Shown: positions 1-64,000 of the stretch, piece after piece | Position numbering within the stretch: the stretch's first letter is position 1 | How the letters are laid out: every line of letters starts with the position of its first letter | Origin: Patescibacteria group bacterium | GTDB lineage: Bacteria > Patescibacteriota > Patescibacteriia > JAXHNJ01 | Direction: 5' to 3' | Assembly: GCA_041649715.1 (NCBI GenBank) | Contig: JBAZMP010000001.1 | Span: 309,287-373,286 of the forward strand | DNA length: 64,000 nucleotides | Translations under genes and position numbers: made by a program | Notes under the pieces: generated by a model | What the model was told of the DNA's origin: nothing | What the model saw: the letters and a program-made list of their open reading frames with translations, nothing else | The model's database searches: none

Positions 1-35
1 CAGAGTTAAGCCGAATGTCTCTTGGAAACGAGTGA

Positions 36-76
36 TTTTTTGGCTTGAATAAAAGCAGGAAAAATGCTAAGGTAGG
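36..76 (+). promoter_or_regulatory. Conserved ~40-bp upstream element, copy 1 (TTGAAT-17 bp-TAAGGT promoter-like) in front of dinD
   Basis: The sequence TTTTTTGGCTTGAATAAAAGCAGGAAAAATGCTAAGGTA is repeated almost identically at 1086..1126 in front of the next operon. It reads as a -35 TTGAAT, a 17-bp spacer, a TGn motif and a -10 TAAGGT. Confidence 0.45.
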
Positions 77-118
77 GGAGTAACATATACGAATTTCGGT
101 GGCTGGGAGAAAAAATAT

Positions 119-973
119 ATGGAAAAACAGATCATTGTCCGGCTGCATAAAAATTTCGAGGATTGCGCCCGCGAAAAAGACGGCGTGGAATTTTGGTATG
201 CCCGCGAATTGCAGGAATTGCTCAACTATGACAAGTGGGGCAATTTTGAGAATGTCATAAATAAGGCGAAAATAGCCTGCCGGAACGCGAAACAAGAGGT
301 CGCCGACCATTTTGCCGACGTCGGGAAAATGGTTGATTTGGGTTCCGGAAGCCAGCGTGAAGTGCCTGATATTATGCTGACGCGTTATGCCTGCTACCTG
401 ATCGCCCAGAATGGCGATCCGCGAAAAGACGAGATTGCTTTCGCTATGACCTATTTCGCGGTGCAGACGCACAAGCAGGAAATAGTCGAGCAGCGCCTGG
501 TCCAGTGGGAACGGGTGCGCGACCGGGGAAAGCTTTCTACTTCTGAAAAATCTCTTTCCGGCGTGCTTTTTGAGCGCGGAGTGGACAGCCAGGGGTTTGC
601 CCGGATCAGGAGCAAAGGTGATGCCGAGCTTTTTGGCGGATTAACAACTCAGGATATGAAGCAGAAATTAGGCGTGCCGAACAGCCGACCGCTGGCTGAT
701 TTTTTGCCCAGCGTAACCATTAAGGCCAAGGATTTGGCGAATGAAATAACTAGCCATAATATCCGGAAAGATACGGATTTGCGGGGGGAAGTTCCCATTA
801 CTTCAGAGCACGTGAAAAGCAACCGCAATATGCGCCAGATGCTCGGCAAGAGCGGCATTTACCCCGAAGACTTGCCGGCGGAGGAAGACGTGAAAAAGCT
901 TGAACGCAAGCTTAAGTCGGAAAATAAAAAATTGCCAAAGGCGGTTAAGAAGCTGAAAGATAGCAAAAAATAA
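119..973 (+). CDS. dinD: DNA-damage-inducible protein D (DinD)-like protein
   Basis: 284 aa. Strong collinear similarity to E. coli DinD as I recall it: ...GSGSQREVPDIMLTRYACYLIAQNGDPRKD... matches GSGAQRELEDVHLSRYACYLVVQNGDP. It also has FWYARELQELLNYDKWGNF and a basic C-terminus. Confidence 0.8.
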   Translation: MEKQIIVRLHKNFEDCAREKDGVEFWYARELQELLNYDKWGNFENVINKAKIACRNAKQEVADHFADVGKMVDLGSGSQREVPDIMLTRYACYLIAQNGDPRKDEIAFAMTYFAVQTHKQEIVEQRLVQWERVRDRGKLSTSEKSLSGVLFERGVDSQGFARIRSKGDAELFGGLTTQDMKQKLGVPNSRPLADFLPSVTIKAKDLANEITSHNIRKDTDLRGEVPITSEHVKSNRNMRQMLGKSGIYPEDLPAEEDVKKLERKLKSENKKLPKAVKKLKDSKK

Positions 974-1062
974 TCCCACGTTGAGACATTAGAAAAACAG
1001 CCCAAGCTCTAAAGTGCCGCTTAAAGATTGAATTTGTTAAATAGATAATAATAGGCTTTGTG

Positions 1063-1092
1063 GCGCCTCGCTGCGGCTCGGCGCCTTTTTTG
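1063..1092 (+). terminator. Intrinsic terminator after dinD
   Basis: GGCGCC-tcgctgcggctc-GGCGCC hairpin followed by TTTTTT. Confidence 0.5.
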
Positions 1093-1126
1093 GCTTGAAT
1101 AAAAGTAAGAAAAATGCTAAGGTAAA
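1086..1126 (+). promoter_or_regulatory. Conserved ~40-bp upstream element, copy 2 (TTGAAT-17 bp-TAAGGT) in front of the restriction-modification operon
   Basis: TTTTTTGGCTTGAATAAAAGTAAGAAAAATGCTAAGGTA matches copy 1 at 38 of 41 positions. Confidence 0.45.
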
Positions 1127-1213
1127 GGCATAAAATAACACAAATTTTGGTGGAAAATAGATTATAATACGGAGGTAAATTAAAAGAATTTTTGGGCAAT
1201 TAAATAAAAATAT

Positions 1214-3586
1214 ATGAATAGAAATGTAGTTGAAGAATATTTAAAAAAACAGAAAATAAAAGTCGTTGAGGAATTTGATTTTGAAAAAAAGAAAGTAAAA
1301 TATTCCGAAAAGATAAGAGGTTGGAAGATTGATAAATTTAGGGGCGATGAGGAAATCGTTAGAGCTTTTGTTCTTGCTAAACTTGTAAACGAATTGGGAT
1401 ATAAACCTGAGAATATTGAATTGGAAAAAGAATATGATATTGGTAGACCAAAGGTAAATAAACCCAGAATTGATATTATAGTTAAAGACGATAAAGACAA
1501 CGTTTTTTTGTATATTGAATTAAAAAGCCCCGCAGATTATGAAAAAGATAAGGATGAAGTAATTGAGAAACAACTTTTTAATCTTGCTTCACAAGAACAG
1601 GGCCAAGGTAAAAAAGTAAAATATCTCGTATTATATACAATTGAAATTGTTGAAACCCAGATAAAAGACAAATGTATTTTGATTGACTATGAAAAATTTA
1701 ATTCATTCAACACGTGGAAAGAAGTACGAAATTACGCAGATGAATTACCCGAAAGATATGAAAAAGCTCAAAAAGAACCATACGTAAAAGGTGGAAAAAA
1801 AGATTTAGAGACAAACTTTTCATATGAACAGCTTGATGGGCTGAGAAAAAATCTACATAATGTACTTTGGGGAGGTGGTGGAACAGATGACAACGATATT
1901 TTTTCGTCATTAGTAAATATTATTTTGGCAAAAATTCAAGATGAAAGCGAAAAAGAGGAAGGCGGAGAATATGACTTCCAAATTCGTTCATTTAAAGATG
2001 GCGAAAGTTTTGAAACCAACCAGCAACTTTTTATAAAAATAAATGATCTTTATATAAGAGCGTTAAAACAAAGATTAAATATTATTGACGAAAATGAGTT
2101 AAAAGAAAGCTTTGTAATTGATAAAAAGAAATTTTCTCTTGCAAAATTAAAATACACTATAATGCAAATCGAGAGATATTCATTTGTGGACGGGAAAAAC
2201 AGCTTTGACGGTAAAGATATTCTAGGAGACTTTTTCGAGGGTATTATTAGAGAAGGATTTAAACAAACAAAAGGTCAATTTTTTACGCATGTTAATATTG
2301 TAAGGTTTTTGCTTTGGGGGTTGCAACTTGATAAGCTAGCAATTGATAAAGTGAATAAAGATTTAGAAATTCCCTACCTAATAGATCCAAGCGCCGGTAG
2401 CGGCACTTTCCTGATTGAATATATGAAGTTTATTACCGAAAATCTCAAGAGAAGATTTAAAAGTAGACTAGCAAAAAAAAGAGACGTAGAGGACAAATTT
2501 AATCAATGGTTTATCCCTGACCACCGAGAAAATAAATGGGCACAACATTATATTTATGGCATAGAAACTAATTTTAATCTAGGTACTGCTACTAAAGTAA
2601 ATATGATTTTGCATGGGGATGGCTCAACTAATGTTTTTGTTAAAGACGGACTATTACCTTTTAATTATTACGACAAAGAAACCGCGCCGAACTATTTGAA
2701 GCAAAGCGAACAAGACAAAAACTACTTTAATAAAGAAGTAAATAAGCAATTTGACGTGATTATAACTAATCCTCCATTTAGTGTCACTTTGGATAATGAA
2801 ACAAAAGAGCATCTTACTAAAGAGTTTATTTTTGGAAGCACAAAAAACTCGGAAAATTTGTTTGTAGAAAGATGGTATCAATTATTAAAACCTAACGGAA
2901 GATTTGGGGTAGTTTTGCCAGAAAGTGTTTTTGATACAACAGAAAATAAATACATTCGTCTATTTATTTACAAATATTTTAAAATTAAAGCAGTAGTTTC
3001 TTTACCACAACTTACTTTTCAGCCGTTTACAAGTACTAAGACTAGTCTTTTATTCGCTCAAAAGAAAACTGATAAGGAAATTGAAGAATGGAATAAACTT
3101 TGGAGTAAATATAGTAGTGAATGGAGTGCTCTAAAAAATAAGTGTAAAAATTTATTATTGGTCTATTTAGAAAACAAAGACAAAAAGAAATTATCTTCAA
3201 TCAAAGATTTGTTAGAATCGGAGAAAAAAGAGATATTATTAAGAATGCTTAAAGATAATATTGAAGAAGATGATAAAAAATTATTAGCAAAAGAGCTGAT
3301 ATATAAATACAAAAGTGAATTAGTTGAACTTTGTGAATATGATAACGATACTAAAGATGTTTTTGGTTTTGTCAATACCTGGTGGGTTTTTAGTGAGGTA
3401 GCAAAAATACTCAATTACAAAATTTTTATGGCAGAAGTAGAAAATATTGGATATAAAAGGACTAAAAGAGCTGAAAAACCTATGCCAAACGAACTTTATC
3501 GCGTAAATGATAAAGGAGAAGTTTTAGTTGATGATGGCAGGATAGAAACTGCTTTAGATTATTTAAGAAAAGTGATATGGGATTAA
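1214..3586 (+). CDS. Restriction-modification bifunctional subunit: N-terminal HSDR_N-type PD-(D/E)xK nuclease domain fused to a gamma-class N6-adenine DNA methyltransferase (BcgI-A-like Type IIB, or a Type I M-like subunit)
   Basis: 790 aa. The N-terminal region has PRIDIIVKDDKDNVFLYIELKSP, a D..ExK nuclease motif. Methyltransferase motif I is LIDPSAGSGTFLIEY and motif IV is ITNPPFSV. The gene overlaps the downstream S gene by 10 nt and is extremely AT-rich. Confidence 0.75.
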   Translation: MNRNVVEEYLKKQKIKVVEEFDFEKKKVKYSEKIRGWKIDKFRGDEEIVRAFVLAKLVNELGYKPENIELEKEYDIGRPKVNKPRIDIIVKDDKDNVFLYIELKSPADYEKDKDEVIEKQLFNLASQEQGQGKKVKYLVLYTIEIVETQIKDKCILIDYEKFNSFNTWKEVRNYADELPERYEKAQKEPYVKGGKKDLETNFSYEQLDGLRKNLHNVLWGGGGTDDNDIFSSLVNIILAKIQDESEKEEGGEYDFQIRSFKDGESFETNQQLFIKINDLYIRALKQRLNIIDENELKESFVIDKKKFSLAKLKYTIMQIERYSFVDGKNSFDGKDILGDFFEGIIREGFKQTKGQFFTHVNIVRFLLWGLQLDKLAIDKVNKDLEIPYLIDPSAGSGTFLIEYMKFITENLKRRFKSRLAKKRDVEDKFNQWFIPDHRENKWAQHYIYGIETNFNLGTATKVNMILHGDGSTNVFVKDGLLPFNYYDKETAPNYLKQSEQDKNYFNKEVNKQFDVIITNPPFSVTLDNETKEHLTKEFIFGSTKNSENLFVERWYQLLKPNGRFGVVLPESVFDTTENKYIRLFIYKYFKIKAVVSLPQLTFQPFTSTKTSLLFAQKKTDKEIEEWNKLWSKYSSEWSALKNKCKNLLLVYLENKDKKKLSSIKDLLESEKKEILLRMLKDNIEEDDKKLLAKELIYKYKSELVELCEYDNDTKDVFGFVNTWWVFSEVAKILNYKIFMAEVENIGYKRTKRAEKPMPNELYRVNDKGEVLVDDGRIETALDYLRKVIWD

Positions 3587-4989
3587 ATAAATTTACAGTT
3601 GATTTTCAAAATATTGGTGAACAACAATTTTTAAGACCCAATTTTGGTTACAGGTATTTTTTTGATATTCAGAATGCGGAAATTTATCCTACAAAAGATA
3701 GTATTAAATTAAAATATGTCTTGAATGAGATGCCGATGAAGAAAGTAAGCAAGGGTGAATTAGAAGAGTCAGAAATTCTGATTGATATAGGAAATATTGA
3801 AAGAAGATTTAATAATTTAATAAATTTAGTAGAAGTAGATAGAATAGGTTCTGATAAAAATATAATGCAATATGGAGACATCATTATACCTAAATTGCAA
3901 CCACAAATGGGGAATATTTTTTTAAATTCTGGTCATAAAAGATTTATAGGATCTACCGAATTGCTTGAATATAAAATTAATGAAAATTATAATCCCATAT
4001 TCATTTATTACTTAATTACTTCTAATAAATTTCTTTTTGATCTAGCAAAATTGGAAAGTGGAAAAGCGCATAGAAGGGTAAATTCAGTAGATCTGTTAAA
4101 AATTAGAATTCCCTTAATATCTAAAGAATCGCAAGATTTAATTGTTGCTCAAATATGGCCGATTGAAAAGAAAATTAATGAACTAAAAAAACAAATTGAA
4201 CAACCTCAAAATGTTATTAATAAAGTTTTTGCAAGAGAATTTGGTTTTGATTTAGAAAAATATGAAAAGTTAAAGAAAGATAAGTTTTCCGAAGTAGATT
4301 TAAAAGATATTTTGAGACATAATTTTGTTAGAATAAGTTTTCATTTTCATCATAAAACTCTTATTGCCATTGAAAATAAATTAAAAAATAAGAATTATTG
4401 GGCGCCGGTTAATTCATTATTTAGTTTATTCGGTGGAAAAAGAATACCAAAGGGTAAGAGTTTTTCGAATATCGAAACGGACTATTATTATTTAAGACCT
4501 ACGGAAGTAAGTATTTGGGGTATTGATAAGATTAACGTTCCATTTATCCCTGTATCAATTTATGATCAGTTAAAGAGATATAAAATAGTAACGGATGAAT
4601 TTTGTATTTCAATTGTCGGTACTTTAGGGAAAACCGCGTTAATTAACACAGATATTTTAGATATAGGAAAAGATAATTTAATATTAAGTGAAAACTTTAT
4701 TAAACTAAAACCTAAAAAACATATAAATAGTTTATTTTATATTTACTTTTTTTATAGTTTTATTTTTGAAGCGCAAATTAATAGAGAATATACCATAACA
4801 TCAATAAAAAAATTAGGTATTGATAAATGGAATAATATAAAAATTCCATGTATTTCTATTATAAAACAGCAAAAAATTGTTGATGAAATCAAGGGTGAAT
4901 TAGACAAACAAGAAAAATTTTATAAGAAAATTGAAATGGAAAGAGATAAAATTGATGAGATTATTGAAAAAGTGATTATTCGTGAATAG
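3577..4989 (+). CDS. hsdS: Restriction-modification specificity subunit (HsdS / BcgI-B-like, two target-recognition domains)
   Basis: 470 aa. Two variable domains are separated by the conserved central coiled-coil spacer (LISKESQDLIVAQIWPIEKKINELKKQIEQ). The C-terminus has a matching repeat (IKQQKIVDEIKGELDKQEKFYKKIE). It is translationally coupled to the methyltransferase gene. Confidence 0.8.
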   Translation: MGLNKFTVDFQNIGEQQFLRPNFGYRYFFDIQNAEIYPTKDSIKLKYVLNEMPMKKVSKGELEESEILIDIGNIERRFNNLINLVEVDRIGSDKNIMQYGDIIIPKLQPQMGNIFLNSGHKRFIGSTELLEYKINENYNPIFIYYLITSNKFLFDLAKLESGKAHRRVNSVDLLKIRIPLISKESQDLIVAQIWPIEKKINELKKQIEQPQNVINKVFAREFGFDLEKYEKLKKDKFSEVDLKDILRHNFVRISFHFHHKTLIAIENKLKNKNYWAPVNSLFSLFGGKRIPKGKSFSNIETDYYYLRPTEVSIWGIDKINVPFIPVSIYDQLKRYKIVTDEFCISIVGTLGKTALINTDILDIGKDNLILSENFIKLKPKKHINSLFYIYFFYSFIFEAQINREYTITSIKKLGIDKWNNIKIPCISIIKQQKIVDEIKGELDKQEKFYKKIEMERDKIDEIIEKVIIRE

Positions 4990-5064
4990 ACTCATATTTA
5001 AGTCATTTTTACAATATCCATTGACCTAATTTATTTCAATTAATAATTATTAATTAAGAATATT

Positions 5065-5985
5065 ATGGCAAATCTCTATTGGAAAAAGAATAAAAAAATA
5101 TTAGCCGCTACCGAGACACCATTTAAAACAGAAGATGAACTTGAACGTTATCTATTAGATACCCGGGGGATTTTAAGCGAAATCAATATAATAAATAGGC
5201 AAATTAGGTCCAAAACGGTTTCAGGAATAGAAATTCCAGATATGATCGGAGTTGATAGCGAGGGTTCCATTGTTATTATTGAAAATAAAAATGTTCCGGT
5301 TGATGAAAGGATTATTTCTCAGGTACTTAATTATGCTCTTTGGGCAGAATCTAATCCAGATTCAATAAAGAATTTATGGCTTCAAGCTGATCAAGAAGGC
5401 GTGGAACCAGAATGGGACAATTTACAAATTCGCATAATGATAGTTGCCCCAGAAATAAAACCACATTTAGCAAAATTCATTTCAAAAATTGGATACCCAA
5501 TTGATTTATTAGAGATAAAAAAATTTAATATTAGTAAAGATGAATTTATTGTGTTAAATAAAATAGAACCAAATATAATTGATACAAAACCAGTACATGC
5601 AAAAAGAAATTATGATTATTCATATTATTCAACCAATCATAATAAGGAAAGTGTAAAAAAACTTGAAAAAGCTGTAAATAGCGTTGAAAATTATGTTAAT
5701 AAAAACAAATGGAAATTAGAAAAAAAATTTAACCAAGGTTATGTGGGCTTTAAATATGGTTTTCCCTTAGTTTTTGGCATACAGTGGTTAGGAACCAGAT
5801 CCTTCGGGTTTTTTTTCAAAATGCCTAAAGCAAAAATGAAAAAAATTATTGTTCCGGGCCTTGAATTTAAGGGTTATAATGATCGGTGGGATCAAGTAGA
5901 ATATAAAATTATTTCACCTACTTTTGACGTTAAAAAATTAAAACCAGTGTTTCTAGCTTCATACAATTATGTCAAAGGAGAATAA
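5065..5985 (+). CDS. PD-(D/E)xK nuclease-like protein of unknown function (restriction-endonuclease-like fold, possible NucS/DUF91-like core)
   Basis: 306 aa. IPDMIGVDSEGSIVIIENKN followed by QVLNYALWAE reads as D...ExK plus a QxxxY motif. The gene is AT-rich and sits inside the defense island. Confidence 0.45.
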   Translation: MANLYWKKNKKILAATETPFKTEDELERYLLDTRGILSEINIINRQIRSKTVSGIEIPDMIGVDSEGSIVIIENKNVPVDERIISQVLNYALWAESNPDSIKNLWLQADQEGVEPEWDNLQIRIMIVAPEIKPHLAKFISKIGYPIDLLEIKKFNISKDEFIVLNKIEPNIIDTKPVHAKRNYDYSYYSTNHNKESVKKLEKAVNSVENYVNKNKWKLEKKFNQGYVGFKYGFPLVFGIQWLGTRSFGFFFKMPKAKMKKIIVPGLEFKGYNDRWDQVEYKIISPTFDVKKLKPVFLASYNYVKGE

Positions 5986-6031
5986 CATTTTTTCTTTAAA
6001 AGTTGCGCTATAATATAATAAGATATGCAGC

Positions 6032-6598
6032 ATGAGTAATCTTGAAACATTTTTCGAACAATTCGAAGAATGGGTGCTAAAAGATATTAAAATAGTACTA
6101 GAATTAGTAAATAAAGAAGGTAATTCATTAGCCCCTGATAGAAGAGTGGTGGTTTGGCGGCGCCCGCTTGTCGCCGGAGTTATATTAATATGTTGCGCTA
6201 TCGATACATTAGCCGCATTTCGTTATGGCCGAACTAATAATAATGTGGGAACATATTTTATGCGCTTTGTTAGAGATTATTTTGCGCAAAGCCGTGACAC
6301 TAGATATAATGATGAGCAAATCTATAAGGGGTTACGTAATGCATTATTACACGGCTATTCTCTTGGATCAGATTTAGCATTAAGTCATACTAGCGCTTCA
6401 CGGCATTTGACGAAAGAAGCAAACAAAATAGTTATAGATGTATTTTCACTGCAGCAAGATTTAGAAAAAGTATATTCTATCTATAAAAGTGAATTGAAAA
6501 ATGGACAACATATTCCAGAATTTAATGATAGATGGAATTACGCACCTCTTATTCAATATTTTCCTGATATAGATTTAAAACTTAATAGCAGAAATTAA
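6032..6598 (+). CDS. Hypothetical protein (defense-island associated)
   Basis: 188-aa ORF with no recognisable motif. It follows the nuclease-like gene 46 nt downstream and is followed by a strong terminator. Confidence 0.5.
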   Translation: MSNLETFFEQFEEWVLKDIKIVLELVNKEGNSLAPDRRVVVWRRPLVAGVILICCAIDTLAAFRYGRTNNNVGTYFMRFVRDYFAQSRDTRYNDEQIYKGLRNALLHGYSLGSDLALSHTSASRHLTKEANKIVIDVFSLQQDLEKVYSIYKSELKNGQHIPEFNDRWNYAPLIQYFPDIDLKLNSRN

Positions 6599-6652
6599 AG
6601 TAATTCAAACATAAGCTCATTTTTCCCTCCCCACTGGCGGTTTTTGCCTAAC

Positions 6653-6687
6653 AAAAAAATCCTCAAAAAAGCTGACGAGGATTTTTG
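6653..6687 (+). terminator. Intrinsic terminator
   Basis: AAAAAATCCTC-aaaaaagctgac-GAGGATTTTTG hairpin. Confidence 0.6.
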
Positions 6688-6691
6688 ACTA

Positions 6692-6871
6692 TTAAATAGT
6701 CAAATCGTGAATAGGTACACTAGCTGCCCAACGTTTTATCCATTGAACAGAATCTATAGCATTTTGTTTTGAGGAATAACCCTCACTCCAAGCAACGAAT
6801 TCGTTGTTTGCAGCAACAAGACGCCATCGGTACTCATTTGCGTTATCACGATAGATTTCGAATCTAATCAT
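6692..6871 (-). CDS. YegP/UPF0339 (DUF1508) family small protein, absent from the ORF track because it is under 60 aa
   Basis: Reverse-strand translation gives MIRFEIYRDNANEYRWRLVAANNEFVAWSEGYSSKQNAIDSVQWIKRWAASVPIHDLTI (59 aa), the classic DUF1508 pattern FEIYkDkageyRfRLkA.NGEiia.SegY.sk. Confidence 0.7.
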   Translation of the reverse strand: MIRFEIYRDNANEYRWRLVAANNEFVAWSEGYSSKQNAIDSVQWIKRWAASVPIHDLTI

Positions 6872-7293
6872 GATTTTTTTCCTTTGTTAGACTATACTTA
6901 GGAGTCGACCTTTAATTTACTCCCAGGACAAAAACCAAATAATTTAGTTCCTATCAGGGGAGAATTAAAAGCGACTTAATCTAGATATAGAATAAGCGCC
7001 GGATTTTACCTCGCCAGCTTTTTCAAAGAGTTTTTAACAGCTACATACTAACGAATAATAATGTCTCTGTCAAGTAGGTTTATTATTTTAGCTAAAAAGC
7101 TTATAATAAATCCATGTCCAAATACTACAACTCTAAGCGCACCAAACATCTTTTTGACCCTACCTTTTTTAACGCTATTTGTTATAAGCACTAAATCCGA
7201 AATACGAAACTCTAAACAAATTCTAATTTCTCAAATCCGAAATTCGAAACTGAGGGTTTTAAAAGCCAAAGACGATAACGAAAAACAAGCGGT

Positions 7294-7405
7294 AGAGGGG
7301 GTCCGGGGGAAAAACTGAAAGCCAAACGGCCATACGGAACAACCTTACCCACCTCTCGCGGTTTTTTTCCCCCGGAACTTTTGCTACTTTTAGTTATAAA
7401 AGTAG
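7294..7405. repeat. Structured repeat family A, copy 1 (GGGGTCCGGGGG ... CCCCCGGAAC long hairpin plus a small 3' hairpin)
   Basis: GGGGGTCCGGGGGAAAAACTG...CGGTTTTTTTCCCCCGGAAC, then CTACTTTTAGTTATAAAAGTAG. Related copies lie at 10409..10530, 12596..12755 and 12866..12955. Confidence 0.7.
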
Positions 7406-7409
7406 AAAT

Positions 7410-7525
7410 ATATCAGTACAGACAAAAAAGTAAGTAGGGGATAATCAAAAAAGACTGTCTACCCTTCGAGGCTCAAGCCTGTCCTGAGTGGCATCGAAGG
7501 ACACCTCAGAGTGACAGTTTTATTT
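7410..7525. repeat. Structured repeat family B, copy 1 (AGTAGGGGATAA..CTGTCTACCCTTCGAGGCT-[variable]-CACCTCAGAGTGACAGTTTTA)
   Basis: The conserved 5' and 3' arms can pair (CTGTCTACCC with GGGTGACAG) around a variable core. Copies lie at 10141..10215, 10560..10640, 10700..10795 and 12757..12790. Confidence 0.65.
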
Positions 7526-7695
7526 TGATTCTTTTTCACCAAAAAAACAAACAATCAACCAAGACATTTTTTATCCGCCCGCTAGCCTTAGCGTGTTTTT
7601 TGTATGAAGAAGTTTATCCACCTTGACTTAGAAAGGTATATATATTAGTGTTAAGTTAGTACTAATTCAGTAAATTAGCACAATCTACTAATTTT

Positions 7696-8283
7696 ATGAA
7701 ATGGCTAGATTTTGAGCGAAAAATTAAGAGTAAAAATATTAAGCTGTTCACGCCGCTTGATGTGCAGAGATTTTTAGGCCGGTCTAAAATAGCCGCCCGT
7801 TTTTTGATCCATCGCCTGAAAAAAAATGGCTATATTGTGAGCCTCAAACGCGGTTTGTATAAGCTGTCCGATGAACAAATTCCGGATCTGTATCTGGCCA
7901 ATAATATTTACGCCCCCTCGTATGTTTCCCTGGAATTCGCCCTTTCGTACCACGGAGTCATTCCCGAAACTGTCTATGAGATAACTTCGGTTACCACCAA
8001 GGCCACCCGCCGGTTTGAGGCGCTGGGAAAAGTTTTTTCTTACCACAAAATAAAAAAACCGGCTTTTACCGGCTATGTCATCCAAAAACAGGGCGGGTTG
8101 GGTTTTCACGTCGCCGAACCAGAAAAGGCTTTCGTGGATGCGAATTATTTTCGGCTCTTGGACGGCCGAAAACCGCTGTCCCGCTTCAACAAGGATAAAA
8201 TTGATTTAAAAAAGGCCTTGTTTTATGCCGCTCTTTTCGGCAATCAGAAACTTAACAATATAATTAAAACAACGCTTCAATGA
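7696..8283 (+). CDS. abiEi: Type IV toxin-antitoxin system antitoxin AbiEi (winged-HTH transcriptional regulator)
   Basis: 195 aa. The N-terminus MKWLDFERKIKSK...FTPLDVQRFLGRSKIAARFLIHRLKKNGYIVSLKRGLYKL is typical of AbiEi. The gene overlaps the downstream gene by 4 nt (ATGA). Confidence 0.75.
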   Translation: MKWLDFERKIKSKNIKLFTPLDVQRFLGRSKIAARFLIHRLKKNGYIVSLKRGLYKLSDEQIPDLYLANNIYAPSYVSLEFALSYHGVIPETVYEITSVTTKATRRFEALGKVFSYHKIKKPAFTGYVIQKQGGLGFHVAEPEKAFVDANYFRLLDGRKPLSRFNKDKIDLKKALFYAALFGNQKLNNIIKTTLQ

Positions 8284-9023
8284 TTTCCCAGGAATTAATA
8301 AAAAAAATAGCCAGTCAGAATAAAACAGCGGATTTTCCCAATATTGTCCGCGAGTATTTTCAGCACCTTTTTTTATCCGAGCTCTATAGATTATCCGGCG
8401 CCGAGAATTTGCTTTTTAAGGGCGGGACCGCTTTGCGCATTATCTACGGCAGTCCGCGCTTTTCCGAGGATTTGGATTTTACCCTGATCGGCGTTGAAGG
8501 TTACCGGAAAAAGGAATTCGCGGAAAGCCTGTTTCTCAGCGTTTTGACCGAGATTGAAAAAATCGGCATTAAGGTGGAGATAAACCGGAAGTCGGATGAG
8601 ACCCGCGAGGGTTATTTTGGCGATGCGAACTATCAGGTTTATGATTATCCCGAAACGTCCGTGAGTATAAATATATCCTCAAGAGAGGGAAAAGATATTA
8701 AGGGCGAGATTGATTCCATCGCCAATGATTTCATACCGACTTATAATATTCTGCATCTGTCAAAAAATGTGTTGGTGGAAGAAAAAATAACGGCCGCGAT
8801 CACTCGGGCGAAACCCAGAGATTTTTACGATGTCTATTTTATCCTTAGAAAAAATTTGCTGGCGACAGAAAATAAAAAAATACTCCCTGACATCCTTGAT
8901 AAATTGAATAACACTGATATTAATTTTACCCAGGAATTAGGCATTTTCTTGCCGAAGGATCAGCAGCAAATAGTGAAAGATTTCAAGAATATTTTAACTT
9001 CTGAAATAAAGCGTTATATTTAG
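8280..9023 (+). CDS. abiEii: Type IV toxin-antitoxin system toxin AbiEii (DUF1814 nucleotidyltransferase)
   Basis: 247 aa. It has the nucleotidyltransferase motif LFKGGTALRIIYGSPRFSEDLDFTL (GS...DxD), and its size and operon partner are typical. Confidence 0.75.
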   Translation: MISQELIKKIASQNKTADFPNIVREYFQHLFLSELYRLSGAENLLFKGGTALRIIYGSPRFSEDLDFTLIGVEGYRKKEFAESLFLSVLTEIEKIGIKVEINRKSDETREGYFGDANYQVYDYPETSVSINISSREGKDIKGEIDSIANDFIPTYNILHLSKNVLVEEKITAAITRAKPRDFYDVYFILRKNLLATENKKILPDILDKLNNTDINFTQELGIFLPKDQQQIVKDFKNILTSEIKRYI

Positions 9024-9036
9024 CCTTAACATATTT

Positions 9037-10059
9037 ATGGAAACCAAAAATCCAATGAAAACCAAAAAGTGGCTCTGGTACGCCGCAGCGGCTCTTTTAT
9101 GTTTTATCGCCATCGCCGCTTTTGCCTGGAGCGCGGCCAATAAGAGCAAGAATACGAACGCGGTGGCCGTGGCCAATAAAAACGTAAATTCGGCTGCTAA
9201 TTCCAACGCCGCAGCTGGTCAGAACGCCAATAGCAGTCTGGCCAATACCAATACGAACACCAATAATAATACTAATGCCAGCGCCAATACCAACGCTAGC
9301 CAGATCGTGACCGCGGCCAAGACCATTGATGAAACAGCCATTACGCTGGTGCAAAAAAGTACCGGCCACTGCGAAGCCTTGGCTCCTTTGGACTGGTCTT
9401 TTGTCACCAATGCCGAAGGGAGCGGCGCGGATCTTTATTCCGCCGATAAATCCTTGAAAGCCGCCATGCACGCCGGCTGGGGGATCTCGGCCGTCTATAC
9501 CTACATGTATCCGACCGTGGATTCTTTTCTTTCCGCCTGGCTCGGTTATGCTTATACCGGTTCATTTACCAACGGAGGCATTACCTTGGCCGCCGCCCAG
9601 GATGTTTATGAAGGTTTTATCCAGCGGGAATTTACCACCTCAAACGGCCGCAAAGGGGTGGCGATATACAAGACCTACAATTTCGGCGACCCGACCATGT
9701 ACGTGGTTTCCGTTTATATCGCCGATACGGCCAGCGACAAGTGGGAGACCAGCGGCGCTCAGCCATTTTACGTCGCCCTGACCATCCGCTGCGTCACCCA
9801 GCTCCGGCCGGTAACTTCCAGCGTTGATCCTTACACTTCTGATCCGGGCAGTTCTTCTGACAATCCCGAAGTGGGCCTGTCTGACAAATGGACCGAAGCC
9901 ATTATGGGTTATGAAAATGTCTATTCCCCGACCACGGGGGAGCATTACGAAGCGCCCCTTACTTCCGAGTGGCAGGGCGGTCCGCAAGGAACCGGTTATT
10001 ACCGCAGCCTTCCCAATGGCGGTTATGAAAAACTTGAACCGGGGTTTGGAGAGTACTAG
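9037..10059 (+). CDS. Membrane-anchored extracytoplasmic protein of unknown function with an Asn-rich linker
   Basis: 340 aa. A basic N-terminus and one TM helix (WLWYAAAALLCFIAIAAFAW) are followed by an NTN/NAN low-complexity linker and a globular domain. GC content is markedly higher than in the neighbouring genes. Confidence 0.6.
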   Translation: METKNPMKTKKWLWYAAAALLCFIAIAAFAWSAANKSKNTNAVAVANKNVNSAANSNAAAGQNANSSLANTNTNTNNNTNASANTNASQIVTAAKTIDETAITLVQKSTGHCEALAPLDWSFVTNAEGSGADLYSADKSLKAAMHAGWGISAVYTYMYPTVDSFLSAWLGYAYTGSFTNGGITLAAAQDVYEGFIQREFTTSNGRKGVAIYKTYNFGDPTMYVVSVYIADTASDKWETSGAQPFYVALTIRCVTQLRPVTSSVDPYTSDPGSSSDNPEVGLSDKWTEAIMGYENVYSPTTGEHYEAPLTSEWQGGPQGTGYYRSLPNGGYEKLEPGFGEY

Positions 10060-10830
10060 GCAGATAATATTATTGTCATACTGAGGAGCCATGAGATCCT
10101 GAGTCGCATCGAAGGACGAATGGCGTCTCGAAGTATGACCGTTTAGACACATAAAAGCCTGTCTATCCTTCGAGGCTCGCATTGCTCGCACCTCAGGGTG
10201 ACAGTTTTAGTTTTATTTGAAATTCGGTGCATCGGATTTAATCGTCAGGCGGCGAAGCGTTGACGAGCCGCCACTAAGAAAAAGTTAGCAGTAATTTAAG
10301 CTTTCAGCAGGCTGGGGTCTCTGCCTACGGCAGACAGGTGGGGGCTTCATCGCCTTAAATATTTTACAGCGTTTTTTGCTATTAAAAATAACGAAAATTT
10401 AATGGGCGAGGGGGTCCGGGGGAAAAACTGAAAGCGAATGGGCTACGCGGTAAAACCAACCCCCTGTGCTCGCGGTTTTTTTCCCCCGGGGCTTTTGGTT
10501 CTTTTGGCCTCAAAAGAACAAGACAATCAGCCTTGCCCCCTAAAATAAAAATTTTCTAAAGGTAAAAACTCACCCTTCGAGGCTCCCATTCGACGCGGCT
10601 CATGCTCGCACCTCAGGGTGACAGTTTTATTATTTTGGTTTTTGGAGTCTGCCCTGAGTGGCAACGAAGGGGTTACAAAAGTTGAAATACTTCGGCACAG
10701 ACTAAAGATTGAGTAAGGGATAAACAGAAGAAACCGTCTACCCTTCGAGGCTTAGGCGTTGCCTTCGCACCTCAGGGTGACAATTTTAGTTTGCATTTAT
10801 CAACTTTATAAGATTAAAATAAAAGACCCT
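10060..10830. repeat. Non-coding island densely packed with structured repeat modules (families A and B, a TTAGCAG..GCTTTCAGCA module and an AGCCTTGCCCCC..AAAATAAAA module)
   Basis: Family A copy at 10409..10530. Family B arms at 10158..10215, 10571..10640 and 10735..10795. A CTGCCCTGAGTGGCAACGAAGGGGTTACAAAAGTTGAAA module at 10644..10690. No credible ORF. Confidence 0.7.
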
Positions 10831-10879
10831 TTTGTTCAAGCAGTGGGTCTTTAGGCATCTGCTAGCTTGCGGATGGGCG

Positions 10880-11188
10880 CTACGAGAGGAACTGGATCCA
10901 GCCATGGCGGGTGCGAAAATCGAATTTGATGAGATGATCGTGCGGTCCCTCCCGGTCAACCGAGTAGGCCTTTATTATCCAGCGTTCGCCGGAGACGTCT
11001 GCCCGCTCCATCCCTCGGATAGCGGCGTTAACGGCGGTTTGAGGCGCCATGGGCGGCATACCTCGTTTCCACGGCTTCGGCGTGATCTTGAATTCTACCC
11101 ATTTCTGTTCGTGATTCTGGCCCACGAACAGAGCGATGAGGGCGTCGAACTTCGACGGCCCGTCGAGGATCTCAATACGCTGTGCCAT
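10880..11188 (-). CDS. Hypothetical protein (GC-rich)
   Basis: 102-aa ORF with an excellent Shine-Dalgarno sequence AGGAGGT 6 nt upstream of the ATG on the minus strand. The overlapping plus-strand 178-aa ORF is Arg/Pro-rich junk. Confidence 0.5.
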   Translation of the reverse strand: MAQRIEILDGPSKFDALIALFVGQNHEQKWVEFKITPKPWKRGMPPMAPQTAVNAAIRGMERADVSGERWIIKAYSVDREGPHDHLIKFDFRTRHGWIQFLS

Positions 11189-11375
11189 CCGGCACCTCCT
11201 GGGAAAAGAGCGGATTTCCTTGGGCTAGGCGGAAATCACCGGCCTACTTATTCCCGTTTTTGCCCGCGGGAACGACCTGCTCATCCGAGACAGGAATTAC
11301 GGATATTACAAATTAGCATAGAGACAAAACTTAGTCAAGAGTTTTTATTTTTTTCAATTAGAGTATAATAAACTT

Positions 11376-11627
11376 ATGGAAACCTCTAAAATCGAATCTT
11401 TTGCGCAAGCCATGGCCAGAGCGGAAACACTGGAAAGGGAAGGCGGTTTAACTGACGAAGTGATGGCTATAAGGATGTGGGTCAAAGAAAAATATCCAAC
11501 GGAGTTTGCCGGATATCTTAAGAATAAAACCGATAAAGCCGGCAGCGCCGGCGAAACCATCCATTCCAATGTCTACGGGAAAAAAAGAATGGATGACCTG
11601 AAAAATAAAAGAGAAATTAAATTCTAA
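11376..11627 (+). CDS. Hypothetical small protein
   Basis: 83-aa ORF with a TATAAT box about 10 nt upstream. The protein is charged and helical. No motif recognised. Confidence 0.4.
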   Translation: METSKIESFAQAMARAETLEREGGLTDEVMAIRMWVKEKYPTEFAGYLKNKTDKAGSAGETIHSNVYGKKRMDDLKNKREIKF

Positions 11628-11637
11628 AAATATCCAT

Positions 11638-12531
11638 ATGCAAAAAAAATCCTGGCTTAGCCTCATTTATTTTCTGGTTTTTGGCTTATTAATAATTTTT
11701 ACTTTCTTATTCAAAAGCCGTTCTCTGCTGTATGTAGTAATTCCCATTTTTTTTGGTTTTATCGTGGTTTTGAGTTTGATAAATGTTGGAGGCAAGATGT
11801 TTTCTTTTTCCAAAGGTTTGATGACCATGAGTAAAACCGGGCCGGTTTTTACCTCTAAGGTCTGGTCTTGGCGGGAAGGGGAAACGATTGATTTCGCCGA
11901 TATTTTTCCGGGGTTGAAGGACGTGACCTCATTTTTCAGTGAAATGCCACTGCCGAAAATAAAACCGGAGAGAGTGGCGATTGGAGAAAAAGAGGGGGTG
12001 AATTATAATATTTACCGGCTTAATTTCACGAATATCGTAAAAGTTCCGGCCAGCCGCAAACCGGGCTTCCGGCCGCTGATAATCCACGGGGTTAAAGCGC
12101 CGGGAATGAGCGGGGGCTTGAATTCAAGTGTGAGCCAGAGCTTTAATATTTTGCAGGCCAGATTGACTTTTCCTGGATCTTTCCCCGGCCGTTTGATTAT
12201 CCAAAGAGTTGCCGGGCCGACCTTGGGCCGTGATATTGATCTGGAAAGCGTGGAATTTAACAAAAAAGTTCAGGTCTATACCAATCAGGCCAAAATCGCT
12301 TACCAGATTTTATCCCCGGATTTTATGGACTGGTATTTGAAACTGCCTGATCAGCCGGTTATCGCTTTTGACCAACAGATATGTTATTACACCCTGATCG
12401 GATTCAGTAATAAGGGTGAGGAAGAGATTACCGCCGATATTGAACAATTGATTGACCGCGTCCTGCATTCAGGGGCTTTAACCTTATCCCAAATCCCAAA
12501 TCCTAAATCCAAAACAAATCCCAATATCTAA
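11638..12531 (+). CDS. Hypothetical membrane protein (two N-terminal TM helices plus a globular domain)
   Basis: 297 aa. TM helices are LSLIYFLVFGLLIIFTFLF and VVIPIFFGFIVVLSLINV. The last roughly 12 codons (PNPKSKTNPNI) are encoded by an AAATCC-type repeat. Confidence 0.55.
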   Translation: MQKKSWLSLIYFLVFGLLIIFTFLFKSRSLLYVVIPIFFGFIVVLSLINVGGKMFSFSKGLMTMSKTGPVFTSKVWSWREGETIDFADIFPGLKDVTSFFSEMPLPKIKPERVAIGEKEGVNYNIYRLNFTNIVKVPASRKPGFRPLIIHGVKAPGMSGGLNSSVSQSFNILQARLTFPGSFPGRLIIQRVAGPTLGRDIDLESVEFNKKVQVYTNQAKIAYQILSPDFMDWYLKLPDQPVIAFDQQICYYTLIGFSNKGEEEITADIEQLIDRVLHSGALTLSQIPNPKSKTNPNI

Positions 12532-13175
12532 ATCTGAAATTCGAAACACGGCGGCGTCGTCTCATTTTATGGTGAACAAAAGTAATCAGAAAGCGTGGGG
12601 GCTCCGGGGGTTTTCCTCAGTCCGCAGGGGTTTTAGCGTCTATTTACGCAAATCTTGAACGAATTAAAACCCCCGGGGCTCTTTGGTACTTTCTGGCCCC
12701 AGAAAGTACAAGCAAACAGCCTTGCCCCCAAAAATAAAATTTTCAAAAAAGTAAAACTAACCCTTCGACGCGGCTCAGGGTGACAAGAGGAGAAAGGCGG
12801 CGAAACCAGGGGCGAGCCGCCTAGTGAATAAAAATTAGCAGATACTTTATGCTTTCAGCAAAACAGGGGTCCGGGGGGAATGCTCGACTTTGCGGCTTTT
12901 AGCATTTATATGAGTTTTAAGGGGGCAATCATTCCCCCCGGAACTTTTGCTACTGGAGCCTGCCCTGAGTGGCACCGAAGGGGTTACAAAAGTTGAAAGA
13001 TAGCATCTAAAAAAACAGCTAAAGTAAAACAAAATAATAAACCAAAAAATTACTCTCGCCCGTCTTACGCATAGGTCGATCTTTTTGGCTAATTTAAGCA
13101 GAAATAACAAAAAGACGTTAATTTTGACTAAATCGGCTAAAATCGCTATAATAAAGTTAAATACAGGAGGGGAAA
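12532..13175. repeat. Non-coding island of structured repeat modules (family A copies 3 and 4, a family B fragment, and others)
   Basis: GGGGGCTCCGGGGGTTTTCC...AAAACCCCCGGGGCTC at 12596..12680. GGGGTCCGGGGGGAATG...CATTCCCCCCGGAAC at 12866..12955. CTGCCCTGAGTGGCACCGAAGGGGTTACAAAAGTTGAAA at 12958..13000. Confidence 0.7.
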
Positions 13176-14480
13176 TTGAGTAAACAAATGCCGTATATTT
13201 TGTTATCAGACATCAAGCAATATTTAGGCCAAGAGGTGCTTCTTAAAGGCTGGGTTTTTAACGCCCGGTCTTCCGGAAGCCTCTTTTTTTTACAGCTGCG
13301 GGACGGCTTGGGAGAGGTTCAGGGAGTAGTTTCCAAAAAAGAAGTCAGCCCGGAGGTTTTTGACGCCGCAAAGAAGCTTCAGATAGAATCTTCCGTGGAA
13401 GTCACCGGGATTTTGAAAGAAGAGGCTAAATCGCCCTCGGGTTTTGAAATTCAGGTTAAGGATTTGAAAGTCATTCAGATAGCCTCCGATTACCCGATCG
13501 CCAAAAAAGAGCACGGCCCGGATTTTCTGATGGATAACCGGCATTTGTGGCTTCGTTCTTCCCGCCAGCGGGCGATTTTAAAAATAAGGGATTCGGTTAT
13601 TTGGGCCGCCCGCAAATTTTTTAAAGACAATAATTTTACGCTGACGGATTCGCCGATCCTGACGCCGACCGCCTGCGAAGGGACGACCACGCTTTTTAAA
13701 ACCAAATATTTTGAGGAAGACGCTTATCTCGCGCAGTCCGGACAATTATACATTGAAGCGACGGCCGCCGCCCTGGGCCGGGTTTATGATTTCGGGCCTA
13801 CATTCCGGGCGGAAAAATCCAAGACCCGTCGTCACCTGATGGAATTCTGGATGCTGGACGCGGAAGCGGCTTTTGTGGAGCATGAGGAAAACTTAAAGAT
13901 CCAGGAAAATCTGATCAGTTCCATTGTTAAATATGTTTTGGAAAATAATAAAAAAGAGCTGGCAGTTTTGGAAAGAGACATAAAACCTTTGGAAAAAATT
14001 AAGCCGCCTTTTTACCGCAAGAAATATGAAGAGGTTATTAAGGATCTGCAAAGCAAGGGAAGCCCGATAAAATCCGGGGATGATTTCGGCGGAGACGAGG
14101 AAACCCTGATTTCCAAGGATCTGGACAAACCGGTTTTTGTCACGCATTGGCCGAAAAGTATAAAACCTTTTTACATGAAACAGGATCCCCGAAATCCCAA
14201 ATTAGTTTTGAATGCTGATTGCCTCGCCCCGGAAAGTTTTGGCGAGATCATCGGCGGTTCGCAAAGGGAAGATGATTATGAAACTTTGAAAGCCAACATG
14301 GAAAAAGCGAAAATTCCCATCAAGGATTACCAGTGGTATTTGGATTTGCGCCAATACGGCACTTTTCCGCACTCCGGTTTTGGCTTGGGAATTGAAAGAA
14401 CCGTGGCCTGGATCTGCGGATTAAAGCATATCCGCGAGACGATACCGTTTCCAAGAATGCTGAATAGACTTAGGCCATAG
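13176..14480 (+). CDS. asnS: Asparagine--tRNA ligase
   Basis: 434 aa. Class II motif 2 is FRAEKSKTRRHLMEFWMLDAE and motif 3 is GFGLGIERTVAWICGLKHIRETIPFPR. It has an N-terminal OB anticodon-binding domain and the size typical of AsnRS. A TTG start sits 5 nt after AGGAGG. Confidence 0.85.
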   Translation: MSKQMPYILLSDIKQYLGQEVLLKGWVFNARSSGSLFFLQLRDGLGEVQGVVSKKEVSPEVFDAAKKLQIESSVEVTGILKEEAKSPSGFEIQVKDLKVIQIASDYPIAKKEHGPDFLMDNRHLWLRSSRQRAILKIRDSVIWAARKFFKDNNFTLTDSPILTPTACEGTTTLFKTKYFEEDAYLAQSGQLYIEATAAALGRVYDFGPTFRAEKSKTRRHLMEFWMLDAEAAFVEHEENLKIQENLISSIVKYVLENNKKELAVLERDIKPLEKIKPPFYRKKYEEVIKDLQSKGSPIKSGDDFGGDEETLISKDLDKPVFVTHWPKSIKPFYMKQDPRNPKLVLNADCLAPESFGEIIGGSQREDDYETLKANMEKAKIPIKDYQWYLDLRQYGTFPHSGFGLGIERTVAWICGLKHIRETIPFPRMLNRLRP

Positions 14481-14499
14481 TTGGTATTAATTTGTTATT

Positions 14500-14672
14500 T
14501 TTAAATCCTAAATTCTAAATCCGAAAATCTAAACAAATCTTAAATTCTAAATTCCAAATTCAAAACCGGTTTGGAACATTGGAAAATTAGGGCTTCGAAT
14601 TTGTTTCGGATTTAGGATTTCGCGCTTCGAATTTATCTGAATTTTGGTGCTTGTAATTTGGAATTTTGAAGA
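14500..14672. repeat. Long AT-rich palindromic hairpin of the AAATYC/GAATTT family (probable bidirectional terminator)
   Basis: AAATCCTAAATTCTAAATCCGAAAATCT...TTTCGGATTTAGGATTT. The two arms are near-perfect reverse complements across more than 60 nt. Confidence 0.65.
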
Positions 14673-14699
14673 ATTATATCGTATAGATTATTAATTACC

Positions 14700-15125
14700 A
14701 TGCCTGAAACAATTTTCAACCCCCCTGGTTATCAGAAAAATAATAAATCAAAGAAAATTGTGATCATTGTTCTTGTCATTCTTGTTTTGTTAGTCGCGGC
14801 TTTCTTTTTCGGCTATTTTTACCAGAAAAATAAGTGGAGTGTAAGCGACATATTTACTTTTGAATCAGATTGCGCCAAAGAAGGCGGGAGTATTTCCGTT
14901 ACTGGTAAGTTCAAGAAGTGCTGCGGGTCTTTAAAGCCAGTCCGCCCATATAGGATGATAGATACGGCGCAAGACACAAAACCACTTCTATTAACAGTTG
15001 ATTTCTATAAGGGAGACATTGCTTGTACCGGTCTTCCTGGCGGTATGGATTGCGTCCGTTGCGGGAATGGCAAATGCGGTAAAGGCGAGAATATCTGTAA
15101 TTGCCCGCAGGATTGCAAGGAATGA
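14700..15125 (+). CDS. Signal-anchored Cys-rich extracytoplasmic small protein
   Basis: 141 aa. A TM anchor ending in GYFY is followed by a domain with 11 Cys (CCGSLKP, CTGLPGGMDCVRCGNGKCGKGENICNCPQDC). Confidence 0.6.
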   Translation: MPETIFNPPGYQKNNKSKKIVIIVLVILVLLVAAFFFGYFYQKNKWSVSDIFTFESDCAKEGGSISVTGKFKKCCGSLKPVRPYRMIDTAQDTKPLLLTVDFYKGDIACTGLPGGMDCVRCGNGKCGKGENICNCPQDCKE

Positions 15126-15146
15126 GAATATTAGTATTAAAATAAT

Positions 15147-16421
15147 ATGGAAGATCAAACTCAACCCAATCCGACAAAGGAAAAACGCCCTCAAAAAACC
15201 AGCTTGCTGGCCATTCTTATTTTGATCGCCGTCCTGCTCGGGGCGATCATTATCGCCGGCTACTTCTATTTTGTTCCGGCGGACAGGGAGAATAAAAACA
15301 CCAATCAGGTGGCGGTCAGTTCCAATTCTAATGAAAATCAGAACACCAGCCAGCTTTTAGGCGGAGATGAAGATGAGCACGGCTGCAAAGGTTCGGCCGG
15401 CTATTCTTGGTGCGAAGCTAAGCAGAAATGCTTGAGAATTTGGGAGGAGGTCTGCCCAAGTAGCTTTAATAATTTGGGAAATAGCGCCCCCACTTTATCG
15501 GGCGAATTCTGGATGATTCAAAATTATACCGCTAAATTAAAGAGTATTAATATTGCCAATAAAGAGATTAAAGAATGGACGGAATATCCAAATCAACCTC
15601 AAAATAGCGAAAATGAAATACCGGCGCCAAAAGGTAATCACATGTTATATAATAAAAAAGATACTGACGGAAATTGGGCCTTGTATGTTTCTGAGACCAA
15701 TGGTAAAAATGAAAAACTTATTACGACTGGCGGGGTGTGTACAGATGGTCCGTGTTCCAAAGAAAATACTTATGGAGTGGGCAAAATTTCTCCGGATGGG
15801 CAATATGTTTCATTCAGAAAAGGAGAAAATAGCATTGTTAAAAATCTTGTCACTGATAAAGAAACCATTCTGCCCTTAAAACTGACTCTCGCTCCTGCGG
15901 CTTTTACTCCTCTTCAGACATATGTTTACACAGTTTCACAAAAGGAAAATGAGGTTAATTATTACCTGGAAATCGGCAAGTTATCAGATACTGAATTTCG
16001 CTTGATTAATCCCGCACTTTCCCTTTTTTATGCCATTGATTTTTCGCCGGACGAAAATTATTTTGCCATTAGTGGTAATCAGGGAGTTTGCATCTATGAG
16101 ACAAAGACCGGCCAGTTATTAGACAAAAAAGAGAGTAATGATATGTCAGGAATTTACGAAATAGTTTGGCTATCAAACAATAAGCTTATTTTGCGGACTC
16201 ATAATTCAGTTTTGCATCAATTTACTTTAATCGATCATAAAATTACCGAAGAAATAATATACAAAGCCGAATATTTAGACTCCCTTTTTAGAATAGATGA
16301 CAATAATGTTCTTTTGCGATCCGGCGGTAATGATTTGATAGTGATTAATACGACTACCGGAACTATAACCGAAGTTTATTCAAGTGACGATTATTTCGCT
16401 ATTTTAGGGTCAAAGGAATAA
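15147..16421 (+). CDS. Signal-anchored secreted protein with a Cys-rich module and TolB-like beta-propeller repeats
   Basis: 424 aa. The N-terminal leader KEKRPQKTSLLAILILIAVLLGAIIIAGYFYFVPADRENKN is shared with the next gene. Repeats such as SPDGQYVSF and FSPDENYFAISG are propeller-like. Confidence 0.6.
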   Translation: MEDQTQPNPTKEKRPQKTSLLAILILIAVLLGAIIIAGYFYFVPADRENKNTNQVAVSSNSNENQNTSQLLGGDEDEHGCKGSAGYSWCEAKQKCLRIWEEVCPSSFNNLGNSAPTLSGEFWMIQNYTAKLKSINIANKEIKEWTEYPNQPQNSENEIPAPKGNHMLYNKKDTDGNWALYVSETNGKNEKLITTGGVCTDGPCSKENTYGVGKISPDGQYVSFRKGENSIVKNLVTDKETILPLKLTLAPAAFTPLQTYVYTVSQKENEVNYYLEIGKLSDTEFRLINPALSLFYAIDFSPDENYFAISGNQGVCIYETKTGQLLDKKESNDMSGIYEIVWLSNNKLILRTHNSVLHQFTLIDHKITEEIIYKAEYLDSLFRIDDNNVLLRSGGNDLIVINTTTGTITEVYSSDDYFAILGSKE

Positions 16422-16447
16422 TTATATTAAATAGTCGAAAAAAATAA

Positions 16448-17311
16448 ATGCCAAACCAACCTCAAATTAATCCGCCAAAGGAAAAACGCCCTCAAAAAAC
16501 CAGCTTGCTGGCCATTCTTATTTTGGTCGCCGTTCTGCTCGGCGCGATCATTGTCGCCGGCTATTTCTATTTTGTTCCGGCGGACAGGGAAAACAAAAAT
16601 GCCAGCCAGGCGGCGGAAAACTCTAATATTAATGTAAATTTAAATAATAATGAAAATCAGAATAATAATTCAAATAATAGCGCTAGCGCAAATGAGGTAA
16701 AGACAGCCATTGGCTTGGTCAGCTTAAGCTGTGCCACGAAATCTGACTGTGTGTTAATTGGTAAAGAGAAAGATTATGATTGTTGCGGCATTGGTAGTTG
16801 CCTCGACTATTCTCAGGGGATTTGGGTGGCGGTGAATAATCGTTCTTTCCAAGAAATTATCGAGCGACATAATTGTAATATAGCCTGCCCTGATAATATG
16901 GAGGTATGTTTTTATAATGATTATTATGAAGTAGGATGCCAGAATAACCGCTGTCAAACGATAAAAGTAACTAAGACTACTGAAAATTCCGATTCAAATG
17001 AAATAAGTGTAATCGGCGGTCAGGTGAGTTTGAGTTGTTCTTCAAAGCAAGATTGTCGATTGATTGACAAAGAAAAGGACTATACCGTTTGTTGTTCTCA
17101 ATATTCTCAACCGGACTATACCAAAGGGATTTGGGTAGCGGTCAATAGTAGTTCTTTCCAAAAAATTGTTGGCTCTAACAGCGCCTGCAAATTGAAAGTC
17201 TGCCCGGATAATATGGAAGTATATTATAGCGGTAATGTTCCGTATGAAGTGGCATGCCAGAATAACCGCTGTCAAACGATAAAAATAAACAGGACTATTG
17301 TTGAGTATTAA
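16448..17311 (+). CDS. Signal-anchored secreted protein with a tandem duplicated 8-Cys domain
   Basis: 287 aa. The leader is about 92 percent identical at the DNA level to that of 15147..16421. There are two roughly 90-aa repeats (VSLSC..DC.LI.KEKDY..CC......GIWVAVN..SFQ.I......C....CPDNMEV.Y......EV.CQNNRCQTIK). Confidence 0.65.
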   Translation: MPNQPQINPPKEKRPQKTSLLAILILVAVLLGAIIVAGYFYFVPADRENKNASQAAENSNINVNLNNNENQNNNSNNSASANEVKTAIGLVSLSCATKSDCVLIGKEKDYDCCGIGSCLDYSQGIWVAVNNRSFQEIIERHNCNIACPDNMEVCFYNDYYEVGCQNNRCQTIKVTKTTENSDSNEISVIGGQVSLSCSSKQDCRLIDKEKDYTVCCSQYSQPDYTKGIWVAVNSSSFQKIVGSNSACKLKVCPDNMEVYYSGNVPYEVACQNNRCQTIKINRTIVEY

Positions 17312-17317
17312 AGAATA

Positions 17318-17368
17318 TGGACCGAATATTCACTTCGCAAACCTTAGACAAGGTAGACAAAAAATAAA
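17318..17368 (+). pseudogene. Remnant duplicate of the aspS 5' end (encodes MDRIFTSQTLDKVDKK then a stop)
   Basis: About 50 of 55 nt identical to 18660..18714, the true aspS start. Confidence 0.7.
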
Positions 17369-17376
17369 TAAAATTT

Positions 17377-18648
17377 ATGTTAAATCAAATTCAACAAAAT
17401 CAGCCTAACCAAAAGAAGCCGAAAAAAAGTCTCGCTCCAATATTAACTCTCGGTTTCATCGCCGCCCTTTTAATAGCGGCCATGTCTTTTGGGTACGTGA
17501 AATACATCAAGAATGGGAACGAGAATGCGAACAATTCAGTGGCCTGCACCATGGAGGCCAAGCTCTGTTCGGACGGCTCGGCCGTTGGCCGCGTGCCGCC
17601 TACTTGCGAGTTCGCGCCCTGCCCCAATGAAAATGGGAATTCAAATGTTAATTTAAATGCCAATGTCTCGGTCAATGCCAATGAAAATTTGAATACCAAC
17701 ACAGCGGTCAGCGAAGTAGAAAAATGGCAGAATTATCAACTGGAATACGATAAATTTGGCAAGCTCACTTCTTTTTCCTATAAGTATACCTATAATCAAC
17801 AGACAAAGATTGTTACTCCATTTGATATCGCATTATATCGCGGCTCGGTGACTCCTTATGGTGTTATTTTTTTTAAAGTCGGAGAAATGAGGCAAGCCAC
17901 GGGTACGAATATCGGAGAATTTAGCTATGAATACGGTATCAATCCGGATTTTCAATTGTTTAATTATCAGACCCAGTCTTTTAAATCATTGCCGGCTTTT
18001 TCTTTGAAACTGGCCGGAAGCCAATTTGAAAGAATTTACGCCCTGCATTTTTCCGCGACCGAACCAAAGATATTGGTTGAAATCGGAGAATACGATACCA
18101 GTAGCTCTCATTTCGAGCCGGGACTGGTAGAAAGCCAGCCGGTGAAGACCCACGGGGTGGTCTATGACGTCGTCACCAACCAGTATTTGACCGGCGACCC
18201 CTTGACGATCTATTTAGATCTGATCGGCCAAACCACGACATTGTGGAACGGTATGTCCTGGGATAGTCTGCACCAGATCGCGGTGGCGGCGCCGGGCGGG
18301 GAAGGATGTGGCGCTTATAATTCTTTGACAGTTGTCTACCTGGATCAAGAAAGAGCCGTGACCGTCGGCGGTGAAGGCAGTTTCAATTTTAAAAAAGAAA
18401 TATGCAACCCAAGTAACGGGGTAAGCCCTGATCGTAAATGGTTTGTTTTAGATGGATGCAATAACGAAAATAAATTCGACGTCAATCTCTTTAATTACGC
18501 CAGTTTTCCTGAGCCAATTCTAAAAAAACTCTCCATCTCGGTTTCGAATAATAATGTTTGTCATGTTTATGTGAAAGAATGGAATATCAGTCAGACCTAC
18601 CCGATCATTACTTTTAATGACGGCACGATTATTAATTTTAACGAATAA
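17377..18648 (+). CDS. Signal-anchored secreted protein of unknown function (Asn-rich linker)
   Basis: 423 aa. An N-terminal TM anchor is followed by NGNSNVNLNANVSVNANENLNTN and a large globular domain. The gene is flanked by the aspS-start direct repeats. Confidence 0.6.
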   Translation: MLNQIQQNQPNQKKPKKSLAPILTLGFIAALLIAAMSFGYVKYIKNGNENANNSVACTMEAKLCSDGSAVGRVPPTCEFAPCPNENGNSNVNLNANVSVNANENLNTNTAVSEVEKWQNYQLEYDKFGKLTSFSYKYTYNQQTKIVTPFDIALYRGSVTPYGVIFFKVGEMRQATGTNIGEFSYEYGINPDFQLFNYQTQSFKSLPAFSLKLAGSQFERIYALHFSATEPKILVEIGEYDTSSSHFEPGLVESQPVKTHGVVYDVVTNQYLTGDPLTIYLDLIGQTTTLWNGMSWDSLHQIAVAAPGGEGCGAYNSLTVVYLDQERAVTVGGEGSFNFKKEICNPSNGVSPDRKWFVLDGCNNENKFDVNLFNYASFPEPILKKLSISVSNNNVCHVYVKEWNISQTYPIITFNDGTIINFNE

Positions 18649-18659
18649 AATATAAAATA

Positions 18660-20039
18660 ATGGACCGCATTTTCACTTCGCAAACCTTAGACAAGGTCGA
18701 TAAAAAAATAAAGCTGGCCGGCTGGGTGCACCGGACGCGCCGGATGGGCTCGATCGTTTTTATTGACCTGCGCGACCGCGAAGGCCTGATCCAGGTGGTT
18801 TTTGACAAGCATTTTAAAGAAGCCCGGGAATTGCGGCCGGAATTTGTCATTGAGTTGGAGGGTAAAGTAGTCAAGCGCGAATTAAAAAATATCAATACGG
18901 ATTCGCCGACCGGCGAAATAGAGGTGCAGGCCACAAGCCTGAAAGTGCTGGCCAAAGCGAAGACTCCGCCTTTTGAAATTGAAAATGAAGAGCGGCAGGC
19001 CAGCGAGGAATTAAGGCTTAAATACCGCTATCTGGATCTGCGGCACGAAAGAATGAAAAAGAACCTGATCTTGCGCCACAAAGTGATCAAATTCATCCGC
19101 GACTGGCTTTCTACCTCCGGTTTTATGGAAATTGAAACGCCGCTTTTGACCAAGGGCACGCCGGAAGGGGCCAGAGAGTACATCGTCCCTTCCCGCAATT
19201 TTGCCGGCCAATTCTATGTCCTGCCGCAAAGCCCCCAGCAGTTCAAGCAATTGCTGATGGTGGCGGGCTTGGAAAAATATTTCCAGATCGCCAGATGCTT
19301 CCGCGATGAAGACGCCAGGGGAGACCGGCAGGCGGAATTTACCCAATTAGACTTGGAAATGTCCTTTGTCTCCCAGGAAGATATATTGAAGCTTTCCGAG
19401 GAATTGTTCATTCAGCTGGTCCAAAAAATCTGTCCGGAGAAAAAGATCGCCAAGATTCCTTTTCCGCGCTTAAGTTATGATGAGTCCATGAAAAAGTATA
19501 AAAGCGACAAGCCGGATCTGCGGAAGAATAAAAAAGACAATAACGAACTGGCTTTTGCCTGGGTTTTGAATCCTCCGCTTTTTGAAAAAAGCGTGACGGA
19601 AAAAAAGTGGGTTTCCACCCACCATCCTTTTACTATGCCGGTCGAGGATGATATTGAATTATTAGATAAAGAGCCAAAAAAAGTTAAAGCGCAATCCTAT
19701 GATATAGTTTTAAATGGTTTTGAAATCGGTACCGGGAGTGTCAGAATCCACGAGGCTTCCTTACAGTACAAAATATTCCAAATTTTGGGTCTGAACGAAA
19801 AAGAGATCCAGGAGCGCTTCGGCCATATGCTGGAGGCTTTTTCCTACGGCGTGCCGCCGCACGCGGGCATCGCCCCGGGTTTAGACAGGTTAGTCATGAT
19901 ATTGGCCGGCGAGCCGAATATCCGGGAAGTGATCGCTTTCCCCAAGACCGCCGATGCCCGAGATTTAATGATGGGAGCACCGTCGGAGTTACCTGAGAGT
20001 CAGGTTAAAGAGGCATATATTAAGAAACTGAAAAATTAA
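18660..20039 (+). CDS. aspS: Aspartate--tRNA ligase (short form lacking the bacterial GAD insertion)
   Basis: 459 aa. Motif 2 is FQIARCFRDEDARGDRQAEFTQLDLEMSF. The GSVRIHE motif is present. Motif 3 is PPHAGIAPGLDRLVMILAGEPNIREVIAFPKT. Confidence 0.85.
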   Translation: MDRIFTSQTLDKVDKKIKLAGWVHRTRRMGSIVFIDLRDREGLIQVVFDKHFKEARELRPEFVIELEGKVVKRELKNINTDSPTGEIEVQATSLKVLAKAKTPPFEIENEERQASEELRLKYRYLDLRHERMKKNLILRHKVIKFIRDWLSTSGFMEIETPLLTKGTPEGAREYIVPSRNFAGQFYVLPQSPQQFKQLLMVAGLEKYFQIARCFRDEDARGDRQAEFTQLDLEMSFVSQEDILKLSEELFIQLVQKICPEKKIAKIPFPRLSYDESMKKYKSDKPDLRKNKKDNNELAFAWVLNPPLFEKSVTEKKWVSTHHPFTMPVEDDIELLDKEPKKVKAQSYDIVLNGFEIGTGSVRIHEASLQYKIFQILGLNEKEIQERFGHMLEAFSYGVPPHAGIAPGLDRLVMILAGEPNIREVIAFPKTADARDLMMGAPSELPESQVKEAYIKKLKN

Positions 20040-20067
20040 ACAAAATAATTTTAGAATATTGCTAATT

Positions 20068-20195
20068 ATAAATTTCAAATTACAAATCTCAAGTTCCAAA
20101 TAAATTCCAATGACCAAAATTTCAAACTTTTTAAACTATCTGGTGTTTTGGTCATTTGATCATTGAAAGTTGGTGCTTGGAATTTGGAATTTGTT
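20068..20195. repeat. Long palindromic hairpin of the AAATYC family after aspS
   Basis: ATTCCAATGACCAAAATTTCAAAC...GTGTTTTGGTCATTTGA...TTGGAATTTGGAATTT. The arms are reverse complements. Confidence 0.6.
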
Positions 20196-20280
20196 TGACT
20201 AATATTTACAAAATAGTCGTGAACATCTCAAAATTACAGAAATATATTCTTATCACGGCCTACCTAAACCGCGGCAAAAA

Positions 20281-20542
20281 AATGAGCCGAAAAGGGTTTG
20301 AGAAATTTTATTATTCATATAAAAACAAGCCGAAAAGAGAGGATATTCAGAATATCATTACCAAGTCTTCGGAGCGCCTGATAGACAAGGAAATGCTCGT
20401 CGGCTACGGCCGGAGGACGCCCCACAAATGGTTTATCGACGAGATAAGCCTGACCGCCAAAGGCAAAAGAACAGCCAAGAAAATGTTAGGGGAACAGCAG
20501 CAGCTTCCTTTTAAAATTAACACAAAGGGAAAAAAGAAATGA
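20281..20542 (+). CDS. Hypothetical small basic protein; start uncertain (the track ORF starts at 20156 inside the hairpin)
   Basis: MSRKGFEKFYY... (87 aa). It overlaps the next gene by 4 nt (ATGA). The upstream in-frame ATG at 20156 lies within the palindrome and is less likely. Confidence 0.4.
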
Positions 20543-22032
20543 AAAAAATCATCATTATTTTCGGCTTATTATTGATCCTGGTGCCGATTAAAACTTCCGC
20601 CGACGGGATGATTGTGCCGATGCCAGATTATTACATGTATGAATCCGACCAGCGGGCGGTCATTTTGTACGAAGGCGGCACCCAGACGGAAACCATGGTC
20701 TTGTCGGTTAAGTTCCAGGGCAATGCCAAAGATTTTGCCTGGATAATTCCCGTGCCGAACCAGCCGGAGATAACCAAGGGATCGGATACTTTGTTTACGG
20801 CTGTTTCGGAGTTGACACAAGGCAATTATTATAATTATTACGGTGCGTCCGAACTGGGCTTGGGCTCGACCCGGAATGTCACTCAAGATGTAAGCGTGGT
20901 CGAGACCAAAAAAGTCGATTATTACGATATCACGACGCTGACCTCTACTGATAGCCAGGCCTTAGTTAAGTGGCTGAACGACAACGGTTATCCGTATCCC
21001 GCCGGCAGTGAATATATTTTTAACAGTTACATTACCAATAACTGGTACTTTGTCGCCTTGAAGATCGACACCACCGCCCTGGCCGGTACGGCCGCCACCA
21101 CTGATCTAAGGGAGGGCCACGCCACCCCGCTCAAATTGACGTTTAAGGCCAAAAATTTGGTTTACCCTTTAAAAATCTCTTCTGTCGTTACGGAATCTAT
21201 CACTAAAAAAACCAATACCAATACGAATAACAACCTGAATACCAACAGCCCCTATATTTTGGAGGATACAAGCACCGGTCCGGCCGTCGATAGCGCCATT
21301 TATCCTTACTATCCTTCGCAGGTGAGCGTGGAGCTTTATATTCTGGCCGACCATAAAAAGACACTGGCGAATTTCACCACCGCTTACGGCAATTGGGTGA
21401 AAAAAAGCGTTATCGAAGATTGGGCGGCGAATGACCAGGGCGATCCCTTGCTTTCCCCCTCCCGGGACAAATATTTTTTGACCAAGCTGACCCGGCAAAT
21501 GACCTATTTCCAGATGAGCGAGGATCTGTTCCCGCGGGACGCCAGCGACAATAAGAAAGTGATCAGCGGCAGTCAGTATGATTGGCTGAATCTTGAAGTT
21601 ATCCTTATGTTCCTTTTGGCGGTCAGCCTGTACACGGTTTTTATCTTTGCCATCGGTATTTTTTCGCCCCTGGGTCTGGCCTTTGTTATTTTTACGCTGG
21701 TCCAGTTTAAGGCAAAGAGTAGGGCCTGGCGGATAATCGCCTGGATCGTTCAGATAGGAGTGACGGCGGTATATTATCTGGTTGCGGCCGTGATCATTCT
21801 CGCCTTTTTAGGCAGTCCATACGGTCTGGCCGAACTGCCCCGCAGCCTGATTTCCGGCGGTTACAGTTCCAGCGAATTTCTTTCCTCTGATAGTCTGATC
21901 TGGCTCTTTACCTTTTTGCTGCCCCTGGCCGTTTTCCTGGCCCTGCCGGTTTTGACCCTGGTCTGGCAGTCAAGATACCGGAAAAATCGGGCCTTAAAAC
22001 CCGCGGCCATTAACAATTTAAATAAAAAATAA
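20539..22032 (+). CDS. Secreted protein with a C-terminal 4-TM membrane domain, unknown function
   Basis: 497 aa. Signal peptide MKKIIIIFGLLLILVPIKTSA, a large extracytoplasmic domain with a TNTNTNNNLNTN linker, and C-terminal hydrophobic helices. Confidence 0.6.
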   Translation: MKKIIIIFGLLLILVPIKTSADGMIVPMPDYYMYESDQRAVILYEGGTQTETMVLSVKFQGNAKDFAWIIPVPNQPEITKGSDTLFTAVSELTQGNYYNYYGASELGLGSTRNVTQDVSVVETKKVDYYDITTLTSTDSQALVKWLNDNGYPYPAGSEYIFNSYITNNWYFVALKIDTTALAGTAATTDLREGHATPLKLTFKAKNLVYPLKISSVVTESITKKTNTNTNNNLNTNSPYILEDTSTGPAVDSAIYPYYPSQVSVELYILADHKKTLANFTTAYGNWVKKSVIEDWAANDQGDPLLSPSRDKYFLTKLTRQMTYFQMSEDLFPRDASDNKKVISGSQYDWLNLEVILMFLLAVSLYTVFIFAIGIFSPLGLAFVIFTLVQFKAKSRAWRIIAWIVQIGVTAVYYLVAAVIILAFLGSPYGLAELPRSLISGGYSSSEFLSSDSLIWLFTFLLPLAVFLALPVLTLVWQSRYRKNRALKPAAINNLNKK

Positions 22033-22035
22033 TCT

Positions 22036-22572
22036 ATGGTCCAATATTACATCCCGGAAAAGAAGGCGGCCGAGGAAAAATCCAAAATGGAGAAAAAGAA
22101 AAAAGACGAAATATACTCCTGGAGCATTTTTTTCGGCGTGCTTCTGACGGTCGTTCTCATCACCCTTTATGAAAAAACAATGCTCGATCTGCCCCGTTTT
22201 TTCAACCCCTATTATCAGGATTGCCATCGGGCCAACCTGATCCTTTGTGAGACGATCAAGTATGAGGCGGCCCGTCTGTTCTTGTTTTTGGCGATAGTTG
22301 CCCCTCTTCTGGTCATCGCCTTGATTTTGTATCTGGCCGGCCGAAAAAAACCGGTCAAAAGCCAGTCCAAGATCCTGAAAAGGGCTTATTACATTTCGGT
22401 CCTGGTCGTGGCCTCTCATCTGTTTATCGCCTTCGCCCTTTTCCTTTTTCGCCATTACCGCGAGATCGGCGTTTATGTCATCTTGGGCTGTTTTGCCCTC
22501 ACGTTCATCATTCTGATCATTTGGCTGCAGCGGCGGCACAACCGGCCGAAAGAAGGCATTATTAATCAATAA
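22036..22572 (+). CDS. Hypothetical integral membrane protein
   Basis: 178 aa with four predicted TM helices. The overlapping minus-strand ORF is charged low-complexity and was rejected. Confidence 0.5.
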   Translation: MVQYYIPEKKAAEEKSKMEKKKKDEIYSWSIFFGVLLTVVLITLYEKTMLDLPRFFNPYYQDCHRANLILCETIKYEAARLFLFLAIVAPLLVIALILYLAGRKKPVKSQSKILKRAYYISVLVVASHLFIAFALFLFRHYREIGVYVILGCFALTFIILIIWLQRRHNRPKEGIINQ

Positions 22573-22585
22573 CTATCTCAAATCT

Positions 22586-23083
22586 ATGTCCATCCCCGCT
22601 AAAATTAAAAATTATCTGACAAAAAACAAGCTTAAATTCGAGATCTTAAAGCATAAAACGGTATTTACCGCCTACGATCTCGCCCAGACGACCAGAACCA
22701 AGCTGGCTGAAATCGGCAAGACGCTCTTTGTCAAAGCGGACAAAGATTATTATCTGGTGGTTTTGCCGGCTCACCGGCGGCTGAACATCCCCAAGCTGAA
22801 AGGTCTTTTAAAGGCGAAGAAGATCAGCATCGCAAGAGAAAATGAGATGAAGACCAAGCTTGGGATAAAACCCGGCGCCATCACCCCCTTTGGCAGCCTC
22901 TATAAGATCTCCATCGTCATGGACAAATCGCTGGCCAAGGCGCAGAAAGCCTTGTTCGGGGCGGGCAGTTTCACGGAAAGCCTAAGGTTTAAACTGAAGG
23001 ATTACATCAAGTTTGAAAAACCGATCACCGGTGACGTGGGGGAGGCCTCGGACCTTAAATTGCAGGTAAAAAAGAAAAAATAA
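22586..23083 (+). CDS. YbaK/ProX-family aminoacyl-tRNA deacylase-like protein
   Basis: 165 aa. It follows the YbaK pattern: an N-terminal L..N.I.F...H, KTLFVK.D.....VV.P, and GIKPGAITPFG. Confidence 0.5.
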   Translation: MSIPAKIKNYLTKNKLKFEILKHKTVFTAYDLAQTTRTKLAEIGKTLFVKADKDYYLVVLPAHRRLNIPKLKGLLKAKKISIARENEMKTKLGIKPGAITPFGSLYKISIVMDKSLAKAQKALFGAGSFTESLRFKLKDYIKFEKPITGDVGEASDLKLQVKKKK

Positions 23084-23302
23084 AGGGAAAAATGAGGGAA
23101 AAGTTGAAAATCTGCGGGGCCGGTTTTTCGAGCCTGCCCGCGCGCTACGGCCGGAGAGCCCGGGCGTATTTTAAAAAGACCTTGGCATGTACCAAGCCAT
23201 CCGCCTTAGCCGGCTGAACAAAAAATCCCGGCATCACTTCCGGCCTTAATAAGCTGCGTCGGCATCGTTTTTCCAAAATGGCCACGTTAAAAATATCTTG
23301 CC

Positions 23303-24010
23303 ATGTACAAAATTAAGATCGAACAATTTGAGGGGCCGCTGGACTTATTGCTTCAGCTAATAGAGGAGCAGAAACTGGAAATTACCCAGGTGTCCTTATC
23401 AACCGTTACCGAACAGTATATCGCGATTCTGGACCAGAATACGTCCATCCCGCCCGAAGAGCTGGCGGATTTTCTGGTGGTGGCGGCCAAGCTTTTGTTC
23501 ATTAAATCAAGGGCCTTGTTGCCCTATTTGTCGCCCGACGAGGAAGACTTAGGCAGCGAGCTTGAACAGCAGCTTAAGATGTACCGGCTTTTTTACGAGG
23601 CCTCCAGGGTCATCCATAAGATGATCCTCAAAAAAAGGTTCTGTTTTTACCGGGAGACCAGCCGTCTGATCATCCCCGTCTTCATTCCGCCGGAAAACAT
23701 CACCGTCCGGGATCTGGGACATTTTTTTCGGGCGATTTTACGTGAGATCGAGCCGATTATCGAGATTCCCAGACAGGCGATGCACCGGACCATTTCTATC
23801 CGCGAGAAGATCAGCCAGATCAAGGAATTTATCTTCCAAAGCGAAGGCCTCAATTTCAAGAATTTGATCAAAGAAGCCAAATCCCGGACGGAAATCATCG
23901 TTACCTTTCTGGCTTTGCTGGAGCTGGTCAAGCAGCGGGACATCGCCGTTTGCCAAAACAGTATTTTTTGTGATATTAACATTAAAAAAATTAATCCATC
24001 AATAACATGA
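23303..24010 (+). CDS. scpA: Segregation and condensation protein A
   Basis: 235 aa. The N-terminus MYKIKIEQFEGPLDLLLQLIEEQKLEITQVSL is the ScpA signature. The gene overlaps scpB by 4 nt. Confidence 0.8.
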   Translation: MYKIKIEQFEGPLDLLLQLIEEQKLEITQVSLSTVTEQYIAILDQNTSIPPEELADFLVVAAKLLFIKSRALLPYLSPDEEDLGSELEQQLKMYRLFYEASRVIHKMILKKRFCFYRETSRLIIPVFIPPENITVRDLGHFFRAILREIEPIIEIPRQAMHRTISIREKISQIKEFIFQSEGLNFKNLIKEAKSRTEIIVTFLALLELVKQRDIAVCQNSIFCDINIKKINPSIT

Positions 24011-24639
24011 GTTTAAAAACAAAAATCGAAAGCCTACTCTTTGTTTCTTTAAGGCCGCTTTCTTCAACCAAGATCGCCGAACTTTTGGCGGCCGAAAAAG
24101 GGGAAGTGGAGACCGCTCTTGAAGATCTAAAAACCGAGATGAACGGAAGCGAACGCGGAATAACGCTGATGCAACTGGGGACAAAATATCAGCTTTCGAC
24201 TTCTCCGGACAACTCAAAGATCGTCCGGCAGTATCTCAAAGACGAGCAAACCGGCGAACTGACCCGTCCGGCCCTGGAAACCCTGACCATCATCGCTTAC
24301 CGGGGGCCCATCACCAAGGCCGATCTGGATGTCATCAGGGGCGTCAACTGCGCTCTTATTCTGCGCAACCTGATGATCAAGGGCCTGATAGAAGCGATTG
24401 AAGACAAGGCGAAAATGACCCATTATTACCAGGTGACTTTTGATTTTTTGAAATTTCTGGGGTTGGCTGAAGCGAAAGAGCTGCCTGACTTTGAAAAACT
24501 TAATAAGGACGAGAATCTTTTTAAACTTCTCCATCCGGACTCATCGCTTCCCCAGGGCGGGCCGGAAGAAGCGGCAAAAAAACCTGAAAATAGCCCGCCA
24601 AATCCTGAAAGCCTTCCGGTCGATCCGGCTCAAACCTGA
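24007..24639 (+). CDS. scpB: Segregation and condensation protein B
   Basis: 210 aa. Winged-helix motifs IESLLFVS..PLS and LETLTIIAYRGPITKADLDVIRGVN. Confidence 0.8.
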   Translation: MSLKTKIESLLFVSLRPLSSTKIAELLAAEKGEVETALEDLKTEMNGSERGITLMQLGTKYQLSTSPDNSKIVRQYLKDEQTGELTRPALETLTIIAYRGPITKADLDVIRGVNCALILRNLMIKGLIEAIEDKAKMTHYYQVTFDFLKFLGLAEAKELPDFEKLNKDENLFKLLHPDSSLPQGGPEEAAKKPENSPPNPESLPVDPAQT

Positions 24640-24789
24640 TTTACAATCATTGAAAAATATTGTATATTAAAGACTGATTACGCCGCCTTTTTCCCAAGTT
24701 TTCTTAAGGACTTGACGAATAGACCTCTTTTAAAGCCATCATTCCGATCGACGGGGTGCGGCCGAGGGCGGCATTTTACGAATTTACCC

Positions 24790-25605
24790 ATGATTCAGAA
24801 AATCAAAGGCAAAAAATCTTCTGTTTCTCCCCTGGTCATTGCCAACTGGAAGATGAATCTTCTTTATCAGTCAACTGAAGAATTGATCATTGAATTGCGC
24901 GAAAAGCTGAAAAATTTCCACCACAAGTGCCATATTGTTGTTTGTCCCTCTTCCGTCTATCTGGACCGGGCCAGGCAATTACTGATCGCTTCAAAGATCG
25001 AGCTCGGGGCGCAGGACGCTTTTTGGGAGTTAACGGGCAATTACACCTCGCAGATTTCCGTCAATATGCTCAAGGAATTCTTCTGCCGGTACGTCATTAT
25101 CGGGCATTCCGAGCGTCGGCTTTACACCGGGGAAAACGACGAGATAGTCGACCGGAAAACGGTGACCGCCGTCCGGAACGGCCTGATCCCGATTGTCTGC
25201 GTCGGCGAGACACAGGAACAGCGGCGCGAAGGGGTCCAGGCCATGGTGATCGCCGACCAGGTGAAGAAAGCTCTGCGCTACGTCAATCCTCTGTTTCCGC
25301 ATGAGCGGATTATCATCGCTTATGAGCCGGTCTGGTCGATTTATCCCGGTCAGCCCTGTCATCCCGCCCAGGCGCGGGAAGTCGCCCTGATCGTCAGGCA
25401 GGCCCTGATCGACAGTTATCCCGAAAGCGTGGTTGATAATAACATAAAGATCGTTTACGGCGGCAGCGTCAACGAGACGAACGTAAATGATTATGCCGAC
25501 GGCAGTTTTTTCCAGGGTGTTTTGGTGGGCAACGCTTCGCTTCAAGCCGATAAACTTATAAAAATAATAAAAAATATCAGTCATAAAAAGATAGAAAGGA
25601 GATAA
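24790..25605 (+). CDS. tpiA: Triosephosphate isomerase
   Basis: PLVIANWKMN, IIGHSERR, AYEPVWSI and IVYGGSVN are present. The track ORF starts at 24712, but the in-frame ATG at 24790 gives a more typical N-terminus. Confidence 0.85.
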   Translation: MIQKIKGKKSSVSPLVIANWKMNLLYQSTEELIIELREKLKNFHHKCHIVVCPSSVYLDRARQLLIASKIELGAQDAFWELTGNYTSQISVNMLKEFFCRYVIIGHSERRLYTGENDEIVDRKTVTAVRNGLIPIVCVGETQEQRREGVQAMVIADQVKKALRYVNPLFPHERIIIAYEPVWSIYPGQPCHPAQAREVALIVRQALIDSYPESVVDNNIKIVYGGSVNETNVNDYADGSFFQGVLVGNASLQADKLIKIIKNISHKKIERR

Positions 25606-25611
25606 GCCGCC

Positions 25612-27533
<1,922 letters not shown>

Positions 27534-27558
27534 AATCTTTCGAAAGGAGGTGAATAAG

Positions 27559-27741
27559 TTGAAACTTACTTATCGTGTCTTGGCCGAGTCTTTGTGGTGG
27601 TTTGGTTTTATCTGCGCCATTTTTGGCGTGGTAACCGAAATCTCCGGCCAGCAAGTTTATCTTTCCTCGTATTTTTATCTGGAAATGGCGGTCGTCTCCT
27701 TTTTGGGCGGTATTCTGGTCGTGCTCAAGGAGCGGAAATAA
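27559..27741 (+). CDS. Hypothetical 2-TM small membrane protein
   Basis: A TTG start sits 5 nt after GGAGGTG. Two hydrophobic helices. Low support. Confidence 0.3.
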   Translation: MKLTYRVLAESLWWFGFICAIFGVVTEISGQQVYLSSYFYLEMAVVSFLGGILVVLKERK

Positions 27742-27919
27742 CCGGCTTTCCAAACTCAATTCATTAAAAAAGGTTCTTCCCAAAATGTATGGCCTGGAGG
27801 AAGTATTAAATCGTCTAATTTTTCGTATTAAAAGATAAATTTTAGTATTTTTTTACCGCCTTTGCCTTTTTAAAAAAACTGGTCAAGCCCGGCGGAAAAT
27901 TGCCTTAGATTCAAATTTA

Positions 27920-27997
27920 GCCGCCTTCGTCTAGCCCGGTCCAGGACGCGTCCCTCTCACGGACGAAACATGGGTTCGAATCCCGTAGGCGGTACCA
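27920..27997 (+). tRNA. tRNA-Glu (anticodon CUC) with encoded CCA
   Basis: GCCGCCTTCGTCTAGCCCGGTCCAGGACGCGTCCCTCTCACGGACGAAACATGGGTTCGAATCCCGTAGGCGGTACCA. The acceptor stem has 7 base pairs and the T-loop is GGTTCGAATCC. The anticodon loop CTCTCAC places CTC at positions 34-36. It closely resembles E. coli tRNA-Glu. Confidence 0.9.
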
Positions 27998-28029
27998 GAT
28001 ATAAGTATTATAAACAACTAATATAATAA

Positions 28030-28674
28030 ATGATTATGTTCGAAACAACACCAAAATCATCCGACCCGCTTGATATGTTCGAGGTGACACCAAAATCGCC
28101 CGCCCCGCCTAATCTGCCGGCCGAAAAAAATACGGCGGTCGGCTCGCGACTTCCCGAGGAGCTATTGGATGAAGTGATGGAAGGCGGCTCCGGCAAGGGC
28201 AAGAAGATAATCCTGGTTATTTTAGGCGTTATCATCCTGGCGGGGCTGGTTTTTGGCGGTTATATTTTATACAACAAATATTTCGGCGCCCCTTCTGAAA
28301 ATGAAAATATCAGTAATATCAGTAATCAGGCCGGAAACAAGAATATCACGATCCCACCGGCCGATATCCAGGCCCTGGCTCTCTGCTATTTAAAAGAACA
28401 TGCTGACGCCTCTTTCTATTTTCCCGCCGGACTGATAAGGGGAGATTACGAAAAGGCGGCGGCTAACGCGGCCGGCTGCGCAAGTTTCAGCGCCGATGAA
28501 TTGAGCGCCATCTTTTATTATTTTACCCTTGATCCGGATCAGGACGGCCTGAATTACGTCGTGGAGCAAAAATACGGCACGGACAACAGCAAGAAGGACA
28601 CGGACGGGGATTCCTACGGCGATCTTGTCGAGATAAACGGCGGCTATAATCCTTTAGGGCCGGGAAAATTATAA
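28030..28674 (+). CDS. Membrane-anchored protein of unknown function
   Basis: 214 aa. A Pro-rich N-terminus and one TM helix (IILVILGVIILAGLVFGGYILY) are followed by an extracytoplasmic domain ending in DTDGDSYGDLVEINGGYNP. Confidence 0.55.
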   Translation: MIMFETTPKSSDPLDMFEVTPKSPAPPNLPAEKNTAVGSRLPEELLDEVMEGGSGKGKKIILVILGVIILAGLVFGGYILYNKYFGAPSENENISNISNQAGNKNITIPPADIQALALCYLKEHADASFYFPAGLIRGDYEKAAANAAGCASFSADELSAIFYYFTLDPDQDGLNYVVEQKYGTDNSKKDTDGDSYGDLVEINGGYNPLGPGKL

Positions 28675-28739
28675 ATTTATGGGTGCCAGAAACCTTTATT
28701 TTCCGCTTGTTTTAAGGCAAAATTTAATTTATAATATAT

Positions 28740-29339
28740 ATGGCATCAAATAAAGAAGGAGGAAATCCCATGAAAAAATATATAATATTAGGCTTAATCG
28801 TTATCGTGGTGGTAGCCGGATTGCTGGCCTTGTTTTGGTTTTATCCGGGGATTTTCCCTTTTGGGCAGAACAAAAATTCCGCCTCCCAGAATACCAATTT
28901 AACCGCGAACACTAATGCGTCGGTCAATCAAAACACGAACACGCCAGCCGTAAATCTTAACATCAGTCTCAAGACGGGGAGCATTCAGGTAAATAAGGCC
29001 GTCACCTACAGAAACATTGAATTTAAGGTCTTGACCGCTGACAAGTCAAGCGTATTTGAAAAGATGGAGGCAGGCAGCGGCCAGACGCTGGTCGGACTGT
29101 ATCTGGAAAGGATAACCGGAGGCAACATTGTTGACATCTCTTCCTGGCTGAGAACAGAGATCAAGCTTAAAAACAGCCAAGGCCGGGAGTTTTCGCTTTT
29201 CGGCTATAATTTGCCCGGGGGAAGCGCCCCTTCCTATTCCGCCAGTTATCTGGTCTTTGAAACCGGCCAGAAAGATAGCGGCTTTTCCCTGAATTTCGGC
29301 ACGGGCGAGGCCTTTCAGACTATCGATTTAGGTTTTTAA
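28740..29339 (+). CDS. Membrane-anchored protein of unknown function with an Asn-rich linker
   Basis: 199 aa. A TM anchor is followed by NTNLTANTNASVNQNTNTPAVNLN and a beta-rich domain. Confidence 0.55.
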   Translation: MASNKEGGNPMKKYIILGLIVIVVVAGLLALFWFYPGIFPFGQNKNSASQNTNLTANTNASVNQNTNTPAVNLNISLKTGSIQVNKAVTYRNIEFKVLTADKSSVFEKMEAGSGQTLVGLYLERITGGNIVDISSWLRTEIKLKNSQGREFSLFGYNLPGGSAPSYSASYLVFETGQKDSGFSLNFGTGEAFQTIDLGF

Positions 29340-29399
29340 GTTAATCCTTTAAAACTATCCTTTTTTAGATACTTTGGATAGTTTTAAAATTAATTATTT

Positions 29400-30527
29400 A
29401 TGAAAATAGCGATTGTCACGCAAAGTTATTATCCGATCAAGGGAGGGGTGGCGGAGCATGTCCATGCTCTTTCCGGAGAGCTGGAAAAATTAGGGCATAA
29501 AGTCGTCATCATCACCGCCAATTTTACCGGTTTGGACGATAATTATGGACGTTGTGTCTATCGGATCGGCCGCGACTTGACGATTCCGATAAACGGCGCC
29601 TTCAACAACATGACGGTCGGTTTTTCCTTAAAAAAACAGTTGGAGGAAATTGAAAGCAAGGAAAAATTTGATCTTATCCATATCCATCAGCCGATTGACC
29701 CGATCCTGCCTTTAATGGCTTTGAAATATTTAAAAGCCCCCAAAGTCGGCACTTTCCATACCTACAGCGAGGGAAGCTATATTTTGGAGACTTTAAAGAA
29801 TCAGGCCAAGCCTTTTTTTGATCGTCTTTCCGGCTTGATCGCGGTCTCGTCTTCCGCGCGGGAATACATCACCCGGTATCTGCCCGGTGATTACCGGATA
29901 ATCCCCAACGGCGTGGACACCACCCGGTTTTCTCCCGAAGTGGAGCCCTTGGAAGGATATAAAAATAGCCGCGATTTCAAGATATTATTTGTGGGCAGAA
30001 TGGACCCCCGCAAGGGTTTTAAGTATTTGTTGAGGGCTTTCCCTCTGATCTATCAAAAGATCACCAATGTCCGCCTGATCGTGGTGGGCAATGGATTTTT
30101 GCGGACGTTTTACCATTTATCCCTGCCTTCCGTTCTGCGGCCCAGAGTGGATTACCGGGGTTTTGTTTCAAGGGCCGATCTGCCCCGGTATTATGCCTCC
30201 TGTGATGTTTACTGTTCGCCGGCCACCATGGGCGAAAGTTTCGGCATCGTTCTTTTGGAAGCGATGGCCTCGGGCAAGCCGGTCATCGCCTCGGATATCC
30301 GGGGTTATAATTCCATTCTGGAAGACGGCCGCCAGGGATATTTAGTGCCCAAAGAAAATCCCCTGGCTTTGGCGGAAAAAATCATTGATTTGGCCTGTGA
30401 CCAGAAAAAAAGAGAAATGATGGGGGCGGCTGGCCGGCAAAAAGCCCTGACCTTTGATTGGGGGAGGGTGGCGAAAGAGATTGAGGGACTATACCGGGAA
30501 GTTCTGGGGAAAAAGGGAAAGTCATAA
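29400..30527 (+). CDS. Family 4 glycosyltransferase (GT4)
   Basis: 375 aa. The N-terminus MKIAIVTQSYYPIKGGVAEHV..L.KLGH.V is typical, as is the C-terminal E(x7)E motif region ESFGIVLLEAMASGKPVIASD. Confidence 0.8.
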   Translation: MKIAIVTQSYYPIKGGVAEHVHALSGELEKLGHKVVIITANFTGLDDNYGRCVYRIGRDLTIPINGAFNNMTVGFSLKKQLEEIESKEKFDLIHIHQPIDPILPLMALKYLKAPKVGTFHTYSEGSYILETLKNQAKPFFDRLSGLIAVSSSAREYITRYLPGDYRIIPNGVDTTRFSPEVEPLEGYKNSRDFKILFVGRMDPRKGFKYLLRAFPLIYQKITNVRLIVVGNGFLRTFYHLSLPSVLRPRVDYRGFVSRADLPRYYASCDVYCSPATMGESFGIVLLEAMASGKPVIASDIRGYNSILEDGRQGYLVPKENPLALAEKIIDLACDQKKREMMGAAGRQKALTFDWGRVAKEIEGLYREVLGKKGKS

Positions 30528-30531
30528 AATT

Positions 30532-32424
30532 ATGGAGGAAGGGGTAAAAAATATAAAGAGAGCAAAAGGGGCTTTTCGTTTTTTTATCTTGGCCGGCCTA
30601 GTGATTGTTTTGCCGCTTTTTGTTTTTATTTTTATCAATCAGCCGCTAAAACCCACCCTGGTCGTGATCAAGGAGGAAAGCAGGTTGAAAGTTGATTCAC
30701 CGCTGGAGATCCAGTTTGACTGGCCGGTCGCCCGCCAAGTAAATATCACCATTGAACCGGCGGTAACGGGCGAGGTGGCTTATAAGAATATGATCATCGG
30801 CCAGCATTTTTCGCGGACCGTGGTTTTTACCCCGGAGCTTAACTTTTGGCCGGACACCACCTACCAAGTGAGGGTTTCAAATGTGAAATCCGTTTTGCCG
30901 AGCTTGTTGCCGGCCCGGGAATATGTCTATACTTTTACCACGGAAAGTGTGCCGAAAATCAAATCCCTGACCCCGGAAGTTGTTGGGGAAATAAGGGCAG
31001 ACCAAGAATTCAAAATAACCCTGGATAAAAAACCGGCCAACCTGGCAGAATACGAATATCGTTTTTTGCCGGCTGTTGATTATGACACTCTGTTAAGCGA
31101 AGAGGGAAAAACCGTCACTTTAAAGCCTAAAAGCTTGCTTTCCCAGGGCCAGACTTATCAGTTATCTGTTTGGCAGAAAAAAATCCGGAATTTTTATCAG
31201 AAAAATGAGGCGGGTTTCCGGGCCGAGCCGGAAAGTATTTGGACCGGCAATTTTGCCGTCCGGGAGGCTCCCTTTCTTTCGGGCTTTTCCCCGAAAGGAG
31301 AAAATGTCGGCTTAAACGCCGAGATCACCGCGGTTTTTAACGAGCCGGTGGAAACTGCTTCTTTCAAAGAGAGCCTTTCCATCACGCCGGCTTTATCAGG
31401 CGATTGGCGGACCGAAGATCAAAAAACCTTTGTTTTGAAAGAAGCGACACTCGCCAAAGACACCGACTATAAAGTTTTGATCCGCCGGGGCTTAAAGACT
31501 CTCAAGGGCGGATATTTCACCGAAGACGCCACGCATACTTTTAAAACGATCGGCCCGGTGGAAATCGCTCGTTTTTCTCCGGCTGATGGCGCCGCCGGCG
31601 TTTCCGTCAGTCATTCTTTTTCCGTCACTTTTAACCAGGCAGTGGATAAAACATCGGCCCAAAGTCATTTTTCCCTTGAGCCGGCGGCTGCCGGAGATTT
31701 TTTGTGGTCAGGGGAGACATTGACTTTTAAGCCAAAGGCTTCCTTAGCTTTTAATACGACCTATCATCTCACGATATCCAAGGGAGTGAAAAGCTTGTCG
31801 GGTTTTGATTCGGAAGAAGACTATAAAACAAACTTTACCACCGAGCTTTCCCTGACGAAATTGGCCGTTCCCTTCCACCGGCAGGAGCATAATTTAAGCT
31901 GCGAGACCGCCACCCTGGTCATGGCCTTGGCCTACCGAGGGGTGAGCGTTTCGGAGGCCGCGATTATAGATTATATCGGCTTTGACCCCACGCCGAAATC
32001 AGGGGGCGTCTGGGGTAATCCTAACGTCGCTTTTGTCGGCGACATTGACGGCCACCAGCCTTCGACCGGCTACGGAGTCTATTGGGATCCGATCACCAGA
32101 GCCGCCGATCAATACCGGAGCGCTTATGATTTTACCGGCTGGAATATCTCCGATTTGACCGCGGAGATCAAGAAAGGCAATCCGGTGATCGTCTGGGGCA
32201 CGGCCGGTTCCGGAGCCAGGATTGACTGGAAGACGCCCGCCGGCGGCAACGTGGTGGCCGTCAGCGGCGAGCACACCCGGGTGGTTGTCGGTTTTATCGG
32301 TTCGGCCGAAAATCCGAGCAAAATCATTACTTTAGACCCGCTTTCCGGGGAAAAGTATTTTACCTTGAGCAGTTTTCTTTGGAACTGGGGGCTTTTGGGC
32401 CGAAGCGGCGTGGTGGTCGAATAG
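30532..32424 (+). CDS. Membrane-anchored multidomain protein with a C-terminal YvpB/C39-like cysteine peptidase domain
   Basis: 630 aa. An N-terminal TM helix is followed by repeated beta-sandwich-like segments. The C-terminal domain LAVPFHRQEHNLSCETATLVMALAYRGVSVSE ... GEHTRVVVGF matches the Peptidase_C39_2 (YvpB) pattern VP...Q....CE..S..M. Confidence 0.6.
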   Translation: MEEGVKNIKRAKGAFRFFILAGLVIVLPLFVFIFINQPLKPTLVVIKEESRLKVDSPLEIQFDWPVARQVNITIEPAVTGEVAYKNMIIGQHFSRTVVFTPELNFWPDTTYQVRVSNVKSVLPSLLPAREYVYTFTTESVPKIKSLTPEVVGEIRADQEFKITLDKKPANLAEYEYRFLPAVDYDTLLSEEGKTVTLKPKSLLSQGQTYQLSVWQKKIRNFYQKNEAGFRAEPESIWTGNFAVREAPFLSGFSPKGENVGLNAEITAVFNEPVETASFKESLSITPALSGDWRTEDQKTFVLKEATLAKDTDYKVLIRRGLKTLKGGYFTEDATHTFKTIGPVEIARFSPADGAAGVSVSHSFSVTFNQAVDKTSAQSHFSLEPAAAGDFLWSGETLTFKPKASLAFNTTYHLTISKGVKSLSGFDSEEDYKTNFTTELSLTKLAVPFHRQEHNLSCETATLVMALAYRGVSVSEAAIIDYIGFDPTPKSGGVWGNPNVAFVGDIDGHQPSTGYGVYWDPITRAADQYRSAYDFTGWNISDLTAEIKKGNPVIVWGTAGSGARIDWKTPAGGNVVAVSGEHTRVVVGFIGSAENPSKIITLDPLSGEKYFTLSSFLWNWGLLGRSGVVVE

Positions 32425-32446
32425 GAGATTTTGTTCTATAATAAGA

Positions 32447-33421
32447 GTGATTAAATATAAACTGATGTCCCATTGTGTTCTCATTTTCGAAAAAGAAACC
32501 ATCCGGGAAGCAGGCTTGGAGGATATCCACAAGGATGATCTGATCTGGGCGGATTTTCAAGATCCGACGGAAAAGGATTTAAAATTTGTTGCCGAACTGA
32601 TCGGGACCGGCATCCCGGAGATAAAAGAATGGTTTAAGCCCTCGCAAAGGCCGACTCTGTTCCAGCAGGATGATTACTCGGCCATTTTTTTAGGTTTCCC
32701 CGTGGCTAGCAATAAATCTATCCACGCTCATCCTTTGTTAATATTTGTTTCTAAAGACCGGAACGATATCATAACCCTGCATCGCGGCCCGTGCCTGGCT
32801 CTTGAAAAAGTCCATTCCTACAATGAATTGCGTAATTTGCGGGTTTTTAAGGGCGGTATTACTAACGTGCTTTTAGCCATCCTGGAAGAAGTGGTGGACA
32901 GTTTTTTTGATAACGTGGAAAAGATCAGCGACGATTTGGAAAATATTGAAGGCCATATGTTTGACTATAAAAACAGCCGGAACGTGATGAACCTAACTTT
33001 TACAGTAAAAAAAAGCCTGATCTATCTGAACCGGGCCCTGATCGCTGACCGCGAGGTCGTCATGGGGATAGAAAGGCAGTATGTAAAATTTTTCGACGAG
33101 GAACGACTAGGGGATTTCCGCGATCTATCCCTGAAGATCGTCCAGCTGATCGAAATGATGACCACCTACCGGGATATCATCACTTCGACCATTGAGATTC
33201 ATCTCTCGGCCATTTCCAATAACCTGAACGTGACCATGAAGAAAGTCACCTCCTGGGGCGCTCTAATCTTGGTGCCCAGTCTGATCGCCGGTATTTTTGG
33301 CATGAATTTCGAATACATCCCCATTTTGCATGAAAGAACTGGTTTCTATATATCCATAATATTAATGGTGTCATCGGTATATGTTCTGGCGCGGTATTTT
33401 CAAAAGAAAGACTGGCTGTAA
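32447..33421 (+). CDS. corA: Magnesium/cobalt transporter CorA
   Basis: 324 aa. The C-terminus has two TM helices with the GMN signature (IFGMNFEYIP) and the typical cytoplasmic domain. Confidence 0.8.
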   Translation: MIKYKLMSHCVLIFEKETIREAGLEDIHKDDLIWADFQDPTEKDLKFVAELIGTGIPEIKEWFKPSQRPTLFQQDDYSAIFLGFPVASNKSIHAHPLLIFVSKDRNDIITLHRGPCLALEKVHSYNELRNLRVFKGGITNVLLAILEEVVDSFFDNVEKISDDLENIEGHMFDYKNSRNVMNLTFTVKKSLIYLNRALIADREVVMGIERQYVKFFDEERLGDFRDLSLKIVQLIEMMTTYRDIITSTIEIHLSAISNNLNVTMKKVTSWGALILVPSLIAGIFGMNFEYIPILHERTGFYISIILMVSSVYVLARYFQKKDWL

Positions 33422-33426
33422 AAAAA

Positions 33427-34230
33427 ATGAAGAAGAAAATAATAATATTGTTATTAATCCTAACACTCGCCTGTCTTTTTTATTTCGGCCGGCACCAGAT
33501 CGCGGAATTATGGGAGAATTTCGTGGCCGAACCCCTGCCAGAACCGACTCCTCTGGAAAATATCAATACAAGGATAAATCAAAATACTAACGCAGCGGTC
33601 AATCAGAATCAAAATATTAACTTGTCGGTGAATAATAACCTTAACGCCGCGCCGCCCGTTTTACCGTCTGAATTCAATCTAGTCGTGCCTTTTACCACTC
33701 AGTCGCCGTTTGCGGAATGGACCGAGCAGGATAACGAATCCTGCGAAGAAGCGGCGATTTTGACCGTCCATTATTACTGGCAAAAAAAGACTTTTACCAA
33801 ACAAATTGCCAAAGAGGAGCTGCAAAAGATTGTGGATTATGAAATGGCGCATCTGGGTTTTTACAAAGATACGGATGCGGAAGAAACGGCCCAGTTGGCC
33901 AAGGATATGTGGGGCTACAAGCGCGTGGACGTGGTTTGGGATCCGACGCTTGAGGATATAAAACAGCAGGTCTATGCCGGCCGACCGGTGATCTTGCCGA
34001 CCGCGGGAAGAGAGTTAAAAAACCCGAATTTCAAAACGCCGGGGCCCATATACCACATGGTGGTGGTGCGCGGCTGGACCAAGGGTATGATCATTACCAA
34101 TGATCCGGGCACGCGCAAAGGTGAAAATTACCAATATTCCCCTGATATTTTAATGAATGCGGTGCATGACTGGAACGACGGGGATATAATGAATGGAAAA
34201 AAGGCGATGATTGTGATTTATCCGAATTAA
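33427..34230 (+). CDS. Signal-anchored YvpB/C39-like peptidase-domain protein
   Basis: 267 aa. A TM anchor and Asn-rich linker are followed by LVVPFTTQSPFAEWTEQDNESCEEAAILTVHYYWQ ... YHMVVVRGW, which matches the Cys and His regions. Confidence 0.55.
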   Translation: MKKKIIILLLILTLACLFYFGRHQIAELWENFVAEPLPEPTPLENINTRINQNTNAAVNQNQNINLSVNNNLNAAPPVLPSEFNLVVPFTTQSPFAEWTEQDNESCEEAAILTVHYYWQKKTFTKQIAKEELQKIVDYEMAHLGFYKDTDAEETAQLAKDMWGYKRVDVVWDPTLEDIKQQVYAGRPVILPTAGRELKNPNFKTPGPIYHMVVVRGWTKGMIITNDPGTRKGENYQYSPDILMNAVHDWNDGDIMNGKKAMIVIYPN

Positions 34231-34248
34231 TCTTTAATATCCTCAATT

Positions 34249-34701
34249 ATGCCGGAGAAAGAAAGAGATTTCTTAGTCCGTAAGCCGATTAGAGTGAGTA
34301 TCATTATGAATGTTGATGTAAGTGATTGGGCCCTTAAAGACAAGCTGCCCGAAGGCTATATATGCGGTGGTGGCGTATTTAGTTTTCCCGCCGGGTATCG
34401 GGAATCCTACATTGTCAATGGAAAAGAATATAATTGTGAGGGTAATTTGAGCTTAGAGGAGCAAAGGGCTGATATTACACATGACCTGACGGAAGGAGGC
34501 TTTTCTCTTCAGGAAGCGGAAGAGTATATGGTCAATCTTAAGACCGTAGAATGGTCAGTCAGCTATTTGAATTACGATGCTTCGCAAAAGTGGCTGGAAC
34601 TACATCCGGAATTTGAAGATGAAGCCATGAAAATCTTAAAAGAAGCTATCAATGAGCTTAAAGCGGAAGGAAATGAACAAGGGAGACGGGTCAGAAGGTG
34701 A
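34249..34701 (+). CDS. Hypothetical acidic protein
   Basis: 150-aa ORF with no motif recognised. It is flanked by an imperfect direct repeat of about 26 bp. Confidence 0.45.
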   Translation: MPEKERDFLVRKPIRVSIIMNVDVSDWALKDKLPEGYICGGGVFSFPAGYRESYIVNGKEYNCEGNLSLEEQRADITHDLTEGGFSLQEAEEYMVNLKTVEWSVSYLNYDASQKWLELHPEFEDEAMKILKEAINELKAEGNEQGRRVRR

Positions 34702-34724
34702 TGCTTGTGATTTATCCGAACGAT

Positions 34725-34862
34725 TGAAATAAATTCCAATATCCAAATTCAAAACACGCCCCAGAGGCGTTTTTTTGTATTAAAAAAATGGATCGTTAGA
34801 GTTTTGGATTTCGAATTTGGAATTTGGGTATTGTTTGGAACTTGGAATTTGTGATTTGGTAT
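34725..34862. repeat. AAATYC-family palindromic hairpin with a nested canonical terminator (ACGCCCCAGAGGCGTTTTTTT)
   Basis: ATTCCAATATCCAAATTCAAAAC ... GTTTTGGATTTCGAATTTGGAATTTGG. The inner GC hairpin plus T-tract lies at 34752..34776. Confidence 0.6.
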
Positions 34863-35002
34863 TTAGCGGCTAAATAGCGGCACAGTCAAGAATAGGGGAT
34901 AACCTTCCCTTTAAAATTTGACTCTCAAAAAGGGCGATGATATAATGTGGATAAGTATGTAATTGCATACTTTTCATACTTAATAAAATCAAGCAAAAAA
35001 CC

Positions 35003-35356
35003 ATGAAAAAAATCGCTTTAATCGCCACAATGGCTATCGCTTGCGTCTTGCCTCTTGCCGTTTTGGCCCAAACGCCGCTTTCTATTGAGAATGTCGGCAG
35101 TACCCTGGGTCTTGGCACGGCTGATCTCAAGGCCAGCGTTTTAAACATCCTCCAGTGGGTCCTGGGTCTGCTTGGCTTAATCGCGGTGATTATGATCATT
35201 ATCGGCGGCATAACACTGCTGGTGCCGACGAGCGCCGAAGCGGGAGAGAAAGCGAAAAAGATAATTACGGGGGCGGTCATCGGTTTGGTCGTTATCTTGC
35301 TCGCCTGGGCCATTATTATCTTTGTCATCAACACGACCACTAACGTGACGGTTTAA
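35003..35356 (+). CDS. Small secreted 2-TM protein: a candidate TrbC/VirB2-like pilin, or a hydrophobic bacteriocin-like peptide
   Basis: 117 aa. Signal peptide MKKIALIATMAIACVLPLAVLAQT, then two long hydrophobic helices separated by the basic loop PTSAEAGEKAKKIITG. The overlapping minus-strand ORF was rejected. Confidence 0.45.
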   Translation: MKKIALIATMAIACVLPLAVLAQTPLSIENVGSTLGLGTADLKASVLNILQWVLGLLGLIAVIMIIIGGITLLVPTSAEAGEKAKKIITGAVIGLVVILLAWAIIIFVINTTTNVTV

Positions 35357-35372
35357 AAATTAATATAAATAT

Positions 35373-35627
35373 ATGGTATCGACTAAGCAGCCGGAAATCT
35401 TCGGCACCGTGACCGTCGGAGAGCGCGGCCAGATCGTCATCCCCGCCCATCTGCGCGAGAAACTGCGCCTGAAAAAAGGCGACCAGCTGATGGTTTTCTG
35501 CCATTTAAACCAGATAATCGGTCTGGTCCGCTCAAATGAGATGTACGAATTTTTGAACCGGATCACCAACCGGATGGTCAAACAGGTGGATAAATTTAAA
35601 GAAGCCATTAAAAAACAGGGATTATAA
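35373..35627 (+). CDS. AbrB/MazE/SpoVT-family DNA-binding protein
   Basis: 84 aa. VTVGERGQIVIPAHLREKLRLKKGDQLMV is the swapped-hairpin AbrB-type motif. Confidence 0.7.
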   Translation: MVSTKQPEIFGTVTVGERGQIVIPAHLREKLRLKKGDQLMVFCHLNQIIGLVRSNEMYEFLNRITNRMVKQVDKFKEAIKKQGL

Positions 35628-35630
35628 CGA

Positions 35631-36440
35631 ATGGAAAATATCATCGAAGTCAAGAATCTAACCAAAAAATTCAAGGATCTGACCGCCGTGGATAGCATCT
35701 CTTTTAACGTCAAAAAGGGGGAGGTCTTCGGTTTTTTAGGGCCGAATGGGGCCGGTAAATCCACGACCATCCGGATGCTGACCACCTTGATGCGGCCGAC
35801 TTCCGGCCAGGCGACCGTGGCCGGACACGACGTTTCCAGCCAGCCGGATCTGGTGCGCGAGCACATCGGTTTAGTGGCGGAAAAAATCATCCTCTATGAT
35901 CGGCTGACGGCAATGGAAAATCTGATGTTTTTCGGTAACCTTTATCATTTACCAAAAAATGTCATTAAAGAAAGAGCGGCTAAGTGGCTGAAAGCCCTGG
36001 ATATGGATAAATGGGAAAAAAAGCAGACCGGTACTTTTTCCACGGGCATGAAGCAAAGAGTGAATATCGTCCGGGCCCTTTTGACCGAGCCGGAAGTGAT
36101 GTTTCTGGATGAGCCGACTTTGGGCCTGGATCCGCAGACGTCCCGCTCCATCCGGGATTTTATTAAAGATTTGCATGCCCACGGGGTGACGGTTATTTTG
36201 ACCACCCATATTATGCCCGAAGCGGACGAACTTTCCGATACCATTGCGATTATTGACCGCGGCCGGATTATCGCCTTAGACACTCCTTCTGACCTAAAAG
36301 CTCGCTGTAATAAGCCGAATGCTACCCTGGAAGACGTTTTTCTTTCTTTGACCGGCCGGGTCATGCGCGAGGAAACCCATAATAATATACCTTCGGCCCG
36401 AGGCCGCCATTTCATGGGTGGCCGGTCCCGGATCAGATAA
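35631..36440 (+). CDS. ABC transporter ATP-binding protein
   Basis: 269 aa. Walker A GPNGAGKST, signature FSTGMKQR, Walker B VMFLDEPTLGLD and a His-loop TTH. Confidence 0.85.
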   Translation: MENIIEVKNLTKKFKDLTAVDSISFNVKKGEVFGFLGPNGAGKSTTIRMLTTLMRPTSGQATVAGHDVSSQPDLVREHIGLVAEKIILYDRLTAMENLMFFGNLYHLPKNVIKERAAKWLKALDMDKWEKKQTGTFSTGMKQRVNIVRALLTEPEVMFLDEPTLGLDPQTSRSIRDFIKDLHAHGVTVILTTHIMPEADELSDTIAIIDRGRIIALDTPSDLKARCNKPNATLEDVFLSLTGRVMREETHNNIPSARGRHFMGGRSRIR

Positions 36441-36458
36441 TTAACTCCTTATATTAAT

Positions 36459-37670
36459 ATGAAAAAGTTCGGACAAATTTTCATTGACAGCTTCCGGATG
36501 GCCCGCAAAGACCTGCTGGATTTTTCCCGCGACCGGATGCAGCTGGTTTTTTTCATGATCATGCCCGTTTTTATGATGATCATGACGGGTTTTATTTTTC
36601 CCTCGCAAAGCTCTTTGAAGGATATCTCTCTGGGCCTGGCCAATCAGGACAAGGGACAGATGGGGGTAATCCTGACCAAAGTGCTGACCGAGATGAAGAC
36701 TTCAAGCGGCGCCGCGATCTTTAAGATTAAGACATATGCCGATGTGGACGGCCTGAAGCAGGGGATCCGGGCCCAAGCCATAAATGGCGGCGTCTTTATC
36801 GGTTCTGATTTTTCAAGTCTCGTCCAGAACAATCAGCAAGCCACGGTTTCCCTCGTTCCGGATCAATCAAATCCACAAATTTCCCAGATTCTCACCCAGA
36901 TCTTGGAGCGGGTTATTGCCGGTACGGGGAATAGCGTCGCCCAGGCCAAGGTGGGCGAAATGTTAAAACTGACCGCCACCGCCAATCCGAGCCTGTCGCA
37001 GGTTGACCCGGAAGCCATCATTAGTCCGATCCAAACCACTTTGGATAATTTGATTCCCGGCGAGACGAATTATTTTCAGTTTATCGCCCCGGGGATAATG
37101 GCCTTGATCGTGATGATGTCGGTGATGGCGGGCTTAGCCGCTTCCGTGTCCCGGGAACGGGAATCTGGCACTCTGGACGGTTTGCTCATCGCGCCGGTTT
37201 CGCGGCTTTCCATAATCTTGGGCAAATCACTTTCTCAAACCGTCCGCGGCATGGTCCAGGGTCTGGTGGTTCTGTTTTTGGCCATTCTTATCTTTGGCGT
37301 GCACGTCTACGGCAACTGGCTGATCATGATTTTACTGATGTTCCTTGGGGTGTTTGCTTTCATGGGTGTTGGCATCCTTGTTTCCGCGATGGCCACCGCC
37401 CAGGAAACGGCCATGACCATCATGATGACCCTGCAGTTTCCCATGATGTTCTTATCCGGCACTTTTTTCCCGATTCAGCAGATGCCTCACTTCATGCAAT
37501 ATATTTCGAAAGTGATACCGCTAACTTATGAATCTACGGCCCTGCGCAAGGTCATTGTCCTAAGCGCGGGATTTAGCGCCGTCTGGACCGAGATAGTAAT
37601 ACTTTTTGTTTTCGGGGCGGTGATGCTGGCGATTGCCGTGCCGATGTTTCGGAGGATGGTGACAAGGTAA
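36459..37670 (+). CDS. ABC-2 type transporter permease
   Basis: 403 aa. An N-terminal TM helix and large extracytoplasmic loop are followed by 5 C-terminal TM helices, the typical ABC-2 architecture. It lies downstream of the ATPase. Confidence 0.75.
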   Translation: MKKFGQIFIDSFRMARKDLLDFSRDRMQLVFFMIMPVFMMIMTGFIFPSQSSLKDISLGLANQDKGQMGVILTKVLTEMKTSSGAAIFKIKTYADVDGLKQGIRAQAINGGVFIGSDFSSLVQNNQQATVSLVPDQSNPQISQILTQILERVIAGTGNSVAQAKVGEMLKLTATANPSLSQVDPEAIISPIQTTLDNLIPGETNYFQFIAPGIMALIVMMSVMAGLAASVSRERESGTLDGLLIAPVSRLSIILGKSLSQTVRGMVQGLVVLFLAILIFGVHVYGNWLIMILLMFLGVFAFMGVGILVSAMATAQETAMTIMMTLQFPMMFLSGTFFPIQQMPHFMQYISKVIPLTYESTALRKVIVLSAGFSAVWTEIVILFVFGAVMLAIAVPMFRRMVTR

Positions 37671-37671
37671 A

Positions 37672-37845
37672 CAAACTAAATTCTAAATCCGAAATCCTAA
37701 ATTCTAAACAAATCATAATATCTAAATCACAAATTCGAAACCCCATTAGAAATTCTATTTTTAAATAGGAAACCGGTTTGGGACATTGGAAAATTATTGC
37801 TTCGAATTTGTTTAGGATTTAGAAATTGAGATTTGGAATTTTATC
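37672..37845. repeat. AAATYC-family long palindromic hairpin
   Basis: AAATTCTAAATCCGAAATCCTAAATTCTAAACAAATC ... GATTTGTTTAGGATTTAGAAATT. The arms are complementary. Confidence 0.65.
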
Positions 37846-37928
37846 CTTGATATTAATTAGAAAAAAGGGGGAGATAATGGAATTTTGCTCTTTTTTTTGG
37901 TATACTTAAAAGGAAAGGAATAAAAATT

Positions 37929-40199
37929 ATGGATAATGAATCAATTAAGCCCAAGCCTCCGGTTAAAAAGGCCAATTTTACCATTTGGATCGTTTTGGGA
38001 GCGATCATAGTCATTGTTTTAGCTTTTGGCGGTTATTATCTGTACAGCCAAAGAGCCGGCAACAAAAATACCAATACAGTCAGCCAAACGAATATCAATG
38101 CCAATATCAACGAGAGCGAGAATCTGAATAATAATCTGAACTTGAATGTCAATCAGGCGGTTAACGGCAATACCAATACCTCGGTGGCCAAAACCGGCTG
38201 GCAGCTTATTACCTATCAGCGGGCGGACCACGGTTTCACTTTCCAGCTACCGGAAAATTGGACGACCTGGGGCGGCTGGAACGGCTTTCGCGAAACAGAC
38301 CCTTTGGCTGGCGCTCATTTGGCGGATAATGACAAATATCTGGACTTGACTCTCAATTATTTTGTAAATACCGAGCCGTCTTTTGAAACCTGGCTGGCGA
38401 AACGCAAAGAAGCCATAAGCAAGGACGAAACGATTATCAATGAACAGATAAAAACGATTAACGGCTCTGAGGCGGCCGTAATAGACACCCAATACGATTA
38501 TGTCATTAGCGGAGGCGGAATATATTTAAAAGTCTACGCTTTCGTACCGCGCGGCGATAAGATTTATAAACTTGAAGCAAGTGGGAAAAAGGATTTTTTT
38601 GAAAGCCAAAGCCAAGGTGTTGACGGAATAATTGAGTCTTTTAAATTTATCGACGTAAAACCAATCGCAGAGATCAATACAATTTCTTACGGGCAGAAGA
38701 TATCCTCAAACCTTGCCTATAACCTTGAAGTTGATTGGCTGGCCGAACCCTTGAGTATCAATATGAAAGAACCTTCCCTGTTAAAATCCGATAGCGGCGT
38801 TATGAACCGGGATTACTATCAAGTCGGAACGATCACTAACGGCCGCTATAAAGACAAGAAGCTGCTCGATATTTTTGAAACACCGGATGGGCCGGCTTTT
38901 TATCCTGACTTGTATCGGGTGGTATACGACGAGGAGAGTCGGACATTCACGTATCTGGAAAAACTTTCGGCCACCCTTTCCGATTACGTCAAGGAGAATT
39001 TTGCTTACGACACGGGTTCCACAATCAGCTCTTTGTCTGGAATGCCCGCCGAAATTTCCATTCCTGATTCACAGATAAAACTGGCGGCCGAAGCTTATTC
39101 TTTAAACGGACGCTTTTCCTCCTATGAAAATTTAGAGCTATTATTTACGGATACGACAGCGGGAAAAGTATATTTTGACTCGGTGAAAAAATGTTTTCTG
39201 ATCGAGACACCAGACAGTTTGGTCAAGCTCTATTATCTTAAACTGGACTTTGTCAGCAATTTCACGCCGCCGGAATATTCTTCATCCACGATTTCTCTCA
39301 TCCCAGCGGTTACTTGGACGGATGGCAGCAAAGTGACGAAAGAATACACGTACAGTGAGCCCACCGGCTGTGGGTCAAGCTATTGTCAGTCATTGTTTAC
39401 CGCCGAAGAACTCGGCGGGGCTGACGTGCTCCAAGTCGCCGGCAAGACATCGGCCGGAGATAACGTCTATGAATATAAGGATAAAAACGCCCAATTGCTG
39501 CAGGATACCTACAAAGAATACGGAGTGCCATATCAGGGCGAAAAGGTCGGTTACGAGCAATTTATAAGCGGTCACCCGGTTTTTTACTGGCCGGACCCGT
39601 TTGGCCGATATTTGCGGTTTAAGAAGTCTGAATTTTTGCCCATGGTTGAGTGTGCAAAACCCGTGATCTATCTTTATCCGGAAAAAACGGAAAAAATAAG
39701 GGTGGAAGTGGCGCCGAACGGCGGTTTCTCTGAAACGATCCCGACCTATCCAGATGACGGTTGGCTGGTAACGGCTTCTCCGGCCGGCGAGCTATTAGCC
39801 GAAGATGGCGGAATATACCCATATCTTTTCTGGGAAGGTTTTGGCTTCAACTACAAAATTCCGGACAGAGGTTTTATCGTGGCTAAAAAAGATGTCGGTG
39901 TTTTCCTCTCGGAAAAATTAATAGCCTTGGGCTTGAATGAAAAAGAGGTCGGCGAGTTCAAGGATTTCTGGCTGCCCAAGATGTCAGAAAAACCCTATTA
40001 TTTTATCACTTTCGTCGATCAGAATGTCTTTAACGAACTTGCGCCCTTGAAAGTGACGCCGCAACCCGACCGGATCATCCGGGTTTTTATGGATTATAAA
40101 CCATTGGACGCCCCGATAAGCGTGGAGCCTCTGGAGATTTCGACGCCGGAAAGATCCGGTTTCACCGTGGTGGAGTGGGGCGGTGCCCTGCACCGATAA
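37929..40199 (+). CDS. Large membrane-anchored extracytoplasmic protein of unknown function
   Basis: 756 aa. A TM anchor ending in GGYYLY is followed by an NTNTVSQTNINANINESENLNNNLNLNVN linker and no recognisable catalytic motif. Confidence 0.6.
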   Translation: MDNESIKPKPPVKKANFTIWIVLGAIIVIVLAFGGYYLYSQRAGNKNTNTVSQTNINANINESENLNNNLNLNVNQAVNGNTNTSVAKTGWQLITYQRADHGFTFQLPENWTTWGGWNGFRETDPLAGAHLADNDKYLDLTLNYFVNTEPSFETWLAKRKEAISKDETIINEQIKTINGSEAAVIDTQYDYVISGGGIYLKVYAFVPRGDKIYKLEASGKKDFFESQSQGVDGIIESFKFIDVKPIAEINTISYGQKISSNLAYNLEVDWLAEPLSINMKEPSLLKSDSGVMNRDYYQVGTITNGRYKDKKLLDIFETPDGPAFYPDLYRVVYDEESRTFTYLEKLSATLSDYVKENFAYDTGSTISSLSGMPAEISIPDSQIKLAAEAYSLNGRFSSYENLELLFTDTTAGKVYFDSVKKCFLIETPDSLVKLYYLKLDFVSNFTPPEYSSSTISLIPAVTWTDGSKVTKEYTYSEPTGCGSSYCQSLFTAEELGGADVLQVAGKTSAGDNVYEYKDKNAQLLQDTYKEYGVPYQGEKVGYEQFISGHPVFYWPDPFGRYLRFKKSEFLPMVECAKPVIYLYPEKTEKIRVEVAPNGGFSETIPTYPDDGWLVTASPAGELLAEDGGIYPYLFWEGFGFNYKIPDRGFIVAKKDVGVFLSEKLIALGLNEKEVGEFKDFWLPKMSEKPYYFITFVDQNVFNELAPLKVTPQPDRIIRVFMDYKPLDAPISVEPLEISTPERSGFTVVEWGGALHR

Positions 40200-40200
40200 A

Positions 40201-41067
40201 ATGAAAAAGTTCTGGCCGATAATACTGCTCGCGCTTTTTTTGAGTGGCTGCGGAAAATGCGTTTCGGTTAACAGAGTCGGTCCGGTAAGCGGTGATGGCA
40301 TTACGCACCGTTCATTTTTGCTGGACCGGGATTTTTTCAGCCGCGCTTACTATTCGGGCCGCGCCACTACGGTCAAGGAAAAAGTAACCGCCGGCATTAT
40401 TCCGCATCATTTGCTGGCCGCCTATTTAATCGGAGATTTTTTTAGAGGTTTGCAAGCTTATAATCAACCTTCCACGGTTGTTTTAATCGGCCCTAACCAT
40501 GCGAATTTCGGCCGGAGCCAGATTATTTCCTCACAAGGCTTCTGGCGGACGCCCTATGGCTATTTGGACCCGGATTTTAGGATCATAAACGCTCTGGTCA
40601 AAAAAGATATCGTAACGGTGGAAGAAGGGGTTTTTATCTCGGAACACTCTATTTCCGCGGAGGTGGCCTTCATAAAAAAGAGTTTTCCGCGGGCAAAAAT
40701 TGTGCCGATAATATTAAAGAACAGCACGTCCGAGCAAAAAGCCGAGCAGCTGGCGGCCGCCTTATCAAAAATATTGCCGCGCGACGCTTTAGTGGTTGCC
40801 AGTCTGGATTTTTCCCATTACGTCAGTCCGGCCGAAGCCAGGCGACAAAACAAGGTTAATATAGAGATTTTAAAAAGAAACGACCCGGCGGAAGTGGCCG
40901 ACATGTTCGTCGATTCCCGCCCGACTGCCCAGACTTTAATGTATTATTTGAAAGAAAAAGGATTCCATAAGCCTTTGATCTTATCCGATTCTAATACCGC
41001 CGAAGTGATCGGTAATCCCGATCTTGCCGAGGTAACGAGTTATATCACGGCTTATTACTACCGATGA
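40201..41067 (+). CDS. MEMO1-family protein (AmmeMemoRadiSam system protein B), lipoprotein
   Basis: Lipobox LLALFLSGC. Motifs GIIPHH, LIGPNH, SEHSISAEVAFIKKSF and ASLDFSHY match MEMO1. The start was moved to 40201 from the track's 40183. Confidence 0.65.
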   Translation: MKKFWPIILLALFLSGCGKCVSVNRVGPVSGDGITHRSFLLDRDFFSRAYYSGRATTVKEKVTAGIIPHHLLAAYLIGDFFRGLQAYNQPSTVVLIGPNHANFGRSQIISSQGFWRTPYGYLDPDFRIINALVKKDIVTVEEGVFISEHSISAEVAFIKKSFPRAKIVPIILKNSTSEQKAEQLAAALSKILPRDALVVASLDFSHYVSPAEARRQNKVNIEILKRNDPAEVADMFVDSRPTAQTLMYYLKEKGFHKPLILSDSNTAEVIGNPDLAEVTSYITAYYYR

Positions 41068-41092
41068 TGAATTAAAGCAGGGGAAATGGCTA

Positions 41093-41119
41093 TTAGCACT
41101 CTTGACCCGAGAGTGCTAA
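41093..41119 (+). promoter_or_regulatory. CIRCE operator (HrcA binding site), overlapping a TTGACC-18 bp-TATAAT promoter
   Basis: TTAGCACTC-ttgacccga-GAGTGCTAA is a perfect 9-N9-9 inverted repeat. The -10 TATAAT sits at 41126..41131, only 8 nt before the hrcA ATG, so the mRNA is possibly leaderless. Confidence 0.9.
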
Positions 41120-41139
41120 TTAAGATATAATAGTATTGT

Positions 41140-41847
41140 ATGGTTTTAGATGAGAGAAAAAGCGCTTTACTTAGCGCAATTATCAAGGAACACATAAAAA
41201 GCGGCTTGGCCGTTGGTTCTAAAATACTTGTGGATAAGTACGGTTTTCATCTGTCGCCGGCCACGATCCGCCATGAAATGACGGTTTTGGAAAAAAAAGG
41301 CTATATTTTTCAGCCTCATACATCCGCCGGCCGGATCCCAACGGAAGCTGGCTGGCAGTTTTATCTGAATAATTCCCTTAAAGATAAAAGCTTATCCGCC
41401 AAGGAAAAAGGCGATTTGGACGCCGTCTTTAAAACTTTTGAAGAGTCGGAACTCAAGGTAAAAAACTTAGCGAAAAAACTGGCGGAGATCAGCCGCGAAG
41501 CAGTGATTGTCGGTTTTAATCCTGACTACATTTATTATACCGGCCTTTCCCAGCTTTTTCGCCAGCCGGAATTTACCGAATATCATCTGATTTTCCATCT
41601 CTCGGAAGTTATCGATCATCTTGAGGAAGTGATAACCCGCTTGTTCAAAGAAGTGGCGGAAAATGATTTTAAAATTTTGGTGGGGCAGCAGAATCCGTTC
41701 GGTCCGGAGTGCGGAGCGATAGTTTCCAAATTCAAAAATAAAAAGGGAGAAGCGGGCATCTTCACGCTGTTGGGTCCGGCCAGGATGGCCTACGAGAACA
41801 ATCTGGCTCTCCTAAAATATTCTCATTCATTATTAAGCACTATTTAA
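41140..41847 (+). CDS. hrcA: Heat-inducible transcription repressor HrcA (short form)
   Basis: 235 aa. The N-terminal wHTH RKSALLSAIIKEHIKSGLAVGSKIL ... ATIRHEMTVLEKKGYIFQPHTSAGRIPTEAGWQ is HrcA-like. Confidence 0.8.
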   Translation: MVLDERKSALLSAIIKEHIKSGLAVGSKILVDKYGFHLSPATIRHEMTVLEKKGYIFQPHTSAGRIPTEAGWQFYLNNSLKDKSLSAKEKGDLDAVFKTFEESELKVKNLAKKLAEISREAVIVGFNPDYIYYTGLSQLFRQPEFTEYHLIFHLSEVIDHLEEVITRLFKEVAENDFKILVGQQNPFGPECGAIVSKFKNKKGEAGIFTLLGPARMAYENNLALLKYSHSLLSTI

Positions 41848-41859
41848 GGAAACTTATTC

Positions 41860-42372
41860 ATGGATAAACAGAGTGAACAAAAATCCTCTTTCGCTAAAGC
41901 TTCAGAGGACAAGAAAGAAGATCATGACAGCGTTGAATTTTGGAAAGCCAAGGCGGAAGAACATCTAAATGGCTGGAAGCGGGCGAAAGCGGATTACCTC
42001 AATTTAAAAAAGGATGCGCAGAAAGAAAAAGAAGATCTGATCAAATTTTCCAACGCCGCTTTGGTGATAGAGATACTGCCGATTTATGATCATTTAAAAC
42101 TGGCTTTTTATCATCTGCCGAAAGAGCTGGAAAATAGCAATTGGGTAAAAGGCATTTCCGGCATAAAAAAACAGACCCAGGATTTTTTGGAAAGTCTAGG
42201 AATCAAGGAAATTAAAACAATCGGCGAAAAATTCGATCCCAACTTTCATGAAGCCGTTGTCCACGAAAAAAAGGAAGGTTTTAAAACGGACATAATTTTT
42301 GAAGAGATAAAGCCGGGGTATATGATGGAAGGCAAGGTGCTTTATCCGGCGAAGGTGAAAGTGGCTAAATAA
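41860..42372 (+). CDS. grpE: Nucleotide exchange factor GrpE
   Basis: 170 aa. WKRAKADYLNLKKDAQKEKEDLIKFSNAALVIEILPIYDHLKLA. Confidence 0.85.
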   Translation: MDKQSEQKSSFAKASEDKKEDHDSVEFWKAKAEEHLNGWKRAKADYLNLKKDAQKEKEDLIKFSNAALVIEILPIYDHLKLAFYHLPKELENSNWVKGISGIKKQTQDFLESLGIKEIKTIGEKFDPNFHEAVVHEKKEGFKTDIIFEEIKPGYMMEGKVLYPAKVKVAK

Positions 42373-42434
42373 ATCGAGATTCGAGATTGGTGATTCGTGA
42401 TTCGTATCCGAATCCCGGATCTCGAATCACGAAC
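42373..42434. repeat. Palindromic hairpin of the GATTCG/CGAATC family
   Basis: CGAGATTCGAGATTGGTGATTCGTGATTCG ... CGAATCACGAAC. Confidence 0.55.
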
Positions 42435-42465
42435 ATATAATAATTAACAGAAGGAGAACAAAACT

Positions 42466-42882
42466 ATGGCAATTATCAGATATCGGCCCTTTTGGCCGGA
42501 ATTCGACGAAGATTTTTTTAACCTGCCGGACAAGATGATGGGTTTCACTCCCGCCGTGGATATTTATGAGGACAAAGACAATGTCATTGTGGAATCACCC
42601 TTAGCCGGACTTGACCCGGAGAAAGTGAATATTGAGATTGAGGATAATGTTCTGAAGATATCCGGAGCCAGCGAAAAAAAGAGCGAGGTAGACGAAAAGA
42701 ATTATTACCGCAAGGAAATCCGCGCCGGCTCTTTTTACCGGGCGGTCGCCCTGCCTAAGGCGGTGGAAGGCTCTAAAGCCGAAGCGACTTTCGACAAAGG
42801 AATCCTTAAAGTCGTGATCCCGAAAAAAGAAGAAGCCCGGCCGAAAAAAATCGCGATTAAAGCCAAGAAAGCGGCTAAATAA
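42466..42882 (+). CDS. Hsp20/alpha-crystallin family small heat-shock protein
   Basis: 138 aa. PAVDIYEDKDNVIVESPLAGLDPEKVNIEIEDNVLKISG ... ILKVVIPKK. Confidence 0.85.
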   Translation: MAIIRYRPFWPEFDEDFFNLPDKMMGFTPAVDIYEDKDNVIVESPLAGLDPEKVNIEIEDNVLKISGASEKKSEVDEKNYYRKEIRAGSFYRAVALPKAVEGSKAEATFDKGILKVVIPKKEEARPKKIAIKAKKAAK

Positions 42883-42982
42883 CGAGATACCGGACCCCGT
42901 GAAGGTTTGCCTTCACATGGCTTTCCGGGCGGGAAGAGGAAAATCTCGTCTTTCCACCTGGAAGATAATTAATCATAAAAAT

Positions 42983-43336
42983 ATGAACGGTTTCGATAAC
43001 AAATTTAATCAACAGTCCAATCCCGGTTTCCGGCAGATGAAATTAAACGGCCGCTGCCCGATTTGTCAGGCAATGTATGATTTCCAGAAGCTGCAAATAT
43101 TAGGCGAGCAGGACCAGTCGATTTTGGTGTATTTGGAATGTCCGGTCTGCCGTGCGGCCATTCTTTCTATTTTGTCCATGGATCCGCGCGGCTTGTCCGC
43201 CCAAGGCATGGTCACGGATCTGACCTCAGAGGAAGTGATGGACTTGAACGACTACGAGCCGGTGGATACAGATGATGTCTTGACTCTGCATGAATCATTG
43301 GAGGAAGACAAGCCGGCTGACAATTTTTTGGGATAA
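42983..43336 (+). CDS. Zinc-ribbon protein of unknown function (heat-shock operon member)
   Basis: CPICQAMYDF ... CPVCRAAIL gives two CxxC pairs. The start was moved to 42983 because the track ORF start at 42899 overlaps a terminator-like hairpin. Confidence 0.45.
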   Translation: MNGFDNKFNQQSNPGFRQMKLNGRCPICQAMYDFQKLQILGEQDQSILVYLECPVCRAAILSILSMDPRGLSAQGMVTDLTSEEVMDLNDYEPVDTDDVLTLHESLEEDKPADNFLG

Positions 43337-43342
43337 GGCTAA

Positions 43343-43435
43343 CGTGATTCGAAACTCGAGACTCGTGATTCAACCGAATCCCAAATCACGAATTACCAAT
43401 CACAAATCAATCACCAATCTTGAATCCCGAAATCA
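43343..43435. repeat. Hairpin-rich low-complexity repeat (CGAATC/AAATCA units)
   Basis: CGTGATTCGAAACTCGAGACTCGTGATTCAACCGAATCCCAAATCACGAATTACCAATCACAAATCAATCACC. Confidence 0.5.
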
Positions 43436-43483
43436 AAATAATTAACAAATTAACTAACGAATATTAAATAAAGGAAAAACAAT

Positions 43484-45394
43484 ATGTCAAAAATTCTAGG
43501 TATCGATTTAGGCACAACCAATTCCGCCATGGCGATTATTGAAGGCGGCGAGCCGAAAGTCTTGGAAAACTCCGAAGGCAACCGGACCACGCCGTCGGTC
43601 GTCGCCATTTCAAAAAAAGGCGAACGGATGGTCGGCCAGGTCGCCAAACGTCAGGCCGTGATTAACCCCACCAACACCCTTTATTCCCTGAAACGCTTGA
43701 TCGGCCGCCATTTTTCCGATGAAGAAGTGCAGAGAGATATAAAGGTTTTGCCTTTCAAAATCAAGCAGTCAGGCGAAGGCGTTAAAATAGAAATGGCGGG
43801 CAAGGATTACACCCCGCAGGAGATCTCCGCCATGGTTTTGGCGAAATTGAAAGCGGACGCAGAGAATAAATTAGGCGAGAAGATCACCGAAGCGGTCATT
43901 ACCGTGCCGGCTTATTTCGACGATTCGCAAAGACAGGCGACCAAAGACGCCGGCCGGATCGCCGGTTTTGAAGTCAAGAGAATCATCAATGAACCGACGG
44001 CCGCCGCCCTGGCCTATGGCTTTAATAAAAAGAAAGACGAGAAGATCGCGGTCTACGATCTGGGGGGCGGGACTTACGATATTTCCATTTTGGAAGTGTC
44101 GCAGGATACCGTGGAAGTGAAATCGACCAACGGCGACACCCATCTGGGCGGTGATGACTTCGACCAGAGGATCATCCAGTGGCTTGTTTCCGAGTTCAAA
44201 AAAGACCAAGGCATTGATTTATCCAATGATATCATGGCTTTGCAACGCCTGAAAGAAGCGGCGGAAAAAGCCAAGCATGAGCTTTCCACTGTGACCGAAA
44301 CGGAAATTAACCAGCCGTTCATCACCACCGACGCTTCAGGGCCCAAACATTTGCAGCTGAAAATGACCCGGGCCAAGCTGGAAAGTCTGGTCGGCGATCT
44401 GGTGGAAGCGACTAAGGCGCCCATGCAGAAAGCTTTGGATGACGCCGGTTTGAAAACTTCGGACATTAATGAAGTGATTTTAGTCGGCGGCATGACTCGT
44501 ATGCCCATGGTTCAAGCGACTGTCGAAAAATTCTTCGGCAAAAAGCCGAATATGACCGTTAACCCGGATGAAGTGGTGGCGGTCGGCGCCGCGGTGCAAG
44601 CCGGTGTGCTGCAAGGTGATGTCAAAGACATCTTGCTGCTTGATGTGACGCCTTTAACCTTAGGTTTGGAAACTTTGGGTAGCGTCATGACGCCATTAAT
44701 CAATCGTAATACAACCATTCCCACGGCCAAGACGCAGGTCTTTTCCACGGCCGCGGATAATCAGACCAGTGTGGAAATTCATGTTTTGCAGGGAGAAAGA
44801 CCGATGGCCGGAGACAACAAGACTTTAGGCAGATTCATGTTGTCTGGAATTCCGCCGGCGCCCCGCGGCATGCCGCAGATTGAAGTGACTTTTGACATTG
44901 ATGCTAACGGCATCTTGAATGTCAAAGCCAAAGACAAAGCCACGGGCAAGGAACAGGGGATCACTATTACCGCTTCCACGACATTGTCCAAAGACGAAGT
45001 GGAAAAGATGAAAAAAGAAGCGGAAATCCACGCGGCCGAAGACTTGAAGAAAAAAGAACTGGTGGATTTGCAAAACCAGGCCGAATCCCTAATCTTCATG
45101 TCCGAAAAAGCTTTGAAAGACGCGGGAGCCAAAGTGCCCGACAAAGATAAGAAAGAAATTGAAAGCAAGATTGAAGCCGTCAAAAAAGTCCAGAAATCCG
45201 AAAACAAAGATGAGATCAAGAAAGCCGTTGACGAATTGAACCAGGCCATTCAAAAGATCGGCCAGGCCATGTATGGTCAGCAAGGACCCCAGGCGGGAGC
45301 GCCAGGCGGTAAGGCCGGCCCGCAACCCGGTTCCCAAGAGCCAAAAGACGATAAAGGCCCGGTAGATGCGCAGTATGAAGAGGTAAAGAAATAA
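43484..45394 (+). CDS. dnaK: Chaperone DnaK (Hsp70)
   Basis: 636 aa. [18 protein letters not shown], the EKAK substrate-binding domain and an acidic C-terminal tail. Confidence 0.95.
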
Positions 45395-45411
45395 CGACTT
45401 AAATAAACTCA

Positions 45412-45440
45412 AGGGGCGGAAATACTCCGCCCCGTTGGGT
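45412..45440 (+). terminator. Intrinsic terminator after dnaK
   Basis: GGGGCGGAAATACTCCGCCCC followed by a T-rich run. Confidence 0.55.
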
Positions 45441-45735
45441 GTTTAAGAATATGAGCGACTTGGATCTTAGTGAAATTAGTAAAACAGTTCCAAAAAATTG
45501 GGATACTTCTTCAATGTCTTCAGAGCCCAAGCCCGAGATTACCACCGATAGAGATTATAACCAATTATACATGGATAATTTAGACCTGAAGCGTGAAATA
45601 AAAAATCTTGAAAAAGAACTTGGGGAACAGAAAGACAGATATAAAAGACTGAAAAATTATCTTATTGAAATTGTTATAGGAGTAATAATAGTTATTATTG
45701 GCGCTTTTTTAATAAGCATATTAAATATTAATTAA
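45439..45735 (+). CDS. Hypothetical coiled-coil protein with a C-terminal TM helix
   Basis: 98 aa. The C-terminus is IEIVIGVIIVIIGAFLISIL. Confidence 0.4.
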   Translation: MFKNMSDLDLSEISKTVPKNWDTSSMSSEPKPEITTDRDYNQLYMDNLDLKREIKNLEKELGEQKDRYKRLKNYLIEIVIGVIIVIIGAFLISILNIN

Positions 45736-45743
45736 TATAATTT

Positions 45744-46037
45744 ATGAACGGAGAATCACAACAAAAAGTTAACATCAAGGCCAATGATGAGACCATGATA
45801 GGCGCTTACGCCAATAACATGATGGTGGCGCATTCCAAAGAGGAATTTGTTATGGATTTTATTCATCTTTTTCCGCCCCAAGGGTTGCTCGTTTCCCGAG
45901 TTATTACATCTCCTGGTCACATGAAACGGATTATCTCTGCCTTACAGGACAATTTAAAGAAGTACGAAGAAAAATTCGGAAAGGTTGAGCAGGCCGAAGC
46001 GCCTAAACAAGAAGGAGTAGGGTTTGAAACAAGGTAA
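45744..46037 (+). CDS. DUF3467 family protein, copy 1
   Basis: 97 aa. YANNMMVAHSKEEFVMDFIHLFPPQGLLVSRVITSPGHMKR fits the DUF3467 pattern. It is about 85 percent identical to 48453..48743. Confidence 0.65.
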   Translation: MNGESQQKVNIKANDETMIGAYANNMMVAHSKEEFVMDFIHLFPPQGLLVSRVITSPGHMKRIISALQDNLKKYEEKFGKVEQAEAPKQEGVGFETR

Positions 46038-46258
46038 ATCTAATGTTTACCCCCGGCGAAATCGCGGACGGGCTACGCCTAGCCGTCATTCCGAACTTGG
46101 TTCGGAATCTCCCACTAGAATACGCGTAATTAATAACGGAGATCCTGAAACGAGTTCAGGATGACGGGTGGGGGAATAGGCGGAAAAATTTATTTGAAAA
46201 ATAAAAGAAGCCCAAACTCCGTTGAGTCGGGCTTCACCGTAAGTTCGAAATGATCTTT

Positions 46259-46651
46259 CTACTTCCTAATCCGAGTGTCGCTACTATAAGATTGAATACC
46301 GTAGATGGGATCGCGGAGATTCGTTTTCAGTTCGATTCTGCAATCCCAGCCGGGGAAACTCTTACGGTGGTGCGAAATGACGGCTTTTGCCTCTTGAAAG
46401 GCTCTGCGCCAGAATGGCCGCATGATTTTCTTGTCAGCTTCCGGCGTGGGTTTCCAGTTGTACTCGTGCTCAGGGCTGGTTATTTTTGCCGGCACCAGGT
46501 CATTTTTTTTCAGACCGGGGAAATCCACCTTGATCTTGCCGTAGACACTAATCGCGCCCACTCTCACTAGGCGATCATCAGCCAAATGAGGCGGGGTTAA
46601 GGTGTAAGCGACTTCTATTTCAACTTTCTGCGCACTAACCGTAATGTCCAT
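46259..46651 (-). CDS. Hypothetical protein
   Basis: 130-aa ORF on the minus strand, convergent with DUF3467 copy 1. No motif recognised. Confidence 0.45.
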   Translation of the reverse strand: MDITVSAQKVEIEVAYTLTPPHLADDRLVRVGAISVYGKIKVDFPGLKKNDLVPAKITSPEHEYNWKPTPEADKKIMRPFWRRAFQEAKAVISHHRKSFPGWDCRIELKTNLRDPIYGIQSYSSDTRIRK

Positions 46652-46749
46652 AGTCAGACCCCCAAAGGTTAAGTTTTCACGTTTTCTCCAATTCAGTTTT
46701 TCAACTTAACATATTAATATTATACTGTCAAGCCTAAAAAGCCGGCCAA

Positions 46750-47178
46750 ATGGCGGAAAAATATATGAAACACGTCAAAGCAATTATCATAGAGAACAAT
46801 AAAATTCTTTTGCTGAAAAGAAACAGAGAAGGCCGGATTTATTGGGTTTTTCCCGGCGGACAGGTGGAAAGTGGAGAGACGGATGAGCAGGCTTTGAAGA
46901 GGGAAGTCAAAGAAGAGGTTGGAGTAGACGTTTCCGTCGGGAAGCTGATTTTTCAGACGAAATATAAATTGCCAAAAAAAGAGACTAAAGAAGATGAATA
47001 TTTTTATCTTTGCCGCTACATCGGCGGTGAAATCGGTACAGGCCAGGGGCCGGAATATCAGCCCAATTCCGGCTATGTCGGCACTTATGAACCGCAGTGG
47101 GTGGCAATAAAAGACTTAAGGAAAATGAAAGTATTACCGGAAGAAGTGAAAAATCTGGTGCCGGAAAAATTTCTTTGA
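46750..47178 (+). CDS. NUDIX hydrolase
   Basis: 142 aa. The Nudix box is GGQVESGETDEQALKREVKEEVGV. Confidence 0.85.
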   Translation: MAEKYMKHVKAIIIENNKILLLKRNREGRIYWVFPGGQVESGETDEQALKREVKEEVGVDVSVGKLIFQTKYKLPKKETKEDEYFYLCRYIGGEIGTGQGPEYQPNSGYVGTYEPQWVAIKDLRKMKVLPEEVKNLVPEKFL

Positions 47179-47188
47179 AAATAAAAAA

Positions 47189-47208
47189 GGGCTGTCGAAT
47201 GACAGCCC
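47189..47208. terminator. Bidirectional terminator hairpin
   Basis: GGGCTGTCGAATGACAGCCC lies between convergent genes. Confidence 0.55.
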
Positions 47209-47250
47209 GTGGTTTCTCAAAATTTCGAGGTAAAATGTACTCTGCTATTC

Positions 47251-47466
47251 CTAGCTCTCGAGTTTAGCGCGGAGATTCAGTAGTTTCCCGCGGACTCCCA
47301 GAAGTTTTTCTTCTTTCTTTTTAACCTCGTCATAATGATCAGCGAGAGAAACGGGGAGATGCCGAGCTCTGTTCAACCCATCCTCGGCCCCTGCGAGCTC
47401 TTTTTGGGCTCGGTCTTGCTCAAGCATGATGTCAATCAAGGCTTTGACCGCTTCCATGGCCTTCAT
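47251..47466 (-). CDS. Hypothetical small coiled-coil protein
   Basis: 71 aa. The Shine-Dalgarno sequence GAGGAGG sits 6 nt upstream on the minus strand. Confidence 0.5.
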   Translation of the reverse strand: MKAMEAVKALIDIMLEQDRAQKELAGAEDGLNRARHLPVSLADHYDEVKKKEEKLLGVRGKLLNLRAKLES

Positions 47467-47653
47467 TCTAAGCCTCCTCTCAAGGTTTATTGTTTTTGTC
47501 CCGTCTGCTAGTTATAAAAGGACAGATGATTAGTCTATATCTTATTAGAGGAAATTATCTTTGTCAAGTTTATAAATGAGGCGGAAAAATTTCTTTGAAA
47601 AATAAAAAGGAAGCGACGTGGGTCGCTTCCGAAAATGTGCTCTTGTTGAATTT

Positions 47654-47920
47654 TCAGCTCATGATCCGGTACTTGGAACCGTCCGGCCGAACGATGTAAA
47701 TGCGGTCCTGGATACCCATTGAAGATTGTCCGCCGGAGGTGGCGGACGGTTGGGTTTTCTCCAACCCGGCGAGCTGCTTTTTAGCGGCGGCAATGGCCTT
47801 TTTCTCCGTCGGGTAGGAACCCGGAATCGGATAATCCTCATTTGAGAAAGTATCGTACCCCTCCAGATGCCATCTTCCTGCTTCCGACTTTTTCTTCGCC
47901 GCAGGACGTTTCTTTTCCAC
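47654..47920 (-). CDS. Hypothetical small basic protein
   Basis: 88 aa. A GTG start sits 7 nt after AAAGGAGGT, and the terminator hairpin GGAAGCGACGTGGGTCGCTTCC lies downstream. Confidence 0.5.
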   Translation of the reverse strand: MEKKRPAAKKKSEAGRWHLEGYDTFSNEDYPIPGSYPTEKKAIAAAKKQLAGLEKTQPSATSGGQSSMGIQDRIYIVRPDGSKYRIMS

Positions 47921-48030
47921 TAAGGACCTCCTTTGTTTAACGAGAAAAGTACCAGACGGATTGATTAAAACAAGTTAGCATTAATGTTTTTTATTGTCAA
48001 GCCCTCTTTTTCCGGCGCGGATGGGCGAAT

Positions 48031-48060
48031 AAAAAAAGAGCGGCTTTAAAAAAGCCGCTC
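48031..48060 (-). terminator. Intrinsic terminator for the 48080..48337 gene
   Basis: GAGCGGCTTTaaaaaAAGCCGCTC, with a T-tract on the minus strand. Confidence 0.6.
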
Positions 48061-48079
48061 GGCAATGAACAATATTGTT

Positions 48080-48337
48080 TTAATGAAAGATACGGCACTC
48101 TCCTTGGTTGAAATCATCAAAGGGTTTGTCGCTGAAGTCTATTATCCCTCTGGCACTCCATTTTACGCGGATTGAATCACGTTGTGAAGGATTGGTCAGA
48201 TTGACGATGACGATTCCGCCGGCCTCCTGGTCTAGGCGGCCGATCACCAGATAAACGATAGAGGGTTTTTCCGGGATCTTGACTTCAATCTTCTCGCCAC
48301 CGTTAAGAGCAAAAAATTCCCGGCTGCTTAAGCTCAT
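48080..48337 (-). CDS. Hypothetical small protein
   Basis: 85-aa ORF. GGAGG sits upstream on the minus strand (AAAGGAGGAATCAACC ATG) and a terminator lies downstream. Confidence 0.5.
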   Translation of the reverse strand: MSLSSREFFALNGGEKIEVKIPEKPSIVYLVIGRLDQEAGGIVIVNLTNPSQRDSIRVKWSARGIIDFSDKPFDDFNQGECRIFH

Positions 48338-48452
48338 GGTTGATTCCTCCTTTTAAACATTTTCTCAAAACAACATCCCGATAATTCCAGTATTAGTCCG
48401 GATTCATTATTTTGTCAAGTCATTTATATTAATTAACTAAGTATTTAAACCT

Positions 48453-48743
48453 ATGAACGGACAGCAACAACAAGTAAACATCAAGGCCAGTGACGAGGTC
48501 ATAAAAGGCGTTTACGCCAACAATATGATGGTGGCACATTCAAAGGAGGAATTTGTTATGGATTTCATTCATCTTTTCCCGCCTCAAGGATTATTGGTTT
48601 CTCGCGTCATTACTTCTCCCGGTCACATGAAAAGAATCCTGGCTGCTCTGGCCGATAACCTGAAAAAGTACGAGGAAAAATTCGGCAAGATTGAAACGGC
48701 CGAAGCGCCTAAGCAAGAAGGCATTGGTTTCGCGACCAAATAA
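48453..48743 (+). CDS. DUF3467 family protein, copy 2
   Basis: 96 aa. It is a paralog of 45744..46037. Confidence 0.65.
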   Translation: MNGQQQQVNIKASDEVIKGVYANNMMVAHSKEEFVMDFIHLFPPQGLLVSRVITSPGHMKRILAALADNLKKYEEKFGKIETAEAPKQEGIGFATK

Positions 48744-48786
48744 AAAACTCCCCTAGCGTGTAAGGGAGTTTCGGAAAAATTCAAAT

Positions 48787-49215
48787 CTACTTGCTTTTTT
48801 GCGCGAGCAGACGGGGCGCGAAACGAGCTAAAGCGCTCATCAAACTGACGGCAAGGATCAGGTGGAAATAATGGTAATCGTATTGGGGATCTGGCGCGAA
48901 AAGCGATCTTTTGGGGTTTTCGATGAGGAAAAAGGGCAGCAGGGAAGCCAAGGATAAAAGCACGATCACCCAAGAGCAGCACTCGTCGCCGTAGGGAAGC
49001 AGAATGTAGCAGAGAGCGGCCAAAGCCGTCAGGGGAACGAGGCAGTACAAAAGGGAAAAAGGAAACTGGAAGTACTGCCAGTAATAGATGGAGAAAGCCG
49101 CGACAAAAATCAGTAATGCCATTAAGATCAGCCAGTCGTTTTTTCTCAAGAGGTTCCCCCTCTCTTTTGAAGAACAAAGACACAAGAAAAACAATTTAGT
49201 GAGGGCGGCACTCAA
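48787..49215 (-). CDS. Hypothetical 4-TM membrane protein; start uncertain (non-ATG start in the track)
   Basis: Hydrophobic helices. It is the first of three tandem minus-strand small membrane proteins. Confidence 0.4.
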   Translation of the reverse strand: MSAALTKLFFLCLCSSKERGNLLRKNDWLILMALLIFVAAFSIYYWQYFQFPFSLLYCLVPLTALAALCYILLPYGDECCSWVIVLLSLASLLPFFLIENPKRSLFAPDPQYDYHYFHLILAVSLMSALARFAPRLLAQKSK

Positions 49216-49216
49216 A

Positions 49217-49639
49217 TTAAGAATTCTTTGATTTCAGATATTGCTCAGCGATCTGACGGCCGTGATTGAAGGCGACCTCCATTTCGTTTCGGATAAGAAG
49301 ATTCATAAACCAGGCGGCGCCATGTCCGAGACTGATGACAAAGATCCATAGCCCGCCATAGGTAAGAAAAACCTTGGAATCGAATTTATGGAAGTAGAGG
49401 GTGCCAAAACCCAGGAGGATAAGAGAGGCGATCAAGTCGGAGTAGAAGACATACAGCGAGCGCTGGCCATGGGAAAGGTAGAAATAAGCGGCCGCCGCGG
49501 TGATGGGGATGAGGAAAGAAAGTAAAGAAAGGGAAGAGAGGCGGTTATCGGTCGCCACGAGAACGAACCAGGTAACATAAGCAGACATAGCCGCTAGAGC
49601 GATAATAATCGCCAGCATGAACCATTTCATCTGTTTCAT
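49217..49639 (-). CDS. Hypothetical 4-TM membrane protein
   Basis: 140 aa. Its architecture is similar to its neighbours. Confidence 0.5.
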   Translation of the reverse strand: MKQMKWFMLAIIIALAAMSAYVTWFVLVATDNRLSSLSLLSFLIPITAAAAYFYLSHGQRSLYVFYSDLIASLILLGFGTLYFHKFDSKVFLTYGGLWIFVISLGHGAAWFMNLLIRNEMEVAFNHGRQIAEQYLKSKNS

Positions 49640-49794
49640 CTCGCACGCTCCTTGTTAAAGGACAAAGGAATCCGAGAAGAAGTTTAATGCCATAAAATTA
49701 GCAAAGGTTAGATTTTTTGTCAATAAATCCCGTTAGAAAAGCGATTTCTATCGGGATAAAAAATCCCCTGATGGCAGGGGATTAGACGTTAAGT

Positions 49795-50241
49795 TCACTT
49801 ATCTTCCGGATCATCGTTGATCCAGGGAAATTGTTTTCGGAGTTCTTCTATCCTGGCTTCTTCCTTTTCCTCCAGATATATCCGGAAGTTATCGTACAAA
49901 GCCCGGGTGGCCCAGCCGAGCAGACCAGAAATGAAAAGGCAGCCGAAAACCAGCGTGGAATATTCCAAGAGATGTTTCCTCGCGAACGGATCCAAGATGA
50001 CATCGGGAGTAAGTATCAGTGTTCCTAGCGTCAAGATAAAAATCAGCCGCAGAGTTTCCACGGGATGCCAGCGGCGCAGCAGAGTGAGCAGATAAGGAAC
50101 CAGAGCGATAACGAGGAATGCGGCAAAGGGCAGTATGAATCTTTTTTCCATGCGCAGACCGCTGATGACCGAGGCAACCACAATAAGAATCAGACCGAAA
50201 GAGGCCATGGCCGCCAAAACTTTGGCCGATTTGATGACCAT
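49795..50241 (-). CDS. Hypothetical 4-TM membrane protein
   Basis: 148 aa. GGAGGAG sits upstream on the minus strand. Confidence 0.5.
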   Translation of the reverse strand: MVIKSAKVLAAMASFGLILIVVASVISGLRMEKRFILPFAAFLVIALVPYLLTLLRRWHPVETLRLIFILTLGTLILTPDVILDPFARKHLLEYSTLVFGCLFISGLLGWATRALYDNFRIYLEEKEEARIEELRKQFPWINDDPEDK

Positions 50242-50564
50242 CGGTTAGCTCCTCCTTTTGTTTGAAAGAACGATTAGACCGTCAAATTCAAACCCACCTT
50301 AACAAATAATATTTGCTTTGTCAATAACTTGCCTGCCTATAAAAAAATTGCTCTTCGAATTTTTCCCGGAAAGACACGGTGATTCCTTCAGACATGATCA
50401 GTTCTCCTTTTGATTTTTACTTTCGTGATTTAAGATGAATAAGGACAAAACTGCGCCAATAAATTACCCCGTCAGCCGAATGTTGTCGAGCAGAACAGCT
50501 GTTTTATAGTTGATTGTACCCTCAAAATATGGTAATATTTAAACATTAAATTTAATGACAGAAA

Positions 50565-51749
50565 ATGCAACAAAATAAAATAGCCGAAAGTAAAAATGAG
50601 GGTAAAAAAGAAATAAAGTTGACCCGAGGCCAGACGATCAAGTCGATGGTGCTGGGCGTTCTGACCTTGGGGGCAGGATTTTTGGCGTGGTTCGCCATTG
50701 CCCGCATCTTAAATAACGGTTTGCGGTTTGACAGCGCGAATATCTGGTTATTTATTTTTGATGTTATTTTTCCGGTTTTAGCTTTTTGCCTCTGGGTGGC
50801 TTTTATCGGAATAGACGCCATTTTTATTCGGAAAAAAATCTGGGTTTATCCCCTTGCCTTGCTGTCAATTATACCCTTGTTTATGTTTTTTCCTCTTAAT
50901 ATTTATGCCCTTATCGCTTTTACCATCATTGTTTTAGCCTATTTGTATTTTATACGTGGTGCCAGGCGGGAGCGCAGGGATCGGATAAAATTTCATTTAA
51001 TCAATTGCCTAAAAGTTCATTTAGGCTTGACCCTTATTTTTTGTATCGCCGCCATCTCTCTGCTTTTTTACAGTCACATGGCCGAAAAGCAGAAAAACGG
51101 CCAAACAAACACCAATGATGTGGTGGCTTCAAGCACGGCTGATTTGGTCAATCTATTTTTGGAAAGTCAATTCAGCAACTATAATCCGGACCAGACTTTA
51201 GATGAATTCATTTTACAGTCCGGCCAGCAGTTCATCGAACAACTCGGACCCCAGCTGGGCGAGGGAGTAAAAGTCGAATCGAGCTTCCAAACCGAGAATT
51301 TAATCAACAAGATTGAAGAAGCGATAAACAGGGGTGAAATTAAAAGAGATGATCTGCCGGCGGAATTATTACAAAAATTGGATGAGGGCCGGTTAACCGC
51401 CAGTGACGTGGTGGATGCCCAATTGACTTCGCTCTTTACGGACCAGCTGGCGGCTGGCCGGGATGATTTTTTAAAACAGCTTGGCGTCGAGGCGAAAGGT
51501 ACGGATAAGATATCCGAGGTGGTGAAAAAGATCGTCAGTCATTTGCTGAGCGAGGGTTTACTGCCGTTTGTGACCTGGTTGCCGCCTTTTTTGGCGATTT
51601 CCTTGTTTTTTACCCTGGCGATTTTTGATTTTCTCTACGTCATTTTCGTCAAGATCATCGCTCTTCTAATATATCTCGTTTTGTTAATTTCTAAGTTTAT
51701 TATTGTAAAGAAGGAGACTAAAGAAGTGGAAGTGGCGGAGCTTTCTTAA
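50565..51749 (+). CDS. Hypothetical polytopic membrane protein
   Basis: 394 aa. About 5 TM helices in the N-terminal half and 2 at the C-terminus, with an acidic helical middle region. Confidence 0.55.
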   Translation: MQQNKIAESKNEGKKEIKLTRGQTIKSMVLGVLTLGAGFLAWFAIARILNNGLRFDSANIWLFIFDVIFPVLAFCLWVAFIGIDAIFIRKKIWVYPLALLSIIPLFMFFPLNIYALIAFTIIVLAYLYFIRGARRERRDRIKFHLINCLKVHLGLTLIFCIAAISLLFYSHMAEKQKNGQTNTNDVVASSTADLVNLFLESQFSNYNPDQTLDEFILQSGQQFIEQLGPQLGEGVKVESSFQTENLINKIEEAINRGEIKRDDLPAELLQKLDEGRLTASDVVDAQLTSLFTDQLAAGRDDFLKQLGVEAKGTDKISEVVKKIVSHLLSEGLLPFVTWLPPFLAISLFFTLAIFDFLYVIFVKIIALLIYLVLLISKFIIVKKETKEVEVAELS

Positions 51750-51758
51750 GTATATTTT

Positions 51759-52892
51759 ATGGCTAAGGATTATTACAATCTGCTGGGTGTGGAAAAATCC
51801 GCTTCCGAAGAGGAAATCAAGCGGGCTTTTCGGCGCCTCGCCCACCAGCATCACCCGGACAAGAGCGGCGGTAATGAGGCTAAATTCAAAGAAATCAACG
51901 AGGCTTATCAGGTTTTGGGCAACAAGGAAAAACGGCAGCAGTATGATCAATACGGCACGACCTTTGATGACGCCGCCCGCGGCGGCGCCGGCGGCTGGCA
52001 GGATTTTTCTAGGGGGGCCGGCGGTTTTAATTGGTCGGATTTTTTCCGCCAAGGGCAGGCGGGCGGTACCCAGGAACAGGAGCAGGAATTTGATTTTGGA
52101 AATATCGGCGATATTTTTGGCGATATCTTTGGCTTTAGCGGCGGGAGGCAGACAAGAACCAGAAAAACCAAAGCTCGCGACATTACCGTGAGCCTAAACA
52201 TTGATTTCAAGGAGGCGGTTTTTGGGGCGGAAAAATTAATTGATCTTCATAAATCCGTAGCCTGTCCGCGTTGCGGCGGAACAGGAGCCGAGCCCGGCGC
52301 CAAAGTGGAAACCTGCCCGACCTGCCATGGTGCCGGCCAGGTACAAAGGATCCAAAATAGTTTTTTTGGCCAGATCCGCAGTTATGGCGTCTGCCCGGCC
52401 TGCCACGGACAGGGAAGTGTCATGAGCAAGAAATGCGCGGAGTGTAAAGGCAAGGGAACGATAAAAGATACGAAAAGAATAAAAGTAAAAATTCCCGCCG
52501 GCATTGACTCCGGTCAGACGATCCGGCTGACGGGGGAAGGGGAGGCGGCCGGTTTGGCCGGCCGTCCGGGCGATTTATTTCTTCAGGTTGAAGTAAATCC
52601 GGACTCATACTTTAGGCGGGAAGGGGAGGATATTTACACCGAAAAAGAAATCACGTTTTCCCAAGCCGCTTTAGGAGCGACCGCCGAAATTGAGACCGTG
52701 GATGGACCAGTTAAATTGAAAATTCCCGGCGGCACCCAGTCGGAAAAGTTATTTCGTTTAAAGGATAAAGGGGTGCCGCACTTGCAAGGCCGCGGGAGAG
52801 GGGATCATTACGTCAAGATTATTGTAAAAACGCCAACTCATATAAACCGGCGGGCCAGGGGATTACTAGAGGAGTTATCTGGCGAAGAATAA
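51759..52892 (+). CDS. dnaJ: Chaperone DnaJ
   Basis: 377 aa. J-domain DYYNLLGVEKSASEEEIKRAFRRLAHQHHPDK, a G/F-rich region and four CxxCxGxG zinc-finger repeats. Confidence 0.95.
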   Translation: MAKDYYNLLGVEKSASEEEIKRAFRRLAHQHHPDKSGGNEAKFKEINEAYQVLGNKEKRQQYDQYGTTFDDAARGGAGGWQDFSRGAGGFNWSDFFRQGQAGGTQEQEQEFDFGNIGDIFGDIFGFSGGRQTRTRKTKARDITVSLNIDFKEAVFGAEKLIDLHKSVACPRCGGTGAEPGAKVETCPTCHGAGQVQRIQNSFFGQIRSYGVCPACHGQGSVMSKKCAECKGKGTIKDTKRIKVKIPAGIDSGQTIRLTGEGEAAGLAGRPGDLFLQVEVNPDSYFRREGEDIYTEKEITFSQAALGATAEIETVDGPVKLKIPGGTQSEKLFRLKDKGVPHLQGRGRGDHYVKIIVKTPTHINRRARGLLEELSGEE

Positions 52893-52953
52893 ATATTGCT
52901 TATTCTCGTAAATTATGCTATAATATAAGAGCTGGATAAATAAAAACAAACAA

Positions 52954-53511
52954 ATGCCTTTTATTTTAGGCAATGTCATCACTAACGTATCGAGTTCGGC
53001 CTCAAGTTACGTGGCCAACATAAACTGGGGACAGCCCACTTGGGATCTGTTTATTGTCCTCTTTTTTATTATCGCTGGCTTCCTGTATGGCTTATCTTTG
53101 GGACGGGACCGCATTATCGTGATAATTGTCTCTATTTACATGGCTCTTGCGGTCATTAACACGCCACCGGTCATGTCGGTCTTGCGCGAACTGACCATGT
53201 GGAAAATGTCCACATTTTTGGTTGTTTTTATCGCCTTGTTTTTCCTTTTGTCACGCTCGGCCCTGATGAAAACTTTCGGCGCCGAGGCCCAGGGTTCCTG
53301 GTGGCAGGTGATCTTATTCAGCGTGGTCCATGTCGGTCTGTTGGTGAGCGTAGTCCTGTCTTTTTTGCCGGCCGAGGCGGTGGCCAAGCTTTCTCCCTTA
53401 ACCCGGACTTTATTCGTTTATGATTATGCGCGGTTCGCCTGGATTGTCGGACCAATCCTTTTATTGATATTTCTCAAAAGCAAAGAGAAAAAGATAAAAT
53501 ACGATATCTAA
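52954..53511 (+). CDS. Hypothetical membrane protein
   Basis: 185 aa with 5 predicted TM helices. Confidence 0.5.
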   Translation: MPFILGNVITNVSSSASSYVANINWGQPTWDLFIVLFFIIAGFLYGLSLGRDRIIVIIVSIYMALAVINTPPVMSVLRELTMWKMSTFLVVFIALFFLLSRSALMKTFGAEAQGSWWQVILFSVVHVGLLVSVVLSFLPAEAVAKLSPLTRTLFVYDYARFAWIVGPILLLIFLKSKEKKIKYDI

Positions 53512-53563
53512 GTTTACGCGAATATAAAAAAGATCGTATCCCAGGGTCTTTTTTTGTTTGGGC

Positions 53564-53592
53564 TTGACAAATTCGCCCAGTTATGATAATCT
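53564..53592 (+). promoter_or_regulatory. Candidate sigma70-like promoter (TTGACA -35; weak -10)
   Basis: TTGACA, a 17-nt spacer, then TAATCT, with a TATGAT just upstream, about 120 nt before the 53711 gene. The -10 is poor. Confidence 0.3.
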
Positions 53593-53710
53593 ACCTGGTC
53601 ATCTCAATGTACTTCTGTGCTCATATAATTATATATAATTATAAAATAAATTCATCCAGGCCTCATTTTAGCAGGACAACGCATCTACATCATAGGAGCT
53701 CTGATCAGCT

Positions 53711-54034
53711 ATGGAGGGGAAGGCTGCCCAACAGGACAAGCTGTCTTACGTTCTGATTGACCCGACCGATAAGGGTTTGATCATTTATGGTCCGGTCGCG
53801 CGTTTTCCGGGCGACAAAATCTGCGCCGAGATTAAGCGGCGGCTGTCGGAAAAAGGTTTTTGGTTCGATGAATCAAAAACCATGGTCTTTATCAGTTTGA
53901 CGCCTCTTTCAGAGGAGCGCTTGGCAAGCTTCATTGATTTAAGAATCAATGCCAGGGAGGTTGTCATCTCATATTCGTATCTCCGCCAAAAAAGCGCCAA
54001 GTGGGTCAATCTGAACGGCAATCACGAGGGCTAG
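53711..54034 (+). CDS. Hypothetical protein
   Basis: 107-aa ORF. No motif recognised. Confidence 0.45.
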   Translation: MEGKAAQQDKLSYVLIDPTDKGLIIYGPVARFPGDKICAEIKRRLSEKGFWFDESKTMVFISLTPLSEERLASFIDLRINAREVVISYSYLRQKSAKWVNLNGNHEG

Positions 54035-54038
54035 TCCG

Positions 54039-54938
54039 CTAGCCCTTTTTTATTTGGGGTGGTTTATTTGCCGGTAAAAATATGGTGGCGACCAGACTTC
54101 TTTCCTTGCCGTATTTTTCATAGTTTTTTAGAGCCAAGCGTTTGGAAAAAGAGACAAGTTTTTTAGGCATTAATTTAGAATTTTTCTGGTATATTTTAGC
54201 AAAGAAATTCCTATTTTTTAGGGTTTCTATAAATCCGTCGGAATAGAAAACTAGCAAATCCCCTTTGGTTAATTTTATTTTACCCTGGCCAATGAACGGT
54301 TCAGCCGACTTTTCTCCGGTCAAGGCGCCGTAGGAAACTAATCTAGAATTAAATATTTTATTAGGCCGGTTTCTGTGTTTGGTTCTGATCAGGTAGCGAT
54401 AGGCGGGCAGTGAATAATTCAAATTTTTTGTTTTCAGGTGTTTCTTTTCAAAATCAGTGAACTTTTTCATATCGTCTTCCGTCTGAAATTTCAAGCGGCC
54501 GTTTTTATCAAAAATAGCCAGACCGCCATCGCAGATATAGCCGTAATACAAGACATCGTATTTTATCAGACCGCCGCTCGCCACACAGCCGAAATAGTCA
54601 TTGACGAGATAGTCGACATTTTTTATTTTTTTCCGGTTATAATTTCTAATCAATCCGTTTATTTTGATAAAAATTTTTTTGATGTCATTAGTGTTTCGGC
54701 CAAGTCGAATAAAATTTTTGCAGAAAATATCGGCGACAGCTTTGGCGCCGCTGGGATTAGGATAATATTTTAATATCTTCCTGATATTTCTGCTATCTTT
54801 TGGGAAATCCTTCGGTAATTTCGGGTCGCGCGTAATACCGTCCGCCACGCAAAAAATATGGTGGTGGGCGGCCACGGCGTCTTCGGACGGAATTAGTTGG
54901 CCGTATTTAATATTCGGTAGTTGAATTTTTATTATCAT
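54039..54938 (-). CDS. PP2C-like (SpoIIE-type) protein phosphatase-fold protein
   Basis: 299 aa. AAHHHIFCVADGIT, GCVASGG...YICDGGLAIF and LVFYSDGFIETL resemble the PP2C metal-binding motifs, though the usual GGH is absent. Confidence 0.45.
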   Translation of the reverse strand: MIIKIQLPNIKYGQLIPSEDAVAAHHHIFCVADGITRDPKLPKDFPKDSRNIRKILKYYPNPSGAKAVADIFCKNFIRLGRNTNDIKKIFIKINGLIRNYNRKKIKNVDYLVNDYFGCVASGGLIKYDVLYYGYICDGGLAIFDKNGRLKFQTEDDMKKFTDFEKKHLKTKNLNYSLPAYRYLIRTKHRNRPNKIFNSRLVSYGALTGEKSAEPFIGQGKIKLTKGDLLVFYSDGFIETLKNRNFFAKIYQKNSKLMPKKLVSFSKRLALKNYEKYGKERSLVATIFLPANKPPQIKKG

Positions 54939-54943
54939 ATTTT

Positions 54944-55924
54944 TTATTTCCGGCTGTTTTGGGCCGGAGTTTTTAAATTCAGCGTTTTAACGATTGAGCT
55001 TATAGATGAGGTAATAACGAGCTTTTGTCGCAGTTTTGAAGCGTCGGGTTGACCCGAAACATACCAGGCCAGATGTTTGCGCAGTTCCACTAGGCCGTAT
55101 TCACCCTTACTCTGAAAGGCTAATTCCGCGTGGCGGAGCATTACTTTCTTGATTTGTTCCCAGTGAAATTCTTGGTAGCGGCCGGCCCCCAAATAATCTT
55201 TTATCTGTTGGAATAGCCAAGGCCGGCCGCGCACGCCGCGGGCCAAGCCTAAGCCGTCAGCCTTGGTTTTTTCTAACATGATTTTAGCTTCTTCGGGTTT
55301 ATTTATTCCGCCGTTGGCCAAGACCGGAACACTGACCATGGTTTTTGCTTTTTTTATCATTTCATAATCAACAGGTCCGGCAAACTCCTGTTCGTAAGAG
55401 CGGCCGTGGATCATAATAGCGGCAACCGGGAGGGCGTTTATCCTCTTTATAAAATCAATGGCGGTTATTTTTCCGCCCCTATCATTGATTGAAGTCCTTA
55501 TCTTGACGGAAACAGGCAAAGAGGTGCCTTTTAGCGTGTGTATTATTATTTCGTAACATTTGTCCAGGTTTTTCATCAATGTCACGCCGCCGCCATGGGC
55601 CACGACCTTTTTGGCCGGGCAGCCGAAGTTGATGTCAATTCCCGAGGCCCCCGAATTTTCTACTTGCGCGGCGGCGGCCGTAAACTTTTCCGGCCTTTTT
55701 CCGAAGAGTTGAATAACCAGGGGTCTTTCCTTTTTATTGAATTTTAGCAGTTCTAGAGTTTTTTTCCCGCCGTAGAATAAACCGTCAGCCGAGGTCATTT
55801 CCGAATATAAAACATCCGCCCCGTATTCCCGGCAGATCTGACGGAAAGCGGAATCGGTGATGCCGGCCATGGGGGCCAGAGCTAGGATTGGCTTGCCTGA
55901 TTTTTGCCAGAAGTTTTTCGCCAT
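54944..55924 (-). CDS. dus: tRNA-dihydrouridine synthase
   Basis: 326 aa. ILALAPMAGITDSAFRQICREYGADVLYSEMTSADGL, with a TIM barrel and the catalytic Cys region. Confidence 0.85.
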   Translation of the reverse strand: MAKNFWQKSGKPILALAPMAGITDSAFRQICREYGADVLYSEMTSADGLFYGGKKTLELLKFNKKERPLVIQLFGKRPEKFTAAAAQVENSGASGIDINFGCPAKKVVAHGGGVTLMKNLDKCYEIIIHTLKGTSLPVSVKIRTSINDRGGKITAIDFIKRINALPVAAIMIHGRSYEQEFAGPVDYEMIKKAKTMVSVPVLANGGINKPEEAKIMLEKTKADGLGLARGVRGRPWLFQQIKDYLGAGRYQEFHWEQIKKVMLRHAELAFQSKGEYGLVELRKHLAWYVSGQPDASKLRQKLVITSSISSIVKTLNLKTPAQNSRK

Positions 55925-55968
55925 CTAATCATTCTAGTTTAAAAATTTAGACAAAGCAAATCCCCCAT

Positions 55969-56193
55969 CTACGCGCCGTAAATGGGGGACTGGGTAATTA
56001 AAATTCTACTTACCCTTACGAAAGGACGATTAAATGCCCAACAGGGCAATGCAGAAAAGGCCTAGGCAGGAGACGATCGTGCTGGCCAGGGTAATACCGC
56101 CAGCGATTTCTCCCATGACATGTGTGTCTTTCTTGCCCTTGCCTTCAGGATTATTTCCCTCGGGTGGGATGGGCTTTGTTTGGTTTTTTTCCA
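55969..56193 (-). CDS. Possible small tail-anchored membrane protein, not in the ORF track
   Basis: Minus-strand translation gives MEKNQTKPIPPEGNNPEGKGKKDTHVMGEIAGGITLASTIVSCLGLFCIALLWAFNRPFVRVSRILITQSPIYGA (74 aa), in the gap between dus and the Clp-like gene. A weak Shine-Dalgarno sequence AAAGGAAAA is present. Support is low. Confidence 0.3.
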
Positions 56194-56260
56194 TTTTTGT
56201 TTTCCTTTTTGTTTTTGTTTTTCCGAAAAGTTATTTTTCGGATATATTATTTCGACCTTT

Positions 56261-57208
56261 TTATTTTTTTGTTTGAGGGAGTCGGAAACTGTCGTGCGCC
56301 CAGTCGTCAGTTACCGATTGAACGTCTTGTTCCGTAACTATCGCTTTTTGTTTTTCGTATTTTTGGGGATTCGTGATGCTATCCAGCCTTACCTTAGCGG
56401 CGGTTTCGTCCATCAGGTCAATCGCTTTATCCGGAAAAGTGCGACCGGAGAAGACGGAGGCGGAAAGATTGACGCAGGCGGCCAGCGCTTGATCAGAGAT
56501 TTTAACGGAATGATGGCGTTGGTAGCGGTGCCTTAATCCTTTCAATATTTCCAAAGTTTGCTGGGGGGATGGTTCATCGACAAACACCGGCTGAAATCTT
56601 CTTTCTAGTGTTCTGTCCTTAGCGATGGATTTTTCATAATCTTGCAGGGTAGTGGCCCCGATGGCCTGCAGCTCTCCGCGCGCCAAAGCCGGTTTTAAGA
56701 TATCAGCCGCGTCAATGGCTCCGGTGGCTTCGCCCGCTTCGGCTAATGAATGGAGTTCGTCAATAAAAATAATAATATTTCTTTTGGAAGCGATTATTTC
56801 GTCCACCACCATTTTTAATCTTTTTTCAAATTCGCCGCGGTACTTTGTGCCGGCGACCAGACCGGAAAGGTCAAGGGCGAGAAGCCTTTTATCTTTTAAG
56901 GGTTCGGGTACCTCGCCCCTTACGATCTCGTTAGCCAGTTCTTCAACAATCGCGGTTTTGCCCACGCCCGACTTGCCGATTAACACAGGATTATTTTTCG
57001 TCCGTCGGGTCAAAATCTGGATGACTCTTTGGATTTCGTGGCTGCGGCCGACCACTGGGTCAAGTTTACAGGCCCTGGCCAGGTCAGTTAAATCCTTGGA
57101 GTATAGGGCCAAAGTGTTGGTACGCGCCGTTACTTTTTGGCTGCGCTGGTAAAGGAATATGACAACCACGAGGCCGAGTAAACCGATGATATATATGTAG
57201 ATATTCAT
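56261..57208 (-). CDS. Membrane-anchored ClpB/ClpC-like AAA+ ATPase consisting of the D1 domain only
   Basis: 315 aa. An N-terminal TM helix ([18 protein letters not shown]) runs directly into [53 protein letters not shown] (Clp D1 Walker A), then FIDELH (Walker B) and a sensor region. There is no N-domain, M-domain or D2. Confidence 0.6.
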
Positions 57209-57214
57209 AATTTT

Positions 57215-57501
57215 TTATAGGCCGGTATTAAACTCCAGATCGTTATTTCCCGCGTTGGCATTCAGGGGATCTGTTTGATTAGTCGCGGCGTTATTATTCA
57301 GCTGCCTGTTAAGGTTTGATAAATTGGAGGGTTGATTGACATTTAAAGAGTCAGTTTTGGCGGAATTATTCATGATCAAGGTGTAGGCGCCGGCGAAAAC
57401 GATGACACCAACCGTGAGAAAGCAGGTGGCGAGCATAAAGCCCAAAGAAAGCCGGGTTTGAAGATTGGTTTTTGTCGCAATCTGAACTTCGCTTTTTTTC
57501 A
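57215..57501 (-). CDS. Small signal-anchored Asn-rich protein (start trimmed to MKKSEVQ)
   Basis: A TM anchor ending in GAYTLI is followed by NNSAKTDSLNVNQPSNLSNLNRQLNNN. It is tightly packed between the CorA-like and Clp-like genes. Confidence 0.4.
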
Positions 57502-57507
57502 TATCCT

Positions 57508-58434
57508 TTATAAAAACTTTTTTTTCTTGAAAAATTGCCAGCTGACCAAGGTGGCGAACAAGAGAACAACGAGAATAATCCAAAAGCCCCAGCGGAAATG
57601 GAGGAAGGGGGTGTCTTTAGCGTTAATGGCAAAAATGGAGGCGATCAAGGTGAGAATGAAAATAATCACCGAGATGCTGGTAAAGGTTTTCATGATGTCG
57701 TTCAAACGGTTTGAGATCAATGATTCATTCGTTTCGTGCAGCGCCTCGATTGATTCCTTGAAGCTTTCCAGATGATCCCAGATTTCCTTACTTAGTTCAA
57801 TCAGATCGTTATAATAAATCGACATTTTTTGGTTTCTGGAGAAGCCCGTGTCTTTTATGATTATACTGAGCTTTTTCAGGGTATTTTTATGAGCCTGCAT
57901 AATTTGACGGAAATCGGTGATATTGCGCCGAATGATTAGAATTTCAGAGACCATCTTTTTTTCCGAGCCGCTGAAAATCTCCCTTTCGATGCTCCTGATG
58001 TCGAGACTGACATGATCGAGCATCGGATAGCAGTAACAGAGGAGTTTGTCCAGGATCTGGTAAAGCAGGAAGACGGAGCCTTCGGACAATATTTCGTATT
58101 TGACTTTTTCCTCGGTCTGGCAGGATTGAAAAAGCCCTCTTAGGGGCGCTAAATTATTATTGTGGACAGTGACAAAATAATCTTCTCCGATAAAGAAATC
58201 TATTTCCGAGGGCTCGATTTCGCGCGTTTTTCGGTTATAAACCGGGAATAAGAGAACCAGAAAAATATATTTTGGATACTTTTCGATTTTTGGCCTTTGG
58301 CCGTAAATCAAACAATCCTCTAGATCAAGAGGATGGAAAGGGAAGTTATTCCTTAGGAAATCAATCTCGCCTTTTTCCGGATTGACAATATTAATCCAGC
58401 GTAAATTTTTCGTCCTAATTTCCGCTAAACTCAT
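57508..58434 (-). CDS. CorA-family divalent cation transporter-like protein with a non-canonical AIN in place of GMN
   Basis: 308 aa. The N-terminus is CorA-like (FPFHPLDLEDCLIYGQRPKIEKYPKYIFLVL). Two C-terminal TM helices carry FAINAKDTPF where YGMNF is expected. Confidence 0.55.
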   Translation of the reverse strand: MSLAEIRTKNLRWINIVNPEKGEIDFLRNNFPFHPLDLEDCLIYGQRPKIEKYPKYIFLVLLFPVYNRKTREIEPSEIDFFIGEDYFVTVHNNNLAPLRGLFQSCQTEEKVKYEILSEGSVFLLYQILDKLLCYCYPMLDHVSLDIRSIEREIFSGSEKKMVSEILIIRRNITDFRQIMQAHKNTLKKLSIIIKDTGFSRNQKMSIYYNDLIELSKEIWDHLESFKESIEALHETNESLISNRLNDIMKTFTSISVIIFILTLIASIFAINAKDTPFLHFRWGFWIILVVLLFATLVSWQFFKKKKFL

Positions 58435-58566
58435 GTGATTTTTTGTTTTTGTTTTATTTAACTTCTGCTTTTATTGTAGCACACTTTTCCTGTTTTGTAA
58501 AGGGTGTCGTCTTTAAGAAAAGTCCCCTTCGATTCTCTCAAAGGGGACATCTGCATCATGTGCATA

Positions 58567-59445
58567 TTACTTTTGGTCAAAGCCCGACGGGATTTTTACC
58601 GCGTCGACGCTTTTTCGCATCCCGGGGTTAGTCAGGAATATTTCCGGGATGAGATCGCGGCCGTCTCTGCCATAGAGCCGGCCGTTGCCGGTGACCACGA
58701 ACTCATAGCCTCCGGAATTTCTTCCGTTGACGTTTCCGCTCACGGAATACTGGCCCGGTAGAAAATCATAGGGGCACGCTCGGTTAGGCGGGACGATGAC
58801 TTCACGGGGGACGACGTCGTAAACCAACTTCGACTCATACCTCATTCCGTTGTCGTCTTCCCACTTGTTGACCACATTGCGCGGCGAACCATTTTTTTCC
58901 AGCCAGGAAAGCCGGATAGGGACACCCCACTTGTTGATGAAGGTAACCCGCGTCGCCTGATAGGTGAGTGGATGGGCGAACGAACGGTTCAGCCGTTCCG
59001 CGCCGTAGGGCGTGATATCCACGATTCGGGGCAGAAGAATATTTTCCATTCCGCGATTCGTGTCAAATGTCTTTCCTCCTCCGCCGGGGATTAGAAGAAA
59101 GCCGATCCGGGCGTTGTATTGCGTGTTTGCCGGCAGGTCCACTCTCACTTTTTTGCCCGGCCCAACTTCGATCCGGTACCAGGCCGTCCGGTACAAAAAA
59201 GGATTGGCTTGGTTCGGGTCAAAGTACCGCAGTACCCGGAATTCAAACTGGGCAAAAACGGGTTCTGTCGCCCAATTTTGGAATTCGACCGGGAACCAAG
59301 GTTCGGCGTACTGTTGCCGGATGTCTTGGGCCCTGGTTTCCGCCGAAACGGAATATACCGGCGTGGCCAACTGCTGGAATACGCTTCCGCAGCCCGCATT
59401 TGCGCTCATCAAAAGTATGATGAAAAGAACATGCGCCTTTTTCAT
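58567..59445 (-). CDS. Secreted lipoprotein of unknown function
   Basis: 292 aa. Signal and lipobox MKKAHVLFIILLMSANAGC, followed by a beta-rich domain. Confidence 0.55.
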   Translation of the reverse strand: MKKAHVLFIILLMSANAGCGSVFQQLATPVYSVSAETRAQDIRQQYAEPWFPVEFQNWATEPVFAQFEFRVLRYFDPNQANPFLYRTAWYRIEVGPGKKVRVDLPANTQYNARIGFLLIPGGGGKTFDTNRGMENILLPRIVDITPYGAERLNRSFAHPLTYQATRVTFINKWGVPIRLSWLEKNGSPRNVVNKWEDDNGMRYESKLVYDVVPREVIVPPNRACPYDFLPGQYSVSGNVNGRNSGGYEFVVTGNGRLYGRDGRDLIPEIFLTNPGMRKSVDAVKIPSGFDQK

Positions 59446-59572
59446 GACCAGACCTCCTGTGTTTTCGCCTTTTTTCGTATTCTATTTCCGCAACTCGTTA
59501 TGCTAGCATATTTTTACTCTCTTGTCAAGAGGCGAAATTTATGGTATACTATAAACATAATCAAGCGATTTT

Positions 59573-60115
59573 ATGGTCAATCTTTCGGTCGGACAAATTG
59601 AACAAGAAAAAAAAGAGCCTGTTTTGAAAGAACCGGCGAAAGATTTTGAAGTCAAAAAAGAGACGGAGGTTTTTCCGGAAAAATCGGTCGAAAGGGCCGT
59701 GGAAGTCCGAACTGAGAAGGAAGCCGCTAAAAAAGAAGAACAGCCGCCGGCGATAATAGAGAAAGAAGCGGCCGGCCAACCCTCATCATCCGTGGGGGTG
59801 ACGGCGCCTAAGGTCGCAAAGACCCCGGTCATAAGGGAAATTGAAGGGATTATGGAAGAAGATCTGGCTGAGATTTATAACCGCCTGGACGAAAAGCAAA
59901 AGATAGTTTTTAAGGTGGAGGGGGAGAAAACGGCGACGAAAATAGGGGAGCTGCTTCAATCGGTTAAGACAAAGGCCAGGCAGATTTTAGAGCTGATAAA
60001 GCGCTGGCTGAAGGTTATTCCTGGCTATAACAGGTTTTTTTTGGAGCAGGAAGCAAAAATAAAGACAGACAAAATTTTGCGCCTAAAAGACAAAGAACAA
60101 AAAGGGGGAGATTAA
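59573..60115 (+). CDS. Hypothetical Lys/Glu-rich protein
   Basis: 180 aa. Its stop lies 2 nt before the TTG start of the downstream ATPase, so the two genes are probably an operon. Confidence 0.45.
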   Translation: MVNLSVGQIEQEKKEPVLKEPAKDFEVKKETEVFPEKSVERAVEVRTEKEAAKKEEQPPAIIEKEAAGQPSSSVGVTAPKVAKTPVIREIEGIMEEDLAEIYNRLDEKQKIVFKVEGEKTATKIGELLQSVKTKARQILELIKRWLKVIPGYNRFFLEQEAKIKTDKILRLKDKEQKGGD

Positions 60116-60117
60116 GC

Positions 60118-62697
60118 TTGTTTCATCTTCTACAAACATTATTGATTTCGAACCAAACAGCTCTGCCGGCCTTGACTAATTTAGGGGGCAAGCAGGCCGG
60201 TTTTTGGCAAAATCCCATACTGGTGGCCGTTTTATATTTTATCGCGGTATTGTTATTTTTGGCGGCGCTCATGTTTTTGGTTCGATATCTTCTGACGCGG
60301 CGCCAGGCCAGACCGGCCTCTTTAAGAAAAATCATCCTTTTAGTGACGCTGCCCAAGGAAGTCGGGAGTAAAGAAAAGCAGCCGGAAAAACCACTCAGGG
60401 AACTTATTGATGAAGCGGAAGCGATGTTTTCTTCTTTGGGCGGTATGCGGGCGCAGCGAGGCTTGGAAGTTTTTTTTACCGGGCGCACTGATCATTTTTC
60501 TCTGGAGATCGCCGCCTATGACGGTTTGATCTCATTTTACGTGGTTGTCCCGGCTTTTTTGCGGACTTACACCGAAGAGCAGATTCATTCCCAGTATCCG
60601 AAAGCGAACATCGAAGAAGTTGAGGATTATAATATTTTTACACCGGAAAGCCAGATCGTGGCCACTTCCCTCCGATTCAAAAAATCCTATATTTTTCCCA
60701 TCAAGACCTACCGTTTGATGGATGTCGATCCCTTAAGCTCGTTGACTAACGTTTTGTCAAAGATCCCGAAAGGAGAAGGGGCGGTTATCCAGTATATTGT
60801 TCGTTCGGCTAAAGCCCAATGGCACGGCCGCGGGGCCGGCGTGGCAAAAAAAATGCACGAAGGCAAAAATTTGAAGGAGGCGCAGGGCGTTCACGGCGTA
60901 AACGCGATCTTTTCGAATTTCGCCAGCATTTTTTTTCCCAAGAAGAAAAAAGAAGAAATGGATTTGCGGCCTAATTTTCGGGTATCCCCGCGCGATGAGG
61001 AAATCGCCAAAAGTTTGGAAGAGAAGACTTCCCGGGCGGGCATGGATGTAAATATACGCCTTATCGTCTCGGCTAAAACGAAAGAACGGGCCCTCGCGCT
61101 GAACCGGGAGATTGTTAATGCTTTTAGCCAGTATAACCTATACGAATACGGTAACGGTTTAGTCAAACGAAACCTCTGGACGCCCTGGAGCCAAAATAAG
61201 TTAGTGATGAGTTATATCTACCGGATGTATAACGAGCGTCATAAATTAATACTTAATTCCGAAGAAATGGCCAGCTTATTTCATTTTCCTCTGGAAAGCA
61301 CCGAAACCCCGAACATCCGCTGGCTGCTCGCCCGCAAGGCGCCCGCGCCGGTTAATCTTCCGTCAGAAGGCATAATCCTGGGGCAAAATATTTTCCGCGG
61401 AGAAAAGAAGCTTGTCCGCCTTAAGCGGGATGACCGTCGCCGGCACGTCTACATGATCGGGATGACCGGCTCGGGTAAATCAGTTCTCATGCAGGAAATG
61501 GTCAAGCAGGATATTCGGAATGGGGACGGTGTCTGCGTGATCGATCCGCATGGCGGACTAGTCGAGGACATTCTGGCCTGTATTCCTAAAGAAAGGGCGG
61601 AAGATGTCGTGCTGTTTGAACCATCTGACGTGGAAAGACCGGTGGGTTTGAATATGCTGGAAGCGACCAGCCCGGAAGAAGCGGATTTTGCCGTTCAGGA
61701 AATGATCGCCATTTTTTACAAGCTTTTTCCGCCGGAGATGATCGGTCCTATGTTTGAGCATAATATGCGCAATGTGATGCTGACCCTAATGGCCGATAAA
61801 GAATATCCCGGCACGATCGCCGATATTCCCCGTATGTTCACCGACAAGGCCTACCAGGAGTACAAATTGAAAAAGGTCACGGATCCGGTCGTGCGGTCAT
61901 TCTGGGAAAAAGAGATGGCGAAAACGACGGATTTCCACAAATCAGAAATGCTGGGCTACTTAATTTCTAAAGTCGGCCGTTTTGTGGAGAACCAGATGAT
62001 GCGCAATATAATCGGTCAGCCGCACTCGGGTTTTAATTTTCGGGAGGTGATGGATAAGCAGAAGGTTTTACTCGTAAATCTCTCCAAAGGAAAAACGGGC
62101 GAAGTTAACAGCAATTTGCTCGGCTTAATCCTTGTTTCCAAACTGCAGATGGCCGCTTTAGCCCGGGCGGATATGCCCGAGAGCGAAAGAAAGGACTTTT
62201 ATCTTTATATCGACGAATTCCAGAATTTCATCACTCCATCCATCGCGACCATTCTGTCTGAGGCAAGGAAATACAAATTGAATTTGATCATGGCTCATCA
62301 ATATCTGGGTCAATTGACGCAGGGGCAAAATAATAATATTCGCGACGCGGTTTTGGGGAACGTCGGCACGCTTATCGCTTTCCGTATCGGCGTTGAAGAC
62401 GCAGAAATTATCGCCCGTCAGCTGGATCCCGTTTTTTCCGAATACGACGTGGTGAATATCGCTCGTTTTAACGCGTATATAAAACTTTTAATTGATAATG
62501 CCACGGCTAAGGCTTTTAATATTGCTACTTTTCCTCCCACTATCGGCAATCCTTTAATTAGCAAAAAAATCAGGGAACTTTCTCGTTTGAAATATGGACG
62601 ATCAAGAATACAGGTTGAGGCAGAATTGATGGAGCGGACAAAATTGGGCGAAGTGATAAAAACACCGTTCCCGAGTTCAGGCGAGAAGAATATTTAG
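60118..62697 (+). CDS. VirB4/TrbE-like (AAA_10/DUF87 superfamily) P-loop ATPase, membrane-anchored
   Basis: 859 aa. A TTG start sits after AAAGGGGGAG. The N-terminus has a TM helix. Walker A is GMTGSGKS, Walker B is LYIDEFQNF, and the conserved EARKYKLNLIMAHQYLGQL motif is as in the VirB4/TraG families. Confidence 0.55.
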   Translation: MFHLLQTLLISNQTALPALTNLGGKQAGFWQNPILVAVLYFIAVLLFLAALMFLVRYLLTRRQARPASLRKIILLVTLPKEVGSKEKQPEKPLRELIDEAEAMFSSLGGMRAQRGLEVFFTGRTDHFSLEIAAYDGLISFYVVVPAFLRTYTEEQIHSQYPKANIEEVEDYNIFTPESQIVATSLRFKKSYIFPIKTYRLMDVDPLSSLTNVLSKIPKGEGAVIQYIVRSAKAQWHGRGAGVAKKMHEGKNLKEAQGVHGVNAIFSNFASIFFPKKKKEEMDLRPNFRVSPRDEEIAKSLEEKTSRAGMDVNIRLIVSAKTKERALALNREIVNAFSQYNLYEYGNGLVKRNLWTPWSQNKLVMSYIYRMYNERHKLILNSEEMASLFHFPLESTETPNIRWLLARKAPAPVNLPSEGIILGQNIFRGEKKLVRLKRDDRRRHVYMIGMTGSGKSVLMQEMVKQDIRNGDGVCVIDPHGGLVEDILACIPKERAEDVVLFEPSDVERPVGLNMLEATSPEEADFAVQEMIAIFYKLFPPEMIGPMFEHNMRNVMLTLMADKEYPGTIADIPRMFTDKAYQEYKLKKVTDPVVRSFWEKEMAKTTDFHKSEMLGYLISKVGRFVENQMMRNIIGQPHSGFNFREVMDKQKVLLVNLSKGKTGEVNSNLLGLILVSKLQMAALARADMPESERKDFYLYIDEFQNFITPSIATILSEARKYKLNLIMAHQYLGQLTQGQNNNIRDAVLGNVGTLIAFRIGVEDAEIIARQLDPVFSEYDVVNIARFNAYIKLLIDNATAKAFNIATFPPTIGNPLISKKIRELSRLKYGRSRIQVEAELMERTKLGEVIKTPFPSSGEKNI

Positions 62698-62733
62698 ATT
62701 GTCCGGAATAAAAATAAGTGCTATCATAAAAAC

Positions 62734-63264
62734 ATGGATAGTCTTTTTTTTATTCTATATTTTTGCCTTATTATCGTTATTGTTGGTACAGCTGCCTGGG
62801 CCGGAATAAAAGCCGCCCCCTGGGTGCCGACACGCCAAAAAGATATTAAACGGATGCTTGAGTTGGCCAGAATAAAACCGTCGGATTTAGTTTACGATCT
62901 GGGGGCGGGAGACGGTCGCTTAGTCGTCGCCGTGGCTAAAGAATATCCGTCTAAAGTGGTCGGCTTTGAATTATCCGTGCTTCCGTATTTGGTCGCTCGC
63001 CTAAGAGTGAGGCTGGCCGGTTTTGGTCCGCGTACAAAAATTTTGTTCAAAGATTTCTATCATTATGATGTTTCGGGAGCGGATGTCATCTTATGTTTCT
63101 TGACCCCTAAGGCGATGAGCCGTCTCAGCCCTAAATTCAGCCGTGAATTAAAAAGCGGGGCCAGGATAATAAGCTATGCCTTCAAAATTAAGGATTGGCC
63201 GATTGCTGAAATAAGCAAGCCTCAGGCGAAAGATACCCCCATATTCCTGCATGTTAAAAAGTAG
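62734..63264 (+). CDS. Small class I SAM-dependent methyltransferase with an N-terminal TM helix
   Basis: 176 aa. Motif I is VYDLGAGDGRLVVAVAKEY. Confidence 0.6.
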   Translation: MDSLFFILYFCLIIVIVGTAAWAGIKAAPWVPTRQKDIKRMLELARIKPSDLVYDLGAGDGRLVVAVAKEYPSKVVGFELSVLPYLVARLRVRLAGFGPRTKILFKDFYHYDVSGADVILCFLTPKAMSRLSPKFSRELKSGARIISYAFKIKDWPIAEISKPQAKDTPIFLHVKK

Positions 63265-63444
63265 CTTGACGAATTTTTGAGGCTATGTTATTATTCTTTG
63301 GCGACTAAAAATAAAAAAAACAAACTATAAACAAACAATATAAACAAAACCTAAAATTAAAAATAAAACAATTTGTAACGAAAACACAAAAATACAAATC
63401 AGTAAAAAACAAAAGACTAAAAAATAAAATAAAGGAAAATAAAA

Positions 63445-63990
63445 ATGCCAAAACAAAATAAGCTCCAATTAATAAAAAAATTGATTGATTCGGCGGTAGA
63501 CAGCATTAATCAGGCCAAATCCCTTTTAGCCGAATTAACCGGACAGGCGGTATCTTCGGAAGCGGAAGAGAAAGCGCGGGAAGTGGGCAGCGTTGACCTC
63601 TCCACTGACAACACAAAAATAATTGAAGGGGTTTTTGACGGGCAGAATATGATCGGCCCGGACGGCAAGCAGTATTCCATCCCCGCCAATTATGCCTCAA
63701 AATCAAAACTCGTCGAAGGTGACATCTTAAAATTGACCATCATGCCCGATGGTTCTTTTGTTTACAAGCAGATCGGTCCGGTGGAAAGAAAAAGACTCGT
63801 CGGAACCCTCATCAAGGACGAAAGTACCGAGGATTTCAAGGTTTTGTCCGAAAACAAGACTTATGGGTTGCTTTTGGCGAGTGTTACCTATTTCAAGGGT
63901 GATGTCGGTGATGAAGTGGTGATTTTAGTGCCGGAGAAAGGGGAAAGCAGCTGGGCGGCGGTTGAAAATATCATAAAAAAGTCGTTATAA
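63445..63990 (+). CDS. Hypothetical protein
   Basis: 181-aa ORF preceded by an A-rich leader. No motif recognised. Confidence 0.45.
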   Translation: MPKQNKLQLIKKLIDSAVDSINQAKSLLAELTGQAVSSEAEEKAREVGSVDLSTDNTKIIEGVFDGQNMIGPDGKQYSIPANYASKSKLVEGDILKLTIMPDGSFVYKQIGPVERKRLVGTLIKDESTEDFKVLSENKTYGLLLASVTYFKGDVGDEVVILVPEKGESSWAAVENIIKKSL

Positions 63991-64000
63991 CTTTTTCGTA

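Follow-up and report, generated by a model that had tools for sequence, protein, structure and literature searches.

A PDC-S18 nuclease gene and a probable HEPN-type RNase gene in the 3' tail of a restriction-modification cassette from a Patescibacteria group bacterium

The phage defence candidates (PDCs) are a set of 145 candidates which were derived by guilt-by-embedding, from genes nested in type I restriction-modification (R-M), BREX or DISARM operons, and were entered into PADLOC to be tested later (bioRxiv 10.1101/2024.01.29.577857). One of them, PDC-S18, is named neither in the literature searched nor in the 11 supplementary files that accompany the PDC paper, and no experimental report of its anti-phage activity was found in that literature. 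A second point of reference is the repair enzyme NucS/EndoMS (PDB 2vld, 5gke), in which the nuclease domain is C-terminal, behind an N-terminal DNA-binding domain. For the HEPN proteins, the published survey describes a conserved Rx4-6H motif whose arginine is usually followed by a polar residue; the motif ends helix 3, a conserved acidic residue lies in helix 2, and inserts between helices 2 and 3 are frequent (PMC3710099). AbiV of Lactococcus is a stand-alone HEPN RNase of 201 aa (PDB 9bj5) which is restrained by an RNA antitoxin (bioRxiv 10.1101/2024.05.05.592566). The HEPN-MNT toxins (DUF86; PDB 5yep, 7ae2, 8xdj) are paired with an MNT antitoxin, and in PrrC/RloC an N-terminal ABC-type ATPase is fused to a HEPN domain in genes that ride with R-M operons; such R-M-linked RNases have been proposed to act as fail-safes (Anantharaman et al. 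2013, PMC3710099). Finally, HEC-08 is a single embedded HEPN gene which protects, and its motif histidine is required (Payne et al., bioRxiv 10.1101/2024.01.29.577857).

The locus described here lies in a 64-kb stretch of DNA, referred to below as the window (Table 1). A preliminary description proposed that two adjacent genes within it, here called A and B, form a novel two-gene defence module. Both open reading frames are present exactly as it gave them, co-directional and with a 46-nt gap, and correspond by exact-sequence matches to locus tags WC528_01600 and WC528_01605. Gene A starts 75 nt past the S subunit gene. Its GC content is 0.300 and that of gene B 0.337, compared with 0.439 for the window, which bears out the AT-richness first noted, and the block from 1000 to 7000 (GC 0.294) is the sole part of the window under 0.36. 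The GC3 of gene A (0.215) and gene B (0.222) falls in the range of 0.17-0.23 that they have in common with the MTase fusion and S subunit genes; in AbiEi, AbiEii and an aminoacyl-tRNA-synthetase-like housekeeping gene it is about 0.5. Because of this common low GC and GC3, the R-M genes, gene A and gene B look like a single horizontally acquired AT-rich block. No tRNA was found at the edge of the island, and no Rfam families in 4800..7800. The location between two defence systems holds in so far as an R-M pair lies upstream and AbiEi/AbiEii downstream, but AbiE is not directly adjacent, since the interval from gene B contains an opposite-strand DUF1508 gene and a repeat-bearing spacer of about 800 nt. 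The strong terminator reported at the end of the pair was overstated. A consensus terminator scan detected none 3' of gene B, and folding gave a modest bidirectional hairpin, shared with the convergent DUF1508 gene, which begins 57 nt past the gene B stop and has a 10-bp AU-rich stem and a 12-nt loop (dG = -11 kcal/mol on the + strand and -13.4 kcal/mol on the - strand, with z of -2.4 and -3.3, respectively).

Table 1. Features of the window around genes A and B, in window coordinates
Feature	Position	Strand	Description
DinD-like Bro-N protein	119..973		PADLOC candidate PDC-S13, E 3e-114
R-M cassette (M/R fusion + S)	1214..4989	+	genes A and B in its 3' tail
HSDR_N_2 nuclease + N6-adenine MTase fusion (N6_Mtase)	1214..3586	+	790 aa; Pfam, PADLOC
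S subunit	3577..4989	+	470 aa, two TRDs; 10-nt overlap with MTase fusion gene; Pfam, PADLOC
Gene A	5065..5985	+	306-aa ORF; PADLOC PDLC04944, E 1.9e-100
Gene A, N-terminal domain (~aa 1-168)	5065..5568	+	predicted NucS-type PD-(D/E)xK nuclease
Gene A, catalytic-type residues D59, E73, K75, Q86, Y90	5239..5334	+	
Gene A, C-terminal domain (~aa 183-306)	5611..5982	+	YdhG/YjbR/MotA-CTD-type alpha/beta sandwich; putative nucleic-acid binding
Gene B	6032..6598	+	188-aa ORF; probable HEPN-type RNase, uncatalogued family
Gene B, motif R102-N-A-L-L-H107-G-Y109	6335..6358	+	Rx4H, predicted active site
Terminator-like hairpin	6655..6686	both	modest, bidirectional; by folding; between gene B and DUF1508 gene
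DUF1508 gene	6692..6871	-	convergent with gene B
AbiEi/AbiEii	7696..9023		

Gene A had been regarded as uncharacterised, whereas it is already catalogued as PDC-S18 in PADLOC. The match to profile PDLC04944 (334 bits) is over the full length, with residues 1-306 on positions 1-307 of 307; a Pfam search gave no match. Within this catalogued candidate family gene A is an ordinary member, and no feature sets it apart. Its homologues (n = 75) have a uniform length of about 306 aa and, as in the PDC definition, it is a single gene that recurs at or inside R-M operons. The nuclease-like core which had been pointed out, D-x13-E-x-K plus QxxxY, stands: in an alignment of 34 family members the invariant columns are E23, E27, D59, E73, K75, N76, Q86 and Y90. 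The gene A profile matched NucS in the PDB (2vld, E 2.7e-6) and, counted along the profile alignment, D59, E73, K75, Q86 and Y90 occupy the columns of NucS D160, E174, K176, Q187 and Y191, of which we take D160, E174 and K176 to be the catalytic residues. Alignment of the motif to catalytic residues was the point on which the nuclease assignment had been staked, and gene A has the D, E-x-K and QxxxY catalytic residues in common with NucS. Since these residues share the NucS columns, gene A is, on the evidence of the profile alignment, a nuclease with a catalytic domain homologous to that of NucS. The architecture is different, with the predicted nuclease N-terminal and followed by an unrelated alpha/beta domain (pLDDT of the structure model, 86). 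Nor is gene A a NucS orthologue; the NCBIfam NucS model, for which the cutoff is 216 bits, gives it 19.1 bits, over aa 23-132 only. On its predicted fold alone, the C-terminal domain most likely binds nucleic acid.

When one genome per species was scanned, 173 gene A loci were confirmed, of which the best 80 were analysed. These 80 come from Patescibacteria, Omnitrophota, Chloroflexota, Verrucomicrobiota, Planctomycetota, Acidobacteriota, Nitrospirota and methanogenic archaea, with an identity of roughly 40%. The distribution is patchy and transfer-like; no relatives were present in the phage collection or among the plasmids. Among the ORFs lying up to 6 kb from gene A, clustered for 81 loci, no family exceeded 6 loci. 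R-M genes occurred within 6 kb in at least 15 of the 80 loci (best 80 of 173), a lower bound obtained with a limited R-M seed set, compared with an expectation of about 1% by our own rough estimate. Fourteen of these 15 were co-directional with gene A and seven were directly adjacent, with the R-M gene upstream; the distance from the R-M gene to gene A was 20-80 nt in seven loci. The R-M genes concerned are of types I, III, IIG, ISP-like and M+S. Gene A follows a type I HsdR in two loci (L034, 69 nt; L048, 32 nt), a type III Mod+Res in four (L013, L027, L047, L087), a type IIG enzyme in L015 and an ISP-like enzyme in L017 (22 nt), and it comes after M+S in L010 (24 nt) as it does in the window (75 nt). 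L010, from Giovannonibacteria, carries the closest relative (81% identity), and there the order is M - (323 aa) - S - A, then unrelated small genes, with no gene B. Overall the neighbours are heterogeneous and most family loci are without an R-M gene nearby; the pooled immediate neighbours also include PDC-S09, PDC-S15 and housekeeping genes. Gene A is thus a single-gene unit with no obligate partner.

Searches with gene B and 62 diverse relatives against Pfam, PADLOC, NCBIfam, PHROGs and PDB sequences gave no match, and the family is not covered by Pfam (2025 copy), PADLOC, NCBIfam or PHROGs. The label Rv1289 (PF27329) on three homologues is a precomputed tag of the faint class and was ignored; no functional literature was found for it. 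An exhaustive profile search collected 364 cluster representatives, mainly proteins of 160-200 aa. Gene B had been reported to have no recognisable motif. In its close family (n = 18, 50-60% identity), however, R102-N-A-L-L-H107-G-Y109 is invariant, as are CCAID (54-58), H119, H125 and D136. The alignment of 62 superfamily members includes sequences as little as about 20% identical, and its sole invariant residues are F79, R102 and H107; C55, D58, Y92, H125 and D143 are conserved in at least 90%. The residue after the motif arginine is N in the close clade and C, N or S in the wider family. The AF2 model (pLDDT 79.6, pTM 0.80) places the motif at the C-terminal end of helix 94-107 and D58 in helix 44-65, with an extra helix at 72-84. 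In this model the placement of the motif, the helix-2 acidic residue and the insert match the HEPN description, and gene B probably encodes a HEPN-type RNase of an uncatalogued family.

There is a real, if small, chance that gene B is instead a four-helix bundle of non-HEPN type, either a DinB-like metal-dependent enzyme using C55, D58, H107, H125 and D143 or a non-enzymatic regulator. Foldseek with the gene B model against the PDB gave no significant match (best E 0.68). When the superfamily was compared by hhalign with the DUF86 HEPN toxin of locus L054, the motif alone was aligned (E 0.21), in a comparison of low power because the L054 toxin itself finds no PDB sequence; a control comparison with the gene A profile was null.

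Taken as a probable HEPN-type RNase, gene B fits the known kind of R-M-linked HEPN RNases, in a sequence family outside the searched libraries. It has no sequence match to any PADLOC model, that of AbiV included; the AbiV motif is RNHKSKH, with a 5-residue spacer, whereas the gene B spacer has 4 residues. AbiV is under the control of an RNA antitoxin, but gene B showed no sign of a type III-style RNA antitoxin or of a conserved leader, since neither tandem repeats nor conserved upstream DNA nor any other conserved non-coding element was found there. Compared with the HEPN-MNT toxins, gene B is about 50 aa longer and has an extra N-terminal helix and beta-hairpin, and no MNT or other NTase gene is present beside it or beside 12 relatives. 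No protein partner was recognised among its neighbours as an antitoxin. Like PrrC/RloC it is a HEPN-type gene riding with R-M operons, but it is a single domain of 188 aa without the ATPase, and it lacks the zinc-finger domains of HEC-08.

Among 12 non-redundant gene B loci, the sole recurrent neighbour is the MTase/IIG family, which includes the 790-aa enzyme of the window. In L007-9 a gap of 5 nt separates the gene B homologues from the 945-aa type IIG enzyme before them, and in L095/96 they lie 39 nt after a 1193-aa Eco57I/MmeI-type enzyme, which is itself preceded by a SNF2 helicase; the IIG-type enzymes of L007 and L095 are homologous to the window's M protein. Other homologues are near an NmeDI-like endonuclease (L001-4) or, in L005, share a type I island with PDC-S02. 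No R-M gene was found in three of the eight close-clade loci (L097 and two short contigs), and its absence from the two short contigs is weak evidence because they are only 1.5-4.4 kb long. More distant relatives are found beside IS21, near AbiGi or amid housekeeping genes, and one lies in an integrase-flanked island on an Arcobacter plasmid, with HEPN/Toprim-associated, SMEK, DUF2971 and DUF2326 genes. Apart from that distant match no gene B relatives were found on plasmids, and there were none in the phage collection. The R-M linkage of gene B is limited to the close clade.

Each gene therefore tends, independently of the other, to sit just downstream of R-M operons. The reading we favour, with fair but not high confidence, is that A and B are single-gene cargo, each independent of the other, carried in the 3' tail of the R-M cassette, A being the PDC-S18 nuclease and B a HEPN-type RNase. 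A defence-type role for both is plausible from the genomic context. We infer, rather than observe, the substrates, the triggers, any dimerisation and any anti-phage activity of the two genes. Gene A would be a stand-alone DNA endonuclease that cuts foreign DNA. It may recognise, through its C-terminal domain, a feature other than the methylation of the neighbouring system, either a modified base (type IV-like) or a DNA structure, and this is the weakest step of the proposal. As the family is found beside four R-M types and more often beside none, gene A is probably independent of the neighbouring methyltransferase. Gene B would be a small metal-independent RNase acting through the R102/H107 dyad, probably as a dimer. 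It could serve as a fail-safe of the abortive infection kind, silent in healthy cells and set free on infection, perhaps through the disabling of the neighbouring R-M enzyme, as in the logic of PrrC; its position behind IIG-type enzymes would fit a PrrC-style masking by an R-M protein (PMC3710099).

With this analysis PDC-S18, so far a database name, acquires a domain anatomy and predicted catalytic residues, and its habit of occupying the 3' end of operons of several R-M types, in many phyla, has now been measured. For gene B the result is a family of about 364 sequence clusters outside the searched libraries, with a strict Rx4H dyad and an R-M-linked close clade. If it were confirmed as an RNase toxin, it would represent a further R-M-linked HEPN lineage, apparently without a known control partner. 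Such cargo matters in Patescibacteria, which have small genomes and few defences.

It is unlikely that either gene, or both, are accessories of the upstream R-M enzyme in a four-gene operon M-S-A-B, with A as an extra nuclease subunit and B as a guard of the PrrC kind which the R-M complex keeps inactive. The similar composition of M, S, A and B would agree with such an operon, as would the M-(x)-S-A order kept in L010, the short distances of gene A from R-M genes in seven loci, and those of gene B from the IIG-type homologues of the window's M protein, and the PrrC/R-M guard model has been proposed for at least 16 HEPN clades (PMC3710099). A specific subunit role fits poorly with a gene that is found behind four R-M types of different mechanism and usually behind none, and the window's M protein carries an HSDR_N_2 nuclease domain of its own. 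The guard role meets the lack of a PrrC ATPase sensor domain in gene B and the close-clade loci without an R-M gene, with the reservation on the short contigs given above.

We consider it quite unlikely that gene B founds a family of minimal HEPN RNases and is a fail-safe coupled to type IIG/IIB-like restriction enzymes, silenced by the preceding R-M protein, freed once a phage disables restriction and, in this island, cooperating with the PDC-S18 DNase. Gene B would in that case do without an ATPase, an MNT partner or a recognisable antitoxin, and the tiny CPR genome would have a layered defence, DNA first and then RNA.

That neither gene is defensive, A being a NucS-like repair or mobile-element nuclease and B a housekeeping protein, is very unlikely. 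NucS/EndoMS is indeed a repair enzyme, and housekeeping genes are among the neighbours of many gene A loci and of some distant gene B relatives. However, gene A lacks the N-terminal DNA-binding domain of NucS and differs from it in architecture, its family is patchy over many phyla, archaea included, at about 40% identity, both genes lie between defence genes in a block of foreign composition, and the R-M adjacency is well above the roughly estimated expectation.

The remaining proposal, that of the preliminary description, is that A and B are the two components of a single defence system, in which, for example, a DNase sensor/effector has an RNase partner. The two are adjacent and co-directional, they have equal GC3 and a single hairpin downstream of both, and combinations of a REase-fold DNase with HEPN are a known theme (PMC3710099). 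With tblastn and HMM searches, no gene B relative was detected in the 80 gene A loci (best 80 of 173), taken up to 10 kb to each side where the contig allowed, and no gene A relative in about 12 non-redundant gene B loci. A tblastn search with the 18 proteins of the gene B family gave a single marginal match in the 80 gene A loci (E 1e-3 over 60 aa); it lies in L035, 4.4 kb away from gene A, and the HMM found no gene B-like ORF there. Over the 8,218 ORFs that the gene A loci contain, the gene B superfamily HMM gave a best E of 0.45, and 76 gene A family proteins found nothing by tblastn in 19 gene B loci (best E 0.046). A gene B-like hit (tblastn E 0.32) in the protein upstream of gene A in L034 was rejected as the helical T1R_D3/T1RH region of a type I HsdR. 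The novel two-gene defence system is wrong as stated, because the genes do not co-occur in these loci, which is the ground on which the preliminary description itself would have given it up, gene A has no conserved neighbour and gene A is PDC-S18, which PADLOC lists as a single-gene candidate; the M-S-A order of L010, kept without gene B, points the same way. As a conserved unit the two-gene system is not real, it is highly improbable that the two genes work as one system, and the lead is pruned accordingly. One locus, L005, resembles the arrangement in outline, with another NucS-type candidate, PDC-S02 (E 5.9e-49), two genes away from its gene B homologue. A specific link between NucS nucleases and gene B was rejected, as was an ORF of L099 put forward as a NucS-type neighbour of gene B, which is not gene A-like. 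The L005 nuclease has only a generic core in common with gene A (25% identity over 57 aa), and its order and spacing relative to the gene B homologue differ from those in the window.

A gene B homologue was also found in a type I restriction-modification (R-M) island on a Logan contig (L005), into which several genes have been inserted. These inserts are a DUF4238 gene, a 320-aa unknown, an ExoVII-large-subunit-like gene, the gene B homologue itself, two small unknowns and a gene for a 389-aa PDC-S02 / NucS_C protein. L005 is a second case of an R-M tail that holds both a relative of gene B and a candidate nuclease of the NucS type. For gene A, the Candidatus Giovannonibacteria locus (L010) retains the order seen in the window; its own genes are those of a methyltransferase (M, 664 aa), an S subunit (454 aa) and a gene A homologue of 81% identity, with an unknown 323-aa gene between M and S. 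That last gene, whose product had no match in Pfam, may be a further embedded cargo gene. An Arcobacter plasmid carries a distant relative of gene B, with 32% identity over 110 aa. The stretch in which it lies is flanked by integrase/recombinase genes, holds HEPN/Toprim-associated, SMEK, DUF2971 and DUF2326 genes, and looks like a conflict-system island.

Features in the window and at loci with gene A or gene B relatives
Feature	Location	Strand	Basis
DinD-like Bro-N protein gene	119..973	+	NCBIfam DinD equivalog; PADLOC PDC-S13
DUF1508 / HVO_2922-family gene, 59 aa	6692..6871	-	family match
340-aa protein gene directly 3' of AbiEii	9037..10059	+	ORF, without family match
M-(323 aa)-S-gene A homologue	L010, Candidatus Giovannonibacteria MFIU01000004.1, 5635..10918		
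Type I R-M island with gene B homologue	L005, Logan SRR6489369 contig, 1..10558		
Distant gene B relative	L106, Arcobacter plasmid CP134847.1, 81211..95549		annotated hypothetical

At two other loci, L100 (2656..3767) and L001 (4418..5584), a 160-aa ORF precedes the gene B-family gene. The ORF of L100 has a 4-nt overlap with that gene, adjoins IS21 and shows a weak match to BRCT. BLAST did not place the two ORFs in one cluster, and their identical length is therefore probably a coincidence.

In the window's island, the DinD-like protein scored 347 bits against the NCBIfam equivalog (cutoff 242) and matched PDC-S13 over its full length (E 3e-114), which makes it a second single-gene candidate in the island. 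The GC content of its gene is 0.50, unlike that of the neighbouring AT-rich block. A 52-nt direct repeat, 87% identical between copies, lies upstream of both this gene (36..87) and the R-M methyltransferase gene (1086..1137); the latter copy falls exactly on the left boundary of that block. The repeat could be a common promoter or a cassette boundary.

The AbiEi/AbiEii/340-aa block is bordered on both sides by intergenic repeats of several hundred nucleotides (7275..7527 and 10090..10793), pieces of which are 72-94% identical and which include a GC-rich, hairpin-like GGGGGTCCGGGGG...CCCCCGG. This arrangement points to a structured element that is repeated, or to the borders of a cassette. The Rfam search, which covered 4800..7800, gave no match. 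The 340-aa protein, which has no family match, begins with a hydrophobic N-terminal segment and also contains a long low-complexity stretch rich in Asn, Ala and Thr. No other gene of the region has a GC content as high as that of its gene (0.53). The DUF1508 gene is convergent with gene B, the hairpin being common to both. Its product has matches, too, among phage protein families whose function is unknown (phrog_1422, E 2e-10).

Follow-up and report, generated by a model that had tools for sequence, protein, structure and literature searches.

Two families of structured palindromic repeats in the intergenic islands of a Patescibacterial genome

Why would a member of the Patescibacteria keep several families of structured repeats between its genes? 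The genomes of this group are very small and tightly packed, and the retention of such families is therefore unexpected. The question is raised by positions 7294-7525 of a 64,000-nucleotide stretch of DNA (the window), where a sequence-only reading had noted the first copies of two non-coding repeat families, A and B, and had likened both to MITE- or REP-like elements or to a small-RNA family. Three islands here contain no genes (6872-7695, 10060-10880 and 12532-13187), and the locus belongs to the first of them. The islands come after a low-GC block (24-31% GC) with a Bro-N gene and a restriction-modification fusion of the N6_Mtase/Eco57I kind. A DUF1508 gene is found near the islands, as is an AbiEi/AbiEii pair, and an AsnRS gene follows the third. 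The genes between the islands stand in cassette-like groups. We read 84 kb of the 382-kb metagenome contig (ENA ERZ27247363, k141_3042223) and 1-15 kb around each related copy (loci numbered with L), and the genome and metagenome collections were scanned once each. The window region was also present in an independent sample (L106, SRR8542065), and the closest relatives of its non-coding modules were found in Patescibacteria MAGs.

Family A had been described as an extended hairpin with a second, small hairpin, and both parts were recovered. The window had four matches to the pattern TCCGGGGG-N45-75-CCCCCGGRRCTYTT, which start at 7302, 10415, 12603 and 12870 and share the plus strand (0 expected in 100 shuffles), with 57-60 nt between the arms in 4/4 copies. 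Beyond the window, a fifth copy was located 3 kb upstream, whereas the adjoining 10 kb downstream had none; all five copies seen in the 84 kb of contig fall within 16 kb around the low-GC restriction-modification/Bro-N/AbiE block. Each copy consists of a long hairpin (P1), whose G+C foot (GGGGGTCCGGGGG / CCCCCGGAAC) is near-invariant, then a U-run and then a second hairpin (hp2), which was present after every window copy. The outer segment of P1 is GGGG/CUUUU; in the foot, UCC pairs with GGA and GGGGG with CCCCC; above the foot, 2-5 more pairs vary by copy (AAAAA/UUUUU, UUUU/AAAA, GAAUG/CAUUC and others). The apical region brings the total from the G run to the C run to 54-69 nt in typical copies. 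P1 is followed by 4-7 U in all members, divergent ones included, and then by hp2, a G-C closed, A/U-rich stem of 9-11 bp with a GYYN tetraloop, whose pairs are almost purely Watson-Crick (278 such pairs and 1 G-T).

By their apical regions, A copies can be sorted into discrete types (alpha, beta, gamma and others). Every type has a leader of its own, 25-50 nt long, and the types are ~80-85% conserved between the window genome and MAG JBDRMK01. The first copy, A1, is of the alpha type. Its leader, GATAACGAAAAACAAGCGGTAGAG (7265-7296, plus strand), is conserved in the alignment upstream of alpha copies in other genomes, and blastn matches to L071, L073 and L079 start at 7265-7275. In its P1 (7297-7382, plus strand), GGGG faces CUUUU as G-U pairs, the foot is UCCGGGGG plus AAAAA against UUUUU plus CCCCCGGA, the apex is variable and a U-run comes after. 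Its hp2, CTACTTTTA-GTTA-TAAAAGTAG, occupies 7383-7406 of the same strand. A1 together with hp2 folded at -38.9 kcal/mol (z = -2.9), and a covariance model, R1, built from 21 A copies, matched 7294-7408 with 102 bits. The other three copies, also on the plus strand, are A2, of the alpha subfamily (leader, P1 and hp2, 10373-10522; R1 match 10407-10522, 92 bits), A3, of the beta subfamily (leader, P1 and hp2, 12549-12711; R1 match 12595-12711, 89 bits), and A4, of the gamma subfamily (P1 and hp2, 12862-12999; R1 match 48 bits). Beta, gamma and A' copies are preceded, at a distance of 3-5 nt, by a conserved box, TTAGCA-N14-16-(C/T)AGAAT. A more remote subfamily has a conserved unit that extends from exactly GGGGG to a third small hairpin, CGCC-GGA-GGCG.

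Are these hairpins preserved in evolution? In a MAFFT alignment of A, 93.3% of pair cells held a standard pair, against 78.8% in shuffled alignments, and 0/500 shuffles reached that value. Both sides had changed in 13/28 pairs, and the covariation score was 0.398 vs 0.151, falling to 0.16 or less when the partners were slid. The alignment fitted to the model (39 sequences), which leans to structure by construction, gave 94.1% vs 77.7% paired, compensatory changes in 15/28 pairs and a covariation of 0.434 vs 0.155. Covariation, a check that the sequence-only reading had proposed, was thus present in both helices of A. Even the 'invariant' foot covaries in divergent members, where CC/GG has become CU/AG and UU/AA through U-G intermediates. 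Because pairing and covariation have been kept, even in the foot, the alignments indicate that the fold of A is under selection, and selection on an RNA or on single-stranded DNA would both fit. No strand asymmetry of the folding energy was found for A. The sole strand-specific feature is the putative outer G-U helix (5' GGGG, 3' UUUU), whose pairs were seen to change only to A-U or G-C.

The same reading had held that its proposal would fall if copies were confined to the window and their mismatches destroyed the pairings; instead, many other genomes carry copies, and the differences among them preserve the pairings. The strict A pattern had 13 genuine matches in GTDB species genomes. By the taxon labels given in the records, these came from several Patescibacteria-group MAGs (including five contigs of JBDRMK01), Magasanikbacteria, Peregrinibacteria, Kerfeldbacteria and Parcubacteria, and also from two MAGs labelled Gammaproteobacteria. 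A fourteenth match, in an Acidobacteria MAG, was low-complexity sequence lacking hp2 and was rejected. A pattern on the A 3' arm and hp2 alone retrieved 22 metagenome loci; the 5' arm was found wherever the upstream sequence sufficed (one locus ends early), being degenerate in two loci and interrupted or shortened in three. Model R1 gave 41 matches at E<1e-5 (39 distinct) in Patescibacteria genomes and metagenomes, including copies that the patterns had missed. In IMG/VR, the pattern search for A yielded only chance matches in G+C-rich contigs, and blastn of 7294-7525 against phage and plasmid records gave no match. A scan for a known RNA family, which the sequence-only reading had also proposed, came back empty for both families: with Rfam 15, at gathering and permissive thresholds, nothing was matched on A or B at E<10 in the window and 15 related loci, and tRNA and RNase P, elsewhere in the sequences, were the only matches. 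Searches of the searchable literature, by A sequence strings and on Patescibacteria repeats or RNAs, returned nothing relevant.

The placement of A with respect to genes was uniform in one regard: every copy is intergenic. Nineteen copies lie in sense and 7 in antisense between co-directional genes, 8 between convergent genes and 1 between divergent genes, counts that include a few duplicates (one site, overlapping loci). In six loci (L069, L071, L073, L079, L081 and L083), two A copies of different subfamilies stand head to head, 60-150 nt apart and with conserved spacers. Near-identical A units of ~165 nt with sharp borders were found in unrelated loci, namely L084 and L097 (both from WGS project FLOH01) and L091, L096 and L098 (other metagenomes). 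A second subfamily has sharp borders too, and GGGGG is where the unit abruptly begins. Where the borders are sharp, in L077, L095, L100 and L086, we found neither a target-site duplication nor a conserved insertion site; A does not fit a classical MITE, which would have terminal inverted repeats plus a target-site duplication. Upstream of the AsnRS gene, the window and L073 (protein 92% identical) have a beta copy in common, A3 being orthologous to the copy in L073; the window has B5-D2-A4-C4 there and L073 does not, whereas L073 has an inverted alpha copy that the window lacks. A 10-nt direct repeat, AAAGTAAAAC, around B5-D2-A4 was considered as a target duplication and dropped, because its left junction belongs to a conserved unit of linker and B, of which island 2 has a copy as well. 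An inverted A arm far downstream was seen in L077 only; long-range complementarity of A arms was present in L077 and L081 and absent in the window. No protein family recurred as a neighbour of A, and the -10-like hexamers upstream of A showed no positional enrichment and no box at a fixed distance across the family.

Family B had been described as conserved arms pairing around a variable core, and folding bore this out. The arm CTGTCTACCCTTCGAGGCT, with at most 3 mismatches, occurred at 7455, 10159 and 10734, and the core CCTTCGA-N-CTCAGRGTGAC at 10167, 10574, 10742 and 12762, with 0 expected in both cases. In total there are five copies, B1-B5, on the minus strand and one inverted copy, B0. 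Read on the minus strand, B is (C)TGTC-ACCCTGAGG-[variable]-CCTCGAAGGGT-AGACAG. The TGTC-tagged palindrome B1 (7455-7517), in the form TGTC-ACTCTGAGG...CCTCGAAGGGT-AGACAG, has a longer loop, and TTTTATTTTG comes next on the plus strand. B2 (10159-10204) and B3 (10570-10624, a long copy with a degenerate short B core in its loop) are each succeeded by a T-run on the plus strand, and B4 (10734-10783) was located with the arm and core patterns; such a T-run follows B1-B4, four of the five copies. B5 (12760-12786) is the short form, ACCCTTCGA-CGCGG-CTCAGGGTGAC. The inverted B0 (10074-10139, plus strand; TGTCATACTGAGG...CTCGAAGTATGAC) is TGTC-tagged as well and folded at -29.4 kcal/mol (z = -4.1). 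Motif C (CCTGAGTGGCANCGAAGG, four copies) is a short form of B in reverse orientation, and C4 is 80% complementary to B5. Outside the window, a scan of IMG/VR with CCTTCGA-N5-35-CTCAGGGTGAC gave 55 loci, most of them clearly the B motif, in two forms: a 23-nt short form, the same as in B5 and widespread there, which is repeated in AT-rich contigs, and, in G+C-rich contigs, a long form that contains a G+C hairpin. L021, a long form, is almost identical to B2.

To what class does B belong? Among the CGTC-tagged REPs, TGTC (and also CCTC) is an accepted tag variant, dRS3 is a member, and the transposase is not known (PMC3733652). Their stems are of 8-9 bp with A-T at the first two positions, their loops of 4-5 nt (longer in some Bradyrhizobium) and their tails CCA-like; REPs favour co-directional and convergent gaps and form head-to-head heterodimers (PMC3733652). 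The related NTS or 'Ssn-related motifs' flank small GIY-YIG nucleases, are cut by them as ssDNA and modulate transformation in Neisseria (PMC11893778). The Ssn genes encode single-domain GIY-YIG proteins (cd10448); the repeats flank them or co-occur, and cleavage takes place a few nucleotides 5' of the hairpin (PMC11893778). B resembles CGTC-REPs, dRS3 and NTS in its TGTC tag, imperfect palindrome and variable loop (PMC3733652, PMC11893778), and CGTC-REPs and NTS in being intergenic, clustered and present in both orientations. On the minus strand, B1-B5 all share the reading ..TGTCAC(C/T)CTGAG.., and B0 reads TGTCATACTGAGG on the plus strand, as expected of a tagged REP. The stem, ACCC-(bulge)-GAGG, is of ~9 bp plus an outer CTGTC/GACAG, the first pair being A-T and the second C-G; the loops are from 5 nt (B5) to 35 nt, and the tail is AGA. 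Unlike CGTC-REPs, B has a longer, bulged stem with C-G rather than A-T as the second pair and lacks the CCA tail, and its host phylum is outside the 2013 survey (PMC3733652). Unlike both CGTC-REPs and NTS, its loops hold other repeats.

As in NTS, the CCCTGAGG...CCTCGAAGGG core of B flanks a small GIY-YIG gene in L016. B-type cores are found on both sides of this 100-aa single-domain gene in L016/L025, and in L030/L053 a B-type core lies ~1.2 kb from another single-domain GIY-YIG gene. Such genes also occur in the Patescibacterial loci L070 and L091, and relatives of the L016 gene in IMG/VR are few. In the 84 kb of contig, there was no ssn gene; GIY-YIG, Y1 (RAYT/IS200) and other transposase genes were all absent from it, and none flanked by A arms was found in any locus. 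The published SRM pattern, HGTCWYN(0-2)YYVSBRHN(0-5)WNVSBRGN(0-2)RNCYNB, had 0 matches in the window and missed the hairpins flanking the L016 GIY-YIG gene as well; because both B and these hairpins were missed, the pattern is narrow. Taken together, the data support the assignment of B to a very widespread known class, the CGTC/TGTC-tagged REP-type repeats (Neisseria dRS3/NTS), with incomplete membership. In this respect the REP-like part of the original comparison has held for B, with its TGTC tag, its hairpin and its GIY-YIG-flanking core in L016. For A, the hairpins are real and covary strongly, and both a REPIN/MITE-like DNA repeat and a small RNA would fit the data; no target-site duplication, transposase or conserved promoter was found. 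B and C stand beside A only in the lineage of the window (the window, L071 and L078), which argues that A and B are independent families joined in this lineage. A represents another family, independent of B and previously undescribed, which extends over many related uncultured bacteria.

The recurrence of A and B in the two downstream islands had been recognised in the sequence-only reading, and within the window the two families indeed recur downstream only at 10060-10880 and 12532-13187. The independence of A and B, the spread of B across phyla, the nested, mosaic make-up of the islands and the repeat inside the variable core of B had escaped it. C1 (7483-7500, plus strand) is a short B-type core in opposite orientation inside the loop of B1, C2 (10098-10115) occupies the loop of B0, and C motifs are also nested in the hp2 loops of A4 (C4, 12964-12981), L071 and L105. 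A short B is nested in the loop of B3. Other small palindromes were found in a P1 arm (window 10320-10338 and L088) or at the P1 apex (L086 and L100), and such palindromes in the 5' arm, apex or hp2 loop of A leave the fold intact. In the window case, an orphan A 5' arm (10314-10344, plus strand; GGGGTC...TGGGGG) is split by the palindrome TCTGCCTACGGCAGACAGG, a layout that L088 shows in a complete copy. In L078, an AT-rich palindrome encloses a whole A-B island between its two arms.

The islands hold further repeated modules, all on the plus strand: a module D and two types of linker. D1 (10248-10312) is a hairpin, GGCGGC..GCCGCC, followed by TTAGCA-N15-CAGCAG, the latter being the leader found in front of the beta, gamma and A' types of A; D2 (12796-12865) repeats D1, with the same hairpin and the leader TTAGCA-N15-CAGCAA. 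The linker from hp2 to B (7407-7454) is conserved, being common to 10690-10733 and to L078, which has 91.5% identity over 7369-7474. Positions 10643-10733 form a partial hp2-linker unit made of C3 (10653-10670), the 3' half of hp2 and the linker; the unit has 85% identity to L078, and its part 10643-10687 is 95.6% identical to 12954-12998. The second type of linker (CAATCAGCCTTGCCCCCTAAAATAAAA...GTAAAAAC) was identified as a mutual repeat in two copies, 10523-10569 and 12712-12759. Because motif C, a short B core in opposite orientation, is nested in the loops of both B and A, the three islands are therefore mosaic repeat clusters, comparable to the BIMEs of E. coli and the NIMEs of Neisseria. 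As in these, palindromic units and linkers are mixed in varying order that differs between related genomes; the sequences of the modules are different.

A was also compared with known mobile repeats. REPINs are REP doublets mobilised by RAYT, and 'TIRtron' repeats have GGGGWSAS arms (PMC3116915, PMC3733652). Like REPINs, A has in P1 two inverted conserved arms and a spacer, forming a hairpin of ~85 nt whose stem is kept by compensatory changes, and it is multi-copy, intergenic, found in head-to-head pairs and persistent across related lineages. The A arms begin with GGGG as in 'TIRtron', but the arm GGGGTCCG does not fit GGGGWSAS. Unlike REPINs, A lacks the GTAG tag, is always accompanied on one side by a second hairpin, to which some lineages add a third, and possesses a foot that is nearly invariant over class-level distances. 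Moreover, no Y1 transposase was found in the window or any Patescibacterial locus, where phmmer searches with RAYT and IS200 TnpA queries returned nothing; the database search yielded more than 7,900 Y1 transposases, taxonomically unlabelled. The co-transcribed long-hairpin MITEs ERIC, Correia/NEMIS, RUP and BOX have terminal inverted repeats and target duplications and are limited to one genus or family. A is similar to them as a modular imperfect palindrome of ~100-130 nt able to fold in transcripts, but it lacks target duplications and is spread over the Patescibacteria. Among RNAs, hammerhead and other small ribozymes were rejected for lack of their core motifs; Y RNA was rejected for A, which shares only GGUCCG with it and has neither the bulged-C helix nor an Rfam match; and 6S RNA and SRP RNA were considered and dropped.

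What the islands do is a matter on which we hold a view of limited confidence. We think it slightly more probable than otherwise that they are clusters of non-autonomous palindromic DNA repeats whose hairpins also serve as terminator or stabiliser structures when transcribed. The hairpins of B and C would fold on transiently single-stranded DNA and would be recognised in trans by a small sequence-specific ssDNA enzyme, and the best candidate for this part is a GIY-YIG nuclease resembling Ssn. It might cut, or seed recombination, next to B and C, which could lead to their spread, to their nesting in each other's loops and to their clustering beside the acquired defence block. A, which has the build of a REPIN or long-hairpin MITE (inverted arms, spacer types and a hairpin after), may be maintained by a trans-acting protein reading the invariant foot. 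When RNA polymerase reads through them, the hairpins of A and B would act as 3'-end, terminator or stabiliser structures, as is suggested by the 4-7 U after P1 and by the T-run after four of the five B copies. In favour of the DNA-repeat reading we count the intergenic placement of A, with the preference for co-directional and convergent gaps known from REPs (PMC3733652); its head-to-head pairs, in which it behaves like REP heterodimers (PMC3733652); the nesting of palindromes; the modules that differ between relatives; the near-identical units at unrelated loci; the Watson-Crick stems of hp2 with equal folding energy on both strands; the tagged hairpin of B and its GIY-YIG neighbours; and the grouping of A copies around the defence block. 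Counted against it are the lack of a partner gene in the 84 kb and of target duplications, the SRM mismatch and the partial agreement with the details of CGTC-REPs.

The main rival, which we regard as unlikely but serious, is that A is a multi-copy, independently transcribed structured small RNA of ~90-150 nt with its 5' end at GGGGG. The molecule would be closed by P1 and would have a variable apical domain, different in each subfamily, while the invariant foot and the hp2 loop would serve as binding sites for a protein; in the window lineage, A-hp2-linker-B could even be one RNA of ~230 nt whose 3' end is formed by the B hairpin with its T-run. An outer G-U helix on one strand, U-G intermediates in the foot and a sharp start at GGGGG would also suit an RNA gene. 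The strong covariation in both helices (94% vs 78% paired, 15 double-change pairs), the sharp 5' border at GGGGG, the U-run after P1 in every member and the outer G-U pairs that change only to A-U or G-C are all consistent with this explanation, but the two strands do not differ in folding energy, G-U pairs are almost absent from hp2, and copies tolerate inserted palindromes, truncation and loss between relatives. Divergent promoters would fit the head-to-head gaps of 60-150 nt, and some subfamilies have the TTAGCA/AGAAT box upstream; however, its spacing of 14-16 nt is short for a sigma-70 promoter, and no -10-like box stands at a fixed distance across the family. Similarly, A-hp2-linker-B is conserved as a unit in L078, yet B occurs with A only in the window's lineage, and no Rfam family was matched.

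Still less likely, in our judgement, is that A and B are immobile, being cis-acting transcript 3'-end elements (intrinsic terminators or mRNA stabilisers) that are under selection and were locally duplicated. The G+C-footed stem of P1 with 4-7 U directly after it and the T-runs after B1-B4 have the appearance of terminators, but hp2 has no U-run, and a generic terminator scan called B4 only, with no excess over shuffles. Copies do lie downstream of genes and almost never between divergent ones; even so, 7/26 of those in runs of co-directional genes are antisense, a single gap can hold a stack of up to five hairpins, and units that are nearly the same were found in unrelated contexts as well as in MAGs bearing the labels of other phyla. 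Finally, we consider it very improbable that the islands are integron-like attC sites, a CRISPR-like or guide-RNA array, or a product of chance or assembly. Conserved feet with variable tops, one orientation in the window and cassette-like gene groups between the islands might suggest cassettes or an array, but the RYYYAAC/GTTRRRY boxes of attC are absent, neither an integrase nor a Cas-like gene is among the genes listed for the 84 kb, and the spacing is not regular. The same islands in the independent sample L106 speak against an assembly artefact, and the expected count of 0 for the A and B patterns against chance.

B extends the CGTC/NTS class to the Patescibacteria and shows that the published SRM pattern misses a large cross-phylum branch of the CCCTGAG...CGAAGGG type. 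A link has recently been made between this class and site-specific ssDNA nucleases with a modulating effect on transformation. A bolder combination, which we hold to be improbable but worth stating, is that A is a phylum-wide structured RNA class of the Patescibacteria (~120-150 nt, with a protein-bound foot, two or three hairpins, exchangeable apical types and several differing copies per genome) and that B and C are targets of Ssn-type ssDNA nucleases policing incoming DNA in bacteria that depend on DNA uptake; if this were true, A would be a multi-copy ribonucleoprotein or guide-like RNA in organisms with genomes of ~1 Mb. Whether as a REPIN-like element with a partner enzyme or as a new RNA, A marks an unrecognised protein-nucleic acid system in the Patescibacteria.

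The low-GC block of the window (24-31%) carries an N6_Mtase/Eco57I-type restriction-modification fusion together with three ORFs that have no Pfam match. A Bro-N gene precedes the block, DUF1508 and an AbiEi/AbiEii pair come after it, and with these flanking genes the whole region (positions 1000-6000 and 6692-9023) has the look of an acquired defence island. In the 84 kb of the contig that were covered, the long-hairpin repeat A occurs five times, always within 16 kb around this block.

The A element itself is interrupted by another family of small palindromes, of the types TCYGCC-N4-GGCRGA-CAGG and CCTGCC...GGCAGG (window 10320-10338; locus L088; the region of the second hairpin, hp2, in loci L074 and L090). 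In two lineages, members of this family occupy the identical insertion point in the A 5' arm; hp2 loops carry insertions of them too. Long-range complementarity was observed at two further loci. In L077, 28 nt of the A 5' arm (4492-4519) show 93% complementarity to a segment lying 194 nt farther downstream (4714-4741). This would permit an alternative structure in the folding model (-97 kcal/mol, z = -5.3), or the two segments might be the terminal inverted repeats of a 250-bp element. In L081, a downstream terminator-like hairpin (6532-6549) contains a perfect complement to 18 nt of the A apex (6407-6424). Neither type of complementarity was seen for A in the window.

Single-domain GIY-YIG genes were found beside hairpins in L070 and L091. 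On the minus strand of L070 (7400-7900), a frameshifted gene of this kind has a duplicated tRNA 5' half on one side and an intact tRNA on the other; GATCCCGCTTCGCGGGAT-type hairpins lie upstream of the gene, in the gap that separates it from the duplicated half. This unit in a Patescibacterium may represent a tRNA intron or a homing element, or else a unit of the type of Ssn, the small ssDNA nuclease. At 241-620 in the Patescibacteria-like contig L091, hairpins of a different type, CCTCCCCTTACGAAGGGGAGG and TTCCCCCTTCGTAAGGGGGAA, come after an Ssn-like gene, and a copy of A is located 5 kb away. A 23-nt short B-type motif, gcCCTTCGACTACGCTCAGGGTGACa, is present in several copies per contig in AT-rich viral contigs of IMG/VR (L012, L026, L037 and L055), frequently with a start codon following after 5-20 nt.

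The window also contains two tRNA-synt_2 (class-II aminoacyl-tRNA synthetase) paralogues 4 kb apart (13188-14480 and 18660-20039) and two diverged direct repeat pairs, one of 280 nt (79%; 45759-46038 and 48465-48744) and one of 200 nt (84%; 15139-15338 and 16440-16639). The two copies of the latter fall where neighbouring ORFs start, which may point to paralogous genes.

An additional repeat family, consisting of long AT-rich palindromes with AAATCC/GGATTT-like units of ~7 nt, is located at gene 3' ends (14495-14670, 20062-20193, 34730-34858, 37677-37841 and 42411-43447); the left arm stands alone at 7185-7259 and 12483-12557, and the final codons of the DUF3137 ORF come from the repeat (12483-12531). 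In L078, the two arms of such a palindrome enclose an entire island of A and the TGTC-tagged repeat B. These palindromes are possibly generic bidirectional terminators of this genome.

Follow-up and report, generated by a model that had tools for sequence, protein, structure and literature searches.

An asparagine-striped extracytoplasmic tether in membrane-anchored proteins of one lineage of Patescibacteria

Introduction

Disordered ectodomains are known from the membrane-anchored surface proteins of monoderm bacteria (10.1101/2020.11.24.396366), and staphylococcal adhesins carry a stalk made of SD dipeptides (PMC3794999). Both are precedents, of the same kind, for the asparagine (Asn)-rich tract that we describe here in a 64,000-nucleotide stretch from a Patescibacteria group bacterium with a tiny (608-kb) genome (the window, whose first letter is position 1). 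Roughly one gene in eight encodes a protein with a single N-terminal membrane helix and a short tether that has Asn at every second position. This Asn-striped tether is real, is confined to extracytoplasmic segments, is conserved, and is limited to one lineage. It apparently has not been described previously and is most likely the local version of an ordinary surface-protein stalk.

Results

Nine window proteins have an uncleaved N-terminal signal-anchor followed by a tract of 24 to 68 residues that is 30% Asn. Their genes start at 9037, 15147, 16448, 17377, 28030, 28740, 33427, 37929, and, on the reverse strand, 57215. A preliminary description had listed ten such proteins, and eight of these, all of the above except 28030, do have the basic N terminus, the one long uncharged helix (17 to 29 residues), and the Asn-rich tract that it reported. 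The proteins at 14700 and 20539 are not full members, 28030 to 28674 belongs to the set and had been overlooked, and 57215 falls outside the interval of 9037 to 40199 given for all members. The two strings quoted as examples are present, NTNTNTNNNTNASANTNAS in the 9037 protein and NLNANVSVNANENLNTN in the 17377 protein. A helix end of the form GGY.LY or GYFY is recognizable in 14700, 15147, 16448, 17377, 28030, and 37929, but as a loose aromatic cluster rather than a strict motif.

The 9037 gene (9037 to 10059, on the forward strand like all others below except 57215) encodes a 340-residue anchor-stalk protein with a transmembrane (TM) core at 9070 to 9138, an Asn tract at 9139 to 9300 (NKSKNTNAVAVANKNVNSAANSNAAAGQNANSSLANTNTNTNNNTNASANTNAS), and a globular domain that matched no family. 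In the 424-residue protein of 15147 to 16421, the TM helix (15198 to 15275) and tract (15276 to 15359) precede a small Cys knot and a weakly WD40/propeller-like domain. The neighboring gene, 16448 to 17311, encodes 287 residues, in which the TM helix (16499 to 16576) and a tract with 13 Asn within 20 residues (16577 to 16696) precede a twice-occurring Cys-rich domain. The 5′ cassettes of these two genes, 15139 to 15338 and 16441 to 16639, are 85% identical (about 93% in the core). A second pair of neighboring genes, 13055/16230 in L084, also shares a near-identical cassette of anchor plus linker start, and in both pairs the domains behind it are unrelated. The 423-residue protein of 17377 to 18648 has its TM helix at 17440 to 17499 and a linker at 17509 to 17712 that runs from a short Asn tract through a 4-Cys mini-domain to a second Asn tract (NENGNSNVNLNANVSVNANENLNTN).

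The protein of 28030 to 28674 starts with a 54-residue P/E/S-rich cytoplasmic tail. Its TM helix (28207 to 28272; residues 60 to 81) ends in GGYILY, NENENISNISNQAGNKN comes after it, the short Asn tract lies at 28276 to 28347, and the C terminus is TSP3-like (DTDGDSYGD...NGGYNPLGPGKL). The 28740 gene (28740 to 29339; start at 28770 and 189 residues in the public gene call) encodes a TM helix at 28779 to 28865, a tract at 28863 to 28967 of which 8 Asn are invariant across five orthologues, and a beta-rich domain with no assigned family. The protein of 33427 to 34230 is a C39_2 (papain-fold) peptidase, with its TM helix at 33439 to 33489 and a juxtamembrane helix plus Asn tract at 33490 to 33660, the NxN portion being roughly 33556 to 33648. 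In the 756-residue protein of 37929 to 40199, the TM helix (37977 to 38048) ends in GGYYLY, and the tract (38049 to 38192) leads into a domain that opens with a GWxxTY-type, weakly PsbP-like sequence. The globular domain said to follow every linker is missing from 57215 to 57502 (reverse strand), a protein of anchor and tract only (TM helix, 57371 to 57451; tract, 57218 to 57370). Its start is most likely Met28 of the ORF, which gives the same 95-residue product as public gene callers. The next gene downstream encodes a TM-anchored ClpB-like AAA fragment.

The 14700 protein (14700 to 15125) has the anchor only. A 10-Cys domain comes right behind the FGYFY end of its TM helix (14757 to 14822), the Asn tract is absent, and no stretch of 20 residues contains more than 3 Asn. 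The DUF2330 protein of 20539 to 22032 begins with a cleavable-looking signal peptide (20539 to 20601) that has a short, 14-residue hydrophobic core and ends in KTSA/DG. Its internal Asn tract, KKTNTNTNNNLNTN (21169 to 21246; residues 211 to 236), is flanked by extracytoplasmic parts and followed by three C-terminal TM helices. This protein shows that the tract serves as an interdomain linker remote from an N-terminal anchor.

The reading of the N termini as export or anchor signals agrees with their long uncharged cores (17 to 29 residues) and with the net charge of the flanks, which over 11 proteins sums to +27 on the N-terminal side versus +2 on the C-terminal side. From these sequence features, the members are predicted to be type II (N-in, C-out) membrane proteins. 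Their mature parts are Cys-rich (up to 18 Cys), and their cargo consists of domains typical of the cell exterior, namely Cys-rich knots, DUF2330, and a C39/papain-like peptidase that resembles wall isopeptidases, with PsbP-like or TSP3-like domains among homologues. The proposal of an export and spacer module is consistent with the predicted export/anchor N termini, the spacer position of the tract, and its low-confidence coil in AlphaFold2 models, and "module" is literally true of the two cassette pairs.

The nine tracts total 410 residues. The probability of finding an Asn at a given distance from another was 0.59, 0.48, and 0.52 at lags of 2, 4, and 6 and 0.13, 0.13, and 0.16 at lags of 1, 3, and 5. 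The tracts contain 71 NxN pairs, versus 34.5 ± 4.1 in 5,000 composition-preserving shuffles (maximum, 49; z = 8.9), and at least four NxN pairs within 24 residues occurred in 8 of 62 window ORFs, versus 15 of 6,200 own-composition shuffles. The pattern is far from chance. The residues between the Asn are T, L, A, V, I, S, Q, E, or K, and the overall composition includes 4.9% K+R, 6.6% D+E, 1.5% aromatics, 3.9% Pro, and 2.9% Gly.

Tracts were found in 7 of 20 window ORFs with an N-terminal TM helix and in none of 32 TM-less ORFs (Fisher P = 5.8e-4). Pooling these ORFs with those from the flanking parts of this genome and from four relatives gave 13 of 52 and 0 of 86 (P = 1.1e-6). Equal abundance of Asn stretches in cytoplasmic proteins, which the preliminary description had named as speaking against the pattern, is therefore not what the counts show. 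Within single proteins, Asn makes up 5.3% of the P/T/A/Q-rich low-complexity tails in the cytoplasm, versus 24% of the post-TM segment, and the latter figure, unlike the pre-TM one, is biased by search selection. Anchored proteins that carry no tract include the Big_5/C39 protein at 30454 and a flank-encoded HtrA-like protease and anti-sigma-like protein.

Mean conservation at tract Asn, x, and domain positions was 93, 30, and 57%, 65, 17, and 52%, and 51, 18, and 77% in three orthologue sets; the values for sets A1 and A2 are inflated to an uncertain degree, because aligners match Asn to Asn in low-complexity sequence, and the bias in A3 is small, because that alignment has only a single 2-residue indel. 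Orthologue tracts differ in length and sequence, with indels of 2, 3, and 8 residues. At conserved Asn, about 50% synonymous AAT/AAC turnover separates the orthologues, so the conserved unit is not a DNA repeat. Tandem Repeats Finder (TRF) gave only weak period-6/18 signals, at 9242 to 9293, 16625 to 16669, 21211 to 21233, and 28306 to 28326. Of the Asn codons, 74% are AAT within tracts and 65% outside them. A relative with a GC content of 0.59, whose genome prefers AAC, has a 13-Asn tract encoded by 7 AAT and 6 AAC codons. AT bias or repeat DNA as the source of the tract was rejected on the grounds of this GC-59% relative, the AAT/AAC swapping, and the weak TRF periodicity.

The tract had been called lineage specific. 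Close relatives have it, but about 78 of the 80 dnaK loci compared from other bacteria, many of them also Patescibacteria, do not. Among 845 C39_2 homologues, the distance from TM helix to domain was about 50 residues (38 to 59) in the two closest bins. With falling similarity, 20 of 24, 24 of 30, 14 of 25, and 4 of 30 had at least three NxN pairs, and the linkers that distant members have in this place are rich in E/P/K or S/P. Searching 1.84 billion proteins with a profile built from seven anchor-tracts of the window gave 54 representatives; 45 of the 53 fetched had at least three NxN pairs no more than 60 residues after the TM helix. The cargo of these matches was unrelated (PsbP_2-like domains, TSP3 repeats, Cys knots, Zn-ribbon/TM proteins, and a kinase), and the named ones were Patescibacteria or ACD aquifer bins. 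In other bacteria, 11 of 138 ORFs had a low-entropy stalk after an N-terminal TM helix, with P/A/K/T/E compositions.

AlphaFold2 modeled the tract of the 28740 family as coil (pLDDT, 22 to 28) and gave the C39 tract a pLDDT of 55 to 71 within a model of overall pLDDT 93.7. Disorder is not uniform, since residues 44 to 58 of the C39 protein were modeled as a helix with moderate confidence.

Discussion

On our reading of its topology, disorder, and spacer function, the tract is probably a stalk, disordered and uncharged, that follows a type II anchor on the extracytoplasmic side and is specific to this lineage. The short, Lys/Arg-rich N terminus and long uncharged helix would act as an uncleaved Sec/SRP signal-anchor. 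The 24- to 68-residue tract, in which Pro, Gly, aromatics, and net charge are almost nil, would be a hydrophilic stalk without charge, intrinsically disordered or extended, that keeps an extracytoplasmic enzyme or binding domain about 8 to 23 nm (fully extended) off the membrane, at the level of the wall or beneath the S-layer. It can also string extracytoplasmic domains together like beads. The stalk position is probably ancestral in the protein families, and its Asn "dialect" belongs to one clade, with purifying selection acting on Asn identity while the x residues and exact length drift through insertions and deletions. However, a pure spacer would not need strict period 2 or strongly conserved Asn at fixed positions, and both suggest a more specific role, for instance as a modification site, a binding face, or a strand. 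The abundance of beta-branched and aliphatic residues at x positions and the scarcity of Pro and Gly are likewise atypical of a flexible linker, and the stalk model leaves the choice of Asn in particular unexplained.

Archaeal surface proteins have glycosylated Thr/Ser stalks, and a similar reading here would have a lipid-linked-sugar-dependent transferase modify the exported tract on Asn or Thr/Ser, the glycans stiffening it and shielding it from proteases. This would fit the stalk model and account for the Asn conservation; we nevertheless judge it rather unlikely. The solely extracytoplasmic position, the retention of Asn while neighboring residues drift, and the share of T and S (16% of tract residues, with T the most frequent x residue) all suit it. 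No tract lacks an N-X-S/T sequon, but the 22 observed are not enriched over composition (19.5 ± 3.4 expected; P = 0.27), and 18% of tract Asn lie within one. We know of no oligosaccharyltransferase that uses an N-x-N acceptor. The SD-repeat stalk of staphylococcal adhesins, which is glycosylated, is a precedent (PMC3794999). GtrA-like, GT2 (polyprenyl-phosphate-sugar-synthase-like), epimerase, and UDP-glucose dehydrogenase genes lie just outside the window in the same genome, and a GT4 gene adjoins 28740, but the 84 kb that we examined showed no oligosaccharyltransferase gene and no STT3/PglB/AglB or PMT/GT-C family match.

Neutral low-complexity expansion, through replication slippage on AAY-NNN hexanucleotides in unconstrained linkers, would make the Asn pattern functionless and tolerated outside the cell. 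The variable length and sequence of orthologue tracts, the four weak TRF signals, the slight overuse of AAT, and the very different linkers that suffice in distant orthologues are in keeping with this. Slippage is improbable, however, given that Asn is retained at 93% versus 30% for x residues in a nearly gap-free alignment, that about half of the retained Asn codons have changed synonymously, and that the tract persists in a GC-rich genome preferring AAC. Slippage also would not respect membrane topology, whereas none of the 86 TM-less ORFs has a tract and the disordered tails that tract-bearing proteins have on their cytoplasmic side are not rich in Asn.

We give no greater credence to the idea that alternating Asn line one face of an extended beta-strand, which would bind the cell's own or host wall glycan strands, other tracts, or, through strand addition, a component of an S-layer or pilus, and so make the tract an attachment or assembly element instead of a passive tether. 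Strict period 2 and Asn conservation suit it, the x positions show the pattern of a two-faced strand in their preference for T, L, V, I, and A over Pro, Gly, and aromatics, and the end of the 28740 tract (AVNLNISL) was modeled as the first strand of its domain. However, the tract models are very-low-confidence coil with no hairpins, tract lengths differ widely among paralogues and orthologues, and no partner is identifiable. There is also no consistent hydrophobic face, because K, E, Q, or N fills 24 of the 71 x positions.

The suggestion that a machine for surface assembly (pilus, S-layer, or sortase-like system) recognizes anchor and tract as a dedicated sorting signal fared worse, and we hold it to be very improbable. 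A recurrent N-K-N opens the tract directly after the helix in 9037, 15147, 16448, 28740, 37929, and relatives, the helix ends in an aromatic G-x-Y/F-x-Y cluster, identical anchor cassettes occur on different cargo, and T4SS-type pilin and coupling-protein genes lie in the window. Yet the member proteins have no lipobox, class III pilin motif, or LPXTG, nothing but NKN is conserved in a tract free to vary in length and sequence, and no processing-enzyme gene adjoins any member. Tracts also occur between domains (20539, the second tract of 17377, and P0004), and orthologues in other lineages have acidic or Pro-rich linkers instead.

Least plausible of all is that the run of Asn codons slows the ribosome just after anchor synthesis and lets SRP capture the emerging helix: most tracts do start 0 to 40 codons past the helix, roughly where it exits the tunnel, a single tRNA reads both Asn codons, and asnS adjoins a cluster of four such genes, but tract starts range from −5 to +42 residues relative to the helix end, the 20539 tract is remote from any preceding helix, the genome has tract-less anchored proteins, distant orthologues have non-Asn linkers, and the asnS adjacency stems from insertion into a conserved asnS-aspS pair.

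Members, anchors, and predicted topology

We translated the ten open reading frames (ORFs) that the preliminary description had listed as sharing a membrane anchor followed by an Asn-rich tract, and we screened every ORF in the window for hydrophobic helices and Asn density. The pattern held for eight of the ten (the genes starting at 9037, 15147, 16448, 17377, 28740, 33427, 37929, and 57215(-)), with all transmembrane (TM) and tract coordinates confirmed by translation. The two that do not carry it are 14700, in which an anchor ending in FGYFY leads directly into a 10-Cys domain, and 20539, a DUF2330 protein (E=2e-32) with a short signal peptide, cleavable in appearance, and an Asn tract that is internal (aa 211 to 236). 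An additional member that had been missed lies at 28030-28674, which makes nine proteins with an Asn-x-Asn (NxN) tract, where Asn stands at every second position. The gene at 57215(-) is best read as starting at Met28, the same as in the public gene call, to give a 95-aa protein with no globular domain. We rejected 42899-43336 as a member: a crude count gave 6 Asn in 20 residues, but there is only one NxN pair, and the flagged region also precedes the start chosen for the orthologue.

We scanned the nine members together with 14700 and 20539, taking a membrane-spanning N-terminal segment of about 17 or more uncharged residues as the length criterion for a signal-anchor. Ten of these 11 proteins have uncharged hydrophobic cores of 17 to 29 aa, the exception being 20539 with 14 aa. 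Summed over all 11, the 15-aa flanks contain 37 K+R and 10 D+E on the N-terminal side and 18 K+R and 16 D+E on the C-terminal side, a positive-inside bias of net charge +27 versus +2. Regex scans found neither a lipobox ([LVI][ASTVI][GAS]C) nor a class III prepilin motif (G/[FMILV]-[TS]-[LIV]-x-E) in any of the 11 proteins, and no member has LPxTG in its last 60 residues. There is a possible AWS/A cleavage site in 9037, and the Cys count in the mature parts reaches 18. From the uncharged cores, the positive-inside bias, the Cys-rich mature parts, and the extracellular-type domains, we infer with good support an N-in, C-out topology for the anchor-stalk proteins; the last two features are those that would place the C-terminal domain outside the membrane.

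Two other window proteins, the Memo-like protein encoded at 40183-41067 and a 292-aa protein encoded at 58567-59445 (-), have lipobox-like N termini (LSGC and NAGC) and no Asn tracts and are probable lipoproteins by sequence. An Lsp-type Peptidase_A8 gene was found in a relative (locus L088).

Composition, period, and compartment of the tract

The nine tracts, 24 to 68 aa long and 410 residues in all, consist of 30% Asn, 12.7% Ala, 9.3% Ser, and 7.1% Thr, with Gln at 4.9% and Asp at 1.5%. They are almost uncharged (K+R, 4.9%; D+E, 6.6%) and contain 3.9% Pro and 2.9% Gly. Given an Asn, the probability of another Asn was 0.59, 0.48, and 0.52 at lags of 2, 4, and 6 residues and 0.13, 0.13, and 0.16 at lags of 1, 3, and 5. 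We counted 71 NxN pairs against the 34.5±4.1 expected from composition-preserving shuffles of each tract, and the maximum in any of 5,000 shuffles was 49. The x positions are occupied by T, L, K, A, N, E, Q, V, S, I, and G and never by Asp, Arg, Pro, aromatics, Cys, His, or Met. The tract is thus more specific than "Asn-rich" would convey.

We scored an ORF as tract bearing when it had at least four NxN pairs within 24 residues. Tracts were present in 7 of the 20 window ORFs with a single N-terminal helix, none of the 32 helix-less ORFs, and 1 of the 10 multi-TM ORFs (20539) (Fisher p=5.8e-4); when each protein's own sequence was shuffled, a tract arose in 15 of 6,200 trials. Pooling the window with 10 kb on each side from the same genome and four relatives gave 13 of 52 N-terminal-helix ORFs and 0 of 86 TM-less ORFs (p=1.1e-6), and these counts answer the concern raised in the preliminary description that Asn stretches might be equally common in cytoplasmic proteins. 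The same split runs through single proteins. Ten hits of a profile search, described below, have a long cytoplasmic tail ahead of the helix; this tail is rich in P/T/A/Q and contains 5.3% Asn, versus 24% Asn in the post-helix segment, and in the window the cytoplasmic tail of 28030 is not Asn-rich while its segment after the helix is. A genome-wide Asn or AT bias is ruled out by the GC content of 0.45 to 0.48 outside the first 8 kb, the overall Asn content of 4.9%, the tract-free TM-less ORFs, and a tract in a relative with a GC content of 0.59.

At the DNA level, Tandem Repeats Finder (TRF) returned period-6, -9, or -18 signals in four tracts, short and mostly weak, with matches of 65 to 82% over short stretches and of 100% over just 2.3 copies at 28306-28326. 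The x positions use diverse codons, and AAT accounts for 74% of Asn codons in tracts versus 65% elsewhere. Where a tract Asn is retained between orthologues, the ratios of same to changed codons (AAT/AAC) are 5:5, 5:6, 4:5, and 7:5. In the relative L007 (GC, 0.59), which prefers AAC, a tract with 13 Asn in 27 residues uses 7 AAT and 6 AAC codons, and a paralogue without a tract lies beside the tract gene. The weak TRF signals, diverse x codons, and turnover of Asn codons exclude a clean microsatellite or a high-identity head-to-tail DNA repeat.

Conservation and cassette copying

The five members of the 28740 family align with one 2-residue indel only. They retain 93% of tract Asn residues, 30% of x residues, and 57% of domain residues, and eight tract Asn residues are invariant. 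Retention in the 37929 family was 65% for tract Asn, 17% for x residues, and 52% for the domain, and among the 30 closest C39 homologues it was 51%, 18%, and 77%, respectively; both Asn values are upper bounds, since aligners favor Asn-Asn pairing in low-complexity sequence. Within the clade, then, the Asn residues are kept and all other features drift. One orthologue of 37929 (P0004) has a Cys mini-domain between two Asn tracts, as in 17377.

The C39_2 family gave 845 hits, of which we inspected 120. The distance from helix to domain is about 50 residues (38 to 59) in the two closest similarity bins, and members with at least three NxN pairs numbered 20/24, 24/30, 14/25, and 4/30 in order of decreasing similarity; distant members fill the corresponding site with linkers rich in E/P/K or S/P. 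Because the distance is kept, the NxN share falls with similarity, and the distant linkers differ, the linker position is old and the Asn "dialect" limited to one clade.

The adjacent genes 15147 and 16448 have 85% DNA identity over 200 nt, rising to ~93% over the 130 nt encoding the basic N terminus, the helix, and "PADRENKN," and nothing in common downstream. At L084, a locus in a relative, two genes flanking a Memo gene are 64% identical over their first 78 residues and nearly identical over the first 37, and this shared start precedes unrelated domains. Since both pairs share the 5' start and not the downstream domains, the anchor and tract start have been copied as a cassette onto different cargo. 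The term "module," applied earlier to the whole set, is therefore literal for these two pairs; the other members are alike in composition only.

Cargo domains and predicted structure

The domain of 33427 is a papain-fold C39_2 peptidase with a confident model (pLDDT, 93.7), nearest to a Bacillus C39-like peptidase, the phytochelatin-synthase-like enzyme Alr0975, and the pseudomurein endoisopeptidase PeiR. The C terminus of 28030 resembles in sequence a TSP3-like calcium-binding repeat, and the 37929 domain opens with "GWxxTY," a typical start of PsbP_2-like domains. The cargo of 9037, 15147, 17377, 28740, and 37929 had no Pfam, NCBIfam, or PDB family match, with weak WD40 and PsbP_2 hints only. 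The sole PDB match over any tract, 6ncl "P14" over TM helix plus tract, was compositional and was disregarded.

In the AlphaFold2 model of a 28740-family protein, residues 29 to 62 are coil with a pLDDT of 22 to 28; the model as a whole (pLDDT, 55) was too poor for a fold search. For the C39 protein, a helix of moderate confidence is predicted at residues 44 to 58 and coil at 59 to 82, with pLDDT values of 71, 55, and 80 across residues 51 to 80. Neither model predicts hairpins or solenoid turns in the tract. Fully extended, the tracts would span 8 to 23 nm.

The C39_2 gene at 33427-34230 and a second C39_2 peptidase gene at 30454-32424 flank a CorA gene, an order kept in three relatives (L083, L084, and L085); the second protein consists of two Big_5 domains and C39_2 behind an N-terminal helix anchor and has no Asn tract. 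Gene 16448 contains an internal duplication (16805-16982 versus 17114-17300, 74% DNA identity) that corresponds to two copies of a Cys-rich domain (SLSC..KSDC..KEKDY..CC...IWVAVN...CQNNRCQTIK).

Distribution

We surveyed 80 dnaK loci of GTDB species, ~30 of them from Patescibacteria (several automatic labels were obviously wrong) and the rest from Desulfobacterota, Chloroflexota, and Nitrospirota. Tracts that reached the threshold turned up in L007 and in a single multi-TM ORF of L067 only, and this count of 2 in 80 rules out a general Patescibacteria trait. In a control set from other bacteria, 11 of 138 ORFs had low-entropy stretches after N-terminal helices, with a P/A/K/T/E-rich composition. 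A profile built from seven window anchor-tracts and searched against 1.84 billion proteins (E<1e-3) matched 54 representatives; 45 of the 53 fetched have at least three NxN pairs within 60 residues after the helix, and the matches carry the tract ahead of unrelated cargo. Matches to such a profile are picked for the pattern itself, so they document that it exists and how varied its cargo is but not how often it occurs. Those few that bear names are Patescibacteria or ACD aquifer bins. Four matches from the representative library (P0138, P0155, P0164, and P0169) carry a zinc ribbon at the N terminus, followed by a single TM helix and an NxN tract, and from these sequences the tract may also occur outside Patescibacteria. 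As a sequence feature, the tract is real, statistically robust, and limited to one clade. The searchable literature, whose coverage is thin for subscription journals, returned no earlier description of it, which is absence of evidence only.

Comparison with known linkers and stalks

Pro/Thr/Ser-rich linkers and stalks include the PT linkers of cellulases and the Thr/Ser stalks of archaeal S-layer glycoproteins, and Gram-positive lipoproteins carry disordered N-terminal tethers. The anchor-tract proteins resemble these in having a hydrophilic low-complexity spacer of lineage-typical composition on exported proteins. Unlike in the Pro/Thr/Ser linkers, Asn defines the tract, with a strict period of 2 and hardly any Pro or Gly. 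Anaerobic-fungal glycoside hydrolases have Asn-rich linkers. Asn-rich low-complexity repeats also occur in AT-rich eukaryotes such as Plasmodium (PMC3749963). The NANP repeats of the circumsporozoite protein, also a surface protein, likewise place Asn at every second position. Plasmodium-type repeats go with extreme AT content and show up in proteins from every compartment, whereas the tract is found in a genome of 45 to 48% GC, is kept in a relative of 59% GC, and lies on the extracytoplasmic side only. Set beside the long, self-assembling Q/N-rich regions of prion-like or amyloid domains, the tract has 30% Asn and only 4.9% Gln, is short and extracytoplasmic, and is coil in AlphaFold2.

The Ser-Asp repeat (SDR, or "R region") of the staphylococcal ClfA/Sdr adhesins is a stalk that projects a domain and is protected by glycosylation (PMC3794999). 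Like that stalk, the tract has period 2 and low complexity and lies extracytoplasmically between a cell-attachment element and a functional domain (PMC3794999). The SDR is acidic, hundreds of residues long, encoded by near-perfect DNA repeats, and C terminal beside an LPXTG wall anchor, whereas the tract is neutral Asn-x of 24 to 68 residues with no clean DNA repeat and follows an N-terminal membrane anchor. Halladin et al. described membrane-anchored monoderm surface proteins with disordered ectodomains that thread through the wall by an entropy-driven process; function depends on length, not sequence, long regions are needed, the tabulated regions are at least 250 aa, and the disordered chain itself is exposed (10.1101/2020.11.24.396366). 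The window proteins share with these a membrane anchor, N-terminal ones included, followed by an intrinsically disordered extracytoplasmic region. The tracts fall short of the hundreds of disordered residues that entropic translocation calls for, and they differ further in their position-specific Asn conservation and in folded cargo too large for wall pores.

Interpretation

From sequence and structure models, the best-supported reading is that a signal-anchor, probably uncleaved, leads into a stalk that is uncharged, hydrophilic, and largely disordered. Such a stalk would space the extracytoplasmic domains from the membrane and would also join them to one another. It belongs to a known kind and is distinct in composition, strict period, short length, and position-specific Asn conservation. 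A mundane tether role is most likely. The stalk model alone does not explain the position-specific Asn conservation, and the Asn stripe and the outside-only location leave room for a more specific role.

Glycosylation of the tract, which the preliminary description had raised, would explain that conservation, and GtrA-like and GT2 genes, which serve lipid-linked sugar synthesis, are found a short way outside the window. However, N-X-S/T sequons number 22 against 19.5±3.4 in 5,000 shuffles (p=0.27), no enrichment over composition, and no STT3/PglB/AglB Pfam family was found among the genes of the ~84 kb examined of the 608-kb contig. The period of 2 and the beta-branched x residues would suit a strand-like binding face, a reading to which the structure models lend no support. 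A dedicated sorting signal for pili or an S-layer, also proposed earlier, is contradicted by the internal tracts and the variability, and the proteins have no lipobox, prepilin motif, or LPXTG. The internal tracts and variability equally contradict a translational pause element, and Asn conservation and topological restriction contradict a neutral slippage product.

A bolder reading, which we consider improbable, is that one Patescibacteria clade has an undescribed extracytoplasmic process directed at Asn, with the tract as its acceptor or recognition element; the process might be, for example, a non-canonical N-glycosylation with no N-X-S/T requirement or a covalent or non-covalent attachment of anchored proteins to the wall or S-layer. 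If true, it would explain together the conserved Asn with drifting neighbors, the absence from the cytoplasm, and the restriction to a clade. Since a passive spacer does not predict the Asn conservation, the tracts are a concrete place to seek protein modification or envelope attachment. The surface proteins of Patescibacteria, which live attached to other cells, are mostly "dark matter," as is most of the cargo here, which has no family match. In one clade, a sizeable set of extracytoplasmic proteins can be recognized by the N-terminal helix plus NxN tract, and this signature could define the clade's surface proteome from metagenomes. If the tract is a spacer only, it would be a clean natural case of linker composition set by lineage and cell compartment, not by protein family.

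Genomic setting and other elements of the window

The window belongs to a metagenome-assembled genome, and its genes are in keeping with Patescibacteria; they include asnS, aspS, TIM, class II aldolase, GAPDH, ScpAB, HrcA-GrpE-DnaK-DnaJ, a T4SS-type pilin, and a VirD4-like coupling protein. The gene order is common to the window and its relatives, one of which is labeled Candidatus Kerfeldbacteria. Rfam families in the window amounted to one tRNA and no other.

Positions 1-8000 have a low GC content (0.32 to 0.34 versus 0.43 to 0.48 elsewhere), and the low-GC block continues upstream (L087). It encodes a Bro-N protein (119-973), a 790-aa N6_Mtase/Eco57I/HSDR_N fusion (1214-3586), and several ORFs without a family and ends right before the first anchor-stalk gene; an AbiEii toxin gene lies at 8280-9023. 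Because of the low GC content, the Bro-N protein, the N6-methylase/Eco57I-type enzyme, and the AbiEii toxin, the block is probably an acquired defense or mobile island.

An intergenic element of ~140 nt is present in full at 14502-14640 and 37674-37830, directly upstream of the anchor genes 14700 and 37929, and in part at 7191-7250, 12486-12548, 20064-20101, 34803-34864, and 43377-43462. It consists of an AAATYCN heptad array (left arm), complementary GGATTT/GAATTT heptads (right arm), and a near-identical core, AAACCGGTTTGGRACATTGGAAAATTA, and folds into a long hairpin (-33.4 kcal/mol, z=-3.3); it may be a MITE/REP-like sequence or have a regulatory role. The 770-nt non-coding gap after gene 9037 (10060-10832) contains three copies of a ~60-nt unit, CCTTCGAGGCT...GCTCGCACCTCAGGGTGACAGTTTTAGTTTT, and has no Rfam match; parts of it recur with 73 to 96% identity in the intergenic regions 7275-7527 and 12670-12998.

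The genes asnS (13176-14480) and aspS (18660-20039) bracket four anchor genes (14700-18648). Nothing separates asnS from aspS in the relative L089; the four genes are therefore an insertion, and we rejected the proximity of asnS as a functional link to the Asn tracts. A 53-nt copy of the aspS start, 90.6% identical, lies upstream of 17377 at 17317-17368 and may be a rearrangement footprint.

Two DUF3467 genes (45744-46037 and 48453-48743) lie ~2.4 kb apart downstream of dnaK; over 299 nt, the duplicated segments (45718-46015 and 48426-48721) share 78.6% identity. The gene at 56261-57208 (-), immediately downstream of that for the 95-aa anchor and tract protein, encodes a 315-aa protein equivalent to D1, the first AAA module, of ClpB/ClpA (ClpB model positions 147 to 411); the protein lacks the second module and carries an N-terminal TM helix of its own. 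It would be an unusual, membrane-tethered half-Clp ATPase, and it has a counterpart in the GC-rich L007 at 20357-21346 (-).
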